Source: Zootoca vivipara
Lineage: Eukaryota
Assembly (NCBI RefSeq): GCF_963506605.1
Contig: NC_083285.1
Location: 39,246,001-39,310,000, forward strand
Length of the DNA stretch: 64,000 bases
Reading direction: 5' to 3'
The notes beneath the pieces were generated by a model. That model did no database searches, was not told where the DNA came from, and worked only from the letters and a program-made list of their open reading frames with translations. Shown here piece by piece: positions 1 through 64,000 of this stretch (its first letter is position 1; each line of letters opens with the position of its first letter). The position numbers were made by a program, and so were the translations under genes.

Positions 1-134
1 GAGAGGAAGGTGACGATACTGAATGCTCTCTGCACTAGGCAAATCTTTCCGCAGGTGCTCATGGTACAGCATCAGAGAGTGGAAGAAATGCTCCCAGGAG
101 ACAGGACTGCCACCTGCTCCTTGGATGTTTTCAG
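1..134 (-). CDS. NUP205: NUP205 exon 12 (truncated by window edge)
   Basis: Encodes (A)ENIQGAGGSPVSWEHFFHSLMLYHEHLRKDLPSAESIQYRHLPL; AG acceptor at 136-135. Confidence 0.95.
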
Positions 135-500
135 CTAGAAGGGGGGGGGGAAATATCTGCATGAGTACAGATTATGTTAATTAAGCACACATGTAAAAAA
201 TAAGACCTGCCCTTAATTTAAGATTAAACATTTTTATTGTCTATCATCTGAAAAAACATGAGCAATCCTATATTCTAATATTAAAAAACAAAACAAAAAT
301 CTTCAGTGGAAAAACCTACAAAGGGAAACCAAAAACAACTGAGTATACTTAGTGGGCAGGGAAAGCAAACTGATAGTTTTTGGGGGTGGGGGGTAGAGGA
401 GGATGGAATGCAGTACCCTGGAAAGGGCATAGCTTCCTAGAATCCTTAACAGGAGCACTCCACTCTGCAACATTTGGTTGCGGGTCCCATTTGTTTATAC

Positions 501-986
501 CATGGGTCGGCAAACTAACGGCTGGGGGCTGGATCCAACCCAATTGCCTTCTGGATCCGGCTGCAGGTGGTCCAGGAATTGCCGCGTGGATCGGCGTGGG
601 GATTCTGATCGTTCAGGCTGCACCATTCACCCACACACATACACACACTGCGGCGGCACCTCCTCCCTCCCTCCCTCCTCCTGGCTTCTCCTCGTCCTGC
701 CTAGAGGAGGAAGGGGGTGGGCTTTGTTGAGCTGCGGTTGGCTGAGCGCCATTTTAAGCAGCCCCTCTCCAGAGCCAGCCCTTTTTGTGCCACTCATTGT
801 CCCTCTGCCGCAGTCAGCCCCTGCCACTCACAAGGCACAGGTAAGCAGCCACCGGGGCTCGTCCGGTGCTGTGGAGAAGGGAGAGGAGAGTCGGGGATTT
901 ATTCCCCCCCGCAATATAGTCCGGCCCCCCACAAGGTCTGAGGGACAGTGGACCGGCCCCCTGCAGAAAAAGTTTGCTGACCCCTG
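501..986. mobile_element. Non-autonomous hAT element; shorter relatives at 28467-28693 and 50958-51182
   Basis: Termini CATGGGTCGGCAAACT...AGTTTGCTGACCCCTG; the 50958 copy has perfect TSD GCCTAGCA. Confidence 0.75.
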
Positions 987-1430
987 GGTTATTCCATGAT
1001 ACTCTGTCCCTCAAACACAAAGAAAGCTGCCCAATACTGAATCAGACCACTGGTTCATCTAACTCAGTATTGTCCACACACGAACTGGCAGTGGCTCTCA
1101 AGGGTCTGAGGCAAAAGTCTTTTCCAGCCCAACCTGGAGATGGCGGGTATTGAACTTGGAACCTTTTACATGTGCTCTATTACTTTTGTTCTTTTCCTAA
1201 AAGGCAGCCACAAAGTTTACACTTAGAAACAAGTTATAGTGAACACAGATAAACATCAACTAGAAATATGCTTAAGAACATAGCATAATGAAATATGAAA
1301 AGCTTAAGACTAAAGCATTCACTTCCTTGTCTACTTCAGGATAGGCTGCCTTGCAAATAATGCATTAGTACTGCAACAGATTCAAGTGAATGGGAAAGTA
1401 TGTTGGCCTATTTGAGGCCTTATTTCTTAC

Positions 1431-1581
1431 CATGGCTGCTGCCGTTGCCCTTCAGCAAAGTAAAGCAGTAATGTGCGCATTGGGGCCCATTGGCTAATCC
1501 CCGGAGCATTTTCAGGTAAGGAATGTAAATTGTTGAGGGAAGGAGGTCTCCCATTTGTCTAACAAATTTAGACAAAACAAC
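1431..1581 (-). CDS. NUP205: NUP205 exon 11
   Basis: VVLSKFVRQMGDLLPSTIYIPYLKMLRGLANGPQCAHYCFTLLKGNGSSH; 151 nt, AG/GT boundaries. Confidence 0.95.
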
Positions 1582-1680
1582 CTACAAAAAAAAGTATAGA
1601 AACATTTGCCTAGGAAGAAATATATGCCAAAAAGCCAAAGGCCCCCAAAGTTAAAGTTTTAAAATAACTTGTAATGTACA

Positions 1681-1833
1681 GGTAGGTAGCCGTGTTGGTC
1701 TGGCGTAGTCGAAACAAAATTAAAAAATTCCTTCCAGTAGCACCTTAGAGCACCTTTTGCATGCACACAAAAGCTCAAACCAATGACAAACTTAGTTGGT
1801 CTCTAAGGTGCTACTGGAAGGAATTTTTTTATT
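1681..1833. mobile_element. Penelope-like fragment (inverted, degenerate hammerhead)
   Basis: Same terminus as 44397; flanking direct repeat TTGTAATGTACA at 1669-1680 and 1834-1845. Confidence 0.7.
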
Positions 1834-2622
1834 TTGTAATGTACACAATCTGTTCAGACGCTAACAACTAAAATCAAATCCCTTTTCTAGCCTTGATTTT
1901 CTGAAAACTGGGATTGGTAGGACAAGAATTCCCCACCCCTTCTAAGGCACTAGGGCAGGCTTAGAGAACTTTTGGTCCTCCAGACATGGCTGAACTACAA
2001 CTCCCATCATCCCTGGCCATTGCCTATGCTAGCTGGGACAGATAGGAGCTGTAGTTCAGCAATGTCTTAAGGGCCAAAAGTGTCCCATACTTGCACTAGG
2101 TGAATGATCCAGTTAAAATGTTAAGTACATTTAAATCCCATCAATTGCAGTGGGGAAGATTTAAGAATATTTTTATCTCTTGCACTGAATCCAATGGGAC
2201 TTGAAAATGGATTTTTGCTGGATTATGCCCCATGGCATACAGTAACTTTAAAAAACTTGAAGGAAACATGGAAAACTTGCTTAGCATTTAGAATGCTCAA
2301 TATAATCATTTCAAATGCCCAATACAGCAAGTCAGTATTGTTATGCACAAATGCAGAGGGGAGCAGGGGGTGGGGTGGGGTTGAAAATCAACTAAATCTC
2401 CTTTATCCACTTTTGCTGTCACTATCATTTTAAGCAGTTGTGCTGTTTCAGACAACACGTTTGGTGCCGCAGAAGGACAGCTGGGTGTGCCCCAGCTTGT
2501 CGCCTCTTCCTATGAAATGCAAGCATCCATAGCCTTTGGGGAAATACGATGTGCTACTAATAAAATGGCTTTCAAGAAAACCCAAGACGAAACAACAGAG
2601 GAGGGAACTGGCATTTTCTCAC

Positions 2623-2760
2623 CTGACGCTGAGGTGGTCTTTGATGGGCTATCCCAATATATGATCCTATGATGGTGGAACTCTGCAGGGGCTCCGAAGG
2701 ACACCAGTACTCAAGAGCAAGCTCCAAATTAAATGGATCCTTCTTGTACAACTCGGCAAT
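2623..2760 (-). CDS. NUP205: NUP205 exon 10
   Basis: IAELYKKDPFNLELALEYWCPSEPLQ...RPPQRQ; 138 nt, AG/GT. Confidence 0.95.
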
Positions 2761-3295
2761 CTGTAGAACAGAAATAACGTGAGTCCTATATACCTATAAA
2801 TATATATATACTATAGCCTATCATGATCTTTAGGAACATTGCCTTTCACCTGATTATCATCCGTGCACCAAATTCAAATACCAAACAGATTCCATTAGCA
2901 GCAGCCCCAGCTATGTTAACACCATTCCCTTCCACCGCCACAAAACTCCCTGGGGCAGCTTTCAAAACTTTGGCAACTTTTTCCGACTAAAGACTAATTT
3001 GCCAGCATTAAGAAGAAATATAGTTACTTTAGCATAGCTTACATCACGTCTGGTATTTTTTAAGTGGGATACAAAAGTGCTATTTTTCTAGAAAAAAAGT
3101 TGCCAGAACTCGCCATGAATGCTTCTCTTATAATTGCAATGGAGCCCACCAGAGAGGTGCCAGAAGTGTATTGAATATACTATTTGGCATTCATGTTCTT
3201 GGCATTCCAGCTGTATTATTTTTAACCAATGTACCAATGTTTTCTAAAAAATGAAACTATGAGTTCTCAATATTTTATTTTTAAAAAGTACTTAC

Positions 3296-3412
3296 TAAAA
3301 ACATCAGATGCTCCAGATCCCGTCTAAGAGAAAGAGGTGGCTCATTACCCAATTGTATACTCATGTGTATCATGCGAGCATCTTCATCAGCACGGCTTCT
3401 GAGCTGTTTCAC
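3296..3412 (-). CDS. NUP205: NUP205 exon 9
   Basis: VKQLRSRADEDARMIHMSIQLGNEPPLSLRRDLEHLMFL; 117 nt, AG/GT. Confidence 0.95.
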
Positions 3413-4207
3413 CTACACAATTTGCAAAGGAAATACATTTATTGATAATTAACTATGAAGTGAACAAGAGCAGACAGCTTTTACAGGCATTAGCATGTAC
3501 TGTATTTATGAAAGGGCCATTAGAATCTTTTTTTTAAACGTTTCCTTAAAGCAGGTATGTCCAAAGTCCGTTTCGGGGGCTTAATCAGGCCCTTTGGTCG
3601 GCCCTCAAGGCCCTTCACTTCATCAAATCTAGCCCTCTTTGAAAACAGTTTGGACACCACAACATTTACCACACTGTAAGATTACATGAGGAACTGGTTC
3701 TTTACACCAGTACCAAAGATGCATATGAGATAAGAGAAAACTGTTGACATTACTACTTACATATATTTAAGACCCACTGATTTCAAAGGTACAAAATTGA
3801 TCACGTGCTTGTCTCTCTCACTGAAATCTATGGGACTGAAACATTTCTCATTCTAGCTGAATTGTGCCCTCTATTCCCCAAGTTAGTCACCATGTAGAAA
3901 AAGTGCAATTTTAATTGTATCTGTTTCATATAACAATAGCAGGCAACTGAACAGAATAAAAAAAAGCATGACTCATTCAAATGAAGCTCAGACCTATTAC
4001 TAGAATTCTCCAGATTGGAAAATTATATTATATACCGTATAATATAAAGCTAGTCAGCAAACATTGAAGGATGCCTGTGCAAGTACTTTGGTTTAATTCA
4101 AATTCACAGCTGAACAGCACAATCCTATGCATAAACCCACTGAATTCTATGAAGCTTCCTCCAAAAGTATAACGGCAGCTTATGTATATTTAATATTGGA
4201 GTAAGTA

Positions 4208-4277
4208 AAGCGAGATGAGCGCCACAACCCCAGAACCGTCCGTGACTGGACCTAACGGTCAGGGGTCCCTTTACCTT
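4208..4277 (+). mobile_element. Sauria SINE 3' fragment
   Basis: GCGAGATGAGCGCC...GGTCAGGGGTCCCTTTACCTTT. Confidence 0.8.
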
Positions 4278-4486
4278 TTTAAGTCCCATTAAACAGAATG
4301 TGAGAATGACTTTCAAGGAGATCTATGTAAGATTAACATGACCAAGTTGAGAGATTGTGACTAGAAAAGAGAAGTACCCCAGCAAATAGTAAAGATGATG
4401 AGCGAACCAGACAAAATAGCATTACTAACATAAAATAATTTGTATGTGCACAATCTGGAAGAGGGCAAGGACCACAACAGCAAGTA

Positions 4487-4727
4487 CAGTGGTACCTCTG
4501 ATTATGAACTTAATTCGTCATGGAGGTCTATTCTTAACCTGAAACCGTTCTTAACCTGAGGTACCGCTTTAGCTAATGGGACCTCCTGCTGCCACCATGC
4601 TGCCGCCGCACGATTTCTGTTCTCATCCTGAGGTAAAGTTCTTAACCCAGGTACTACTTCCGGGTTAGCAGAGTCTGTAACCCAAAGTGTTTGTAACCCA
4701 GGGTGTTTATAACTCGAGGTACCACTG
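4487..4727. mobile_element. Tc1/mariner (Tigger-like) MITE; relatives at 6909-7096 and 53270-53441
   Basis: TA|CAGTGGTACCTC...GAGGTACCACTG|TA. Confidence 0.85.
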
Positions 4728-4800
4728 TAGTTGCTTTTTCTAAGAAAAAAACTATTAAATTACTTTAACTGGTCATTGGGGCTTAAGACAGGATTTAGAC

Positions 4801-5088
4801 CAGGCTTCCTCAAACTCGGCCCTCCAGATGTTTTGATACTACAATTCCTATCATCCCTGACCTGCTAGCTCAGGCATCCCCAGACTTCGGCCCTCCAGAT
4901 GTTTTGGACTACAATTCCCATCTTCCCCAACGACTGGTCCTGTTAGCTAGGGATCATGGGAGTTGTAGGCCAAAACATCTGGAGGGCCGCAGTTTGGGGA
5001 TGCCTGTGCTAGCTGCTAGTCCTGCTAGCTAGGGATCATGGGAGTTGTAGGCCAAAAACATCTGGAGGGCAGAGTTTGAGGAAGCCTG
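4801..5088. mobile_element. Nested pair of ~135-bp palindromic hAT MITEs (inner copy 4871-5006)
   Basis: Inner TSD TGCTAGCT (4863-4870 / 5007-5014); outer termini CAGGCTTCCTCAAACT...AGTTTGAGGAAGCCTG. Confidence 0.88.
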
Positions 5089-5257
5089 ATGTAGCCAAAC
5101 AATGTGCAGTATGCATGCAACTTACGTGCATTTAACATGTGCAATTTCATCTTTAGGTGGTTGAAGGCTGGCTAGCTGAAATCTCCAAGAACAGAAAATT
5201 TTTAAGCACTCTGCCTTTTGGCACAATAGTTCCAGAAGATAAGATTGCTTGTGCAGG

Positions 5258-5387
5258 CAGGGCCGTCTCAAGCATGTCGGGCGCCCTGGTGCGGATATCG
5301 CTCCGGCGCCCCTGCCCCGCCCCGCTTCTTGCCGGGCCAGTGCCCTGGCACCCCGCGCCACCCAGCCTACCCCTAGAGCCGGCCCTG
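5258..5387. mobile_element. GC-rich hAT MITE
   Basis: Termini CAGGGCCG...CGGCCCTG; perfect TSD TGTGCAGG. Confidence 0.8.
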
Positions 5388-5626
5388 TGTGCAGGGGTGG
5401 TTCAAGTATATGTGCCATCCTTGGAACATAACCCCCATGCAAGGACCCGTGTGTCAATTGGACAAGCACAAAATGGTCGCCACGTATATTTTAAAATTTC
5501 ACACATATACGAACACAAAATGCAAGACATAATTCCCACACTGAAATGCTTATATTAGTCTGCATAAATAGATTGCAATGAAATATTTGTCCTACTTATA
5601 TCCAGTCCAGAAAAAATACAACTTAC

Positions 5627-5802
5627 CTTCATTGGCATGAGAGCAAGAAAGTCGGTGGTAAGGTTGTGGATTCTACGTATGTAAAATTCCTCTTGGTAGA
5701 AGGTTTCAGCTCTCACCACAGATTCAGTAAGGAACAAGAAAACGTTGTCTGCAATTGCTAACTCTGCCATTGCTTCATCTGCCTCAGCAAATTCTGAAAG
5801 TG
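5627..5802 (-). CDS. NUP205: NUP205 exon 8
   Basis: (A)LSEFAEADEAMAELAIADNVFLFLTESVV...LALMPMK; overlaps ORF 5555..5770; 176 nt. Confidence 0.95.
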
Positions 5803-5987
5803 CTGAAGAGAATGAAGAAGAATGAATTCAAGAGACAGTCTAATAAAGCTACTAACTGTGCATATATTTCATAAGCAGCATGCTTAAGGGTTAGCAGCTT
5901 AAACAAAGGAATATGCACGATGGATAGGCTTCCTCCACTAAGCAAAGGAAAAGGTGGGGTTGAGTTTCTTGTCTATGAATCAATTAC

Positions 5988-6152
5988 CTGTCACATCAGT
6001 GAACTGTGAAATTCCACGCAAGGCTAGAGCCCAGGCTAACCTAACAGTTCCTTGAAGTCCTGGCAGTTTCCAAGGCCGAGCATCCTGAAGGCGTGTATGG
6101 ATTGCAGCTATATATTGTCTCTCTGTTAACAGTGGCAGCTGGTGCATTAGTT
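5988..6152 (-). CDS. NUP205: NUP205 exon 7
   Basis: (E)LMHQLPLLTERQYIAAIHTRLQD...RGISQFTDVT; ORF 5980..6183; 165 nt. Confidence 0.95.
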
Positions 6153-6427
6153 CTACATTTTTTTTAAAAAAAAGCAAATACAAAATAGAAGTTTAATATG
6201 GAAAGAAATGTGGTGAAAATAAAATGGGTGGCTCAGCAAATACAATAACCTCTTTCACCTCTTTTATTTTGTAATTCAGAGCTAAATAGTTCCTATCAAA
6301 CTTTGTGCACTATTCAGTTAAGTACTGTGAAGAAGCAATGAGGAAGTCTGAGAAATGACAGAAATTTAACACGTCTTAATCTATGTGAATGACATATCTT
6401 TTGGCATAGCCAGAAAACCACTTTTAC

Positions 6428-6656
6428 CTTCTCGATCTTCAGTGGCCTGTTCTAGAAAGCTGACATCAAAGCAATAGAGGAGTGCCATAAGAAGTGCCAA
6501 GTTTACTCTGTCCAATGAACCGTCAGCTTCCACAGTCACTTTCTCTAAGTAAGTAATCAGGATTAAAGTATCATCCCGGCTCAGCGGTGACTGGCAAGCC
6601 CAAACAAATAAGCTCTCTGCCAGTGCCTGCCTACACTCCTTGATGAGATCAGAAAC
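6428..6656 (-). CDS. NUP205: NUP205 exon 6
   Basis: VSDLIKECRQALAESLFVWACQSPL...LLYCFDVSFLEQATEDRE; 229 nt, AG/GT. Confidence 0.95.
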
Positions 6657-7776
6657 CTAAAAAAATAATCAAAACCAAGTTACTACATATGTAGCTTCAA
6701 AATATGCTATTTATCATATACAAAACAATACTATCCATGTTTGTCCAAAGGTCAGCCCCACTGATTTCAAAAGGACTTGCTCTTTATGAAAATGCATAGA
6801 ATTAGTCAATCCCAAACAAGTTTAAACAGAAGGAAGCCTTTTGTGTTCAAAGAGGCTTACGCCCTAGTAAGTACATCTAGGATCACAGCCTTAATCAATA
6901 ACATTATACAGTGGTACCTCGGTTTATGAACACAATTGGTTCCGGAAGTCTGTTCATAAACTGAAGCGTTCATAAACTGAAGCGAACCTTCCCATTGAAA
7001 GTAATGGAAAGTGAATTAATCTGTTCCAGATGAGTCCGCGGCGTTCGTAAACCGAAAATTCGTAAACCGAGGTGTTCATAAAACGAGGTTCTACTGTATA
7101 TCAAACTCATTGCATACAATGAAGTTTGTTCTAAAAAGTTATTTACAAAAACTACTGTAATTTTTTGTAACCAAAAGCAGGATTTTAATGTGTTTCTTAG
7201 CATGACTAATATTTGCAAATACACCATGAAATGAACAAAAGACTGGACACTGATCAAGTTCACATGTAATGTCAAACCATGGTTTCACATTATACGAATG
7301 AGCCTTACGTTTCTGCACAGCCTGCTTCCCTCGCTTGCTCCAGTCCCCACCATGACTTCCTTGTTTGCAGCAATGCATACTTTGATGTTAACATCTGAAC
7401 TGCCAGACAATGAAGTAAGTGTACGTGAGCTCAAGACTCACTGTGCAATGACAAACCACAGCCTCATGCTACATGCGAACTTTGTCAGTGTCTTCACACT
7501 TGGAAGAACTTAAACAAATTTTACTGCTCTTACTTCTTATATGGCAATACCACTTGCCTGTTGGAAAATCACATATACATCATCACACATGTTAAGACTG
7601 CATGCATTTCTGCACTCATATACACATGATGAAAAATGCATATGTGCTCATCAGTTTCTTTCACAGAAATTATATCCCATGCCACATGTGAAGCAGTCAC
7701 CACCATTAACATTTTAGGAAGCAAAGGGGAGTAGAACATCAAGTACTTACTGTCTCTGAACATCTTAAGCATTTAC

Positions 7777-7936
7777 CTCTTTGCGATGTTTCTCACTGCC
7801 CAATCCTCGGTCTCTCTGCAGTTTCTCAAATTCAGTGTTTACATCAATTTGAGACACCAAAGTCAGAATTTTATGTGTGAGACCCTGCTCCATCAGTTCA
7901 TCTGTAAAGCGTGTTGTTATGGATACCAATTCAGGA
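7777..7936 (-). CDS. NUP205: NUP205 exon 5
   Basis: (S)PELVSITTRFTDELMEQGLTHK...GSEKHRKE; ORF 7765..8013; 160 nt. Confidence 0.95.
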
Positions 7937-8171
7937 CTGAAATCAAAAGGAACAAATTCCAGAAACACCATTAAAACAAATGTGAAAAACAGAAGCTTCT
8001 GTGATGGAGACAAAGCAAAATGCCAAAAGCAGAATCATAATTTATAGGGGGAAACAGGCAAATCTCTCCCTTCTGCAGTACTTCAAAAAAAAAAAATCTA
8101 GGTTCAACATAGAAATATTTTTACTGTTTTAGTTTAGGTATTTTTAGAAGCTGTTGCTTAAGAAGACAGAC

Positions 8172-8316
8172 CTGAGTTCCAGCGTCCAAGTCTTGCCTCG
8201 CCGAGACTGGATGAGTGTCCGCAAGGAATTTGCAATGCATCGCTTTCCATCCCAGTATAAAAGAACAGCTACTAAACCCCTGGATAGCCCAGGAAAACGA
8301 GGCTGCTGATGCTCCC
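8172..8316 (-). CDS. NUP205: NUP205 exon 4
   Basis: (G)EHQQPRFPGLSRGLVAVLLYWDGKRCIANSL...WTLEL; ORF 8144..8413; 145 nt. Confidence 0.95.
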
Positions 8317-8987
8317 CTGGAAGAAAGTTACAGTCATAAGAGAAGTCCCCATTTATGCCACCTCTTGCTTTTCTATTATTATTCTCTCTCCCTCCCCTGC
8401 CACTGGTGCTCAAATCATGGGTAGAAAGGTAGATGGGCCCTTAATGAAATGCAGAAAGCAATCCCTTCTCTCTCTCTCCCACCATTTCAGCCAAACCATG
8501 CCCCACCTATTCTAAGAACAGTAGCTAAGGCAAATAGATTCCCTCTGACCTCCATATAAGTCTTGCACCACCTCACTTTGCATTGGAACATAAAGTCGAT
8601 AGCAAAAATATTCCATATTTTTTCTAGTAATCAGAGTGTCTTAGACTACATGTATTCCAAATTGCATCTTACTATTTTAATATTAATTTAATATTTTAAT
8701 ATGTGTGCAATTAGCCTGACAATTTTACAGCCTCATGAGCAGGTAAGGTGTGTATACGGTATATACAAACATTCATACAACATTCTGCAAGAAATTATTC
8801 CAGTTTTAGTAATTAGGAAAATCTGCTGCTTTTGCTTATTTTGAATCCTCTATTCTACTTCTGGTAATGGTGTAAAGGGACAAGAGCTATGGAGAGACAT
8901 AGACATACCCCCAAAACAGAGGTATGTCTCTTCAGAATAGAACAGAACAGAACAGGTAAGCTTGTTCCCATTCCAATATCACATTAC

Positions 8988-9159
8988 CTGCTAGAAGGAG
9001 TTCAACAGCTGCCAACTCCCCAATATCGAAAAGATCACTCAGAATAAAGGCCTCTCTGATTAGCTGCTCTGGTAAGAGTCTGGTTCCTTGTTGGCCCTGG
9101 ATAGCAACTCCTTCTGTACTTGCTTTCTGAACCTTTTCATGCTGTTGGGCATTCTTTGG
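8988..9159 (-). CDS. NUP205: NUP205 exon 3
   Basis: PKNAQQHEKVQKASTEGVAIQGQQGTRLLPEQLIREAFILSDLFDIGELAAVELLLA; 172 nt. Confidence 0.95.
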
Positions 9160-9411
9160 CTACAAAACAAACAAATTAGAATTGCCAACTCTGAACAAAA
9201 ATGCATAAGAAAAATGAAATGACATTTCATATGTACAGTATGTCGTCGTACTGTCAATTCTCCAAACCATGAGAATGAGCTCAACAGCATTTCCCCATTA
9301 GGTGCAGTCTTAATACAGTTACCATATGAAATATGATTTAAATAAACAAGTGCAATACCTAGTAAACTTTTTACCACCCATCTCCCAATAGAGCAAAGGT
9401 TTACTTTTTAC

Positions 9412-9554
9412 CGGATTTCTGAAGAGGGATATGAAGTCAGACTTGTATTTCTTTAAGATCTGGTCAAGAAGATGTGTTGCTTCAGGTTGCCTTTTCCAGA
9501 TAGCATTAACCACTGCCTGCCAAATGTCTTTGTAGGGCCCCCACAAACTGGCAG
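9412..9554 (-). CDS. NUP205: NUP205 exon 2
   Basis: (A)ASLWGPYKDIWQAVVNAIWKRQPEATHLLD...FISLFRNP; ORF 9319..9600; 143 nt. Confidence 0.95.
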
Positions 9555-11401
9555 CTAAAAATAATATAAACAATACTTTCACAACAGGAGATTGTGACAA
9601 AACATTACAAAAACATGATTAAATCAAATGAATTACCTAAAAGGTGCAGCAAAACCAGCAGTCCTGCTGCCATGCAGATAGTAATGCCACGTTTACTGTA
9701 TTATAAGCAGTAGTGGCTGCTGCAGTCTTGAAGAGGTACACACTAGATGGGGTTTCTTGCATTCACTTTATATAAAACAGAATAATTCAACCCCCAAGCC
9801 AGATATGCTGGAGCAATTGAGGTTCAGGATGGAGAATGTTCACATGCATGCACACACCCACACACACCCCAATATGATAATGGTACCCTTCATCCAATAT
9901 TCAGATGCATTTCTGCTGATTAGAGGAACAAAGGGTGATGAAGGGGAGTAAAAATGAGTCCTCATGCAAGAGCTGGCACAGACTTCGGGTTGCCTTTTAT
10001 AGTAAATATCCTAAACAGCTGTTTTGAACAGGACATAGCATAAAACCTCTATGCACACTCAAACGTGTGAAGATCCCAGACAGGAGCCACTGGGCACACA
10101 ATGCCTCAGTCTGCGTGAACTGCTAAGTTAAACTATGACTTAGCACAAATATGCAGCCTTCCAAAGGGGAGATTACAGCTGCTTTGCCCCTCCTCCTCTG
10201 GTCTTGCTGTGAGCTACCCCATGGTTTAGCTTAGCATGCCATTAGAACCCGTGCTCATGGCTTGTCTCCTCTAGGCAAACCACAAGCTGTAAACCAAGGC
10301 AAAACATTGGTTACAGCTTATGATTTGATTGGCTGAGACAAACCACAAGCCCAAGTTTGGACGTGCTATGCCAAACCATGCCTTGGCCCACAGCTGACAA
10401 GCAGCCATGATCTCCACTCTGGGAGCACTCACACTTGTGTATTTGCACTACTAAGCCATCACTGAGCTTAGTGTTTTTGTATGAACCAAGTTATTCTGAT
10501 GGACGTGGGAGTTTCTTCCACTTCCTAACCAAAAGTGTTTCCCATATAGAAAATCTGCAACAAATGAAGCATCTTGACAGTTACCGTAAATGCATTAGGA
10601 ACTTGGAAATGAAAAGTAGGCATACACAAGGAAAGCCACAGCTTCCCAGGCAATTATAGTTGCCATTCTAGCTGCATCAAAGTGTGCTTAACCAAGTGAG
10701 ATTAGTGTTCCAAGTATGATGAAAGTTATTCTGCCAGATATACTGAAGCCTCCAAAGCAGGCTTCAAAAAACCTTTTCGTTAAAAGTTCCATAACGTCAT
10801 TATTTTACTGAATGTTTTATCAGTGTAGCCAAATGGATGAGATCAGAGGCTACCAAGCAGAAAGCACAGACAATTCTGAATGAATCAGAAGCGGACCACA
10901 AGAGCTCTATGATAAGTTACATTGCCATAGCAGTGTTGGCGCGAGGGGAGGGAGGGGCAGCATCCCACTAATCTAAAAACCTCACAAACCGATTTATTGC
11001 CGGTTACATTTATGTACGGCACCGAGATGTAAAAATTGTATGGGCGAAGCCAATTGACAGGTGCTACAAACTGGAAGGACCGGCACGATGCAGCTGTGGG
11101 ATTCAAGCCTACATCCGTTTACCGGGTAGCAAATCCCATTGAACTCAACGGGACTTACTTCCGAGTAGCCACATGGAGGATTGCAAGGCAGGAACGCCGT
11201 CAGTAGTATGTTGCAGTGGAAGATAGGAGGAGGCGCCACGACGGGCCGCATGATGGTCCCTCCCGCCGTGAAGGGAGGGGCGCCGGCCAGGGCGCCAGGA
11301 GCCCCTCGCTCCCGAACTTGGGGGGGGAGGGAGCGGGGGTCACACTGCGGGACCGACACCTCCCTTCATTGCCTCCAGGCCACACACGGGCCTCCCCATA
11401 C

Positions 11402-11429
11402 CTGAAATTACCGCCAACGGCGCCGACAT
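11402..11429 (-). CDS. NUP205: NUP205 exon 1 coding part (start codon)
   Basis: ccaagATG TCG GCG CCG TTG GCG GTA ATT TCA G|gtatgg = MSAPLAVIS, in a CpG island; phase joins exon 2 correctly; resembles human MATPLAVNS. Confidence 0.9.
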
Positions 11430-12699
11430 CTTGGACGCTCACTGACTCGAGCCAAAGCGCCCTTGCAGCCGAGAAGACCCCAAAACAGAAAGAGGCGACT
11501 AAACCAATGCCTGATCAAGAAATAGCCCTCGGAGAGATGCACACATTTAGGCTGCTGAATAGCCGGACTCCTCTGTTAGCCAGCATTTACTACATCGAGC
11601 CCCACCCGGCTCTCAGTTCATTACAAAAACAAAACCGTTCAGCTTGAACATTTGGAGCACAGGCACAGTGTGGCCACTTAATCGGTAAAATCAGGACCCA
11701 GAAGCAAAGGATGCTGGGAATTCCGGCTCTTGCTCTCCTTCTGGTAGATAGGCGGGAAAGGGAAAAGCAGCCTTTAAGACTAAACGCTCCTCCTAGGGAA
11801 TAGTACGGCCTATTAAGCACAATGGAATTTACTTCTCAATAAGCTTGCATAGGATTGCACTGCAATGGGCTATTATCCACTGGTTTCAGGGTGATTGTTT
11901 CGTTCAACGTAGTTGGGGGGTAGGGAAGGACCAGCGAAGTTGCATACAAAAACAATGCTGCATCCTTTATCTTTCTTTAGGTGGGTATAGGTAATACCTA
12001 TACTCCCCCCCAACCTGAAAGTAGCAACAGAAGCCTCCATGGTAGATTTGCAGCTCTATCCAAGGCAAGGTCCCTGATCCCCATACAGTATTAGCTTGGG
12101 AAGAGTTTGGGAGGGGGGGGCGTATTGAAAAGCAGCCAACACATACCCAGAAGTGGGTGTTTTCGTACGAAGGATGACGGCTAAATCATCGGAAGCTTTT
12201 CTGATGAACAGTTGGGAAAGCAGCAAAACCAACCAAAAGTCTTGCTAGCACCCAAAACCTGACACCAGAGGGTAGAGACAAAGAGAGGCTGCATGTTGCA
12301 ATAGATAAAAGTACAACTAAAGAATAAGTATTTGTGTTTGTCTGTTATAAATATTTGTATATACACCGGCGCGCTTCGCGTTTAGTTAAATAGCAGTACT
12401 GTACAAAAAACAACAGCAGCAGCAAACGACAATATTCACAGCGGCCAAAATCTATAGGAGAAGTACAGCCAACAAAAATCCTAGCTACGGCGCTTCACAA
12501 GCGGGACTGCACCTGCTACAAAATATTCCCGCGTGGGAGTGGTACAGTGACAATAAAGTACTGTACAGTACAGTATTTCTAGTTCTATACAGTACAAGCC
12601 AGCAGCCGCCGCCACGCGCCTTCTAGCGGCTTCCTGTTTCCTCCCCGTCGCCCTATGTGCTCTTGCGCATGCGCGCTCGGAATAAAGTGCCGTCGGGCA

Positions 12700-12877
12700 A
12701 AAGCTGAACCGCATTTTCCTTTAGCAAAAGTCTGCGTCGCGTGGGCAGGTGACGGCGTCCCCGTCTTCCGTGTAAGGTCTCGGTTGCCAGTGACCTTCCG
12801 TCTTTTGGTAGAAGGAGCGCTGCCCTTGCCGCTGCCGTCGGGCACCTGGTCGCCGTGGAGCCGCGATAGCGAGGCGG
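12700..12877 (+). other. POLR3H: Probable non-coding first exon of POLR3H (start approximate), homologous to CNOT4 exon 1
   Basis: Strong donor CGG|GTGAGT at 12877/12878 in a CpG island; next acceptor ctttcag|G at 14617/14618, 23 nt before the POLR3H ATG. Confidence 0.7.
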
Positions 12878-12935
12878 GTGAGTGGAGCCACGAGGGCTGC
12901 TTGGCTGCTGCGAGAGAGCGGAGGCTTCCAGGGGA

Positions 12936-13026
12936 CATAGCTGCCAAGTTTTCCCTTTTCTCGCGAGGAAGCCTATTCAGCATAAGGGAATTTCCCTTAA
13001 AAAAAAGGGAGAACTTGGCAGCTATG
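12936..13026. mobile_element. 91-bp hAT MITE in POLR3H intron 1
   Basis: TIR CATAGCTGCCAAGTT...AACTTGGCAGCTATG; perfect 8-bp TSD CCAGGGGA at 12928-12935 and 13027-13034. Confidence 0.9.
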
Positions 13027-14640
13027 CCAGGGGACCTTTCAGGCCTCGGCCCGCTAGCGGGTTCCGGGGATCCCTCTGACAACAGGGCGGCTGGGAAGAT
13101 AGGAAGGAGGATCTGGAGAGCCAGGACGGCTCTTGTCCCGGTCACGCACATGGTTCAGCGGGCTGCCGTCCTAATGCACATGATCGTGTAAGCCTTAGCC
13201 TTCACGCACACCATTCTTCTGCTTAGCGTTTTTTATGTGCTAAGCATTTAATCTCATTTCATGAGAAAATTCTCTCTGGCAGATTACGTTTCTGTAGTGC
13301 AAAAGGTGCATTTTTAGAGTAAATGGGTTCAGGCCGTAGGTGTTTCTAGCTTTACGACAGCGAGGTTGCTACTCTGCAAATCAGTGCTGTGCAACGAAAT
13401 GGAAAACCAAACGTGCACGATGCTCAGTCGGTAGTTGGATATTCCCTCTTTCCCACCCCCACCCACATCCTCGCAGGAACTCTGTGAAGGTGGTAGGCTA
13501 AGAATGATTGAGGGGTCCATGATTATCTGGTGAGTTGCATGTCTCAGTAGGATTTGAACCTAGGGCTCCAGAGTCCTAGTCCAGTACTCCCAAGCATGGA
13601 AACATGCTGGTTTTAGAACTGAGCATGTTGTAGGGCAAATAAAATAGATGCACTTGAATTTGGTGCATGGCCCTGTGAGATATAGGAGTGCATCCCCAGA
13701 ACACGCCAATGTTTAACCTCAGAATTCTATGATTCTTCTTTTTTTACCTAAATGTTTTTCTATCAAATTGATGGTCATTAAATAATCTTAAGAGATTCCA
13801 AGGGCCAGTTTGGACATAACAATTCTGCTTAATAAAATAGGTCATTAATCCAAGACCAAGCCTTACACCAGCACACTCCCCCCCCCCCGCACTAGCTTCA
13901 AGGCTTTTATTGCGGTTACTTTAATTTTGGTCTTAAAAAGAAATCCTGATATGAAACCAAGTTCAAAGTTATCATTCACACAATCTGTTCTGGTTCTGTC
14001 CTGTGAAACTCTTCCTCCAGGAGTTTTTGAATGCCTCATAATCTTTAGAGCATATTTTAAAACCTTACTTTTTGGGAAAGCTTTTAATGTGCCCTAGTAC
14101 TTTAAATATGAGTTCTGTGTTTGCCATTTTAATTCTCAGCATAATTGAATGTATGTTAGCCTATTAAATTATGACAGTTTGATATACTGTACCACTTTCT
14201 GAGTTCATATGTTAAGAAAATGGTATTAAGTGTCCTAAAGTAACAAAACATGGCTTATTTTATGATAAATAGTATGTTTCACAGCACACTGCAGATAGTA
14301 CCGGTAGACATTTTCCAGCAAATAAGGTTGGAAAATGGACAAATGAAAAATGTATTAAGAATAACTAATGTAAAATCTGATGATACAATTCATAATCAAA
14401 TTAGCTTCCTCAGAATGGTTACAAAATTCTTTTCTTTAATAACCATTGATTTTTACAAGGAATTGAAATGCACACCAGATTAGGTCAATGGAACAAGACC
14501 CACCAGAGTCACAAAAATAACTTCAGCCTCTTTTCCCCTCCTGTCACCACCTGCTGTCACAACCATCATTGCAGAAAAGAACATTGTCTTGCTGACTCTT
14601 CTTTTTTCCTCTTTCAGGAACTTTACTTTTGTTGGCCACC

Positions 14641-14751
14641 ATGTTTGTGTTAGTGGAGATGACTGATACTGTGCGGATTCCTCCATGGCAGTTTGAAAGG
14701 AAGCTTAATGATGCTATCACTGAAGAGTTGAATAAGAAGTTAGCCAATAAG
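14641..14751 (+). CDS. POLR3H: POLR3H (RNA polymerase III subunit RPC8/RPC25) coding exon 1
   Basis: gccaccATG Kozak; [37 protein letters not shown]|gtaaag; exon begins at 14618. Confidence 0.96.
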
Positions 14752-15360
14752 GTAAAGGTTAAGTGTTGTAGGCCATGACTGACTAGAGGTTTTTATTGGA
14801 AAACAACTGTATTGTAAATGTGAAGATTTTTAGAAGCAGGCCCGTTTGTTGACTGAAAATAGCATCTGTGGCTTAGTGCTACCGTAATAAACAGTATAAT
14901 GTCATATGTAAGACTAGGCATGATGCAAAATCACATACGGTACTTAACTGGTGTAATTGCAGTGGCTACAGTAGTTTGCACAACTGGAAAAATAGCTCTA
15001 CCAGATTTTGACCAGTCTAAATTCAGTATCCAAGTGAGATGCAATGTAGTATAAGACTGGAATGTAAATGGGAGATAAAAAAAAATAAGTAGAAACTAGA
15101 AGTGGAGCATTTGTTTAGGAAATGCACTCCAATTTCTTCTTAGCTATCTGTCATCTTTCTCTACTGCTTTTGCCAGCTGAGGCCGGCACATATAATTTTC
15201 TGCTAAACAGTTATTTTGAATCAGTTCACCAGTTTGGTTCATCTGCACACCTTTCCTTGTGCATAAACTCTGGCATGTTGTTTCAGGAAGGCTTAACACA
15301 TTTCCTCTAGTTGCTGGAATTTATTGCTCTCTGGATTTTGTTTTCCCCACCCCCAAACAG

Positions 15361-15457
15361 GTTGTGTATAATGTTGGCCTCTGCATCTGCCTTTACGACA
15401 TCACAAAACTGGAAGATTCCTACATATTCCCAGGAGATGGTGCATCACATACAAAAG
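15361..15457 (+). CDS. POLR3H: POLR3H coding exon 2
   Basis: [32 protein letters not shown]; 97 nt. Confidence 0.96.
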
Positions 15458-15917
15458 GTTTGTCTCTTATTATTCTTAATATGAGCACTTTGGATTGGTA
15501 GGAGAGTTGACAACCACAAAATTTAAGAGAGGTACCTACAGCAATATGAACATGAGTAGACAGCACTACAGTACTTTAAGATCTCTATTTTCTTCATGTG
15601 GGAATCTACGTTTTGCTAGTAAAGCAGCAGATACTTTCTGTAGCAAATACATTTGGGAACTGCTTCATAGGCAGAAATCAGAGGAAGTCCCTTTCACTTC
15701 GTTTAATCCTTAGAACTTGCTATCCCTTAGGAGAGTTATGGTGACACGCTAGTTATGCTGCAGTACCACATTTTCTTACCTATTGCTAATATTCTCAAGG
15801 AAGTAGGCTTGTTCTACATGTTTACATATTGATGTTCTAGGTTGGAGAATTAGAAATACAGTATGATATGCTGACCTATGGCATGGTTGGGGAGCAACTT
15901 CAGCAGAAGGACTAGAT

Positions 15918-16053
15918 CAGGCATCCCCAAACTTCGGCCCTCCAGATGTTTTGGACTACAATTCCCATCATCCCTGACCACTGGTCCTGTTAGCTAAGGA
16001 TCATGGGAGTTGTAGGCCAAAACATCTGGAGGGCCACAGTTTGGGGATGCTTG
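15918..16053. mobile_element. Palindromic hAT MITE (CAGGCATCCCC family)
   Basis: 8-bp TSD GACTAGAT. Confidence 0.9.
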
Positions 16054-17381
16054 GACTAGATCCAGAAGTGAGCAGCCCTCCATGAGCCACTTTGACAGGT
16101 GGTCACTTAATTGGTCACGCTTATTGCTTAGACATACATTATCTCCTGTGTAGGATCTGATGTGCAGGCACACATTAAAAATCATGGTATAAATAGCTTG
16201 CAGTACCACGCTATATATGCCAACTTTGGAAGCAAGTTTACGTTTGGGACAATCCCAAGTAAGTGGGTACCGGATGTGGCCTAGGCTTTGTTTTCAGATT
16301 CACATTTGAAAAAGCAGGGTCCTTGTGCCTTTAAAAGCTGCGTCTCAACTATCAGGTCTAGCAAGACATAGTTGATTTCCAATAGCAAACATGAGGCTGC
16401 CAGGGGCATGTATTACCCACGCACCACATGGCAGCCATGTTGTATTATGCCGTGTCCCTCCATGGCAACCATTTTGTAACTAGTGCCAACAGGGCTCTCA
16501 AAATTCAAAATGTGCCAATTGGTCCAAAAAGGTTGGTGATCCCTGTCTTAAATTCTCAACTTATCACACTTTTCTACTTTAGAATGCTGATGGATTTATC
16601 AGTCATGGAATGGTGACAGTATATTACTTGCAATGTGCATAATATGTACCTTTATGCTCCTGCATAAATGACACTTGTTCTTATCCTTTCCCTTGACTTG
16701 TTTTGCTATTTTTTTATTCATAAGTTTCTTACGGAAAATGAAAGGTACTGACAGACTTTTTCCCCAGTGTGTATTTCAGTTGTTCACTCTAGAAACTGCT
16801 GGTGTCTTGACCTTCATTTATTTTGTATCTAATATCTGACAAGACAAATCTAAAAGACCACTTGGGTGCAAACAGGGCTACTCTAATCTTCATTTCCCTT
16901 ACTGCTGCAGTTCACTCAGCACTGTCCTATTTGCTCTAGTTACCGATCAAAACAAGTCTATTTTCAGTCTGCCAGGCTTGCAGAATCTCAAAAAGCTGAC
17001 ACAGCTGCCCAGAAACTGGACTGATGCACATCATTAGAGCAATGACATAGAAGCATAGATTGAAAGCTTAGTTTTCCTTAGGATTTCTCAGACAGTTTTT
17101 GAGAGCTGGAGAGGTGCAATTAATGATGTGTGATCATGGCTTTTGAAATGCTTAGTCCCCTAAACATGAGTGTCTCCAGCTGTGTGCATGTCTGAGTGAA
17201 GATACTGGATTTTGTCAAGTAGAGAAAGTCAGAAGCAAGGGCCAACTCCACCCACCCATGCTTTGCCAGTATCATGGTTTTGGGTCTTTTGGTTCTGCCC
17301 TGCATTTAATACAGCATTTTACACCTTCCCATTGGAGCCCATGTCCTATATTTAAAGAGACAAAACCCTTATGCTTCTGTT

Positions 17382-18915
17382 GTTGTTGTTGTTTAGTCGT
17401 TTAGTCGTGTCCGACTCTTCGTGACCCCATGGACCATAGCACGCCAGGCACTCCTGTCTTGCACTGCCTCCCGCAATTTGGTCAAACTCATGTTCGTAGC
17501 TTCGAGAACACTGTCCAACCATCTTGTCCTCTGTCGTCCCCTTCTCCTAGTGCCCTCAATCTTTCCCAACATCAGGGTCTTTTCCAAGGATTCTTCTCTT
17601 CTCATGAGGTGGCCAAAGTATTGGAGCCTGAGCTTCACGATCTGTCCTTCCAGGGAGCACTCAGGGCTGATTTCCTTAAGAATGGATAGGTTTGATCTTC
17701 TTGCAGTCCATGGGACTCTCAAGAGTCTCCTCCAGCACCATAATTCAAAAGCATCAATTCTTCGGCGATCAGCCTTCTTTATGGTCCAGCTCTCACTTCC
17801 ATACATCACTACTGGGAAAACCATAGCTTTAACTATACGGACCTTTGTCGGCAAGGTGATGTCTCTGCTTTTTAAGATGCTGTCTAGGTTTGTCATTGCT
17901 TTTCTCCCAAGAAGCAGGCGTCTTTTAATTTCGTGACTGCTGTCACCATCTGCAGTGATCAAGGAGCCCAAGAAAGTAAAATCTCTCACTGCCTCCATTT
18001 CTTCCCCTTCTATTTGCCAGGAGGTGATGGGACCAGTGGCCATGATCTTGGTTTTTTTGATGTTGAGCTTCAGACCATATTTTGCGCTCTCCTCTTTCAC
18101 CCTCATTAAAAGGTTCTTTAATTCCTCCTCGCTTTCTGCCATCAAGGTTGTGTCATCTGCATATCTGAGGTTGTTGATATTTCTTCCGGCAATCTTAATT
18201 CCGGCTTGGGATTCATCTAGTCCAGCCTTTCGCATGATGAATTCTGCATATAAGTTAAATAAGCAGGGAGACAATATACAACCTTGTCGTACTCCTTTCC
18301 CAATTTTGAACCAATCAGTTGTTCCATATCCAGTTCTAACTGTAGCTTCTTGTCCCACATAGAGATTTCTCAGGAGACAGATGAGGTGATCAGGCACTCC
18401 CATTTCTTTAAGAACTTGCCATAGTTTGCTGTGGTCGACACAGTCAAAGGCTTTTGCATAGTCAATGAAGCAGAAGTAGACGTTTTTCTGGAACTCTCTA
18501 GCTTTCTCCATAATCCAGCGCATGTTTGCTATTTGGTCTCTGGTTCCTCTGCCCTTTCGAAATCCAGCTTGCACTTCTGGGAGTTCTCGGTCCACATACT
18601 GCCTAAGCCTGCCTTGTAGAATTTTAAGCATAACCTTGCTAGCGTGTGAAATGAGCGCAATTGTGCGGTAGTTGGAGCATTCTTTGGCACTGCCCTTCTT
18701 TGGAATTGGGATGTAGACTGATCTTCTCCAATCCTCTGGCCATTGCTGAGTTTTCCAAACTTGCTGGCATATTGGGTGTAGCACCTTAACAGCATCATCT
18801 TTTAAAATTTTAAATAGTTCAGCTGGAATATCATCACTTCCACTGGCCTTGTTATTAGCAGTGCTTTCTAAGGCCCATTTGACTTCACTCTCCAAGATGT
18901 CTGGCTCAAGGTCAG
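17382..18915 (-). mobile_element. RTE-BovB LINE, 5'-truncated, uninterrupted RT ORF (17393..18895, 500 aa), in a POLR3H intron
   Basis: RT motifs QGCILSP and LRYADD; (CAA)n tail; perfect 12-bp TSD TATGCTTCTGTT at 17370-17381 and 18916-18927. Confidence 0.95.
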
Positions 18916-19192
18916 TATGCTTCTGTTAAACAACTACAAACATTTTGCCACACTTGCTTTGGTGATTGTAGGAACAGTCACTGAAACTTAGGAGGTTTTG
19001 GCTTGAAATGGGAATACCACTGTATGGTGATATTTGAGCCTGCTCAGCCCATTCATTATTTATCCAAGTTTTTTCAGAAACTAGTAAATAGCAAAATGCT
19101 AGTATTGGATTGCTATTTTAGCAATCCATAGGGAGGGAGGGAATCGTGACTTGTTCAAGCAGCATATTGTGTTGTTTCTTTTTCTTTTTCAG

Positions 19193-19279
19193 TGCATTTT
19201 CGGTATGTTGTGTTTCACCCCTTTCTGGATGAAATTCTGGTTGGAGTAATAAAAGGCTGCAGTCTGGAAGGAGTTCGGG
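19193..19279 (+). CDS. POLR3H: POLR3H coding exon 3
   Basis: (V)[28 protein letters not shown]; 87 nt. Confidence 0.95.
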
Positions 19280-19769
19280 GTAAATTTTAACTTTTACTAG
19301 TAATTCACCAAATAATCACAGGAATATTGTGTGTAGGACTGCAGTGGGTGTCTAGAATTATGGAATATTATACCAAGATAACCAGCAGATATCTCAAAAG
19401 AAAGACTGTTCTATTAATAAAGTTTGACGTTATTATGGTTAAGATGTTTGGAATCACTCCTTAATAGCAGCAAAACATAGCCAAAAGAACTGAACTTCAG
19501 TTTCTTTTCTGAAAAATAAATAAAAATAAGAATATAGAATGAAAGGTGGAAAAACATATTTGAGGCTTAAAGTTGTTCTCCTTTATAGTCCTGATGGGTG
19601 TTCCAATTCTGCATTTATTAAATTTACAGTATAGCGGAAAGAATGCTGGACATAGGTTCAGATTCCTTATTGGACATGCCACTAGGTGATGGCATGGGGA
19701 AAGCTTAAATTCTAGGAGTCACATTGCATCCATCTTGCTTCTTTATTAATCTGAACTTCTTTTTTGTAG

Positions 19770-19833
19770 TTTCACTTGGGTTCTTTGATGACATCATCAT
19801 TCCTCCAGAATCCCTACAGCAACCTGCCAAGTT
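19770..19833 (+). CDS. POLR3H: POLR3H coding exon 4
   Basis: (V)[20 protein letters not shown](F); 64 nt; followed by GTATCCTC. Confidence 0.95.
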
Positions 19834-21154
19834 GTATCCTCTAAACAGTTCCATGATGCTGGATGTCTAAAGATGTATAATATGAAATCTACTTCCCTTC
19901 GGATGGAGTCTATTTTTACTTAATGCAAAAACCCCTATGAGTATGTTGCAAAACGTTCCAGTAGATTGTGTTACTTAATGCTAGACTAATATTAACATTA
20001 GGGACGTGGGTGGCGCTGTGGTCTAAAACAGAGCCGAGGGCTTGCCGATCAGAAGGTCAGCGGTTCTAATGCCTGCGATGGGGTGAGCTCCCGTTGTTTG
20101 GTCCCAGCTCTTGCCCACCAAGCAGTTCGAAAGCACTTCAAGTGCAAGTAGATAAATAGGTACTGCTCCGGCAGGAAGGTAAATGGCGTTTCCGTGCGTT
20201 GCTCTGGTTCGCCAGAAGCGACTTAGTCATGCTGCTGTCTGCGGATAAACACCGGCTTCCTAGGCCTATGGAGCGAGATTAGTGCCGCAACCCCAGAGTC
20301 GTCCGTGACTGGACCTAATGGTCAGGGGTACCTTTACCTTTAATATTAACATTCAGTATTCCACAGCTCAGGAAAACCTCAATGTAATTTTTGAACAACT
20401 GGATGTATCCAACACTTTCACAATGGATCTTTCATTTACCCTCATCCCTCACTGCCCCCCCCAAGCTCATTTAGAGAGGAATTATCATTGTGAACTGTGT
20501 CATCTGGTGCGGCAGGTGTAAAAGGTCAGGCTTGCAGGGCACAAGATTCCTCCGCCTAATCTTGGGCAACCTCCCCAGGCACAAACTCTGTAGCCATGGA
20601 TGGACACAGCCTTCAGTTTTTGGTAGGGCCCCCAGACTGTAGGGAAGCTTTGTGGAAACTGTTGGGGAAGAGGAAAAGATCCATTGCACAAAGCTGCCTT
20701 CCACTTGCACATTGGATACAACTCAGATTAGTTGGGTTGAGGGCATGGTGTGAAGGGCATTAATAGGAAGAGATCACTTGAGGTTTGGGAAGCGGCAGTC
20801 CAAGTCAAACGTCTGATTTGTTTCCATCCTGAGCCCTGTGGTTAGTTGCTGGATTGAATTCAATTTTCTTGCTTCATAACGTAAGAGACATTTATTAGCA
20901 GATCTAGCATGGTCTGTGTTCTGTGAGAAAACCTTGCACAGGGGACAGTGAAATGTATTTTCCAGAATGCATTTAGAATAATTTGCATCAGAAAATTTTC
21001 CATTGCTGTAGAGTGATCTAATTTAGCATGCTTATTTTACTTGTACTTAGTTAAAAAGCTGTGAGAGCCAAATCTCAGAAAAGGGATTTCATACTTCAAT
21101 TTAAACTTCTATGCCTTCTTATCCCACTGTTGCCTTAACTTTCTATGTGCCCAG
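19834..21154 (+). other. POLR3H: U12-type (minor spliceosome) GT-AG intron of POLR3H
   Basis: 5' site GTATCCTC; branch point CCTTAAC at 21133-21139, 15 nt before the 3' splice site; reading frame requires these boundaries. Confidence 0.9.
20001..20340 (+). mobile_element. Sauria/Squam1 SINE (inside the U12 intron)
   Basis: GGGACG..GGTGGCGCTGTGG tRNA-like head, ACCTTT tail; TSD TAATATTAACATT. Confidence 0.9.
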
Positions 21155-21362
21155 TGATGAAGCAGAACAAGTATGGGTTTGGGAATATGAGACTGAAGAA
21201 GGAGCCCATGACCTGTATATGGATACAGGAGAGGAAATCCGTTTCCGTGTGGTTGATGAAACTTTCATTGACACATCCCCAACAGGCCCAAGCTCTGCAG
21301 AGCCCTCCACCTCTAGTGCCACAGAGGAGGTGCAGAAGAAGGAAGCCCCCTACACACTAGTG
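21155..21362 (+). CDS. POLR3H: POLR3H coding exon 5
   Basis: [35 protein letters not shown]...KKEAPYTLV; ORF 21111..21374; 208 nt. Confidence 0.96.
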
Positions 21363-21396
21363 GTAACTATTTAACACTACTCCTTTCTACATAAAA

Positions 21397-21750
21397 GGGA
21401 CCCAGGTGGCGCTGTGGGCTAAACCACTGAGCCTAGGGCTTGCTGATCAGAAGGTCGGCGGTTCGAATCCCTGTGACGGGGTGAGCTCCCGTTGCTTGGT
21501 CCCGGCTCCTGCCAACCTAGCAGTTCGAAAGCACATCAAAATGCAAGTAGATAAATAAGAACCGCTATAGCGGGAAGGTAAATGGCGTTTCCATGTGCTG
21601 CTCTGGTTTGCCAGAAGTGGCTTTGTCATGCTGGCCACATGACCTGGAAGCTATACGCCGGCTCCCTCGGCCAATAATGCGAGATGAGCGCGCAACCCCA
21701 GAGTCAGTCACGACTGGACCAAATGGTCAGGGTTCCCTTTACCTTTACCT
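21397..21750 (+). mobile_element. Sauria/Squam1 SINE
   Basis: Full length; flanking repeat CCTTTCTACATA; ~35 nt downstream of a POLR3H donor. Confidence 0.9.
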
Positions 21751-21974
21751 TTCTACATAGGCTTTTGAAATATCCTTTCACTACCTAAAAGTAGTCACAT
21801 CCTTGGTGATAGGATGTAGACCTTATTCTTTCAGCCATTTATAATTGTGAGGAAAGGGTATGAGGATCTCTAAGTGACCTCTGAAAAACACAGAATTCAG
21901 AGAATACTGCAGATTAAATGGATAATCCAGATTTTCATGTGCTAAATTCTAACATATATTCTTTCTCTGTGCAG

Positions 21975-22028
21975 GGATCTATCAGTGAACCTGGTCTGGG
22001 TCTCCTATCCTGGTGGACAAACAGTTAG
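21975..22028 (+). CDS. POLR3H: POLR3H last coding exon
   Basis: GSISEPGLGLLSWWTNS*; total CDS 621 nt = 206 aa; AATAAA hexamers downstream (~22544, 23076, 23163, 23557). Confidence 0.96.
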   Translation, partial: GSISEPGLGLLSWWTNS

Positions 22029-24419
22029 CCAAAGGGGGAGACTTCCACAAAATGGGCATTTACCAGATTGGAAAAGCCACTGTGTGCATTTTTCTCTCCT
22101 TAGAAAGCAACTGCAGAATGGAAGCTTTGTGTTTCTATTTCTACTTTGCCCTACTTCTGAAGTAGAAGACGAGTGGGAACATCCAGTGTGATGTCATCAA
22201 CACAGAATATTTGCATACCATGGCCCTGTCAACAAACTCTTGTGGTTCTGATCTTTCCACCTAGCAGAACTGGGTACAAGAGCCTAGGAAGAATCTGCTA
22301 CCCTAAAAGAAATTTAAGACAGGCCTTGTGTTTAAAGCAGATGCAAGAAGAAACTTTGAAGAACTTCAGTCTAGAAGAAACCAGTAGCGATTTGAGAGGT
22401 GGAGAGGAATGATATTATGAAAGCTTGCAGTCATTTTACTGAATCCCTCTTGTTCCTTTTCCCCATTTGGATGGAGGTGTTTCTGACAGTGGAGGAAATT
22501 CATGCCCTTGGCTTTTAAAGGTCACATACTGATGAGGAAGATGAATAAAGCTAGGGCAAGGGTAAGAATCGAATCTATATAGCCATCAGGCTGCCTCCAA
22601 TGGGTCTTCCTGAATATCTTGGAACTATTTGCCCTGGAAAATTCAGTGAGCCACTGTACTTGCAGAACACACTAATAACTGGGGTTAGTAAGTCTGCAGT
22701 GTTTAGAGAGCAAACAAACCTTGTTAGCTACCCTTCTTAATCTTGCTGTCTTCCATGAAAACATGTGACTTCAGTTTGTTTTTAACTTAGAAACGTAGAT
22801 GGACTATAGCCTTTTTTCCCTCTACAGAACAAAATTCTAATGAAAGCTGCTGTAGATATGAATGACACCTCAAAACTCAACAACTTTTGTTGACTTTCTG
22901 TATAAGGAGGAAGAGATTCACATCTTGAAGTAGATAATACTTCCTTGGGCATTGGATAGGAGTGCAAACATAGACAATGGCCATTCAGTTTTTGGTCTTT
23001 GACTGCATTGTAGTGGAAAATATAGAACATTGGGCAACAGTGCAAAAGGCACACAAAGACACAATCACAATACACAATAAAAACATTCCTATGGCATAGG
23101 ACTATGTATGTGGACCACTAATGAGAAAAGCAAAGCTAGGACTACCAGAGCATCAGGTGATAAATAAAGCTCTTCATTTTAAGAAGGCCTTTGACGTGCA
23201 TGTCTTATGGTAACATACTTGAATAGAGCCTGCTTCTTGATGACAATATATTTGGCTTACTGGTGAAGTCACTCTGACTTGGCTGTTCCTGCTTCAAAGC
23301 CTTGATTGGAGGTTTTAATGCTGTTGTAACCCACTGAGGGTTGTGCAGGACATCTGCTTCTGATGTTCCTATGTGAGGTGATTAATGCAGAGCCAATGTC
23401 TTTCTAATAAATATTGCTAGTGTATAATGACTGGAACAGCAGCTTTGGTTATAAAGGATATACGAGTTAACTATACAGCCAGAGAAGTGGCAAGGCCATC
23501 AGGTTTTTAACTGCTTTTCAATGAAAGCCTCCTGAAATGTAGGGACCTGAAGTTCTAATAAACTTTGCACTGGTTTAAATCTTCTATTTTATTGTATAGT
23601 GCTGCCTAAAAGAATTTACATTTTGTGTGTGATGTTGACATGACACATCAACCAATTGAATAGGTACACAGTTTTTAAGCACCTAAATAAAGTTCCCCAG
23701 AAATAACCACTTTTCTTTCTTGCCATTAAGCAAAGGCTTTTCTATTGTGACTCCGTCAATATAGAATCTGAACAAGCTTAATTAATAAATACACTCAGGC
23801 TCCTAGCCAATAACCAATTATGTGTGACTTAGCACCACTGAAATCATTAAGACTTTTGAGTAGACATGATTTTTTATTTAAAATATAGTTTAATCATTAG
23901 AATTTCTGTTCAATGACATTTTAAAAAATCATATATTTAAAAAATAAGAAATTATAAACTCAACCACTGCTTTAAAATGCTTGCTGAACCAGAGAGTCAT
24001 GTAGCTGAAGTTCAAGAAGTGCATTGTCTAAGCTTTGTCGAGGGTTGGGCCCACTGCACTGATTGTACAACATTGTACTGCTTTTATTCCACATGGTTGG
24101 AAGGACACATTTGAAATCCATAAGTGAACTTTAGAGAATATTAGAATCATCGTCTTTATTTTAACCCTTGTATATAACACACTTCAATGTGGAAAATTCC
24201 CAAGATGACTTATCAATGCATCCAGCAGAGTAACAAAGTAATCCAAAAATTAAAACATAAACATAAACCAAAGGCAGTGTTAAATTCACAGCTCAAAGGA
24301 CTGCAGAAATAAGCTTTGTGTGTGTGCCATTTTCTGACCAGTCAATGTTTTAGTAAATCTGCCACAATTCTTGAGTAATGCTATTCCAAGATGGCCTAGA
24401 TTAAAAATGGAATCAAATA

Positions 24420-24872
24420 CAGGTGAAACTCGGAAAATTAGAATATCGTTGAAAAGCGCATTTATTTCAGTAATGCAACAAAAGGTGAAACCAATATATG
24501 AGATAGGTGTATGTATGACATCCAAAGCAAGATATGTCAAGCCTTTATTTGTTGTAATTATTTGTCGTTAGGTGGGTCAATTATAAATGGAATGTAATTA
24601 ATGACCAAACTGCGGGAGGCAGTGCAAGACAGGAGTGCCTGGCATGCTATGGTCCATGGGGTCACGAAGAGTCGGACACGACTAAACGACAACAACAATT
24701 AATGAAATGCAATAGCGATGTTTATTTTTGTATTATTGTAAGTATTTGTTTTATTACTGTGGAATTTCCAAAAGAAAGCATTTGTAAAAATTAAAAGAAA
24801 AATTAAAAATAAGTTGCATTACTGAAATAAATGCACTTTTCAACGATATTCTAATTTTCCGAGTTTCACCTG
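24420..24872. mobile_element. Tc1/mariner-type MITE with ~60-bp TIRs
   Basis: TA|CAGGTGAAACTCGGAAAATTAGAATATCG ... CGATATTCTAATTTTCCGAGTTTCACCTG|TA. Confidence 0.88.
24605..24696 (+). mobile_element. BovB extreme 3' fragment nested in a Tc1/mariner MITE
   Basis: Near-identical to the 3' end of the 17.4-kb BovB; TSD AATTAATGA at 24596-24604 and 24697-24705. Confidence 0.9.
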
Positions 24873-25405
24873 TAAAATTGGAATTTAAAGCGCCTTATAA
24901 AATTCATAACAAGCACTCATAACATCTAATTCACAATACAAAACATTAGTCTAAAACCGCCCCCAGCAATTTGCACATAGCTCCCGTGTCAAAAACTGAA
25001 TTGCTAGCATTTGATCTATACTAAAATATGGCGGAAGCCTTTTAGCTGGTTGCAGCCCCCGCAACCCCTCACTTGGAAACAATTCGTGTTTACCCAACGT
25101 TGTTGTCGGAGCGAGTTCTTGGCATCCCAGCAGCTTGTTTCCAGCACATAAACTGCCTCGAAATCTCCCCTTGCCGAGGCGTTTCCTGTTCTTGGAGCCT
25201 ACGTATTTTAAGTCTTGGTGGGGATTAGGGAGGGAAGAGATTGCGTTGACATACCTTGCTTGGCTTCATTTCTAATTTTATTTTGAATGCAAGCGAAGGC
25301 CAGTTTGGAGTATCGCAGAATTCTTGGGCGCCTCGGCCCAACAAGCCTACGAAGGAAAGGTGAGAGAGACCGGAGCTCCCCGATAGGCAGGAGCGGCCCC
25401 TAGGG

Positions 25406-25775
25406 CGCGAACTATCGCCGACACCGCGGCCATTTTGGAAAACCGGCACGGCGTGACGTTTCCTAAAGCGCCGTCGTCGACGAGAGGCCCCGAAAGCAGC
25501 AGAGGCGCCCAAAGTAACGCCGGGATAGAAGCGTCAGTTTTTTAGGCTAGAGGGACCCCGCTGCAGATTCTCAGAAGGCTCCCTCAGACGACAGCCGCTA
25601 TTCCTCTTGTTATGCGGCAGAACAAAGTCGTAATCTGTGCTAACGTAATGCTTCAGACACAATGACAACCAGGTAAGGCTGCCTTGACGAATCCTGAATG
25701 TGAGGACCCAGAAGCAATGGACGCTGGGAAGTGTAGTCCAAGCCTGCCTCGTGGTTGGTACTGTAGCGGGAAAGG
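25406..25775 (-). pseudogene. Decayed duplicate of NUP205 exon 1 and promoter (copy B), still CpG-rich
   Basis: Collinear with 11402-11761 at an offset of ~14.0 kb; 26/28 identity 25703-25730 vs 11693-11720; ATG at 25433 reads MAAVSAIVR vs MSAPLAVIS; orthologous donor lost. Confidence 0.8.
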
Positions 25776-25920
25776 ATGTACTCGCTCGGTTCTGAGAGTC
25801 AAGCGTCTATTCAGCAAAGCCGGTTTCTTCAGTTTACTTACCTTAATTTAAAAATAAAATCTTTTGCATTATCCAGTCTCTGTGTGATTTCAAGGTTGCT
25901 TTCAGGCGGAATTAGCAATC

Positions 25921-26240
25921 GTAAAGGTAAAGGGGCCCCTGCTGACCATCAGGTCCAGTCATGTCCGACTCTGAGGTTGCGGCGCTCATCTCGCTCTATA
26001 GGCCGAGGAAGCCGGCGTTTGTCCGCAGACAGCTTCCGAGTCATGTGGCCAGCATGACAAAGCTGCTTCTGGCGAACCAGAGCAGCGCACGGAAATGCCG
26101 TTTTCTTTCCCGCCTGAGCGGTCCCTATTTATCTACCTGCACTTTGATGTGCTTTCGAACACACCCCGTTGCAGGGATTCGAAACGCCGACCTGATCAGC
26201 AAGCCCTAGATTCTGTGGTTTAACCCACAACGCCACCTGG
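25921..26240 (-). mobile_element. Sauria/Squam1 SINE (internal deletion)
   Basis: AAAGGT tail repeats at left, reverse-complement head at right. Confidence 0.88.
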
Positions 26241-26471
26241 TTTTGCTTAAATATAGCAAGGCATGCACATGCCCAAAATAAGTAGCTTCGGAAGGTTTCA
26301 AAAGTATTCAAGAATAAGACTATAAGAATAACACTTTAAGGCTGGGTTCCAGTATTTACATTTTACCTGGAGCGAGCATCGCTGGAGCTAATGGCTCTTA
26401 CTACGGTAGTAGAAATGTATATGCTTGCACTGTTACTCTCCAGCATACCACATAAGTGTAGTTGAAGGATA

Positions 26472-26822
26472 AAGGTAAAGGTAAAGGGACCCCTGACCAT
26501 TAGGTCCAGTCGTGACCGACTCTGGGGTTGCGCGCTCATCTCGCATTATTGGCCGAGGGAGCCGGCGTATAGCTTCCAGGTCATGTGGCCAGCATGACAA
26601 AGCCGCTTCTGGTAAACCAGAGCAGCACATGGAAACGCCGTTTACCTTCCCGCTGTAGCGGTTCCTATTTATCTACTTGCATTTTGACATGCTTTCGAAC
26701 TGCTAGGTTGGCAGGAGCTGGGACCAAGCAACGGGAGCTCACCCCGTCACAGGGATTCGAACCGCCGACCTTCTGATCAGCAAGCCCTAGGCTCAGTGGT
26801 TTAACCACAGCGCCACCTGGGC
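26472..26822 (-). mobile_element. Sauria/Squam1 SINE
   Basis: Full length; TSD GTAGTTGAAGGATA. Confidence 0.9.
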
Positions 26823-28200
26823 CCCACGTAGTTGAAGGATAGTAGATTTTAAATCAAACGGATTTCCTGGTCAGTATTGGTTGTTTGATTTACAAACACT
26901 GGAAATGTTAATGTGATACGTTCAGTTGCTTGGAAGAAGCTTTATTCAGTTTACAGTTGTATTTAGAATAAGGAGTGCAAGGCACCAGCACTTGTGAAAA
27001 AAATAGTTGCTTTATGCTGAGCTATGGAAAGTGCATTTCCTACACCCCAGCATAAATTTGCTATAAACACCACCAGCTCATATACAGTACTGAGCTGATT
27101 ACTTGACACTGAGCACTGAGGTTAGACAACACTTCTTAAAATAAAATTAAAAAAGCTCCCTTATGTACCTCACTGTGTGTTCATACCTTCTCATGTGAGT
27201 TATTTATTACGTTGGCTTAACAATATTAATGCAAATCCATAGCACTTTTTTCTTCTTTACATTGTTCTACTTGTGTCTCTAAAAGACCATGAATTGACAA
27301 CCTATTACAGGATCAATGGACTTCTGGTTCAGAATGATTAATATGCTCATCTCGCATATTGCTGGAATAGTTGGGATATAAGCACTCAGGAGTGTTTGGT
27401 GGTGAATAGAAATTATTTTATATTTAATTTCTTATTGTTCAAGGTGATCTTATGGATATATTTTTTACTCAGTAGTAGTAAGTACTCAGTACTAGGCTTG
27501 CGCCCTAGTAAATATATTTAGGGTTGCAGCCTTTATCTCTCCTACCTTCTTATAAGCACCATTTACCTTTAGGGATACTCCATTTAATACACTGTGTCTA
27601 AAATTAATATTTTATTGTGTACTATTTGTACAAGGTTATTAGTATACAAGGGTACACAACATTATATATTCATGTATGTATATGCTGCCTTATAGAGTTG
27701 CATAGGCAAAATTGACAAATTTCTGCCCACTAGGCAATTACAGTCCACAACAGTGGGGGAAACTACAGAGGGCGGAAAAGACAAAGATAGAGCAGGAAGA
27801 ATGTGGGCAAGTGCCATTGCACTTACTTCATTCAAAAGGAATTTAAAGAATCCTGTAGTCTGTCAAGGGAAAACCTTCAAGAATAAATTCCAGGAGCCTC
27901 CCAAGCTTCTCCCTGTGGTTTTCAATGCATTACAATTACAAATGAAATACAGTATCATTGGGTCAAAAGGTTTAGATGGAGATCCACAAGGCCCTATGCT
28001 TTTAAAAATATTTTCAGGGTTTTCCAAACTTGAGTTTCAGCTGTTTTTGGACTACAGTTCCCATCATCTCTGCCCACTGATCCTGCTAGTTAGGGATGAT
28101 GGGAGTTGTAGTCTAACAAAAGCTGGAGACTCAAGTTTGGAAACCCTGAGCTAAGTTAAACGAATGAGAATCATTGAGGGGGATGTGGGCTCAGGTACCA

Positions 28201-28460
28201 CCATTGCTTGGTCCCAGCTCCTGCCAACCTAGCAGTTCGAAAGCACGTCAAAGTGCAAGTAGATAAATAGATACCACTCCAGCGGGAAGGTAAACAGCGT
28301 TTCCGAGCGCTGCTCTGGTTTGCCAGAAGCGGCTTTGTCATGCTGGCCACATGACCTGGAAACTGTACGTCAGCTCCCTCAGCCAATAACGCGAGATGAG
28401 CGCCAAAACCCCAGAGTCAGTCACAACTGGACCTAATGGTCAGGGGTCCCTTTACCTTTA
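28201..28460 (+). mobile_element. Sauria/Squam1 SINE, 5'-truncated
   Basis: Body and ACCTTT tail match the other copies. Confidence 0.85.
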
Positions 28461-30329
28461 CGAGATCAGGGGTCAGCAAACTTTTTCAGCAGGGGGCTAG
28501 TCCACTGTCCCTCAGACCTTGGGGGACGGACTATATTATGGGGGGGAAATGAACGAATTCCTATGCCCACAAATAACCCAGTGATGCATTTTAAATAAAA
28601 GCACACATTCTACTCATGTAAAAACACGCTGATTCCCGGACTGTCCACGGGCTGGATTTAGAAGGCAATTGGGCCTTAGTTTGCCTACCTATGTACTAGA
28701 TTCATGTACTATGTACTATGTACCTATGTACTAGATTCATAGGTGGCCTCTGTGGCACAGAGCTTCTTTGGATGATTGGGTTGGGATCGAAGGACTCAGG
28801 TGGTTCTTAACATATCCTGGACCCAAGTTGTTCCAAGGTTTTGTATATTAGCACAAAACTCTTGAACCCAGCTTGGTAGCATATGGGAAGCCAGTGTATA
28901 TATTTTAGCAGAGGTTTATATGGTGCTGGCTATCTGTCCCCATAAGCAGTCTAACTGTTCCATCTTGCACTAGCTGGAGGTTCTGCATCAGGCTCAAGGG
29001 CCAATCCACATACTGTATACTGCTTTGCATGCACTACAGTGGCCAGGTTATCTCATTACCAAATGAAGCTGGTAAAAGGCACTCAACCACAAGAGGCTCC
29101 TTGGACAGAAAGATTACAAAAATATATCCAAACAAAAATATACTCTTAAGCTATGTACCTGATCCATTACAGGGGGAAAATATTATACGGTATGCTAAAG
29201 CCTAATGTTTAGGATGTCACTATACTGTATTAAAATTCCTTAGGCTACAGCAGACAGCAGAATATTCTTGTGTTTATAAAAACAGCCAGGAGCGTCTGCC
29301 TCCGGTCACAGTTAAACTGTTGTTTAGTAAAAATGAATACAAACCGAAAATGAAATGAAATGAAATAAAATAGCTATGCATCACAGCAAGCATCCTGAAG
29401 TAAAACAATTACTGGTTATATCAGTGCAAACATAACCAGCTATGTAGCCCCAGCCCCCATAAACAGTACTGTAAATATATTGTAATGGGAGCAATGCACA
29501 GCAATATCAGCTAAAACGTCTCCTACCGTAGGTAATATTGCGCCCCTGGCAGAACCATCCAGATTGCGCCCCCTAGCCACGGACAAATTAGCTATTCTTT
29601 CCACCTCTCCTCCAACACCCCCTCCACCCATTCAATTCACCCTCTGTTGAAAACCATTTCTTATGAGACAATAATCGATATTTATATTTATGGACATAAT
29701 TTGAAGCCGATTTTCCGCCCCTCAATCGCCTGCGCCCCTGGCGAGGGCCCACCTCACCACCCTCTAGCTACGGGCCTGCCTGGGTGACAGCCCGTCTCTT
29801 GAATGTACTGTACGTATTTTTAAGTAATTAGTGCATATGAGAACAAGTCTCAATGGTGAATCTGTGTGTCATACAAGGATTACTACCGCTAGGAAATCCC
29901 CAGAGGGTCACAGCAGAACAACGAAGAATATTGTTTGCCACCGACCATGCCAGGTTTTGTTGTGATACTGTATAAGCTTTTGCCGACCGGAGTCCACGAA
30001 TCATGAATATTCATGGCACTGTCTATCCCATCCCTCCGTGAACCCCTTTCCGGCCGTGTTTAAAATGATCGGAATCTGTTGCATCCTTTTGAAAAGGGGA
30101 GGGATTCTTAAATGCAGGCTCCCGCTCTCTAGGAATGTGTGCCGGAGGAAGCGGAGCGGGCTGGGGTGGATAAGCGAACCAGGAGCATTTCAAACGAACC
30201 ACTAGCTGACGTTAAGCCAGCTCAATCCCTCTGATTGATTTGGAACAAACCGGTTTAAATGCCACAGCTATCACTTCAGGGTTTCCTGGGCGACAGTGTG
30301 ACCGCCTTGTCAACAGCCTAACCCACCCC

Positions 30330-31250
30330 CTTTTGAACCCAGGGAAGGACACGCTCGCCGGTTGCCCTAGTTCCCTCCCCCGCAGTAAAGACTACAACTC
30401 CCGTCATGCTCTCTCTCGCGTCGCGTCGCCTTCTACCTTTTTCCTTTCCCCCGCACCCGCCTCTCCGGCGGCTCGTGCGCATGCGCCTTGGGAGCAGCGT
30501 CCGGGGCAGGCAAGCAGTCTCTCCCTAATGTAAGATGGTGGCCGGTCTGGCAGCGGAGCGCGCAGAGCCTGGAGATTACCCGTCTCTCACATAAAGGTCG
30601 TCGGAGGAGCCGCCTGGACCCCTTCCCCGCTGCTACAGAAGCCGAGCGAGCGAGTGAGCGGGAGGAAGGGAGCGCGAGAGGGTATCGCCGCCCCCGCCGC
30701 CAGACAGCCGGTCGCCGTGGAGCAGGGACGACGAGGCGGCGGGTGAGTGAGCAGCCGGGGCTGGGGGAGCGCTAGCCGGTGCTGCCTAGCTACGAGAGAG
30801 CGGAGGCTTCGCGAGGAGCCTGCAGGCCTCGGCCATCCCTCATGCGCCTGCTCCAGACCCTGGGCCGGCGCCGGGGCTCCCTCTGGCCGGAGGGGCGGGA
30901 AGGGGGGCTGGGGCTAGCCAGGGCGGCTCCTGCCCCTGCGGCGGCGGCGGCGAGGGCCGGCTCGCCTCCCTCAGGACCGCAAGGGTGGGCTGAGGGGTGG
31001 CCGGCGCCTGGCCGCTCGCGCCGGAGACCAGCTGGATGTAGAGGGGGCTCCGAGGGAGGCGGAGGCCACGCTGTGGCTGCTCAGGGCGGGGGCTCGGGAG
31101 TCAATAGAGGCGGAGGGCTCCCGGGCAGCGCCTCCCTCGCATCCCCATCCCCACCCCGCCGCTGCCTCTCGCGTGTGCGTGTTCAGGAGGGGAGAGGGAA
31201 CCCGGGACCTATCGCTCATAGGCTTTGCTCCGCTGCTGGGTCTGATAAGG
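30330..31250 (+). promoter_or_regulatory. CNOT4: CNOT4 CpG-island promoter
   Basis: Very GC/CpG rich; ZNF143-type ACTACAACTCCCGTCATGC from 30391; NRF1 palindrome TGCGCATGCGC at 30476-30486. Confidence 0.85.
30500..30742 (+). other. CNOT4: CNOT4 non-coding exon 1 (start approximate)
   Basis: Donor CGG|GTGAGT at 30742/30743 in a CpG island; coding starts in exon 2 (acceptor 46517/46518). Confidence 0.75.
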
Positions 31251-33377
31251 TGGTGAAGAGGAGGTTTCTCATCCTTCCATCCACAGTATTGAAGAGGTGG
31301 TGGTTGGTGGGGAGGGGAGTATCCAGGCTCTCCAACAGCAGCACGTGTGTTTGGGAGTGGGTGGCAGTTAAGTGTCCCCTCTTGCCCTATTGTGATGGGC
31401 ATTTCGAATTCCCCTAGATTTTAAAAATTTCCTCTTAACATTCCCGTATGGCTTTTCCCGTTATACAGAAGTCAGTTCCTCATGCCTTAAGTTTTGTGGG
31501 ATGCTCCGATTAAGTAAGGTTGAAGGCCTTTCAACTCTTTCTCTTCCGTAGTTTGCATTTCCTTTCTTCGTTCAAAGTGAGGTTATGGTTCCTTCATGTA
31601 TCTCCCCCGCCCCCACCACTCCACACATACTTTTTTATTTGGGTAGTAATTCCTGACAGATTTCTATACCCTGTGTACTAAAGGTACACATGTTTCTCAG
31701 GAGGAAAATCAATGCTAGTGTAGGACATAAGCCTAGGAAGTAATGCAGTCAGGAGCTGGGGTCTAGAAATTGGCATGTAATTGGCTTCCTATACCTTTCA
31801 CTACTTAAGGGCTTAAGAGTTCTGCTTGTGACTTCTAATAAATTGGTTTAGGTTGGAGTGGTGGTGATGTGCATGCTATAATACTCTCTGTGTTTACCTT
31901 TTTAAAAATAAATAAATAATGCAGATCATACCCTTAAAATATGAGAAACAGGTATTAGCTACTACCTTTGTGGCCATAGGCATGTTAGTATGGTGATAGT
32001 AATAATAAGAGGAAATGATTATTGACTGACTTTTTATTCCTTGAAATTATAACTACAAAAGAAGTTATGGAACAAATTATTAAATATGTCTGGTGTACTT
32101 GTTCCTTGTGGTTCAACAAATTCACAAAGTCCCCATAAAACATGCAGTTTTAGGAAATCTTTTGTTCAGGTAACTTCATATATGGTTTGATAGTCAAACA
32201 CATTATACCAGGTTTTTTAATCATTCTGAAGTTCTTAGTTTCTAATCCTCCAAAGAGAAGTAACACATGCATCTGTTTAGATATGTTTGACAGTAAGACA
32301 TATGTAACTATTTTTATTTGTATGCCAACTTTGTTGACTTGCCAAAAAAATGAAAGTTTGTTCTAAGAGAGAATTGTCACTGTATGGTACAGGGGCCATA
32401 ACGACTGGAACAAGGCATTTATAACTGCGTATTTTTATTATTATTCTTGGCTTCTTTAAGAGGCAGTATTGCGCACTAAAAGGTATCGGATCACGTTGTT
32501 TAAGTTGGCATCTTTGAGCCGTATGTCTTGGGAGAGCCCAATCAATTCATACTGGACTAATTTGTTAGAAGAATAAATACACACAACTTCTGCATTTCTC
32601 ATAGGTCATAATTGTGAAATAACCAATGTATCCTTTATCCTTGACTTCTTAAAAAGTTGCATAACGTGAGATTTCTCTTGAAGCATATGCCTACTAAAAA
32701 TGTAATTTGAAGAATGTATGCAGAGCATCATACTACAAGTTACATCCAAAATATACTACATAAAGATTTTGTATGCCCCCATCCAGAATTACTTCTGAAG
32801 CAAGTGCTGTAATGTATAAACAGTAGTACTGTACAGTGTGAACAAGTCTGAGTTACTACCGAAAGTAAGACACTGTCTTATATTTATTTTCCTCAAGAAG
32901 ACACACTATGACTTATTTTCATGGGGTGTCTTATTCCAGCGGGAAGGGCTCTGGGCACGGCATGGCATGGCGGAAGGCAGCGAGCTGTTGCCGGGAGGTG
33001 CCGCGTCCATGTCTTATTTTCAGGGTATGGCTTATATTGTGGAAATGCTTAGAAATCCTGCTACGGCTTATTTTATGGGTATGTCTTATTTTCGGGAAAA
33101 CATGGTATCCATAGTTACTGCAGAAGGTAATCAAACTCAGTTGTAGGGTGGTGGTCTTATTGACCATTTTCATTCCACTTGCAAATATGTAATGTCCTGC
33201 TGGAATGAAGCAATTATTTATATGGAAAAATAATAGAATATCTTAAGTATTAAATCTTTTCAGAGTGTATATATGCTCTTTAACTCATGCATCTTTCCCA
33301 GAAACTCTCACTTGAATGTTTCTTCAGGTAGAAAAGGCAAATGGCCAGCCCTATTACTTTTTCTGGGTTTGCTTTTT

Positions 33378-33503
33378 TCATAAAATCATAGTATTGTAGA
33401 GTTGGAAGGGATCATGAGGATCAATGCAGGAATCTGTTGCCCAATGTGGCGTTCGAACCCACAACCCTGAGATTAAGAGTCTTGTGCTCTTCTGGCTGAG
33501 CTA
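33378..33503 (-). mobile_element. tRNA-Lys(CTT)-derived SINE with CR1-type 3' tail
   Basis: Minus strand TAGCTCAG..AGAGCA..AGACTCTTAATCTCAGGGTTGTGGGTTCGAA..CCACATTGGGC followed by CCCTTCCAACTCTAC...ATGATT (CR1 tail). Confidence 0.75.
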
Positions 33504-34939
33504 CCCCCCTTTTTTTGCAATACAACACAGGGGGGAAATACTTGAATTCTAAGTGGGCTGTAGACCTGAACACTTATATAAATAATATTTGGAATTTATC
33601 CCTTTTGGTTGATGGGAAGATTGAGGCATAAAGTTGGGATTTGGAGAAGTCATCAAGTATTTCTCTTTTAGGTGCTATAGGGAAAGTGAATGCTTTCCTG
33701 CCAAGAAAAGGGGCATTTTGAAGAGTGATGTCACCATGAAACCTATTTGCCATAGAATTAGAGCATAAGATATATGGGTTATTCATTCATTTGCAGGTAT
33801 AGGAATAATGTAGGTGCCTCGTTCTGCGAAAGAGAAAAGCAGTACTTGGATCAACCTGTACTCTAGGTAATCTGAACTGCAGTAATCTGCAGTAAAATAC
33901 ATAGACAAAACTATGACTCAAGACCATACTGAGTACATCAGTACATATCTTGAATTGTTGACTAACATGTTTGAAATGTTTTAATATAATTAATTAGGAA
34001 GAACTGCCCAGCTGCTTGCTTAGAAAAACCAATTTTGCTAAAATCTCTCATGTACATGAGAGGTTGATGATATAATGTGCTACTTGATACATTCAGTTGC
34101 TGAACAATTTAGCTAGAGCCCTAGTTCATAAGCTTTGCTTCAGACTTATTTGTTGTGTTCATTAATGGTGGTTTCTTCAGAATGTGGTTGCAGCTTTGAA
34201 GTACTAAAAGTAATAATTAGGTTTGAAAAGATAATAACAAGAAAAGAAAATAATAATAATAATAAGAAGAAGAAGAAGAAGAAGATACTGCATCTAACAG
34301 CTCAAAAATGTTAGGAGTGGGCAGTTGTTATCCAGGCGCTTAGTCTAGGCACCAGAAGCTTCTGATAAGAGGCAGAAGTGTAGGCCTGCTATCAGGCCAG
34401 CTACTAGCTCACCTATGTGGATTATTCTATACCTGGGCAAATAACGCAGTTAACCCTCTTGTCTCCAGTTTGTATGACACAATTTGTAACACACTCAAAT
34501 ATGAATAGCAACTGGGTTTTGAGCAGAGTTTTTGACAGTATTCAGCTGCTTATTGACATTTGCCTATTTCATGGCATATTAGTGGGAGTCAGGGATTGAG
34601 ATAGCAGAAGGATGCCAAAATATGATGTTGTCCACATACTGCATGTGTGCCTTAACAAACCTTTTGCCTTTTTCTTGGCTTCAGTTATAGTGAGCTATGA
34701 GCAGAGCCAATATTTAGTCCTTTAGTCCTTGCATGCCTCAAAACATAGCCCCTCTCAATTATTAGTTGCCAATATGACTTCTAAATTTGCAGGTTGAGAA
34801 TATTCCATCCTTGAAATACTGTAGTATTAATCTGATAAAGCAAAGTTGTCACAATAATTATTGTACATTTAATTTAAACTTTATTTCTGCCCTGTTGGAA
34901 GTAATTGTTTGGCTTCTACAAGAGATTTGTCTCATTGAA

Positions 34940-35155
34940 GGGTTATAATTCTGTGGTAGAGCACATGGTTTACCTGCAGAAGACCCCAGGTTAAATCCTA
35001 ACATCTCCAGTTAGAAGGCTTTTAAATTTAGGCTTGGGAACGACCTCTGCTTGAGCTCTTGGGAGAGGTACTGCCATTTAAGATGGACAATACTAGGACT
35101 ACATAGTACTAGCAATACTAGGGCTACATAGATCTGACTTGGTATAAGGCAGCCG
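34940..35155 (+). mobile_element. Old tRNA-derived SINE (Squam3-like); related copies at ~1022-1175 (-), 40862-41040 (-), 42685-42790 (+)
   Basis: Box A/B-like head GTGGTAGAGCAC...CCCAGGTTAAATCC, tail CTGACTTGGTATAAGGCAGC. Confidence 0.6.
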
Positions 35156-36131
35156 TGTCTTCATCTGACTCATTGACCTCTTTAATTCATGATACCACCC
35201 TGGTTTGATTACAAGCTTTGATATGCCATAGTAAGGAAGAATGGTGTACATTTTATCGATACAATATTTCAACATGTTCAGTATTTGCTGCTGTCCAAGA
35301 TCATAGGGTGGCATGTACAGGTGCAGAAAAGGCCAGCAATGGCTACTAGCTGTGATGACTATATTTCAGTGTCAGAAGCAGTATGCACCTGAATACTTGG
35401 GGACTCTGAGTGGAAAAGTGCTATTGTGCTTATGACCTACTTGTGGGATTCCCATAGATACCTGGTTGGCCGCCATGGGAACAGAATGCGGGACTAGATC
35501 GACCTTTGGTACAATTCAGCAGTGCTCTTCTTAACAGCTTAAGTACAATTACCGTAGCTATGTTTACATGTAGACTTAAATATATTTATATTTATAATAC
35601 ATTTTTGGCCAAGATGGAAGTCTCCTTCCTGAAGTTTGGAGAGAGTTACAGGGAAGCCAGCAGCATTGCAAATACAGTATTTAAGATCATTTTTAAATGA
35701 AATGTTTTGAGGAATGCAGGGCTAATGCATTTCAATCATAGGAATAGCATTTCTTATGCAAGGTGGAAGCTGTAAAATGTAAATTGGCTCCTGTTGTAGT
35801 GAAGCTTGACTATTAAAAAGAAAAGAAAAGAAAAAAAGATGCAGGTGTAGTAACTTAGGCATATTGTTATGAACATGAATTGTATTTGAATTTTCAACAG
35901 GCCAGAATTATTTAATTTATATATATATTCACAGTGAGGGAACGAGAAACCCACCTGAGCAAGTGGCTGATCAGACAGCAAGTTCTCAGTGGAGCCTCCT
36001 TCCAGCTTTGGTTTGATTGTAGTAAAACAATCTGAACTGTGTTTAAGACTCTAGTTTATCCCAGCAGATTTCTTAAATGTCAAGTCCAAACTTCAAATCT
36101 TTTGAATTTCTTGGAGGAAAATTGTGGCTTT

Positions 36132-36230
36132 GTTGAAACAAAATAAAAAAACTCCTTCCAGTAGCACCTTAGAGACCAACTAAGTTTGTCATTGGTATGA
36201 GCTTTCGTGTGCATGCACACTTCTTCAGAT
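36132..36230 (-). mobile_element. Penelope-like fragment with hammerhead core
   Basis: GGTATGAGCTTTCGTGTGCATGCACACTTCTTCAGAT, identical to the motif at 44485-44521. Confidence 0.7.
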
Positions 36231-36519
36231 TTGTTGTACCCTGTCCATGGTGCTGCAGTGAACAGGGTATTAGTAAGCAGGTGTTCCAAACCAATGTGGT
36301 CTCCATTTTGTTTGTTGAATTATTGGATCAACAACTATTGAACAAGTATTTATTATGCTCCTTAGAGTATACCTGTGAGTGATGGGTTGTAATAAGTAAA
36401 TTAAGAGCCTTCATGAAGGATGATGTAATTCCAATGAGAACATTACTTACATGATTCCTGTTCAACAGTTAAGCCATGGCAGTTAGCTTTCAAATAATTT
36501 ATTGTATGTGTAGATTGGA

Positions 36520-36801
36520 GGGACGCGGGTGGCGCTGTGGTCTAAACCACAGAGCCTAGGGCTTGCCGATCAGAAGGTCGGCGGTTCGAATCCCTGCGAT
36601 GGGGTGAGCTTCCGTTGTTCGGTCCCAGCTCCTGCCCACCTAGCAGTTCAAAAGCATGCAGTGCAAGTAGATAAATAGGTACCACTCCAGCGGGAAGGTA
36701 AATGGCGTTTCTGTGCGCTGCTCTGGTTTGCCAGAAGCGGCTTAGTCATGCTGGCCACATGATCCGGAAGCTGTCTGTGGACAAACGCCAGCTCCCTTGG
36801 C
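36520..36801 (+). mobile_element. Sauria/Squam1 SINE, 3'-truncated
   Basis: Head and body match the other copies. Confidence 0.85.
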
Positions 36802-39370
36802 CATGCCATCTTGATGAATTGGGCCAGGTTGGTCTCCCCTATGTCATGTTATTTTCCCTGAAAGTCAGGTGGTTCACCCTCCCAGTGACACTTTGTTACC
36901 TGACTAGTGATACAGGTCAGTTTACCTCCCTGTCAGCTGTGCATTTCCAAGCAACATACAAGAGTGCATTATATAATTTTCTATTAAGATATGCATGCAG
37001 GCAACCCCCGATTTGCGCAGGGGTTGCATTCCTGGTCATTGCACGCTTGCCCCCATTCCACCCTTCTAGTGGCATCTTTTATGACATTTGCAGGTTCAGT
37101 GTGTGTGTGCAATTGCACATATACTGGTCACACCTAAAATGGGGTTACCCGTATACCTTTCATATGCTTAAGGTAGTAAATTTAGGTTATTCCAGTTAAA
37201 ATATAGAGTTTGGGATATACTCGCAGTATAAGAAATACGATCCAGCATATAAGATGACCCCCAACTTTTGAGAATATTTTCCTGGGTTAAAAAGTAGTCT
37301 TATACGCAGGAATATACAGTAGGTTTGAAATAAATCAGTATTAAATACCAACTTGTCCCCTTGGAATTTCTTTTTTTTTCTGCTGTGCAGATGCTTAGCT
37401 TGCACAAACGAAGAGTTTATAGTTTCGTTACATTTTTCTTCCCGCCCCCCTATTAGGCTTCAAACAGCAAAATAATGTGCACATGAAGGAACAATGACAG
37501 TGTAAAACTCTGAACTATGGGTTAGGGACTAAAGGCTACACATGGAAAAGTCCAAATTTCTACTCTTTTCAAATTTGATATATCCAGTGTGATTTACTGT
37601 CAGGTTTGACTTTGAGCGGAGAAAAACTCAAGCAACTGTATCATAAGGTGACTGTGAGGATAGGGTAATTGGTGAGAAAATCATACTACCGTATTCCATT
37701 AGTCTTCAGTTCCCAACTCTAGTTTCCTGCTTCTTTCCCCTCTCTGTCTCTTGTGTTCATAGGCTGTCTTGTTCCCTGAAGTCTTGGCTAATTTAAAATG
37801 TACTGCACCATAAGGTGCTTAAGCATATCGTTTTGTAAGTTGGTAAATAGTAAAGAAAGTAAAGAATCAACATTTTGCTAAACTGTTTTATGGAATCTTA
37901 GAACAGTATTTACACATAAAACATTATCATTCCAAAACAGAAGTAATTCCTGTTTCTAATGAGAGATCTTGCTTTCTGTTCATGTGCATGGGTATATTGG
38001 TGTGCCATGTGCTGTTGTGCTAGAGCAGTGGAGAGAATGTGATCAAGGTTTTCTCTTTGGTAAATCATGATGATAACCCTCCAGTACTCATTAGCTATCT
38101 TTGCAGTTATACTACACTGGCTCATTGTGATCTTATAATAAGAATTTAGTTCTTTGTTCCTCTTAAGAGTCAATGATAATGGGTTTTTCTCTGCCTTCTA
38201 CAAGTATGCGATTTGTATCATATGCTAGAATAATGAACTTGTGAAAACAAAGATTACTAATGCCACTACAAACACTTTACCTAATGTGTGAAAATGGGAT
38301 TTATTTTAAGGAAATGTTGTGAACTACAGTAGCTCATATCTCCTGATTGTGTCTATTCACTGTTTGGGCTAAGAGTTAAATGGTAGGATTCCTCTGTTGG
38401 GAAGTGGAACAGACTCCCACAAGGGAGACTCCTACTCTCCTTCCTTGGAGGTTTTAAGCAGAGGTTGGGTGGCCATCTGTTATGTATGTTTTAATTGAGA
38501 TTCCTGCATTGCAGTGGGTTGGATTACATGACCCTCAGGGTCCCTTCCAACTCTACGATTTTATGATTCCATGAATCACATGTTTGCACAGGCTGTACAT
38601 GAATTGTCTTTTGTCCACTGATTTTATGGCAAGCAATATGAAAACTTTATGAAGCATTCTTTTCATTCCCCAGAAAAGCTAACATTTGAGTAACTTATAA
38701 AAAGAAGTCCCTTCATAATAGTCTATTTCAAGAAAGCCCTTCCGCTTACTATATCAAGAATGAGAAGCTGCTTGTAAACTTATTTCAGATCAAGATATAA
38801 CTGAATGCAAAGAAGAGTAATTGTACATGCTCTGATTCTTTTCCAGAACTTTTCCAGAACTTAAACTTTAAAGATATGTTTCAGGTTTATATAATCTTAC
38901 TTATTATCCTTGTAGGATTTTCAAAAACAATAATACCAGCTTCTATTTTGGTGATGTGTTGGACTAATGTAGACTGGATTTTAAAATTCCTGATAGAAAA
39001 CTTGTCTGGGTTTACTGGTTTGTCTGTACACATGTATAAAGCTGTTCACATCAATATGTCATTCAGTAGCTGTGTATACACAGATGGCTGCAAGTCACCT
39101 GTAAAAGAAAAGATTTAGTAGATATTCAGCTTCTGCTACTTGAAGGTGGTACCCTGATGAGAAAATGAATCTAGGAAACTAGATGAAAGAAATACATAAA
39201 TATATTTACTATTCCAATGCTGTGCCGCTCATGATACTGTTCTTCCACAGCAGTTGTGATTAAACATGTTTTGGTTTCACATAAGGAGAAGTAACCTGTT
39301 GGCATGAGAAACATCTTCAAAAAACGTTCTTGTGTTAGGTGTACCCCCAAGTGGTAATTATAGAGTAAGC

Positions 39371-39500
39371 TAGGGCTGCCATATGTCCAGAATTTCCCAG
39401 ACATAGCTGGGATTCGACCCTCGTAAAAAGCTCAACAACTTTGGCAAGGGAAAAAAAGCTCAACAATTTTATTTTCACTTTTTGAAATATGACAACCCTA
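39371..39500. mobile_element. hAT MITE (TAGGG termini); another hAT MITE at 41714-41917
   Basis: TAGGGCTGCCATA...TATGACAACCCTA; TSD GAGTAAGC/GGGTAAGC. Confidence 0.7.
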
Positions 39501-41167
39501 GGGTAAGCAACCAGGGTTTCATTGAGGTTAGGTAAAGACCTTGTGGCATGTATAAATCAACCACTAAGCTCTCTATCTCTCTCACTGGTGTATGGCAAAC
39601 GATAAAGCTTCTGAACTTAGAACTGCTTTGCTTCTCTTCATTTTAAAGGGCATTAAACTTGCATATTAATTTGGGGAGGGGGAATTATTAGGTTGCTATT
39701 ATTATTATGTGTTTTCATATTGTGATTTATGTTGTGAACTGCCCTGAGACCTGCAGGTATAGGGTGCTATACTAATTTTAATAATAACAAGAACAATAAA
39801 AATAGTAATAATTCTCCCTCCCAAACATATACTTTTACTAAAGCATATATTTCATGATTCATAAGTTCCAAAAGACAGTTGACTTGGTCAGTTCAATCTG
39901 GGGGCTCATTCACATGTCCGCTTGTCCCGTTCTTTGAAACCAGGGGTCCAAAAGGTTTTCTGCTTGTCCTGTGCTTTCTAGGCATGGGTCTGAGTGGTTC
40001 CACATCTCTCCCTGGGAAACCCTCCTCTTTTACCACTGAATCGGAGCAAACATCAATCTTCTGAAAAAAAAAACCCAGTTGGCGTTTGCTCTGATTCAGC
40101 AGTAAAGAGCATTTTTCTTTTTCTTCAGAGAAATGTGGCAGGGCAAGCAGATGTGTGGACAAGCCCTTAATTCTCCCCAGCATATTTCTCTATGCAGTAT
40201 TGGCCTGAAATGGCTTTTTTCTTAAGAATGTGAGCATATAAATAAGTAGGACTTTGTCTACCTTTCTGAGAATCTGCTGAACTGATGCAAGCTCACTTGC
40301 ACATCTGATTTTAACTTCTGGGCAGAGCAGTCCAAAATGGGGCAGAGGGATAACTAAAGGTGAACATGTCGCCTGATCAGAATCTTAAGGCATGCAGTGA
40401 AAGAGAGGGGGAGTGTTTTTACCTTCTCCCCTACCCAAAGTCCCCCCCCCCTACTTTTTATTTAAAGCAGTTTTCCTCCTAGTGTATATTTCCCCTCTTT
40501 AGGGTGCAGGTCAGGGCAAGGAGAAGGCTTTGGATTCATCATAACTCCAGATTTGACACATCCCTTATTTCTTCTACAGAAGTCAGAACTCCAATGTCAG
40601 TAAGACAGGGGCACAGAGGCTTAGAAGTTGTATGGCGTATGAGGTCTCTCTCCACCTTCAGAAGGGGGAGATCCAAAACACTCTGTGGCTCCTTAGATGC
40701 CTTCCCAAGGACCACAGCATTTTCAGCAGGTTTTGCGTCATTGCTTCCAAGCTCTGGGCTTTCACTGATTTTTGGCCAGACAACTTTGAAACTGTTAAAT
40801 TGCTTCATCCTGAGTGACTAGGTATTTACTTCTTGGATCTAGTAATAGAGGCGAACTGAAGGCTTGCCTTGTGCAGAGTTAGACCAGTGGTTCATCTAGT
40901 TCAGTATTGTCAACACTGAATGACAGCAGCTCCTGAGAGTTTCAGACACAAATATTTCTCAGCGCGCCTTCGACTTACCAAGGATTGAACTGGGACTTTT
41001 TGTACCAAAAGCATTTGCTGCACCACACAGTTGCAACCCTTTCCTTAACTGTTAAGTAGTGCGCATGATAGTTCTCTCCTATGAATATGTTGGATCCAAG
41101 CATGCAGCAAAATGTACACCAGTGTGATGGTTACATGATAACCTATGTGTGGGATTTGTATATAGTA

Positions 41168-41525
41168 AGGTAAAGGGAGGTAAAGGGACCCCTGACCATT
41201 AGGTCCAGTCACGGGCAACTCTGGGGTTGCGGCGCTCATCTCGCTTTACTGGCCGAGGGAGCCAGTACAGCTTCCGGGTCATGTGGCCAGCATGACTAAG
41301 CCGCTTCTGGCGAACCAGAGCAGCGCACGGAAAAGCCGTTTACCTTCCCGCCGGAGCGGTACCTATTTATCTACTTGCACTTGGACTTGCTTTTGAACTG
41401 CTAGGTTGGCAGGAGCTGGGACCAAGCAACAGGAGCTCACCCCATCGCGGGGATTTGAACCGCCAACCTTCTGATCGGCAAGCCCTAGGCTCTGTGGTTT
41501 AACCCACAGCGCCACCCGCGTCCCT
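41168..41525 (-). mobile_element. Sauria/Squam1 SINE
   Basis: Full length; TSD TTGTATATAGTA. Confidence 0.9.
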
Positions 41526-43083
41526 TGTATATAGTAGTGCATTTCATATAGAGGCTCTCACCTGCATCTTTTTCTGTATCTAACCCATGCTAACTTCTAG
41601 CTCTCCTGTTTCTGTTGTTCAACTTAGTTTTATTTTATTTGTGAACTGTCCATTCCTGAAACCAATGTTGAAGTTTGACTATAGGCCTAGCATATGATTT
41701 TATACAGCTACAGCAGAGCTTTCCAGACTTTTCACGTTGGTGACAAACTTTTTAGGCATGCATCATTTTGCGATATAGTAATTCAGTTTTACTACCGAAC
41801 CGGAGGTTAAACTAACCACTTTCCAGCCCCGGAAGGATCGTGGGGAGTGTTTGTGTGACACACCTACACACTGCAGCCAACACACTAATGTGTCGCGACA
41901 CAGTTTGGGAAGCTCTGCCCTACAGTAACACTGTGTGATCATAATTCTATGTGCATTTATGTACTCTTTTGTTATGATGCTACAATTTTAGAAAAAGTGG
42001 TTGGAAACAGTGAAGCTTGACAAGCTTCCTTTTTTGAACTGATCCTTCCTTCATGTTGGAGTGCTTAATTTCTTTCTCAGTATTAACTCTTGACAAGGTC
42101 TTAACTTCATTGGATTAACTTGGGAAGCGTGCAGTTTTATTTTTTTGATATCTGAACCTTCTAGGGCACTCCTCTCTCATGTTCTCAAGCTTATTTTTCC
42201 AACGACAAAAACCGAAACTTGGGATTGGGGGGGGGGGAGCGAGCAGGAGAGACCACACAAAAAACACCTCTGCATAGGAAGTATGAAATCTACATAAACT
42301 GTCATATGATTACATATTTGTCTCTGGCTGCACATAAATGTAGAACTTGCAACAGGGTGATGAACACATTTATAGATAAGTACACTCTCAAGCAGCACTC
42401 ATCAGCTGGAGCTGTGGACTTGCTAGTTTCAAGAAATAAATCCCTAGTCACTCAGGATGTAATATTTTGAATGGTTTCTAGCCTTGTGTGGTTCATGTAT
42501 CAGTAAAACTACGGTATTTGATATTTTCTAGACTCCTGGGCAGCACAGAAGTACTCATAGACTATGTGGACCCCATGTCCATTCTATGTGGTATAGGTAC
42601 AACAATATGATGCTTCAGAGTTACAAAATAGAAATGTACGTCTGGGTGGTAAGTTTTTTAGACTGGGGTCGATCTTCTGTGGAGAAGAGCCATAGCTCAG
42701 CTGTAGCTTTGCATGCAAAAGGTCCTAGGTCCAGCCCCTACATCTCTAAGTAGAGTTGAGAGAGGTCTCACCTTAAATTCTGGGGAGCTGTGTATTTAAT
42801 GAAGGCACATATATTTTGCGTAGTTACACTTCATGCAAATGTGTTCATGCTGTGACTGCTGAGTTAATGAAGTTTGTAATAGAAGATGTTTGCTGTATAA
42901 AAGGCAGTTACTTAACAGGGTGCCAAAAATAGTATCTGGGGAGTAAACTGAGGAAAGTCCTGCTAAAGTGTCCAGTTTCATTTAAAAGAGACTTATAGGC
43001 TCACCAGGACTAATATATGGGCCTGTGTTATATTTCCATGGATGTTAAAAGGATGCAAGCTGTAGTAATGAATAGGTATAAGC

Positions 43084-43219
43084 CAGGCATCCCCAAACCT
43101 TGGCCCTCCAGATGTTTTGGACTACAATTCCCATCTTCCCTGACCACTGGTCCTGTTAGCTAGGGATCATGGGAGTTGTAGGCCAAAACATCTGGAGGGC
43201 CGCAGTTTGGGGATGCCTG
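43084..43219. mobile_element. Palindromic hAT MITE; related copies at ~1954-2095, 28015-28149, 51291-51428, 61407-61537
   Basis: 8-bp TSD GTATAAGC. Confidence 0.9.
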
Positions 43220-44396
43220 GTATAAGCTGTGGTTGACTTCAGCAGATTGGAGCCCTAAAAATCTGCAGAATTTCTAGGTGATAACAAGAGTTTGGGGCAT
43301 CGACCAAGGAGACGTGAGTTCATATTCCTGTTGATCCGTAATGCTCACTGGATGACCCAGACTAATATTGTTTCATCCACTTACCTTGCAAGGTGGTTGT
43401 GCATGAGATAGCTCCCATTTAGCTGGTTTGAGATTCTCTGGGAGGAAGAGGATACAAATTCAAAATGGAAAGTGCAATAAAGTATTTCCAAATTTTCTGT
43501 TTTGGATCTAGTTCACATGTGGTGGCGAGAAGCTCAGCAATTGGTTAATTCATTCTAAATCACTTTCAGATTGCTTCAGATAGATTTTATGCAGGACATT
43601 CCTAACTCTTACGCCAGTGATTTTCAACCAGGGTGCCGTGGCACCCTGGGGTGCCTTGAATGATGGTCAGGGGTGCTGCGGGCAACACTGGACTCTGCCC
43701 CCTTCCTTTCCCTCCCTCCTCTGATGCTCTCTAACATCTCTGCCTCCCAAAGGCTTGCACAGCTTTTCATTGCAGCAGCCCTGGCTACATTTTCCGCAGG
43801 TGAATGGTGCCTCTTGGGCTGGCCAGGGGATGCTGGTTGCCAGGGGCTGAGCTGGCCTCTGAGTAAGCAAGTGGGCAAGGGAGTCCAGCCAGCCAGTCCA
43901 CAAGCCCTTGCTGTTGGAATGGACGGACAAGTGGGAAGGCAGGCAGGCAGGCAGGTGGTGCACTGGCCATTCTTGTGCTTGTTGTGTGCAAGGCCTGCCT
44001 GGGAGCTGAGCTCCCGCCACTGAAGGGGAGTCTTGCCGCCCTGCAGGCCCGGCAGTGCCCACTGCTGCCACTACTGACTCTCAAGGTAAGGTGCTGGCTT
44101 CACATTCACCTTTGGCCAGTCTCCATTGGGGCACTAAGGCTGGGAGCATCCTTTCCCCAGGCCCCTGTGGGGCAGTGTGGGGGGGACCTCTCTTTGGGGT
44201 GGGTGGGTGACAGCTCAGAGACCAGGGGCGGTGACAGCGGCTGCCCGGAGGACTCCCAAGGAGAGGGGAGGGAAGGCTGAGGGAACAGTCCATAAGGGAG
44301 GGTATTCGAAAAAGGATGAAAGGCTGCCAGCTCTGCAGGCAAGGGGTGACATAACTGAGCTCCTGAGCCCCACAGTGGTGCAGAAATAATTTAGTT

Positions 44397-44819
44397 ACAG
44401 GTAGGTAGCCGTGTTGGTCTGAGTCGAAGCAAAATAAAAAAATTCCTTCAGTAGCACCTTAAAGACCAACTAAGTTTATATTTTGGTATGAGCTTTCGTG
44501 TGCATGCACACTTCTTCAGATACACTAGAAACAGAAGTGTCAGACCCTATATATATACAGAGGGTGGTGGGGGTGGGTGGGAATGGGAGATGGGCTGATG
44601 GGAGTGGTAAACCTGTAGATGGGTGTCAGCAGCCATTAACACCCATCTACAGGTTTACCACTCCCATCAGCCCATCTCCCATTCCCACCCACCCCCACCA
44701 CCCTCTGTATATATATAGGGTCTGACACTTCTGTTTCTAGTGTATCTGAAGAAGTGTGCATGCACACGAAAGCTCATACCAAAATATAAACTTAGTTGGT
44801 CTTTAAGGTGCTACTGAAG
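44397..44819. mobile_element. Penelope-like element remnant with inverted terminal structure
   Basis: Family terminus GTAGCCGTGTTGGTCT...GCACCTTA; 181-bp perfect inverted arms; 15-bp direct repeat AGAAATAATTTAGTT at 44382-44396 and 44818-44832. Confidence 0.8.
44742..44779 (+). ncRNA. Minimal type-I hammerhead ribozyme (mirror copy on minus strand at 44486-44523)
   Basis: GUAU-CUGAAGA-A-GUGUGC AU GCACAC-GAAA-GCUC^AUAC: core boxes, helix II, palindromic AGCU helix III, 4-bp helix I. Confidence 0.75.
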
Positions 44820-46602
44820 AAATAATTTAGTTGCTCAAGGGAGCCATGGACTCAAAAAGGTTGAAAACCTCTGTCTTCTGCTGTCAATGTAACTCCATTG
44901 AAATTCAGTAAGAATTTCTAAGTGTGTTTGCTGACACCTACACCCCATTCTCTAGATTAGAATCTGGTTGTATTTGCCCACAGAGGAACAAGCAGGGCAA
45001 ATTAGAAGACAGGATGTTCAGATATCATTTGTGTTGTTAATTACAAATCTTGAACTGCATTATGACAAGCAAAACTATTTCTCTCAATTTGTTCTAAACA
45101 AATCATGAACTTTGTTAAACACTTGGACAAATCAGTCTTTAACATGTATAGAGAATCCCAGCTATAGTTTCTCAACATAGTACCTAAGGTTACTTTTAGC
45201 ACACCAGTTCATTTTAAATTCTAAATATTATCTGCTTCTGGGCACCAAGATGCTTGTGTTTGTATTCATGGCCTAGTGCTACCTATTGTCGTAGAAGTCA
45301 CTATTCCTTGTGCTCCATTTTTTTCTGCAACCAGTAGTGGCAGCTTGCTGATGTTTGTAGAAAGCTTTTTGATTTAGTTTTTCATCTTGTCAAATTGATG
45401 GGAGCCACTGGAAATTGAGCAAGTGTTAGAGGAAAAGACATTGATGTTGTTTGGGATAATAATAATATCAATGCTTTTCTGAATCAATTCAAGAATTGTT
45501 TGCTTTAGTACTGCAAATGCTGCATTACTTAGATGAACACTATTTATATGGGCTGGCATTGATGGTGGTTCTGAGCTGATTTTATGTGGTTGAGGGACCC
45601 CTGGCACTTCAGTAAATAAAATGTAAAACTTCTCTAACTCTGCCTGAGCAATGTTTGCCAAACAATCAAATGCAGGGAACCTTCTTTCTGAAGGTCAGAT
45701 TGCCTCCAAGATAATGTTGGTACACTGGGTGCATGCTGGTAGTGGGTGGGGCAAGAGTCAGGGCACCCCTTTTCTTCCTTTCTGTCACACCATTTTTCTC
45801 GTGTTTTTCCTTTCCTTTCCATCTATATTATATTAAACCAAAGGCTGCAGATTTGACTGCTATTGATTTAGTTGATCACTGAACAGACTGCTGCAGGCCA
45901 GTTTCTATCACAGTAATTATACTGGAGAGCTTGCATACAACCTCCACATACCGTTGTGATTTCTAAGATATAGAATATACTCATGTGTTATAAATCCAAG
46001 GACATGTTGAGGTTTTTCTTTATGCCAGCTCTCGGCTGTGGAATTTCATTCCCCTCAATTGAATACTGGTTGGCTATTGGTTCATTTTTAAGTGTAGTAA
46101 ATGTCTTCACCACATATTGAGGGTTGGCTGGAGGGCTACAAACTCCAAAGTGTATAAGAATGCTTTCTGTGAATCATGTAAGAACAAAGAGTTGAAGAAA
46201 TTTTCACTTTGGCTGTTTACTTGGAGGACTTCATTACGCTGTTATACAACAAAGGGTTGTAGAATAATTTGAGATGTTTGCTTAAATGACAGTGGGAAAA
46301 CTAAAGGCATAGATGCCACTTTTTTCACAGTTCATTGAGAGTGGAAAACTTTGTGGGTTAATACCCCTTGAAAACTAAGTTGGAGGCTGGGAAATATTTT
46401 AAGCAAAAGCAATGAAAAAACCAAGCTTATAAACTGCTTTTTGATTCAGAGAGAATTAATTGGTTATGCTCCAATGTAGACTTAAATAGTAATTCATTCA
46501 TCTTTTTTCTTTTTCAGATCTTCAAGTATCTTCATTTTAGTTTTCTGTGCTATTCCTCCCTTAAGTTATTATATACTTTTTTGCTGCTGTGTGAAAACAG
46601 AG

Positions 46603-46776
46603 ATGTCTCGCAGCCCAGATGCGAAGGAAGACCCTGTGGAATGCCCCCTTTGTATGGAGCCTCTTGAGATTGATGACATAAACTTCTTCCCTTGCACCTG
46701 TGGTTACCAGATCTGTCGCTTCTGTTGGCATCGTATTCGCACTGATGAGAATGGGCTTTGCCCTGCTTGCAGAAAG
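46603..46776 (+). CDS. CNOT4: CNOT4 (CCR4-NOT RING E3 ligase) exon 2 coding part, C4C4 RING
   Basis: MSRSPDAKEDPVECPLCMEPLEIDDINFFPCTCGYQICRFCWHRIRTDENGLCPACRK|gt; exon starts 46518. Confidence 0.97.
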
Positions 46777-48564
46777 GTATATTAAGTTCATTAGAATAAA
46801 TTTGGTTATGTAATAAGGTTCATCAACATGAAATGTTGCTTCAAACGTGATGTATCTTGTCCCCTAAGACTTTATCTTGGGGTTCACTGTCAAATCAGGG
46901 AGAAATATGGAGTCCCTTTAAGTGAAATATTGGTCTTTGTTCAAATTTGAATTCTATACTTTACACAAAGTATTCTCCTGAATTCATGAATTGTCAAAAG
47001 TCAAGTACCACTGTAAACAGTTTAGTGGTACATATATCATAGGGCAATACAGTATCCTCCACTTCCAGCCACAGCCATTTTCGGTTGTCTCATCTGAAAT
47101 CTGCAACAAGCGTCTGGTTGGCAGGGCAAGTGGGAAAAGGGTGGTCAGGCAGATGGAATGACTTTCCCCTGTCATAGGACCTGTTATCAGAGCAACAGGC
47201 AAAAAGTGAAGCAGGTTTCTGTGTATACATCTCTCCACCCAGAGAAGTAAGATACATTGTCACTGTTCAAGGACACATTCTAGCCAAGCAAAAGAGCTGG
47301 AGGAGAATATGGAGTAGGGCCCAGTGAAGGGTGTCTGAGTCCTGATGGCCAGATTAGAGAAGCCTGGAAGGCGGCACTTGGCCTCTGGGCCTGAGGCTTC
47401 CCACCTATGGTTTTCTTGATATGGTCAAGAGATCAGTAACTTTTCTCCTTCAATGGAGCACATGTGATGTGCATCTGCCAACATAGCTGGGGCACTTTAA
47501 ATGTTGTTTGCTCATGAAAAAGCAATTCTCATACTACTTGTGCTGGTATACTTGTGATATCCAGTTAAGTGATGCCTAGAGTACATCTGAAATCAACTAA
47601 ACTTCATTTATTTCAGTGGGTTTAAGTAAGGCTTAGCCGGGTGCCACCCTAAAACTGTTTCAGTTTAACTTTTTTAAGTGAACAGATGTGTTTTGGTTAT
47701 TGCATCATCTCTGTTTTTCTTTTTTCTTAATTTGCACCCTTTCTGTAATGTGGTGCGGTGTTTGAAATCTGTAGATCCTCATAAAGTACTTCACTAGGAC
47801 ATTAGTTTTGAATGCTTCTGATGACCCAGCTGTTTGAACTCATTGACCTGCTTAAGTGGGTCACATTTCAGGTGCCAGTGGTGGTTAAAGGGAGGCATGT
47901 ATAAAAAAACTGAATGTTGCATTGCATGTGATTTAGGCAGCAGCAGGCAATATTTAGATATAGTAGTGTATAAATTCAAATAACAGACATTTGGGCAAGA
48001 ACCACGTGAGATTAAGTAGATCTAGGTCCCGTCCCGTCCCTCACTTGTTGCCACTAGTTGAATTTCCCATATTAAAATAATCTTAAGTCCAAGTTTTAGA
48101 CTGAGCTGCAAGCCACAACATCCATAGTACTGTCAACATTGTTCCTTTTTGTTTTCTATGTATTAGTTTATTCCTTTTAGACCGTGAGTTACTGCTTGAA
48201 ATGAGGCAATCTGCTTGGTGCACTCTTTCTGCCTTCATGCCTTAAAGAGCTATTGGCTCTCTCTAAGGCTTTACAGGAGGCAAAAACATGCATGTGCAAG
48301 GATCCCATGGTGGCTTCTTTCTTGGCTATGTTCTCACTTTCTACAGCCATTACATTTGGAATGGCATTACCTCAGGGAATCACTGCTTGGTCCACAGGCA
48401 ACTGGTTATGTACTAAATTTAGAAATCTGTTTCCCCCTTTAATTTTCCTTTCTTTGAAACAAAATGCAAGAAAAGAACATGCTTGTTTTATTTCCAAATA
48501 TTTGTTGTGTGTACCTGCAATATTAGAAAGCTGATAAAAAGCTCTATACTGTACTGTAGTTTGG

Positions 48565-48565
<1 letters not shown>

Positions 48566-48646
<81 letters not shown>
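48566..48646. repeat. Compound microsatellite (TA)n(GA)n; a smaller (AAT)n(AAG)n at ~34249-34284
   Basis: Direct inspection. Confidence 0.95.
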
Positions 48647-48647
<1 letters not shown>

Positions 48648-49410
48648 ATTGAATGATTTTTAACATTGCTAAGGCTGCCATGCTACACACTCTTGATGGG
48701 GATTAAGTCCAATTGAATTACATGAGTCTTCCTTCTGAACAGACATATGTGATCGCACTAGAAATGAGGCTTTGGTCTTGGTCACATGTTGCTTGCCATT
48801 ATTTGAGAAAGTTACTTTAGCTTAGCATTAATTTAAAAAAATTTTAGGGTCTTTTAAGAAGAAAAGACCCACTTCTTACATCATTCCTTTGGAATGAGCT
48901 TTGGATTTTTTTAAAAAATAATAATGTTTTTTTAAAGGTATTCATCAGCATGGTATTGTCATATATTGTGTTTTTGTGACCAGTTTCTGTTACTGTTTTA
49001 TCATGACACTCATACCCGTATAATATCAACCATTATATTTTCAGATGCCTGCTATGAAACTTCTTTACATCTACTGTAATCACTCTGTGTTTTCTGTATT
49101 CTGTAGAAATGCACCAAGCTTCTCACAATGAGAAGACAGGTAATGGCAGCCTATCTACCATTACCTTTATCTGCTGCTGCACAATTCAAGGGAGGAAATG
49201 TCAGCCATCCTTGCAAAGGATGATATCAAAGTTTAAGAAGCCTCACTGGCAGAAAGTGCACACCTATTCCTTGGTGGGCTCAGATTTATTTGAAACCATT
49301 GCTTGTTTCTATGTCATTCATATAGCATCTATTGCAGTGGGCTTGAGGTTTGCAGGAAACAGTGATGTGGAAATTATTAATCAAGGCTTACCCATTTTTC
49401 TTTTTATAAG

Positions 49411-49608
49411 CCATATCCAGAAGATCCAGCAGTGTATAAACCACTCTCCCAAGAAGAGCTGCAAAGGATAAAAAATGAAAAGAAACAGAAGCAAAATGAG
49501 AGAAAACAGAAGATATCAGAGAATCGTAAACATCTGGCCAGTGTACGGGTTGTACAGAAGAATCTTGTATTCGTAGTAGGGTTATCCCAACGCCTAGCAG
49601 ATCCAGAG
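49411..49608 (+). CDS. CNOT4: CNOT4 exon 3
   Basis: PYPEDPAVYKPLSQEELQRIKNEKK...VVGLSQRLADPE; 198 nt. Confidence 0.97.
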
Positions 49609-51833
49609 GTAAGCAGCTGCCAGAAATCTGAACTTCCTATAGAATAAGTGTATCCTGAACTTTTGCTGCAGTTATTATAGTTGCCAAATAAATTCCTACT
49701 CAAATTAGTTGATTCTTTGGGGCTTTTCAGTGGTGTTCAATACCACCAACCCAGGGCTGTGGACCCATAAAATGATGCCGGTTGAATTCTGTTATATCCC
49801 ATGGTCATTAGTCTGGGAATCCTGGTTGAAAAGTCATCAATACGCGGATGATACTCAGCACACATACACTTTTTCATCAGACCCTAGGGAGACAGTAGAC
49901 ACTGAACTGATGTCTTGAGGGAGCAGTGTGTCATTGAATATGCAATAACTATCCTAATAAAATAGAAATATTGTTGATTGTGAGAACCAGTGGATCTGGA
50001 GTTAGTTGTACAGCCTGCCTTGGATGGGGTTGCATTTGCTCTGAAAATGGAGGCTCTCGGCTTTGATGTGTTCTTTGATCTGGAACAGCTTCTGGATGCT
50101 GAGCTGGGACCACCTTTGCTGATATACTAAGCTGCACTTACTTGCAGAAGACAATTCTGGCCATGGTAATTCATTCTGAAGCCTGCTAAAGCATCAACTT
50201 TGATAGCATGACTTTACATGGGGCTGCTCTTAAAAGCTTTTCAGACATTTTGGTTGGACCAGACTATCTTAAACTGGTCAGTGAAACATATTACTATGTT
50301 GGTGCACAATCTGAAGGAGTGCTAACAAGGATTTTCTGGGCCCAGTACACTGTATTGGCACTGTAAGAGGACATTTGCATATTAAAATCTTTGTGCCCTT
50401 TTGCTGGTAGCTATGCAATGAATTGTTAATTAATGCTTGCACCATAGATCCTGCACATCAGGAGACATGCTCAATTCCTTCAAATTTTGAATTCACCATG
50501 GTTTTCTTTTAACATTCACCTACACTTACCGTGTAGTAGTATTTGCAGAAAATAACTTCTGGGGACTACCTGAACTCAGACAAACCCACCATAGGAAAGA
50601 TGCGTTCTGGTTGATAAGAAAAAAGGGTATACTACAGAGGTTCCAAGTGCTACAAAATGAGATGGAATCAGGAAAAGTGCACCAAAGGGGAGGGGAAAAC
50701 AGAAGCTCTTTAGGATCCCAGGGATTTCTTTCTCTTGATGCTCACAAAGCTCACTCTTCAACCACAGTTTTGTATTCATTGGTTAAAAAACACTTAAACC
50801 TCCCCTCTCTTCTTCCTAACGTCTCAACAAGCAAGATTGATGTGTAACAATGGAAAAATTATGAGACACTGCATTACATTTGTAAACCAAGAAAAGCCTC
50901 AATAAATTTTTTATTAAAAAACACACACACTTAAACACAGGAGCAGACTGCCTAGCACAGGTGTCAGCAACCTTTTTCAGCCGTGGGTGAGCCATGTGGT
51001 GAGCCAGACTACATTTTGAAAAAATATATGAATTCCTATACAAATTACCCAGAGATGCATTTTAAATAAAAGCACACATTCTACTCGTGTAAAAACACAC
51101 TGATTCCCGGACCGTCCACAGCCCGGATTGAGAAGGCGATTGGGCCGCATCTGGCCCCCGGGCCTTAGGTTGCCTACCCCTGGCCTAGCATATCTCATCA
51201 TAATTGCTTAGTAGGGTATCTGAACATCTTGCTTTATAAGTTTATTTCTAGGAGGGCTAGATTTTTTAAATGAAAGCTCATAGTCAGGGGCAGTGTTTCT
51301 CAACCAGTGTGCCTCCAGATGTTTTGGGACTACAACTCCCATCATTCCTGACCACTGGCCTTGCTAGCTAGGGATGATGGGAGTTGTAGTCCCAAAACAT
51401 CTGGAGGCACACTGGTTGGGAAACACTGGGGCCCTGCTGGCAGTGGTCCTGTTAAATTGGTACCCTCTTGGCAGGCCTTTCAATCTCCACTTGGAATTTT
51501 ATGTGATTTATGGACTGCGGGCTGTTAGAAGAACTCACTATAATACAGTGTTGTTAGACTTTGGGAGAGAGAATTGAAGTTATCTGCCACTAATTGTAGG
51601 AAATATGGTATGTTGTGTGCCTGGGTGGAGACTCCTGCCCCTCCAGTTGACAGCCCAAGACCAATGTTTTGTATAGTTCATTTGTAACTGCTTAGCAATT
51701 TTCCATTGCTTTCTTTGGTTAAAAGATTTTTCAAAGTGAGCAAAAATAGTTAGGCATCCATTAGTAGTCTGAATTTTGTCTGAGCTGCTTCTTGATATTG
51801 CTTTTATATCAGTAAATTTAATCTTCCAAACAG

Positions 51834-51920
51834 GTTTTGAAAAGGCCAGAATATTTTGGGAAATTTGGTAAAATACACAAAGTTGTAATCAACAACAGCA
51901 CATCATATGCAGGCTCACAG
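51834..51920 (+). CDS. CNOT4: CNOT4 exon 4 (RRM)
   Basis: VLKRPEYFGKFGKIHKVVINNSTSYAGSQ; 87 nt. Confidence 0.96.
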
Positions 51921-53111
51921 GTAAGATACTGATTTCCCCTTACCTAGGCAAAAGGTGGGTGTTCAGCTGGCTCTGTTTTTGTCTGTATGTACTGTACTAA
52001 TAACCAGAGTCAGATTAATTCTACAACGTAGAATACCCAGCAGTAAGGTGTAAACTGACCCTGAATTTCTACAATTAGAATGTAATTTCAGTTAAGGGTA
52101 GCCTATAAATGTATTACCCTGCAAACATGTGTACAAATATTTTCATTTGTTCTGTCTGGAATGTAGCCTCCTTATTATTGCCTCCCTGTACACCCCTGTT
52201 CAGGAGTGTAGTTGCATTCTAACTTGGAGCATCCCATGATTTACTATAGCTGCTTTGCTGGTGCAGAAGCTGATATACTAAAAATATGTTATAGTTTTTC
52301 ACTAAATAGAAAGATTGTATTGACTTTTGGGTGTGCATTGTACCTTGGTGAAGATTTTTTAATTATACCCTAATCTGGTTGATATGCTAATGTCATACTA
52401 ATGAAAAAATTAATTCCCATCTCAAAGTATATGTTACTTTTTCATTCAAGTTTGTTAGTAGGAAAGGAATATGTTACTTGGAATACTTAAGCTTTTAAAA
52501 GCTGGCTTCAAAATGGGTAGAGGAGCAAAGAGCAGGCAAAAAGTTAACATAATTGTAAAGAAAGAAGGGAATCCAAATGCATGGTAAGGATTTTGGAGTA
52601 AAGCTGTTGTGGCCTCGTTGCTATGAATATCAGTGTACAGAGTTGGGAAACCATCAATTCAAACCTAACTTCAGCAAGCCCAACCTTGTATGGTATATAT
52701 GATTTTACTCATATTTTTTGAAGAAAGGAACATAGTGTTGTTGTTTTTTTTTAAAAAAACAGGTTTTGCATTCCTGTTGTAGCAGACATTGCCTTAGAAG
52801 TATTCCTTTGTGTTTGTTTTGTGGATAGGAGTGCCTCTTAAAATGGTGCTTGCCAGGTGAAGTATTTAAAAGTACTTCTATGACAAAATGTGTTTTAAAT
52901 TTGCTGTCCGATTAATCACAGGCATTTCTGTAATTTGTTTAAACTGATTATTCACATATTGCAGCAATAACTACTACTGTACTTTTGCAAATGAATCCTT
53001 TGCCGAGGGCTTCTTGTATTAAGTACTTCAGAATTTTGTGAAGTTCAGTGCTGCATTATAGGATGACTAATAAGCTGACCTATGCACATACTTTTCTTTT
53101 TAATTATCTAG

Positions 53112-53213
53112 GGTCCAAGTGCAAGTGCATATGTAACTTACATCCGGTCAGAAGATGCACTCAGAGCCATACAGTGTGTCAATAATGTGGTAGTAGATGG
53201 AAGAACACTTAAG
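53112..53213 (+). CDS. CNOT4: CNOT4 exon 5 (RRM)
   Basis: GPSASAYVTYIRSEDALRAIQCVNNVVVDGRTLK; 102 nt. Confidence 0.96.
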
Positions 53214-53484
53214 GTAATATGAATGTGTGTATGCAACTATAATTATGAATGTATGTGTTTGTAACTATACACTGGTACCTCGGTTTAAGTTCACAATTGG
53301 TTCAGGAAGTCGGTACTTAACCTGAAGCGAACTTTCCCATTGAAAGTAATGGAAAGTGGATTAATCCGTTCCAGACGGGTCCGCGGAGTACTTAAACTGA
53401 AAATACTCAAACCGAAGCGTACTTAAACCAAGGTATGACTGTATAAGAATAAGGTTGTGTGTGTCACGTAATGGCAAATGTTTA

Positions 53485-53981
53485 TAGAATCATAGAGTTG
53501 GAAGAGACCACAAGGGCCATCCAGTCCAACCCCCTGCCAAGCAGGAAACACCATCAAAGCATTCCTGACATATGGCTGTCAAGCCTCTGCTTAAAGACCT
53601 CCAAAGAAGGAGATTCCACCCCACTTCTTGGCAGCAAATTCCACTGTCAAACAGCTCTTACTGTCAGGAAGTTCTTCCTAATGTTTAGGTGGAATCTTCT
53701 TTCTTGTAGTTTGAATCCATTGCTCTGTGTCCGCTTCTCTGGAGCAGCAGAAAACAACCTTTACCCTACTCCATATGACATCCTTTCATATATTTGAACA
53801 TGGCTATCATATCACCCCTTAACCTTCTGTTCTCCAGGCTAAACATACCTAGCTCCCTAAGCCGTTCCTCATAAAGCATTGTTTCCAAGCCTTTAACCAT
53901 TTTGGTTGCCCTCTTCTGGACACGTTCCAGCTTGTCAGTATCCTTCTTGAACTGTGGTGCCCAGAACTGGACACAGTACTC
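53485..53981 (-). mobile_element. CR1 LINE 3' fragment
   Basis: TAGAATCATAGAGTTGGAAG reverse-complement CR1 tail plus end of RT region; other CR1 pieces at ~38430-38575 (+) and ~62420-63240 (-). Confidence 0.8.
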
Positions 53982-54100
53982 ATTACATGTAACTGAGCAC
54001 CATGATACCAGAAGCTGGATTCTAAAACAGGCTTACTTCTAAAGTATATACAGTAGTTTGTTTTCCTTTATGGTTAATGTCTCGTTCCCCCCCCCCCCAG

Positions 54101-54226
54101 GCGTCTTTAGGAACCACGAAATATTGCAGTTACTTTTTGAAGAATATGCAGTGTCCTAAACCAGACTGTATGTATCTACATGAATTAGGGGATGAAGCAG
54201 CCAGTTTCACAAAAGAAGAGATGCAG
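54101..54226 (+). CDS. CNOT4: CNOT4 exon 6 (C3H1 zinc finger)
   Basis: ASLGTTKYCSYFLKNMQCPKPDCMYLHELGDEAASFTKEEMQ; 126 nt. Confidence 0.96.
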
Positions 54227-55104
54227 GTATGTGTGTTGCAACCTATACCATGAAATGTTACTCTAAATGCCTCATATTTCTGATCCGAGCCAGTAAATCA
54301 GAATTGAAACTACAGTTTCGATTTCAGAATGTGGTTTAGAGAAACCACGATCAAAGTATTTAAGCCAACACATGAGGAGAGTGGGAAGAATGCATGTATG
54401 CATCATTTTATCTGTATGCCACCTTTCAATATTTAAAACAATGCTCAAGGGGGCTTCCAACATGAAAACAATTACATAGTAGTCATAAACAGTAAATAAA
54501 ACATACCAGAATGTGCAGAATCTAATAAAAAAAATTCCACATTAAATCATCATAAGATCTAAAAACAAAGATACAAAAATTTATATCAGCAAGAGCAGCA
54601 GCAGCAACAACAACAACACACACACACACACAACACACACACCATTCTCCAACCTAAGGGGTCTGTTCAGCAGCTTCAGCTTTTGTAACTGGAGTCAGTC
54701 AGGGCCCCAACTTCCCAGGCCAGGTGGAAAAGGCCTGCAGTACAGGAAGCAGGTCTTCCAGGTCTCACAGCCAAGACGGTCCCTGGTTGACCATGGCAGC
54801 CTGACACTTGTTCAGCCAGGATATTTACCGGTATGTCCAAACTGGCTTGACTGTCTTCTCTGCTCCTTTTTGAAATGGAGATAATGCCCACAGCTGGAGT
54901 GAGAGGAGAAATAAAGACTTTGAAGCATTCTTGCTGCAGATTTGAAGTTACATAAACTGAGCTGTGAATAAAAGGTAGCAGTTATGTATTATATAAATAT
55001 AATATAATAGTAAATCTCCTACATGATCATCTAAAGGCAATGGACAATAAAAACAAATTAGAAACACAAAAAACCCTACATTTAAAAGAAAACTGAAAGC
55101 CGTA

Positions 55105-55567
55105 CAGTGGTGCCTTGCAAGACGAATTTAATTCATTCCAGGACTCAATTCGTCCTACGAAAAATTCGTCTTGCGAGTCGCGGTTTCCCATAGGAATGCA
55201 TTGAAACTTAATCAATGGGCTATGGGCTCCGGGGGACTGGCGGCGGCATGGGACGGGGCTTCGGAGAAGGCACAGCGCTTCTCCGAAGCCCCGTCCCATG
55301 CCGGCTGTGTGTGAGGCGGCAGGGGGGGAGAAGCGCTTGGCTTCGGCTCCGTCCCCCCTGGCAAAGGAAGAACTGCTGTCAGCTTCCCGCGCTGACAGCT
55401 GATCTTCCTTTGCCGCCTTCCTGCGCTACATTCTATGGCTGCGCTTTGCAAGACGAAGCAGCAGCCATAGAAAACCTCGCCGTCTTGCGAGTCCCTCGCG
55501 CAACGCAAACTCTTTCGTCTTGCGAGTTTTTTGTTGCGCGAGGCATTCGTCTTGCGAGGTACCACTG
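55105..55567. mobile_element. Tc1/mariner (Tigger-like) MITE; relative at 61071-61303
   Basis: TA|CAGTGGTGCCTTGCAAGACG...CGTCTTGCGAGGTACCACTG|TA. Confidence 0.85.
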
Positions 55568-55955
55568 TACAAATTAGAAACTCATGTGAGAGATTCATCA
55601 CTCTGCGCCTTCTGAGCAGGTTACCTAAGAAACTGAAATGGGCATTGTGGGGTACACCTATGAAATGTACTCATTACTATGAATTGTTCTGAGGTTACCT
55701 TTCAGTGAAATTAGAAAGGTCTTACCCAGCTTACAATAAACTCCCTTATGCAGCAATGAATTTACATTCTTACAAAAGAGGCCAAAATAGTTGTCATAGT
55801 CTTGTGATTTGGTGGGACGTGGACTAGGCTAGCTTAAAATAACCAAGCTTCTCTTAGTTGAACATGAGAAATGAAATTTTGATGTAAAGAAGATTTCACT
55901 TCAAATTACCAGGTTGGCAGAGTTGCATTATTTTATAACTATTTTCCCACCCCAG

Positions 55956-56080
55956 GCTGGTAAGCATCAAGAATATGAACAGAAGTTACTCCAGGAATTA
56001 TACAAGTTAAACCCCAACTTCCTCCAGCTGTCTTCAAATGCAGTTGACAAGAACAAGAACAAAGTGACTTCACTACAGAG
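55956..56080 (+). CDS. CNOT4: CNOT4 exon 7 (alternative end at 56089)
   Basis: AGKHQEYEQKLLQELYKLNPNFLQLSSNAVDKNKNKVTSLQ(R); two donors 9 nt apart. Confidence 0.94.
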
Positions 56081-59000
56081 GTATGATGTGTAAGTAAAGG
56101 TTCTCTGCGTGTGCTCTTTAGTTTTCATCAAACCTCCCCCTTTACCCCTCTTTCTCAGCACTCTGTTTCACTGCCTTACTGCTTAAGCCAGCACATTTGA
56201 CATCTTACTTCCTTTGCATCATTATACAGAAGTATGCTGCATTTTCAAACAACTGTGCATGCATTTAGTTAAATGAAATCTGCTGCTTTTATCCCACATT
56301 TGAGCATGTGGGATGCACACATCTCAGCACTTATACCTACATTGATAGGATTTTTGGATGCAATCTGAGTTTTAAGTTTCAGCAGATGTTCGCATTAGTG
56401 CATCATTTACAATTGTAAAATAGTATGTTTTGGTGTGAAATAGCAGGGCATGTCATTAAACTGGAAATACAAAATGCAAGATTTACTCATTTTAAATACA
56501 ACACAACATTACTATGAAAGTGTGAGTTCAGCCTTGCCTTTAGAAGGTGAGAATGCCACAAAGGACTCATCTGAAAGACAAAGTTAGTGTAAAATGTTCT
56601 GACTCATTGCAACTTAGTTGAGATTTTTGTTTCAATACGTTGGCTGCTAATATGTAAGGTGCAGACTTTGACAGAGTAACATAGATTTATACGTATGTCT
56701 GTTTAATGAAAGGTTGCTGAGGTTTTTTTTGACCTAGCATCTATCTGTTCCAAGTAACAATTTTAAGTGGTTGTCTATTTCTGGAGAAGTTTACATAACT
56801 TAATGGCAGAAACACCATTAATATTTAGAATATGACATAAGATTTGTGCTTGCAAGGTACTTCTTGAGTTTGAATGGTAGTCAGACTACTATCACCTCTG
56901 GTTTAGCCTCTTCAACTATTAAAAAGGGACACCTAAATGAATGGGAAAATCTATTTCTAAATGAACACCAGAACTTTGTGACCATAGCAAATGATTGGTG
57001 AACAATAAATTGCACTCTTTAGATCCTTTCTTAATGGGGATCCTTTTCAAATACGATTTCAAGAGCAACCTTGTTCAGGATCCTAAACAATTTTTCCAGT
57101 GCCAAATCTTAATGGATCAGCATTGCCTCTTAAAGGAAAATACAAATCTTGTATTAAGGAAAGTTGATACTTTGACTCTGGGCAGGACATCAGCTCAGTT
57201 TTGTCATGTGCTAGCCTCTCATACCTTCTTACACTCTTGGCTATTGTATTATTGTGAGCTTTGCGAGATAAATACTGTTTCTTCAAAAGCATTAAAAAAA
57301 ATAAACCAAACATGCAAGAGTCAAGTCATGTTTTCTCACAGTGTGGTTTGAGACCTGATGGAGTCACATCATAAGGCAAGAAGAAACAGCAAGAAGACTA
57401 TGTCTTTAGAAATGGCTACAAATTTGGCTCTGTCCAGTCTCTGCAGTAGGAATTTCTCAAGAACTTAATTACCATTCTTTAAAAAAGGCCCAAGATAGAT
57501 TGGGTATGCATGACCATTCTATCTGGCCCATAAAACAAAGTAGAAATAAGCTTACTTCCTACTGGTTCATTCTTAATTGTCTGTGCTGTCTCAGCAGTGT
57601 TAAATCTCCAGTGATTTATTTTATAAGATCCCAGTAAGCTTGAAAGCTGAAGAAACTGAATAAATGTTAGGTTCTTGCTATCATCTTGTCATCCGTTTTG
57701 ATGTTTTTTGCCACTCTTTGCTGTGAATTTAAGTTCTTAAGCATAGAGTTCAGTTTTGTTCCTGAAACAAGTGTCATCTAAGTGGCAAATAAGTTGGTTC
57801 TGCATTCAAAATAGAAAATGCTTCTGCTGTATACTTCATAAAGATTTTCTTTCATGATTTCTTTATTATGAATTTTTCTACTCAAACTTGACTTCCATTG
57901 GTCCATAGAAAAGGCTGTGATTCCCACTGCTTTCTGATTTCATACAGTTCTTGTGGGCAGTAACTTGAAATGCTGACAGAGAAGTAGCCAGTTTGTGAGT
58001 TCACTCATCAGTTACCAACATTCAGATCTGGAAGAGATGGAGGCAAGCAACTTCTATGTGGGTGTAAACTTTAGAACATGGTAGGCAAGCAGATAAGAAT
58101 TACATGGCAGACTAATTTTCAACTTGGTAAATGGAACTGACAGTGCCATATTTACCTTCTTGTAGTGACTGCTTAATGGAACCAGTCCAGAAATGCATGG
58201 AAAGATGAGGAATCAATATGAAAATTGAAAATGCAATCAATTTTTGTTAGTTAGATCAGTGTCATTTGGTTTTAAAAAGCAGGGTGTGTCTGTTCCACAT
58301 TCATTTTGAGAACTCATAAATTTATTGCATTTCAAGGAATGAATGGCAAGACAAGATACACATTTTGAAAAGAGCACAGATCTCTAAATAATCATTATAA
58401 GTTACAGTTCTATATATCCTTCATTCCTTGCTGGGATGGTGATTTCAAAAATAGGGTGAAAGTAAAGGACTAATAAGGAGAAAGAAACATTTATAATTAT
58501 GTTGATGTTTAATATTAATATTTATTGGCATATACATACAAAACCCAGCAGGGAATGTCTGTTTAAAGATGTGATTCCCTGCTTCAGTTTACCTTTATTA
58601 ATCCTCTCAAATAATTTAATACACCAAAAGAACCTTATTTAGTGATCAATGCTTTATATTAGCCTGAGTTCTGAAACTTTGGGAATAAATACTTGAAATG
58701 AGACGAATTGGGTAACTTAGAACTCACCAACTTAGACCTGGCACAGTGATATTTCAGAAGTGTATAATGCAGGTCACATGGGGGAAATCCTCAAGGACAA
58801 AGCATGGATATAGCATCTGAACTAGGAGGGTAGGGGTAACATTATTCATAAAACTGGAGAATGTTGGGATGAAAGAACAGTTTAAGGACCACATGTCTTA
58901 GTGGGATTCACCTAATTTAAAAACACACACAAATTTAAGTATAAACAGCCTGCCTGGTGCAAGAAAACAGTTTCTTTTTACAGTCTTAGTAGCAGACGCT

Positions 59001-59127
59001 AACATTTCTGTTGAAGACCTCCATATTCCTCCACACAGTATATGGCATGAGGAATAATTTCCCCAGTGTTTCACTATTAAGATTTTCTCCATAACTTGAA
59101 CTCTCTTTTACTTTCACCTCTTTCCAG

Positions 59128-59283
59128 ACCCAACAGTAATAACAAAGATGCCTGGCCATCATTACAGAGTTCAAGTAAATCAGTCAACGGCTTAACAATG
59201 GAACACAGGAAAACGCCTCCTATTTTAGAAAATGGCACAGACTCAGAACACATGACTCCAGATGGTCCAGATTCAGATTTCGG
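59128..59283 (+). CDS. CNOT4: CNOT4 additional 156-nt in-frame exon
   Basis: Pyrimidine tract + ccag|, open frame PNSNNKDAWPSLQ...PDGPDSDF(G), donor GG|gtaatt; phase 2 at both ends, matching exon 7. Confidence 0.8.
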
Positions 59284-61612
59284 GTAATTGTGCTGCCTTT
59301 TATACTTTAGTTAGCTTTCTTTCTCTCTCACTGATGTGGAGGGATGATTCTCTAGCCTCTGTCAAGAGAGCTGGATTCAGATTAAAATGGTTGGCCTGAA
59401 CCACTAGGTGATGCCTAGGTGGGGGGACTGCACATTATTTTGCAATGGGCAGTTTGTTCAGGAGAAGTCTGTGTCTAGGCCAGAAGATGATTTTTAAAGG
59501 TAAGGGTTGTGAAAAGGCAAGGCATTTTGAAACAAGTTTCCTTCTGCGTCTGTGTTCTAGCAAACCACGTACTTCACTTCAGCAAACAATTTTCAATATT
59601 CTTTAAGAGAAAAACTTGCTTAGTCTCAATTGGCAGATCTAAGTACGTTACACTCTTCACCCAGGCATTTTGTTAAACAAGTATGGCACTGGATTGAGAT
59701 CCATCAGCTTTCCCCTCCCTTAAGACTACTAAGACTTCCTGGATTTGTGTTTATTGCTGCAATATGTCCCTTGCATCATAAGCATCATTGTGGGTCTTTT
59801 AACAAGCTGGATTCAAAATGCAAGTTGCATAGCACAGCTACATGCTTTTATATTATGCTTTTGAATTGGGAAAACTGATGTGTGCTGTTGCAGCGTGGAA
59901 ACTGCTTTCTTAGGCTCTAGTTTCCCAACTGTAATAGGCTGAGGTGGGGGAAAGTGGCCATATAAGTTGCCTGACTCCATTTTTCTTGTTCTAGTATTAA
60001 TAAGGCACCAGAACACAGGAGGTTACTTCCATGTTGCACCAGTAATGTATGAGCTGGGCCTAAGAAGCTTATTAGGAAATAGGGTAGCTTACTGAATACC
60101 TTGTATTATTGCTCTAACATTGACCTAATACTTCAGACTTCATCACTAGAAATCATTGCAGACGTCAACACTTTTGGAAGTAGAATGTCAATAGAAGAGC
60201 TTTCCTATTTAGAAAAAACATCCCATTACCTAATTTTGAAGCTGTCCTGCTGAGAAGAAAGTGATCTGCTTTAGTTATTCCATTGTGGATTACCATAGCA
60301 CTATTGAAATGTTGCAATATTGCTTTATATGAAGCTAAGCATCTCTTAGGCTCTTGTTTAGTTATGAGCCTGAAAAAATGATCTGAAAATGTTTTACACA
60401 TCTGTAGTACTGGTTCAGCTGACCAGGATCCAAAAGTCCACACACTGAGTAGGAGTTTCTCATCTTTCCCCACTACTGTCTCATCTTCCTCCACCACTAT
60501 CTCACAACCACTTCTGAAGGTTAGAAAACATTTCAGAGCGAGATTTAACATGGTACAAAAGGACTTGAGTTGAAATTAAAAATTGGCAACCTTTCCTCCA
60601 TGAGTGGAAGAGCTTTTTATTTTTACCTTAAGGATCTTTGGGTTCCAGCCTCGCCTGTGGCTAGTCTTACGCCTAAAATGGGCTGATTTGGTACTTTTGA
60701 AACCATATTCAGCGCTTCCTCTAAGTGGATCATAGGTCTAATCCAGATATCAAGATTTTCAGAGGCATGCATTCAGAGACTTAATAGGAACTCAAGCCTA
60801 TTTATTTGTAAAGGGGTTTTGAACATCTGGCAACTTCTATCAAACAGCTGTGTTTCTGGCTGCAGGACTGAAAGACTGCAATATTTCTAATAATGAGAAA
60901 AGAATTAAGAAATAATTAATTTTTGTGTTTGAATAATTAATTTTAAAGTTTCAGTTCATTATAAGTGTTAAATAATTTTACACATAAAGAAAAAACAATC
61001 CATTTGACCTAGTTTTACTCCATACTTTGCTTAAATATATATTTAGTGTTAAGTGGGCTGAAACAATGTACAGTGGTACCTCGCAAGACGAATGCCTCAC
61101 ACAACGAAAAACTTGCAAGACAAAAGTGTTTTGTGATGTTTTTGGTGACTTGCAAGACAAAGTTTTCTATGGCTGTGCTTTGCAAGACAAATCAGTGGTT
61201 TGGGGTTTTTTTTGCCGCAGCAAACTGCGCTTCGCAAGACGAAATTATCGCAAGACAAAGCGACTCGTGGCACGAATTAATTTCGTCTTGTGAGGCACCA
61301 CTGTAATATACACATTTATATGTTTTCGTCAATGCCTATGGATTTAAGATAATTCAACAGATATTGAAAGAGTAGTGTTCTGCCAAAACATCTCTAAAAT
61401 GTAGGCCAGGCACCCCCAAACTTCGGCCCTCCAGATGTTTTGGACTACAATTCCCATCTCCCCCGACCACTGGTCCTGTTAGCTAGGGATCATGGGAGTT
61501 GTAGGCCAAAACATCTGGAGGGCTGCAGTTTGGGGTATAGTGGTCGTTTGATTTCTGAGTTTGTATTTCTGTTGGAATACAGAATACGTTATGGAAACAT
61601 AAAAAATTTTTT

Positions 61613-61765
61613 ACAGGTAGGTAGCCGTGTTGGTCTGACGCAGTCAAAATAAAAATAAAAAATCCAGTAGCACCTTAGAGACCAACTAAGTTTGTCATAG
61701 GTATGAGCTTTCGTGTGCATGCACACTTCTTCAGTATCTGGAAGGATTTTTTATTTTTATTTTAA
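61613..61765 (-). mobile_element. Penelope-like fragment with hammerhead core and short inversion
   Basis: Same terminus and hammerhead motif as 44397-44520. Confidence 0.7.
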
Positions 61766-64000
61766 AAAATTAGAATACTTTCTTGTATTGACTTCCTGCT
61801 TCTGTAATTAATTCAGATGACTGTATATAGTCTTGGTTATCCAGTCCTATATCATCCACAGACATGTGAAAACAGAGATATGTCTATGTGCTTAGAATTA
61901 GACTTTATTGTAGGAAGAGTTTGGGATTGACCAGTACAGTATAGCTTTGACAGATCACTAAATTCAGGGTCACACCTCACAAGTATCAATCTTAAAAGCA
62001 GGAAGTGATTCTGCTCATTTACACTCAATGGCTGAGATAATGAGATAAAATCAGCAAATGATTTACTTAACTGCTTGACGCTCCCTCTTTTTAAACTGTT
62101 AGGATTACTTTGTCATTCGGTTGCATAAGGAATTATGGTGTCTGCAGCCAGAGTGCTTTACACAAAGTACTGGAGGCTGCAAAGTATATCATATGCAGGA
62201 GACTGGATAGAGCAAGTGTGGGAGTATGCACTTGTGGCAAAACTAACATGTTTGAGAAAAAAGGAAAGGAAATTGGTCTTGTTGTGTCAAATATTGTAAT
62301 TTATTCAAATGTCTTTACTTAACAATCTTACGTTTTAGGGTGTTTGAAATTTTTATGTTTAACTAGTGCAGGAAAAGAAAATATATTTATTTTTATATAT
62401 ATGACTGTTTTAATAGATGTACACTTGGTTGACATCTTAATTGAGCTATCCAGTTTGACCCCAAGATCTCCTTCCTGATCAGTCACAACCATATGCAAAG
62501 TTAGGGGTTTTTGCTCCACTATGCATCACTTTTCACTTGCTCACATCAAACTACATTTCCCATTTTAATGCCCATTCACCTAGTTTCAATTTACCTTTTT
62601 GGAGTTCCTTGCAATTTCTTTATGTTTTTAATACCCTGAACAACTTAGTGTCATCAGCAAACCAGGTTACTTCTGTACTCTCCCCTAACTCCAGGTCATT
62701 TATGAACAAGTTAAAAAGCACTGGTTACAGTACTAATTTTTGCATTCCCTATAGAGGAAGAATAGTTTATTTATTCCTGCTTTCTATTAATTAACCAGTT
62801 GCTCATTTGTAAGAGGACCTGTCCTCTTTTCCTATGACTGCTAAACTTGTTCTAGGTTCTTTTGGTGAGAGAATTTATCAAAAGCTTTGTGAGAGTCTCA
62901 AGTATGCAATGTCAACTTGGATACCTCTACTTACATGCTTGTTGACACCCCCAAAGAGCTTTAATGGTTTGGTGAGACAGGACGTGCCCTTGTAGAAGCC
63001 ATGCTGCTTTTGCTTCAGCCTGACTTGATCTTCTGCATGTTTGGTAATTCAGTTTTTAATAATTCTGCCCACCAGTTTTACTAGACTAGATATTAAGTTA
63101 AGCTGCCTATAATGTCCCAAGTCTTAGCTGGATTCTTTTTAAACATTGAGCAGTTTCCATTCCTCTAGTATGGAGGCTGATTTTAGGGACAAATTACATA
63201 TTTATTAGAAGATCAGCAATTTCACATTTGAACCACTGAGGAAGCTCACTTGTGCAACTGTGTAACCCAGATGCTTTGGTCATTGGCTGTGAGACACTTT
63301 CAGTCTTAAAGTCACAAATCAGGCTGATATTTTCTGAATATTTGCATTTGTCCATCAGTTGCTGTCCTGTGGCTTACTGTAACACCTGCTGGGTTTGTCA
63401 ACAAGATGGTGACAGTATATTATTTTCCATTTGAACTGCCATATCAGCCAATTCATTTTCTAGCATCTTGATTTCTTCTAGTGTCTCAAATGTTAGCCTT
63501 ACTTAATACTGCAGGTTGTGCTAGCATACATTTGCAGCCTGAACCCAGCCAGTGCACCTTCCATCATGCATGCCTGGCCTGATCCCCTTCGCTCACTTAG
63601 CTTTTGACAGCACTTGATCTGGTATCTCTCCTTGTCCTGCTGTCACCTTTCCTTCTTCAACTCATTCTTTTCCTGGTTTTTTTAAAATTGCTGATCTTAT
63701 TCCAAGTTTTGTCTTGTCCTTTCCTGGCTCTTCCTGTTGCTCTGCTGTTCTGATTTTGGGTGAGTGGATGCATGAGCGGCTGGAGCTTCAGTTTTGTCTA
63801 CTGTTGTGTTTAAGTGAGAGGTTGTGACAGTATTCCTATTGTCTTGAAACTGAAGCAGCACAAAGGAGAATTGAGCTTTTCTGCTGTGGTGAAGAATTTT
63901 ATTGGTTCATTCACTTTCTCTTTTACCTTTATTCCTTTTGCCTCTTCTCTTTCTTTCATGTCTCCTCTCTTCACAACTCAGTGTGCTGAAATCTAAATTT

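Follow-up and report, generated by a model that had tools for sequence, protein, structure and literature searches.

POLR3H between two diverged direct copies of a NUP205/CNOT4 promoter region in Zootoca vivipara

Introduction

DNA-level duplication can form chimeric genes that carry the promoter and first exon of another gene, and in subfunctionalisation (DDC) duplicates each keep a different part of the original function. Where two genes diverge from a bidirectional promoter, their start sites share one CpG island and are separated by less than 1 kb. Templated insertion of the FoSTeS/MMBIR type can occur at duplication junctions, with flanking duplications that usually measure a few to tens of bases. 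Examples of gene movement by double-strand-break repair have been described in plants (PMC3615480). Staggered paired breaks duplicate non-repetitive sequence, gene parts included, around a rearranged segment; such duplications reach ~1.9 kb, and their copies grow apart as substitutions and small deletions accumulate (Ranz et al. 2007; PMC1885836).

In a stretch of 64,000 nucleotides of the Zootoca vivipara genome (the window), two old, diverged direct copies of the NUP205/CNOT4 promoter region flank POLR3H: copy A upstream and copy B downstream. As in the staggered-break duplications (PMC1885836), the flanking copies are non-repetitive, include gene parts and have since diverged. However, those duplications are inverted and flank Drosophila inversions, whereas these are direct and flank what appears to be an inserted vertebrate gene, and a single event is here a proposal. 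Like a chimeric gene, POLR3H would owe its promoter, exon 1 and donor to CNOT4 and its coding exons to itself. Unlike the usual case, the captured exon carries no coding sequence, which is predicted to leave the POLR3H protein unchanged; CNOT4 would be undamaged because it kept its own copy; and the moved gene is apparently the only copy rather than an extra one. The locus would resemble DDC in that a block with two functions seems to have been split, the NUP205 start lying in copy A and the putative CNOT4 start in copy B, but it differs in that a new client would have taken over the spare half of copy A, and the spare half of copy B is dead as an exon while still promoter-like. In break-repair gene movement, as proposed here, an intron-bearing foreign segment is copied into a break and a local junction duplication is possible; there the flanks span a few to tens of bases, whereas here they are far longer, with edges so eroded that junction microhomology is unreadable. 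Divergent genes, CpG islands and YY1-, NRF1- and ZNF143-like words are shared with head-to-head CpG-island promoters, but the islands here are separate, with a CpG-poor gap of ~0.6 kb in copy A and 4.65 kb between the two halves of copy B.

Results

The three gene identities given in the initial annotation were upheld by matches to PDB chains: POLR3H to RPC8 chains, NUP205 to 5ijn_D and 6lk8_A (phmmer, residues 9-60) and CNOT4 to the NOT4 RING chains 1e4u_A and 1ur6_B. Positions 11001-13500 were compared with 25001-31500 by blastn (word size 7, +1/-1), and five plus/plus high-scoring segment pairs (HSPs) linked copy A to copy B in the same order (Table 1). The chain scored 131, against a mean of 25 (SD 13.5, maximum 61) in 200 local dinucleotide shuffles, 29 for the reverse complement and 17 for the reversed sequence. 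In Smith-Waterman comparisons, the two left halves scored 28 and the two right halves 44 (z = 12.0 and 13.2), whereas pairing these CpG islands with non-cognate partners (four combinations) gave z ≤ 2.7 and reverse complements stayed at background. Both halves are plus/plus, so that direct repeats lie on both sides of POLR3H.

Table 1. Positions of genes, half-blocks, motifs, repeats and aligned segments in the window
Feature	Position	Strand	Details
NUP205 exon 2	9400-9554	-	acceptor tttttag/CTGCC; lower end approximate; phmmer 5ijn_D/6lk8_A
NUP205 exon 1, coding part	11402-11429	-	ATGTCGGCGCCGTTGGCGGTAATTTCAG/gtatgg; ATG at 11429, donor after 11402
Copy A left half	11402-11761		NUP205 exon 1, 5'UTR, promoter; patches 11406-11511 and 11680-11761; z = 12.0
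ZNF143-SBS-like word, copy A	11693-11720	-	TTCCCAGCATCCTTTGCTTCTGGGTCCT; 291 nt upstream of NUP205 ATG
Copy A spacer	11762-12616		855 bp; CpG-poor middle; no repeats detected
Copy A right half	12617-13139	+	copy of putative CNOT4 promoter, exon 1 and intron 1 start, now probably POLR3H's; z = 13.2
NRF1-like palindrome, copy A	12664-12674	+	TGCGCATGCGC; motif match
POLR3H exon 1	12669-12877	+	non-coding in this species; 5' end is a minimum; P0163 tblastn/BLASTP
Hairpin MITE	12936-13026		91 bp; 8-bp TSD CCAGGGGA (12928-12935, 13027-13034); in POLR3H intron 1
POLR3H exon 2	14618-14751	+	ATG at 14641
POLR3H exon 3	15361-15457	+	mapped with Podarcis protein
POLR3H exon 4	19193-19279	+	mapped with Podarcis protein
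POLR3H exon 5	19770-19833	+	mapped with Podarcis protein
POLR3H exon 6	21155-21362	+	mapped with Podarcis protein
POLR3H exon 7	21975-22028	+	stop TAG
Copy B left half	25406-25775		NUP205 exon 1/promoter relic; strong CpG island
SBS-like word, copy B	25703-25730	-	TTCCCAGCGTCCATTGCTTCTGGGTCCT, after ACTACA; 297 nt upstream of relic ATG
Copy B spacer	25776-30426		4651 bp; five repeat copies
Copy B right half	30427-30936	+	putative CNOT4 promoter, non-coding exon 1, intron 1 start
NRF1-like palindrome, copy B	30476-30486	+	TGCGCATGCGC; motif match
CNOT4 first coding exon	46603-46776	+	MSRSPDAKED...CPACRK; NOT4 RING match
HSP 1 (left)	11406-11511 with 25410-25521	plus/plus	64.6% (blastn)
HSP 2 (left)	11680-11761 with 25690-25775	plus/plus	67.4% (blastn)
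HSP 3 (right)	12617-12681 with 30427-30493	plus/plus	69.1% (blastn)
HSP 4 (right)	12828-12935 with 30690-30817	plus/plus	66.7% (blastn)
HSP 5 (right)	13057-13139 with 30864-30936	plus/plus	67.5% (blastn); past the right-hand end first annotated

Four landmarks fall in the same order and at similar spacing in both copies: the ATG, the SBS-like word, the NRF1-like palindrome and a GGCGG/GTGAGT donor. Alignable sequence goes beyond these motifs, covering the region around the NUP205 start codon, 5'UTR sequence, the final 30 nt of exon 1 and part of the intron. No further copies of the block segments were found elsewhere within the 64 kb window, indicating that they are not a dispersed repeat. With its above-chance collinearity, non-repeat character within the window and landmarks in matching positions, the block qualifies as paralogous (segmentally duplicated). 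The duplication proposed in the initial annotation on either side of POLR3H therefore holds up against shuffles and CpG-island controls as direct and specific. The only piece of the block resembling a repeat family is the ~20-nt SBS-like word, which contributes to the similarity of the left halves and which a repeat family of this genome carries in a looser form.

Divergence between the copies was p = 0.25 (K2P = 0.31) at aligned sites, with K2P values of 0.37-0.39 in the left halves and 0.23-0.33 in the right halves. Outside the patches, nothing could be aligned in the centre of the left halves (11512-11679) or in either spacer, and unalignable gaps of 1.5 kb (13140-14617) and 3.4 kb (22029-25405) flank the POLR3H body. 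On the right, the hairpin MITE in POLR3H intron 1 interrupts the copy A homology, and the Podarcis read-through ORF P0278 lacks this insertion. When the MITE was removed, the main HSP ran from 12828-13051 to 30690-30834, reproducing the right-hand end coordinates annotated earlier.

On the NUP205 side, exon 1 of copy A and exon 2 are in phase and together read MSAPLAVISAASLWGPYK. In copy B the ATG is kept (25433-25431, minus strand), but the homologous donor is lost and the reading frame ends after 28 codons. Copy B thus lacks the NUP205 donor and reading frame that copy A retains; subfunctionalisation (DDC) would further predict that copy A no longer serves CNOT4. The earlier assignment of NUP205 to copy A is sustained. 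The accompanying description of the copy B half as non-working fits its lost donor and frame but not its base composition, for this half is still the sharpest CpG island in the window. The SBS-like word, which resembles the ZNF143 consensus, has two matches in the window, where none would be expected by chance. A YY1-like word sits at the ATG in the NUP205 exon 1 region.

POLR3H comprises seven exons, mapped with a Podarcis protein, and six introns with GT-AG borders. A retrocopy, expected to be intronless with a poly(A) tract, was rejected on account of these six introns, in agreement with the intron-containing, DNA-level origin first suggested. No POLR3H pseudo-exon was found elsewhere in the window. 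In the Podarcis muralis RefSeq model XP_028601954.1 (P0163), the right exon of copy A is spliced to POLR3H exon 2: residues 1-70 map to the exon 1 region, with two stops and a frameshift in the Zootoca window (tblastn, BLASTP), residues 31-70 falling at 12760-12879 and residue 71 onward in exon 2. Use of this exon by POLR3H in Zootoca is thus predicted from the gene model of another member of the Lacertidae. In POLR3H models from rattlesnake, horned lizard, skink and tortoise, the N-terminal extensions had no significant match to the block.

The putative source of this exon lies in copy B. The right half of copy B is the sole CpG island upstream of the CNOT4 ATG, and position, CpG island and donor (GGCGGCGG/GTGAGT at 30742/30743) make the interval 30.4-30.74 kb the probable CNOT4 exon 1. 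Positions 12828-12877 together with the POLR3H exon 1 donor (GGCGG/GTGAGT at 12877/12878) align to 30690-30742 and its donor, and homology extends ~200-260 bp beyond the donor into both first introns. Residues 54-69 of the Podarcis model also match 30691-30738 (tblastn). The NRF1-like palindrome has exactly two matches in the window, one per copy, 213 nt from the donor in copy A and 266 nt in copy B. As judged from sequence, POLR3H exon 1 and its donor are a copy of the putative CNOT4 exon 1 and donor; this homology, together with the Podarcis splice to the POLR3H exons, is what capture of a 5' exon and promoter would leave. The ready-made promoter originally envisaged for POLR3H is consistent with these data, which go further in that exon 1 and its donor appear to have been copied too. 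SBS-like and YY1-like words are present in the CNOT4 copy and lost from the POLR3H copy.

Each of the four half-blocks is a CpG island, the background CpG observed/expected ratio being 0.1-0.3. The spacer sizes reported at the outset were recovered, as were SINE/MITE copies in copy B. These total at least 1.27 kb of its spacer (25919-26240, 26465-26825, 28038-28149, 28201-28463 and 28467-28675), and Pfam, Rfam and tRNA searches returned no match there. In copy A, NUP205 (minus strand) and POLR3H (plus strand) point away from each other, with 1.24 kb between the NUP205 ATG and the known start of POLR3H exon 1. The initial term, bidirectional promoter block, is a loose one: the genes diverge, but each copy has two distinct islands, separated in copy A by ~0.6 kb of CpG-poor DNA (observed/expected 0.27-0.47), and the SBS-like and NRF1-like words are 944 bp apart.

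Discussion

Gene order in other vertebrates points to POLR3H as the likely mover. The human order is ACO2-POLR3H-CSDC2 (PMC12580483), and human NUP205 and CNOT4 both lie within 7q33-q35 (PMC4433680). One sheep block includes NUP205 and CNOT4 with POLR3H unlisted, and two teleost gene models fuse RPC8 to a CSDC2-like protein. With POLR3H beside CSDC2 in human and teleosts, these mammalian and teleost orders are consistent with the direction of movement given in the initial annotation. In human, ~48 kb separates the start sites of NUP205 and CNOT4, so the tight ancestral head-to-head block is itself something that we infer. A literature search returned no paper naming NUP205, POLR3H and CNOT4 together.

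We consider it reasonably probable (roughly 65%) that an intron-bearing POLR3H was placed between NUP205 and CNOT4 with direct duplication of the block around it, and, with similar assurance, that this relocated gene for an essential Pol III subunit borrows a duplicated promoter and a copy of the CNOT4 first exon. In the proposed history, a DNA-level rearrangement in a lacertid ancestor ~100 million years ago would have brought in a piece of ~9-12 kb, the intron-containing POLR3H body from exon 2 to its 3' end. In the same or a closely linked event, a block of at least 1.7 kb would have been directly duplicated on both sides of it, comprising NUP205 exon 1 and promoter, the spacer, and the CNOT4 promoter, non-coding exon 1 and ~200 bp of intron 1. 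The upstream copy would then serve minus-strand NUP205. Its CNOT4-derived promoter, exon 1 and donor would begin plus-strand POLR3H transcripts that continue into exon 2 with its ATG. The downstream copy would serve CNOT4, its NUP205-like exon being donor-less yet presumably still a promoter-like CpG island free of methylation. That each promoter is active is likewise what we infer. The age is a very rough figure, suggested by ~25% divergence at aligned sites (K2P ~0.31) and by the lack of anything alignable between the patches.

The number of events is a separate question. Tentatively, the block may first have been duplicated in tandem, harmlessly since each gene would use its nearer copy, and a promoterless POLR3H later inserted between the copies, capturing exon 1. 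POLR3H would have landed in the intron that follows the upstream exon 1 of CNOT4 type. This history would differ from a reading akin to target-site duplication in event number only. It yields the same final layout through intermediates that are all viable, and right-hand homology reaches intron 1, as expected if POLR3H landed there; left and right K2P values, being of similar order, fit one event or two alike. Against it, two independent rare events are demanded at one 2-kb spot, and we know of no lineage with the intermediate, a tandem block without POLR3H.

More doubtful still is the stricter proposal that one rearrangement, with breaks staggered by at least ~1.7 kb, moved the sole copy of POLR3H and at once duplicated the promoter pair around it. 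If true, it would have supplied the newcomer with a working promoter, exon and donor and left the neighbours undamaged. A further element of this proposal, which we regard as speculative, is that an active CpG-island promoter has persisted in the orphan half at 25.3-25.8 kb for ~100 million years. This half may give rise to an antisense or upstream transcript, or may form a POLR3H-CNOT4 boundary.

That NUP205-POLR3H-CNOT4 is an older order in a wide clade (e.g., all sauropsids or amniotes), the duplication being an old feature of the locus, seems improbable. The strong divergence of the copies does imply an old event, but the human and teleost data put POLR3H by CSDC2, it is absent from mammalian lists of the NUP205/CNOT4 region, and the three genes were not found together in the literature. 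Even less credible is that there was no duplication and that the similarity reflects a shared grammar of housekeeping CpG-island promoters (YY1, ZNF143 and NRF1 sites, GC-rich 5'UTRs and donors). The strongest cores are indeed the NRF1-like palindrome, the SBS-like word and the YY1-like word at the ATG, and a repeat family of this genome bears a similar SBS-like word. However, with YY1-, ZNF143- and NRF1-like cores masked, the chain still scored 94 (shuffle mean 21, maximum 75), and three HSPs (24, 33 and 23), in unchanged order, exceeded the top shuffle HSP of 20. Similarity also spans non-motif sequence, with order, strand and spacing kept in both halves; core masking and the low z scores of non-cognate islands largely refute this explanation. 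An artefact of assembly, whether by a mis-join or through a contig that was collapsed or duplicated, is very improbable even though the layout is known from one assembly, for the copies differ by ~25-35%, too much for an assembly duplicate, the exon 1-exon 2 junction is used in the independent Podarcis muralis RefSeq model, and the window contains no N runs.

Single-copy housekeeping genes seldom relocate, since moving usually costs a gene its promoter and often harms the site where it lands. This locus suggests a route around both obstacles: a promoter pair duplicated around the newcomer would give it a promoter, exon and donor and spare both residents. The processes are known ones, of which the locus is a new example, a clear case study rather than a new principle. 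It also offers a natural experiment in promoter evolution, in which two copies of the same promoters have been paired with different genes over a very long period; the persistence of the exon-dead half of copy B as a CpG island is part of that interest. If the gene order proves common to squamates, it could, as a rare genomic change, serve as a phylogenetic marker.

POLR3H lies between two diverged copies of the NUP205/CNOT4 promoter block

Gene identities were assigned by searching single exons one at a time against solved structures (PDB). The matches and their strands (see the table) give the order NUP205 (minus), POLR3H (plus), CNOT4 (plus). The window contains no N runs and has three CpG-rich zones (11-13.2, 25-26.5, and 30-31.5 kb) over a background CpG observed/expected ratio (o/e) of 0.1-0.3. 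On the left, NUP205 exon 1 and a CNOT4-type exon 1 point away from each other (copy A); the body of POLR3H follows, and on the right a NUP205-type exon 1 and the putative CNOT4 exon 1 form a second divergent pair (copy B). The two pairs are direct repeats.

The initial annotation had claimed that these pairs are copies of a single duplicated promoter block, and sensitive self-alignment confirmed this, with every shuffle and non-cognate control exceeded. Copies A and B shared five collinear plus/plus high-scoring pairs (HSPs) at 64-69% identity, with a chain score of 131 versus a mean of 25 and a maximum of 61 for local dinucleotide shuffles (n=200); reverse-complement and reversed controls scored 29 and 17. 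With transcription-factor-like cores masked, the chain scored 94 versus a shuffle maximum of 75, and three HSPs each scored above the best HSP of every shuffle. Smith-Waterman z was 12.0 and 13.2 for the cognate halves and at most 2.7 for the four non-cognate pairings, which use the same islands and so control internally for CpG-island composition. Chance or motif similarity was therefore rejected as the source of the match, on the masked chain score and the cognate z values. A dispersed repeat was likewise rejected, since the block segments and perfect cores were confined to the two blocks within the window; assembly artefact was also rejected as the source of the layout. The spacer between the halves is 855 bp in copy A and 4651 bp in copy B, at least 1.27 kb of the latter being SINE/MITE copies.

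Coordinates of genes, duplicated segments, and repeats in the window
Feature	Position	Orientation	Basis
NUP205 residues 9-60	9322-9618	minus	PDB match
Further NUP205 exons	down to position 1	minus
POLR3H (RPC8) residues 118-189	21105-21371	plus	PDB match
POLR3H exons 2-7	14618-14751, 15361-15457, 19193-19279, 19770-19833, 21155-21362, 21975-22028	plus	Podarcis protein mapping
CNOT4 RING domain	46486-46782	plus	PDB match
Further CNOT4 exons	49.4, 54.1, 55.9 kb	plus
HSP 1	11406-11511 ~ 25410-25521	plus/plus	self-alignment
HSP 2	11680-11761 ~ 25690-25775	plus/plus	self-alignment
HSP 3	12617-12681 ~ 30427-30493	plus/plus	self-alignment
HSP 4	12828-12935 ~ 30690-30817	plus/plus	self-alignment
HSP 5	13057-13139 ~ 30864-30936	plus/plus	self-alignment
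Hairpin MITE, 91 bp	12936-13026
LINE reverse-transcriptase ORF	17396-18925	minus	PF00078, E=2.5e-41
Palindromic repeat family	4865-5013, 15905-16063, 28038-28149, 43079-43225, 51312-51420, 61399-61535
SINE-like family	20000-20342, 21387-21752, 25919-26240, 26465-26825, 28201-28463, 36519-36802, 41167-41534
CpG-rich repeated element	55103-55571, 61067-61305
(TA)n + (GA)n microsatellites	48560-48660

POLR3H uses a captured CNOT4-type first exon

Protein searches identified a RefSeq model of RPC8 (POLR3H) in Podarcis muralis (XP_028601954.1, 283 aa), whose 77-residue N-terminal extension maps to positions 12669-12879 at 71-78% amino-acid identity and whose subsequent residues map to POLR3H exon 2, at 14.6 kb. 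By this model, the exon ending at the donor GGCGG|GTGAGT is POLR3H exon 1 in a second lacertid. The extension frame contains two stops and one frameshift in the window and therefore reads as translated 5'UTR, so that the extension is probably an annotation artefact; the true start of POLR3H is MFVLVEM, with its ATG at 14641. The Podarcis model begins at an ATG inside the NRF1-like palindrome. With six further exons separated by GT-AG introns, POLR3H as a retrocopy was rejected, and POLR3H pseudo-exons were not found elsewhere in the 64-kb window. The N-terminal extensions of POLR3H models from Crotalus, Phrynosoma, Lerista, Chelonoidis, and frogs gave no significant matches to either block, a comparison that carries no information on how widely exon 1 is used. 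When the Podarcis extension was used in a region-restricted protein search, only Podarcis sequences were returned.

Both right halves carry TGCGCATGCGC (NRF1-like) and the common run GGTCGCCGTGGAGC, followed by strong donors (GGCGG|GTGAGT at 12877/78 in copy A, GGCGGCGG|GTGAGT at 30742/43 in copy B). Within the intron, an 18-nt perfect match (CGAGAGAGCGGAGGCTTC) is shared, and similarity then extends to 13139/30936. Upstream of the CNOT4 ATG (46603) there is a single CpG island, at 30.4-31.2 kb. It lies on the same strand as CNOT4, with SBS- (ZNF143 site), NRF1-, and YY1-like words and then a consensus donor; on these features, the putative CNOT4 exon 1 is placed within it. Judged by their sequences, the two CNOT4-type copies have drifted apart: copy B carries an SBS-like word (30391-30409) and the word AAGATGGTGGCC, and copy A has neither.

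The orphan NUP205-type half has very probably stayed promoter-like

On the minus strand of copy A, positions 11429-11402 read ATG TCG GCG CCG TTG GCG GTA ATT TCA G|gtatgg, and this coding stretch is NUP205 exon 1. Joined in phase to the exon 2 acceptor (tttttag|CTGCC, 9554), it yields MSAPLAVISAASLWGPYK, and its peptide is one that we take to resemble the human NUP205 N terminus; the PDB match of exon 2 begins at residue 9. The homologous exon in copy B (ATG GCC GCG GTG TCG GCG ATA GTT CGC..., ATG at 25433-25431) has retained its ATG, lost the homologous donor, and reaches a stop after 28 codons. A 28-nt word, TTCCCAGC(A/G)TCC(T/A)TTGCTTCTGGGTCCT, lies 291 nt (A) or 297 nt (B) upstream of the ATG in both copies and is presumably similar to the ZNF143 SBS. 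A palindromic repeat family of this genome contains a looser form of the word's first 20 nt; the downstream part of the word is common to copies A and B and absent from that family.

CpG islands that are methylated in the germ line decay. The orphan half has the highest CpG density in the window (25300-25600; 23 CpG per 200 bp, o/e 1.2-1.26), and it retains the full SBS-like word and a YY1-like one. Rather than being simply dead, this relic has therefore very probably remained promoter-like. It may drive an unannotated transcript that extends antisense towards the POLR3H 3' end; on the minus strand, the strong donor AAG|GTATGT is present at ∼25255, ∼180 nt downstream of the relic ATG.

Repeats within and around the blocks

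The hairpin MITE in POLR3H intron 1, flanked by an 8-bp target-site duplication (CCAGGGGA; element with flanks, 12928-13034), splits the right-hand match of copy A, and its excision in silico gives a single HSP (12828-13051 ~ 30690-30834, 146 columns, score 44). A read-through Podarcis genomic ORF (P0278) has an empty site here; the MITE is therefore recent, younger than the split from Podarcis. POLR3H intron 3 holds a LINE with an uninterrupted 510-aa reverse-transcriptase ORF that looks BovB/RTE-like by eye. Copies of the palindromic family (∼150 bp) contain a ZNF143-SBS-like word, GGACTACAATTCCCATCATCC, and could spread binding sites of this type through the genome. Seven copies of a SINE-like family (∼350 bp) were detected, two of them within POLR3H introns and three within the copy B spacer; for the copies located within 10.5-32 kb, an ARAGORN scan detected no tRNA-like part. 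An isolated CpG-rich kilobase at 55-56 kb was rejected as a promoter island, because it is accounted for by a CpG-rich repeated element in CNOT4 introns. Adjacent microsatellites also lie in a CNOT4 intron.

POLR3H probably came to the NUP205/CNOT4 interval

In two teleost gene models (P0256 and P0245), RPC8 is fused to a C-terminal protein with a cold-shock Pfam domain, which we take to be CSDC2. The human 22q13.2 gene table gives the order PHF5A, ACO2, POLR3H, CSDC2, PMM1 (PMC12580483). Together, the human order and the teleost fusions indicate that the POLR3H-CSDC2 adjacency is old. Human 7q33-q35 holds NUP205, CNOT4, STRA8, and SLC13A4 (PMC4433680), and on sheep chromosome 4 the same four genes are listed in one block, POLR3H being absent from the list (PMC12717993). 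On the human, sheep, and teleost data, parsimony favours a move of POLR3H into the NUP205/CNOT4 interval. The literature search found no paper that treats these three genes together, and a squamate-directed search returned nothing relevant; a chicken CNV paper mentions both POLR3H and ACO2, positions not given. POLR3H proteins were collected from gecko, snakes, monitor, skink, horned lizard, birds, tortoise, and frogs. Between 22 and 31 kb, a search for relics of ACO2, CSDC2, or other genes gave no Pfam hit on 19 open frames, and no Rfam family or tRNA was found.

Aligned sites of copies A and B differ at p=0.19-0.31 (pooled, 0.254; K2P, 0.31), and no alignment could be made in the stretches between patches, the spacers, or the adjacent introns: no homology was found between NUP205 intron 1 and 22-25.4 kb, between POLR3H intron 1 and CNOT4 intron 1 beyond the patches, or between the spacers. 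Exon 1 differs from its Podarcis counterpart at ∼10% of nucleotides, by our own estimate from amino-acid differences. If the two lacertids split a few tens of Myr ago, the duplication would be very roughly 100 million years old, with an uncertainty of at least two-fold either way. Given that age, the layout is predicted to be shared by many squamates.

The direct repeats, and homology that runs on into the CNOT4-type intron 1, are the trace expected from either of two routes. POLR3H could have arrived in one insertion, the breaks being staggered by at least 1.7 kb and then filled in. Such an event would be the insertional equivalent of the duplications, up to ∼1.9 kb, that staggered breaks leave at Drosophila inversion breakpoints (PMC1885836). 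Alternatively, tandem duplication of the NUP205/CNOT4 block would have come first, and a promoterless POLR3H body would then have inserted behind the upstream CNOT4-type exon. The block edges are eroded and compatible with the one-event and two-step routes alike, and neither passes through a harmful intermediate. The initial interpretation, a DNA-level insertion accompanied by duplication of the target block, is thus supported in part, its single event being one of these two routes; the Podarcis splice adds that POLR3H captured a CNOT4-type exon 1. Under either route, the relocated gene captured a promoter and first exon, and each resident gene kept one copy. The processes involved are known ones, and the locus adds a new and clean example of them.

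Follow-up and report, generated by a model that had tools for sequence, protein, structure and literature searches.

Retrogenes are said to take up 5′ UTR exons from CpG promoters in their neighborhood. Another known case is HYDIN2, an incomplete segmental duplication in which the ancestral promoter was lost and a new promoter and 5′ exons came from the insertion site (Dougherty et al. 2017, PMC5345166). Duplications also arise by staggered breaks at rearrangement breakpoints, where the copies flank the rearranged segment, so that promoters or gene ends may be doubled (Ranz et al. 2007, PMC1885836). Finally, bidirectional CpG-island promoters between head-to-head genes are known to carry ZNF143 and NRF1 sites (Anno et al. 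2011, PMC3082894; Ngondo-Mbongo et al. 2013, PMC3627581). Here we compare these systems with a locus of Zootoca vivipara, analyzed as a stretch of 64 kb (hereafter the window), in which the order of genes and units is NUP205 (minus strand), U1, X, U2 and CNOT4 (plus strand).

Layout of the locus

Judged from the alignments, POLR3H sits between two old, diverged direct copies of a head-to-head NUP205/CNOT4 promoter module. These copies, U1 and U2, are direct repeats with the same order and strand on either side of the segment X:

11406–13139, no strand assigned: U1, first module copy, 1.73 kb, collinear blocks matching 25410–30936
13140–25409, plus strand: X, 12.3-kb inter-module segment comprising the 3′ portion of the leader intron, the coding exons of POLR3H and a 3′ flank of ~3 kb
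25410–30936, no strand assigned: U2, second module copy, 5.5 kb, collinear blocks matching U1

On its minus strand the module comprises exon 1 and the promoter of NUP205; on its plus strand, a non-coding exon that has an NRF1 site is followed by a consensus donor and ~260 bp of intron. The homology consists of five collinear same-strand blocks, each scoring far above shuffled sequence (11–13 standard deviations above dinucleotide shuffles). Its left edge at 11406/25410 lies within ~5 nt of the donor of NUP205 exon 1 and its right edge at 13139/30936; left of 11406 and right of 13139, flank comparisons stayed at chance level and gave no significant homology. An extension to the right of 13139/30936 was rejected, as the best score of 20 is matched by 1% of shuffles and unrelated introns reach 19. 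In the middle of the module, no homology was found between 11762–12616 and 25776–30426, and repeats that recur elsewhere in the window make up at least 27% of the middle part of U2.

U1 and U2 match each other only. A dispersed repeat would be expected in many copies, and the presence of just two within 64 kb excludes such an element as the source of the similarity. An Rfam search of 11–32 kb returned no family; a sigma-70 promoter scan has no bearing on eukaryotic DNA. The CpG islands of U1 and U2 have observed/expected ratios of 1.0–1.15 and, at the motif level, contain NRF1-type and SBS-like motifs.

Paralogous promoters and putative first exons

The sequence-only reading of this DNA had proposed that the leader exon and promoter of POLR3H are a captured duplicate of CNOT4 exon 1. 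The stretches concerned are copy A in U1 and copy B in U2:

12617–12681, plus strand: copy A promoter block, with the NRF1-type palindrome TGCGCATGCGC at 12664–12674
12675–12877, plus strand: copy A non-coding exon, putative POLR3H leader (5′ boundary provisional), its 3′ 50 nt homologous to 30690–30742
12878–12935, plus strand: copy A donor (CGG/GTGAGT, 8/9 of consensus) and first intronic block, with the 18-mer 12911–12928
12936–13026, no strand assigned: 91-bp MITE with 24-nt terminal inverted repeats, 96% complementary
13035–13139, plus strand: copy A second intronic block, homologous to 30818–30936
30391–30493, plus strand: copy B promoter, with an SBS2-like ACTACAACTCCC motif at 30391–30410 and an NRF1 palindrome at 30476–30486
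30500–30742, plus strand: copy B non-coding exon, putative CNOT4 exon 1 (5′ boundary provisional), donor GT 30743–4
30743–30936, plus strand: copy B intronic blocks, homologous to 12878–13139 minus the MITE
46600–46776, plus strand: CNOT4 ATG exon, acceptor AG 46598–9, ATG 46603, RING finger (zf-RING_4, E=1.3e-21)

All anchors of that proposal were recovered where it had placed them. These are CGCCTTCTA at 12617 in copy A and 30427 in copy B, GCTC[T/G]TGCGCATGCGC at 12659/30471 (15/16 identical), GGTCGCCGTGGAGC at 12848/30710, GGCGG/GTGAGTG at 12873/30738, whose donor GT falls on 12878–9 and 30743–4, and CGAGAGAGCGGAGGCTTC at 12911/30793, which in copy A is the 18-mer listed above. Moreover, the 64 kb contain GCGCATGCGC at just two sites, which are homologous positions of the two copies. 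Their comparison yields four collinear plus-strand HSPs (best E=1.4e-9), and the best local score of 33 exceeds both 500 dinucleotide shuffles (12.9±1.6, maximum 21) and the control comparisons with reversed sequence, reverse-complemented sequence and other CpG islands (≤20); the claimed similarity is thus real.

The MITE and its 8-bp target duplication (CCAGGGGA, at 12928–12935 and 13027–13034) were both located as well, and after deletion of the element and one copy of the duplication the intronic sequences agree without gaps at 36 of 42 nt. The element presumably belongs to the hAT superfamily, an assignment that we take from the 8-bp duplication only; no further copy is present in the window. 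The homology reaches beyond the end point proposed earlier, to 13139/30936. In sum, the alignments identify copy A (12617–13139) and copy B (30427–30936) as true DNA-level paralogues that share promoter, exon 3′ end, donor and ~260 bp of intron. Blocks as long as their perfect ones of 11–18 nt also arise when the alignment columns are permuted (run-length test, not significant), so that block length is no proof of selection.

Among the sequences that precede the CNOT4 ATG exon, copy B alone forms a strong CpG island. For its ACTACAACTCCC motif at 30391, membership in a palindromic MITE family with the same motif was also considered, and was dismissed as the flanks differ.

The NUP205 side of the module

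The homology includes the minus-strand half of the module, where 11406–11761 matches 25410–25775, collinear and on the same strand:

11402–11511, minus strand: NUP205 exon 1 with 5′ UTR/TSS region (block S1), ATG 11429–11427, nine codons, donor GT 11401–11400
11680–11761, minus strand: NUP205 upstream promoter block S2, ZNF143 SBS-like core 11693–11720
25410–25521, minus strand: N1′, orphan copy of NUP205 exon 1, ATG context kept, donor absent at the homologous place
25690–25775, minus strand: copy of the NUP205 upstream block in U2, ACTACA-TTCCCAG (SBS2-like) core 25703–25736

Block S1 aligns to 25410–25521 with a local score of 27 (shuffles 11.1±1.4, maximum 16) and block S2 to its copy in U2 with a score of 28 (shuffles 14.7±1.3, maximum 20). 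The 28-nt core of S2, for which the SBS1 and SBS2 motifs of PMC3627581 served as reference, has only two copies in the window. The N-terminus of NUP205 carries on in the next exon, at ~9.5 kb, and a downstream NUP205 exon has a Pfam Nup192 match. N1′ lies within a CpG island at 25250–25650 (observed/expected 1.12).

Because these two further collinear same-strand blocks cover exon 1 and the promoter of NUP205, the duplication exceeds the extent first described, and the repeated unit is, on this evidence, the entire head-to-head NUP205/CNOT4 promoter module. Of the proposed capture, the paralogy of copies A and B therefore stands, but the picture of an isolated, pasted exon does not, and the window assigns neither copy the role of parent or daughter. 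As NUP205 exon 1 was duplicated alongside, copy A occupies a native context beside a working NUP205 exon 1. From the NUP205 ATG (11429) to the NRF1 site of copy A (12664) the distance is ~1.2 kb, with lower-CpG DNA in between; by this measure, the spacing would be wider than in a classical bidirectional promoter.

POLR3H and its predicted leader

POLR3H encodes a subunit of RNA polymerase III. Its six coding exons extend over 14641–22028 and are all open, with 82–97% identity to the Ficedula (bird) protein P0155 in tblastn:

14618–14751, plus strand: POLR3H ATG exon, acceptor AG 14616–7, ATG 14641, Pfam SHS2_Rpb7-N
~15361–15456, 19192–19278, 19769–19833, 21155–21362 and 21975–22028 (with stop), plus strand: the other five coding exons (tblastn, Pfam Rpc25)

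The ATG, in the Kozak context GCCACCATG, lies 23 nt 3′ of the exon start at 14618, and the acceptor at 14617, with a 20/20 pyrimidine tract, is the first strong one after 12878. Since the ATG exon begins at a strong acceptor, a leader exon is required. As a housekeeping gene, POLR3H would normally be expected to have a CpG-island promoter. Upstream of 14618, X contains no CpG island (observed/expected 0.49, then 0.15), and 13140–14617 shows no promoter-like features either. Copy A is the sole promoter-like sequence upstream of the acceptor: in 12590–12877 the GC content is 0.63 and the CpG ratio 1.15, so that copy A is still a CpG island despite its strong divergence from copy B, and the ratio dips to 0.48–0.59 between it and the NUP205 island. 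There is no ATG in 12672–12877, downstream of the copy A NRF1 site. Only two donors in 12600–14640 reach at least 8/9 of consensus, 12878 and 13530, the latter of which leaves space for a different leader exon.

The non-coding first exon of POLR3H is likely a sister copy of the CNOT4 first exon. From the predicted junction 12877→14618 we infer that the POLR3H mRNA is chimeric.

Homologs in other species

A search with the 178-aa ORF of copy A found P0163, which lies on a 1.8-kb contig from a different species. This ORF covers the orthologue of copy A: it matches 12669–13223, spans the U1/X junction, is of the A type and not of the B type, and lacks the MITE; hence, the arrangement predates the split from that species and the MITE probably came later. 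In this comparison with one related species, the translated exon part reaches ~71–78% and the intronic part inside X ~82%. The exon is thus no better conserved than the intron, and there is no cross-species sign of extra constraint on a leader exon. In translated-ORF searches, neither the short ORF of copy A nor the exon ORF of copy B had a match. A metagenome scan with a composite pattern of exon end and donor gave 0 matches, and one with the 18-mer gave 22, all in GC-rich microbial contigs that share only an 18–24-mer, as expected by chance. The bird POLR3H isoform P0159 was checked for a leader-derived N-terminal extension; its extra residues are internal and therefore do not help with the leader question. 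In sheep, POLR3H is not among the genes listed for a 2.5-Mb interval that includes CNOT4 and NUP205 (PMC12717993). The literature search on the order of genes around POLR3H in birds or reptiles found nothing usable.

Evolutionary history

The balance tips slightly towards a history in which one duplication-insertion event put a promoter-less POLR3H segment into the NUP205/CNOT4 module, whose two copies then divided the work. We infer both the ancestral state, a single-copy module with an empty site, and the origin of X. The insertion, possibly through staggered breaks with fill-in or through replicative template switching, would have left ~1.7 kb of duplicated target sequence on either side of the POLR3H segment. 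U1 would still serve NUP205, and its plus-strand copy A, spliced 12877→14618, would provide POLR3H with promoter and 5′ UTR. U2 would still serve CNOT4 through copy B (splice 30742→46600), and its copy of NUP205 exon 1 would be an orphan promoter facing the 3′ end of POLR3H. The POLR3H leader and CNOT4 exon 1 would then be sister copies, with the same NRF1 palindrome in both promoters. Tentatively, and with clearly less than an even chance, we propose a split promoter pair: one copy would have kept NUP205 and become the sole promoter of POLR3H, while the other would have kept CNOT4 and left a CpG-rich orphan NUP205 promoter firing in antisense towards the 3′ end of POLR3H. This would have brought POLR3H under NRF1-type control in common with CNOT4.

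The same layout could have formed in the reverse direction and in two steps, if the A-type exon was the original first exon of POLR3H, which already partnered NUP205 on the plus strand, and the module was later copied upstream of CNOT4; CNOT4 would then be the capturer. Nothing in the window gives the polarity, and the native place of copy A beside a working NUP205 exon 1, together with the dead exon 1 copy in U2, fits this order of events. Yet POLR3H would have had to arrive and the module to be duplicated separately, two events where one explains the U-X-U layout, and the sheep interval shows CNOT4 and NUP205 in one mammalian region without POLR3H; we regard it as unlikely. It is likewise improbable that copy A is an upstream alternative first exon of CNOT4 or yields only a promoter-associated non-coding RNA, with POLR3H starting from a CpG-poor promoter in X, e.g. 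with an exon that ends at the 13530 donor. Splicing of the copy A donor to the CNOT4 acceptor at 46600 is conceivable, and X does offer the consensus donor 13530 and a pyrimidine-rich acceptor at 13895. However, a start inside X has to contend with the featureless 13140–14617, with 14617 as the first strong acceptor past 12878 and with the general preference of housekeeping genes for CpG-island promoters.

What is at issue in the next reading is whether copy A functions at all. It may be a functionless, slowly decaying by-product of the rearrangement, whose CpG richness is kept only by the nearby unmethylated NUP205 promoter, and both the exon that is conserved no better than the adjacent intron and the non-significant run-length test would agree with this. 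Against such decay stand the CpG ratio of 1.15, separated from the NUP205 island by the dip, and the intact consensus donor and NRF1 palindrome in an ATG-free stretch; POLR3H would, in addition, be left with no visible promoter. We consider this quite unlikely. Negligible is the chance that the similarity merely reflects the composition of two CpG islands with common transcription-factor motifs, even though the two regions share a high GC content and promoters often contain NRF1 and ZNF143 motifs: the shuffle, reversed and CpG-island controls refute it, the block scores lie too far above shuffles, the five blocks keep order and strand, and the intronic match becomes gapless only once the MITE is removed.

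Should the duplication-insertion history be true, an essential housekeeping gene was relocated as DNA without a promoter and survived. It would have done so because the insertion duplicated the promoter module of its target, so that NUP205, POLR3H and CNOT4 all retained or acquired a working first exon. Long target duplications could then make a relocation viable at once, and promoter pairs could divide functions after duplication. Shared NRF1-type regulation of POLR3H and CNOT4 would be predicted in this lineage. The principle of chimeric 5′ UTRs is unchanged by the POLR3H case.

Comparison with known systems

Promoter borrowing of the POLR3H kind is already known in type. Like expressed retrogenes, POLR3H would have been relocated and would owe its expression to a non-coding exon recruited from upstream, along with a new 5′ intron. 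A retrogene body is intronless, however, and POLR3H has six coding exons; as this copy keeps its introns, it would have moved as DNA and not via mRNA. With bidirectional promoters the locus shares divergent genes, CpG islands, the NRF1 palindrome and SBS-like motifs in both modules, i.e. a CpG island with NRF1/ZNF143-type sites, predicted here from motifs. In bidirectional promoters the opposite-strand transcription starts are less than 1 kb apart, whereas the spacing would be ~1.2 kb in U1 and ~5 kb in U2, and the module is present here in two copies whose use appears to be divided.

As in staggered-break duplications, the breakpoint-type copies U1 and U2 flank X. Inversions with staggered breaks yield inverted duplicates, whereas U1 and U2 are direct, as expected of an insertion or a template switch and not of a simple inversion; direct repeats on either side of the insert are also what a long target-site duplication leaves.

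In HYDIN2 a promoterless gene body lies downstream of foreign 5′ sequence, as may be the case for POLR3H. The putative 5′ exon of POLR3H, too, stems from sequence of another gene, copy A being paralogous to the exon before CNOT4, and the predicted transcript joins this borrowed non-coding exon to the coding exons. The HYDIN2 transcript was shown by 5′ RACE, while the POLR3H fusion is predicted from splice-site geometry and an ATG-free leader. The two cases differ in that the coding sequence of POLR3H, an essential housekeeping gene, is intact and highly conserved and the event is old, and in that the borrowed POLR3H exon would be one of two copies made at the insertion.

Gene content of the window

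The 64-kb window is CpG-depleted vertebrate DNA with a few CpG islands. Gene identities were assigned from Pfam with exons searched singly. Among the named POLR3H proteins of the database, those of birds come closest; the source is taken to be a non-human sauropsid, probably a squamate.

Genes of the window
NUP205: minus strand, start codon 11429-11427; Pfam Nup192 family and start codon read in the sequence
POLR3H/RPC8: plus strand; Pfam SHS2_Rpb7-N and Rpc25 domains
CNOT4: plus strand, ATG 46603; Pfam zf-RING_4 (E=1.3e-21)

The segment X (13140-25409) contains six open POLR3H coding exons, 82-97% identical to a bird POLR3H, with the stop codon at 22026-22028. The intron between the 15.4- and 19.2-kb exons harbors an open reverse-transcriptase ORF of 500 aa on the minus strand (17393-18895; Pfam RVT_1, E=2.4e-41), presumably BovB/RTE-like by its look, a type that would suggest a squamate host. 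The CNOT4 introns contain a compound (TA)n/(GA)n microsatellite (48540-48660) and two CpG-rich stretches (55.0-55.6 and 61.0-61.3 kb), which have translated ORF segments in common in opposite orientation and are probably another repeat family, not promoters.

Where 0.04 matches to the pattern ACTACAAYTCCCATCATCCC would be expected, the window has ten. Nine belong to a family of palindromic MITEs that have the pattern in their arms (1994, 4838, 4908, 15955, 28051/28093, 43121, 51329/51371); the tenth, at 30391, is without MITE flanks. Given the likeness of the pattern to the THAP11/ZNF143 SBS2 motif, the family may disperse sequences that look like binding sites.

A duplicated head-to-head promoter module

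The sequence-only reading had regarded the POLR3H leader exon and promoter as a captured duplicate of CNOT4 exon 1. All its anchors lie where it had placed them on the POLR3H and CNOT4 sides, and BLAST between copy A (12617-13139, putative POLR3H leader exon, promoter and intron start) and copy B (30427-30936, putative CNOT4 exon 1 side) yields four collinear HSPs on the plus strand.

BLAST matches, copy A/copy B
HSP 1: 12617-12681/30427-30493, plus strand
HSP 2: 12828-12935/30690-30817, plus strand
HSP 3: 13032-13051/30815-30834, plus strand
HSP 4: 13057-13139/30864-30936, plus strand

The best local alignment scores 33, compared with 12.9±1.6 (maximum 21) for 500 dinucleotide shuffles and at most 20 for reversed, reverse-complemented and other CpG-island controls. 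The window carries GCGCATGCGC exactly twice, once in each copy (12665 and 30477). The 91-bp MITE in copy A (12936-13026) is indeed bounded by inverted ends of 24 nt and flanked by a target duplication of 8 bp, and once it is removed the gapless 36/42 intronic match is reproduced. The CNOT4-side exon (30528-30590) carries ATGs at 30528 and 30535 (AAGATGGTGGCC, also YY1-like), from which a short upstream ORF would start; the POLR3H-side copy has lost the stretch containing them.

Comparison of the flanks adds two same-strand collinear blocks upstream of this match. NUP205 exon 1 (11406-11511: 5' UTR, ATG and nine codons) recurs at 25410-25521 with a score of 27 (shuffles 11.1±1.4, maximum 16), and the promoter region upstream of NUP205 (11680-11761), which at motif level includes a ZNF143 SBS-like core, recurs at 25690-25775 with a score of 28 (shuffles 14.7±1.3, maximum 20); the 28-nt core of the latter is found nowhere else in the window. 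The offsets, 14004 and 14010, are 6 nt apart. Because these NUP205 parts are duplicated too, the repeated unit is the whole head-to-head NUP205/CNOT4 promoter module.

Module copies
U1: 11406-13139, 1.73 kb
U2: 25410-30936, 5.5 kb

A dispersed repeat as the source of this similarity was rejected, since only two copies occur in the window. Between U1 and U2, no significant alignment was obtained left of 11406, in the module middles or right of 13139/30936. The left homology limit lies about 5 nt or less from the NUP205 exon 1 donor; the exon copy in U2 has kept its ATG context, is without the donor, and its orphan promoter still qualifies as a CpG island with an observed/expected ratio of 1.12. 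At least 27% of the U2 middle consists of repeats also present elsewhere in the window. A CpG-rich SINE-like repeat, with several copies in both orientations (21387-21752, 25921-26240, 26465-26825, 28201-28461, ~36.5-36.8 and ~41.1-41.5 kb), explains part of the U2 swelling and of the apparent CpG richness near 26 kb.

The putative POLR3H leader

The predicted leader splice sites are as claimed: donor GT at 12878-9, acceptor AG at 14616-7, and the ATG (14641, context GCCACCATG) 23 nt further on. The acceptor at 14617 follows 20/20 pyrimidines, and only 12878 and 13530 match at least 8/9 of the donor consensus within 12600-14640. The leader (12672-12877) contains no ATG. The second donor (13530, CTG|GTGAGT) and a pyrimidine-rich acceptor at 13895, both within the leader intron, could serve as splice sites of an alternative leader exon or of a further small exon. 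A frame from ATGs 12655 and 12669, at and inside the NRF1 site common to both copies, is open to the leader exon end and, by eye (12655-12877 joined to 14618-14643), shares its frame with the POLR3H ATG when read over the predicted 12877/14618 junction; were transcription to start upstream of the NRF1 site, the protein would gain ~80 residues.

In the part of X that precedes the POLR3H ATG exon there is no CpG island (observed/expected 0.49, then 0.15). Copy A (12590-12877) has a GC content of 0.63 and a ratio of 1.15, compared with 0.48-0.59 between it and the NUP205 island. That its CpGs were kept despite deep divergence indicates an unmethylated and hence probably active promoter.

A search with the ORF over copy A brought up one protein only, P0163, which was predicted from a 1.8-kb contig of a sequencing-run assembly from another species; the other two of three translated-ORF searches gave no match, and two metagenome scans no useful match for copy A/B sequence. 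P0163 matches 12669-13223 in three frames (tblastn), beginning at the ATG inside the NRF1 palindrome. It is A-type rather than B-type, spans the U1/X boundary and is missing the MITE; therefore the arrangement is older than the species split and the MITE insertion later. Translated identity is ~71-78% in the exon part and ~82% in the intronic part in X, with no sign of extra constraint on the exon in this comparison with one related species. A permutation test of run lengths in the alignment of copies A and B was not significant either.

Proposed history and comparison with known systems

The U1-X-U2 layout is the one expected from a single duplication-insertion event. In such an event a POLR3H segment without its promoter would have entered the NUP205/CNOT4 module, with ~1.7 kb of target duplicated on both its sides. 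U1 would then serve NUP205 and, via copy A, POLR3H; U2 would serve CNOT4 via copy B and keep the orphan NUP205 exon-1 promoter. The sequence observation holds and is extended, and the captured-duplicate interpretation is partly supported: on this reading the putative POLR3H leader and CNOT4 exon 1 are sisters, but copy A was not pasted in by itself. It lies in its native context beside NUP205, so that neither copy can be called the parent from this window.

POLR3H as the newcomer between NUP205 and CNOT4 fits a sheep interval of 2.5 Mb, at coarse resolution, in which CNOT4 and NUP205 are listed and POLR3H is absent from the list (PMC12717993); the reverse history, with CNOT4 as the capturer, is possible. 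Copy A may possibly be used by CNOT4, or possibly be functionless. A retrogene route is ruled out because POLR3H has kept its introns.

The closest analogue of the duplication-insertion proposed for POLR3H is HYDIN2, an incomplete duplicate that acquired a new promoter together with 5' exons (PMC5345166). Staggered-break duplications also occur at rearrangement breakpoints of Drosophila inversions, but those duplicates are inverted (PMC1885836), whereas U1 and U2 are direct.
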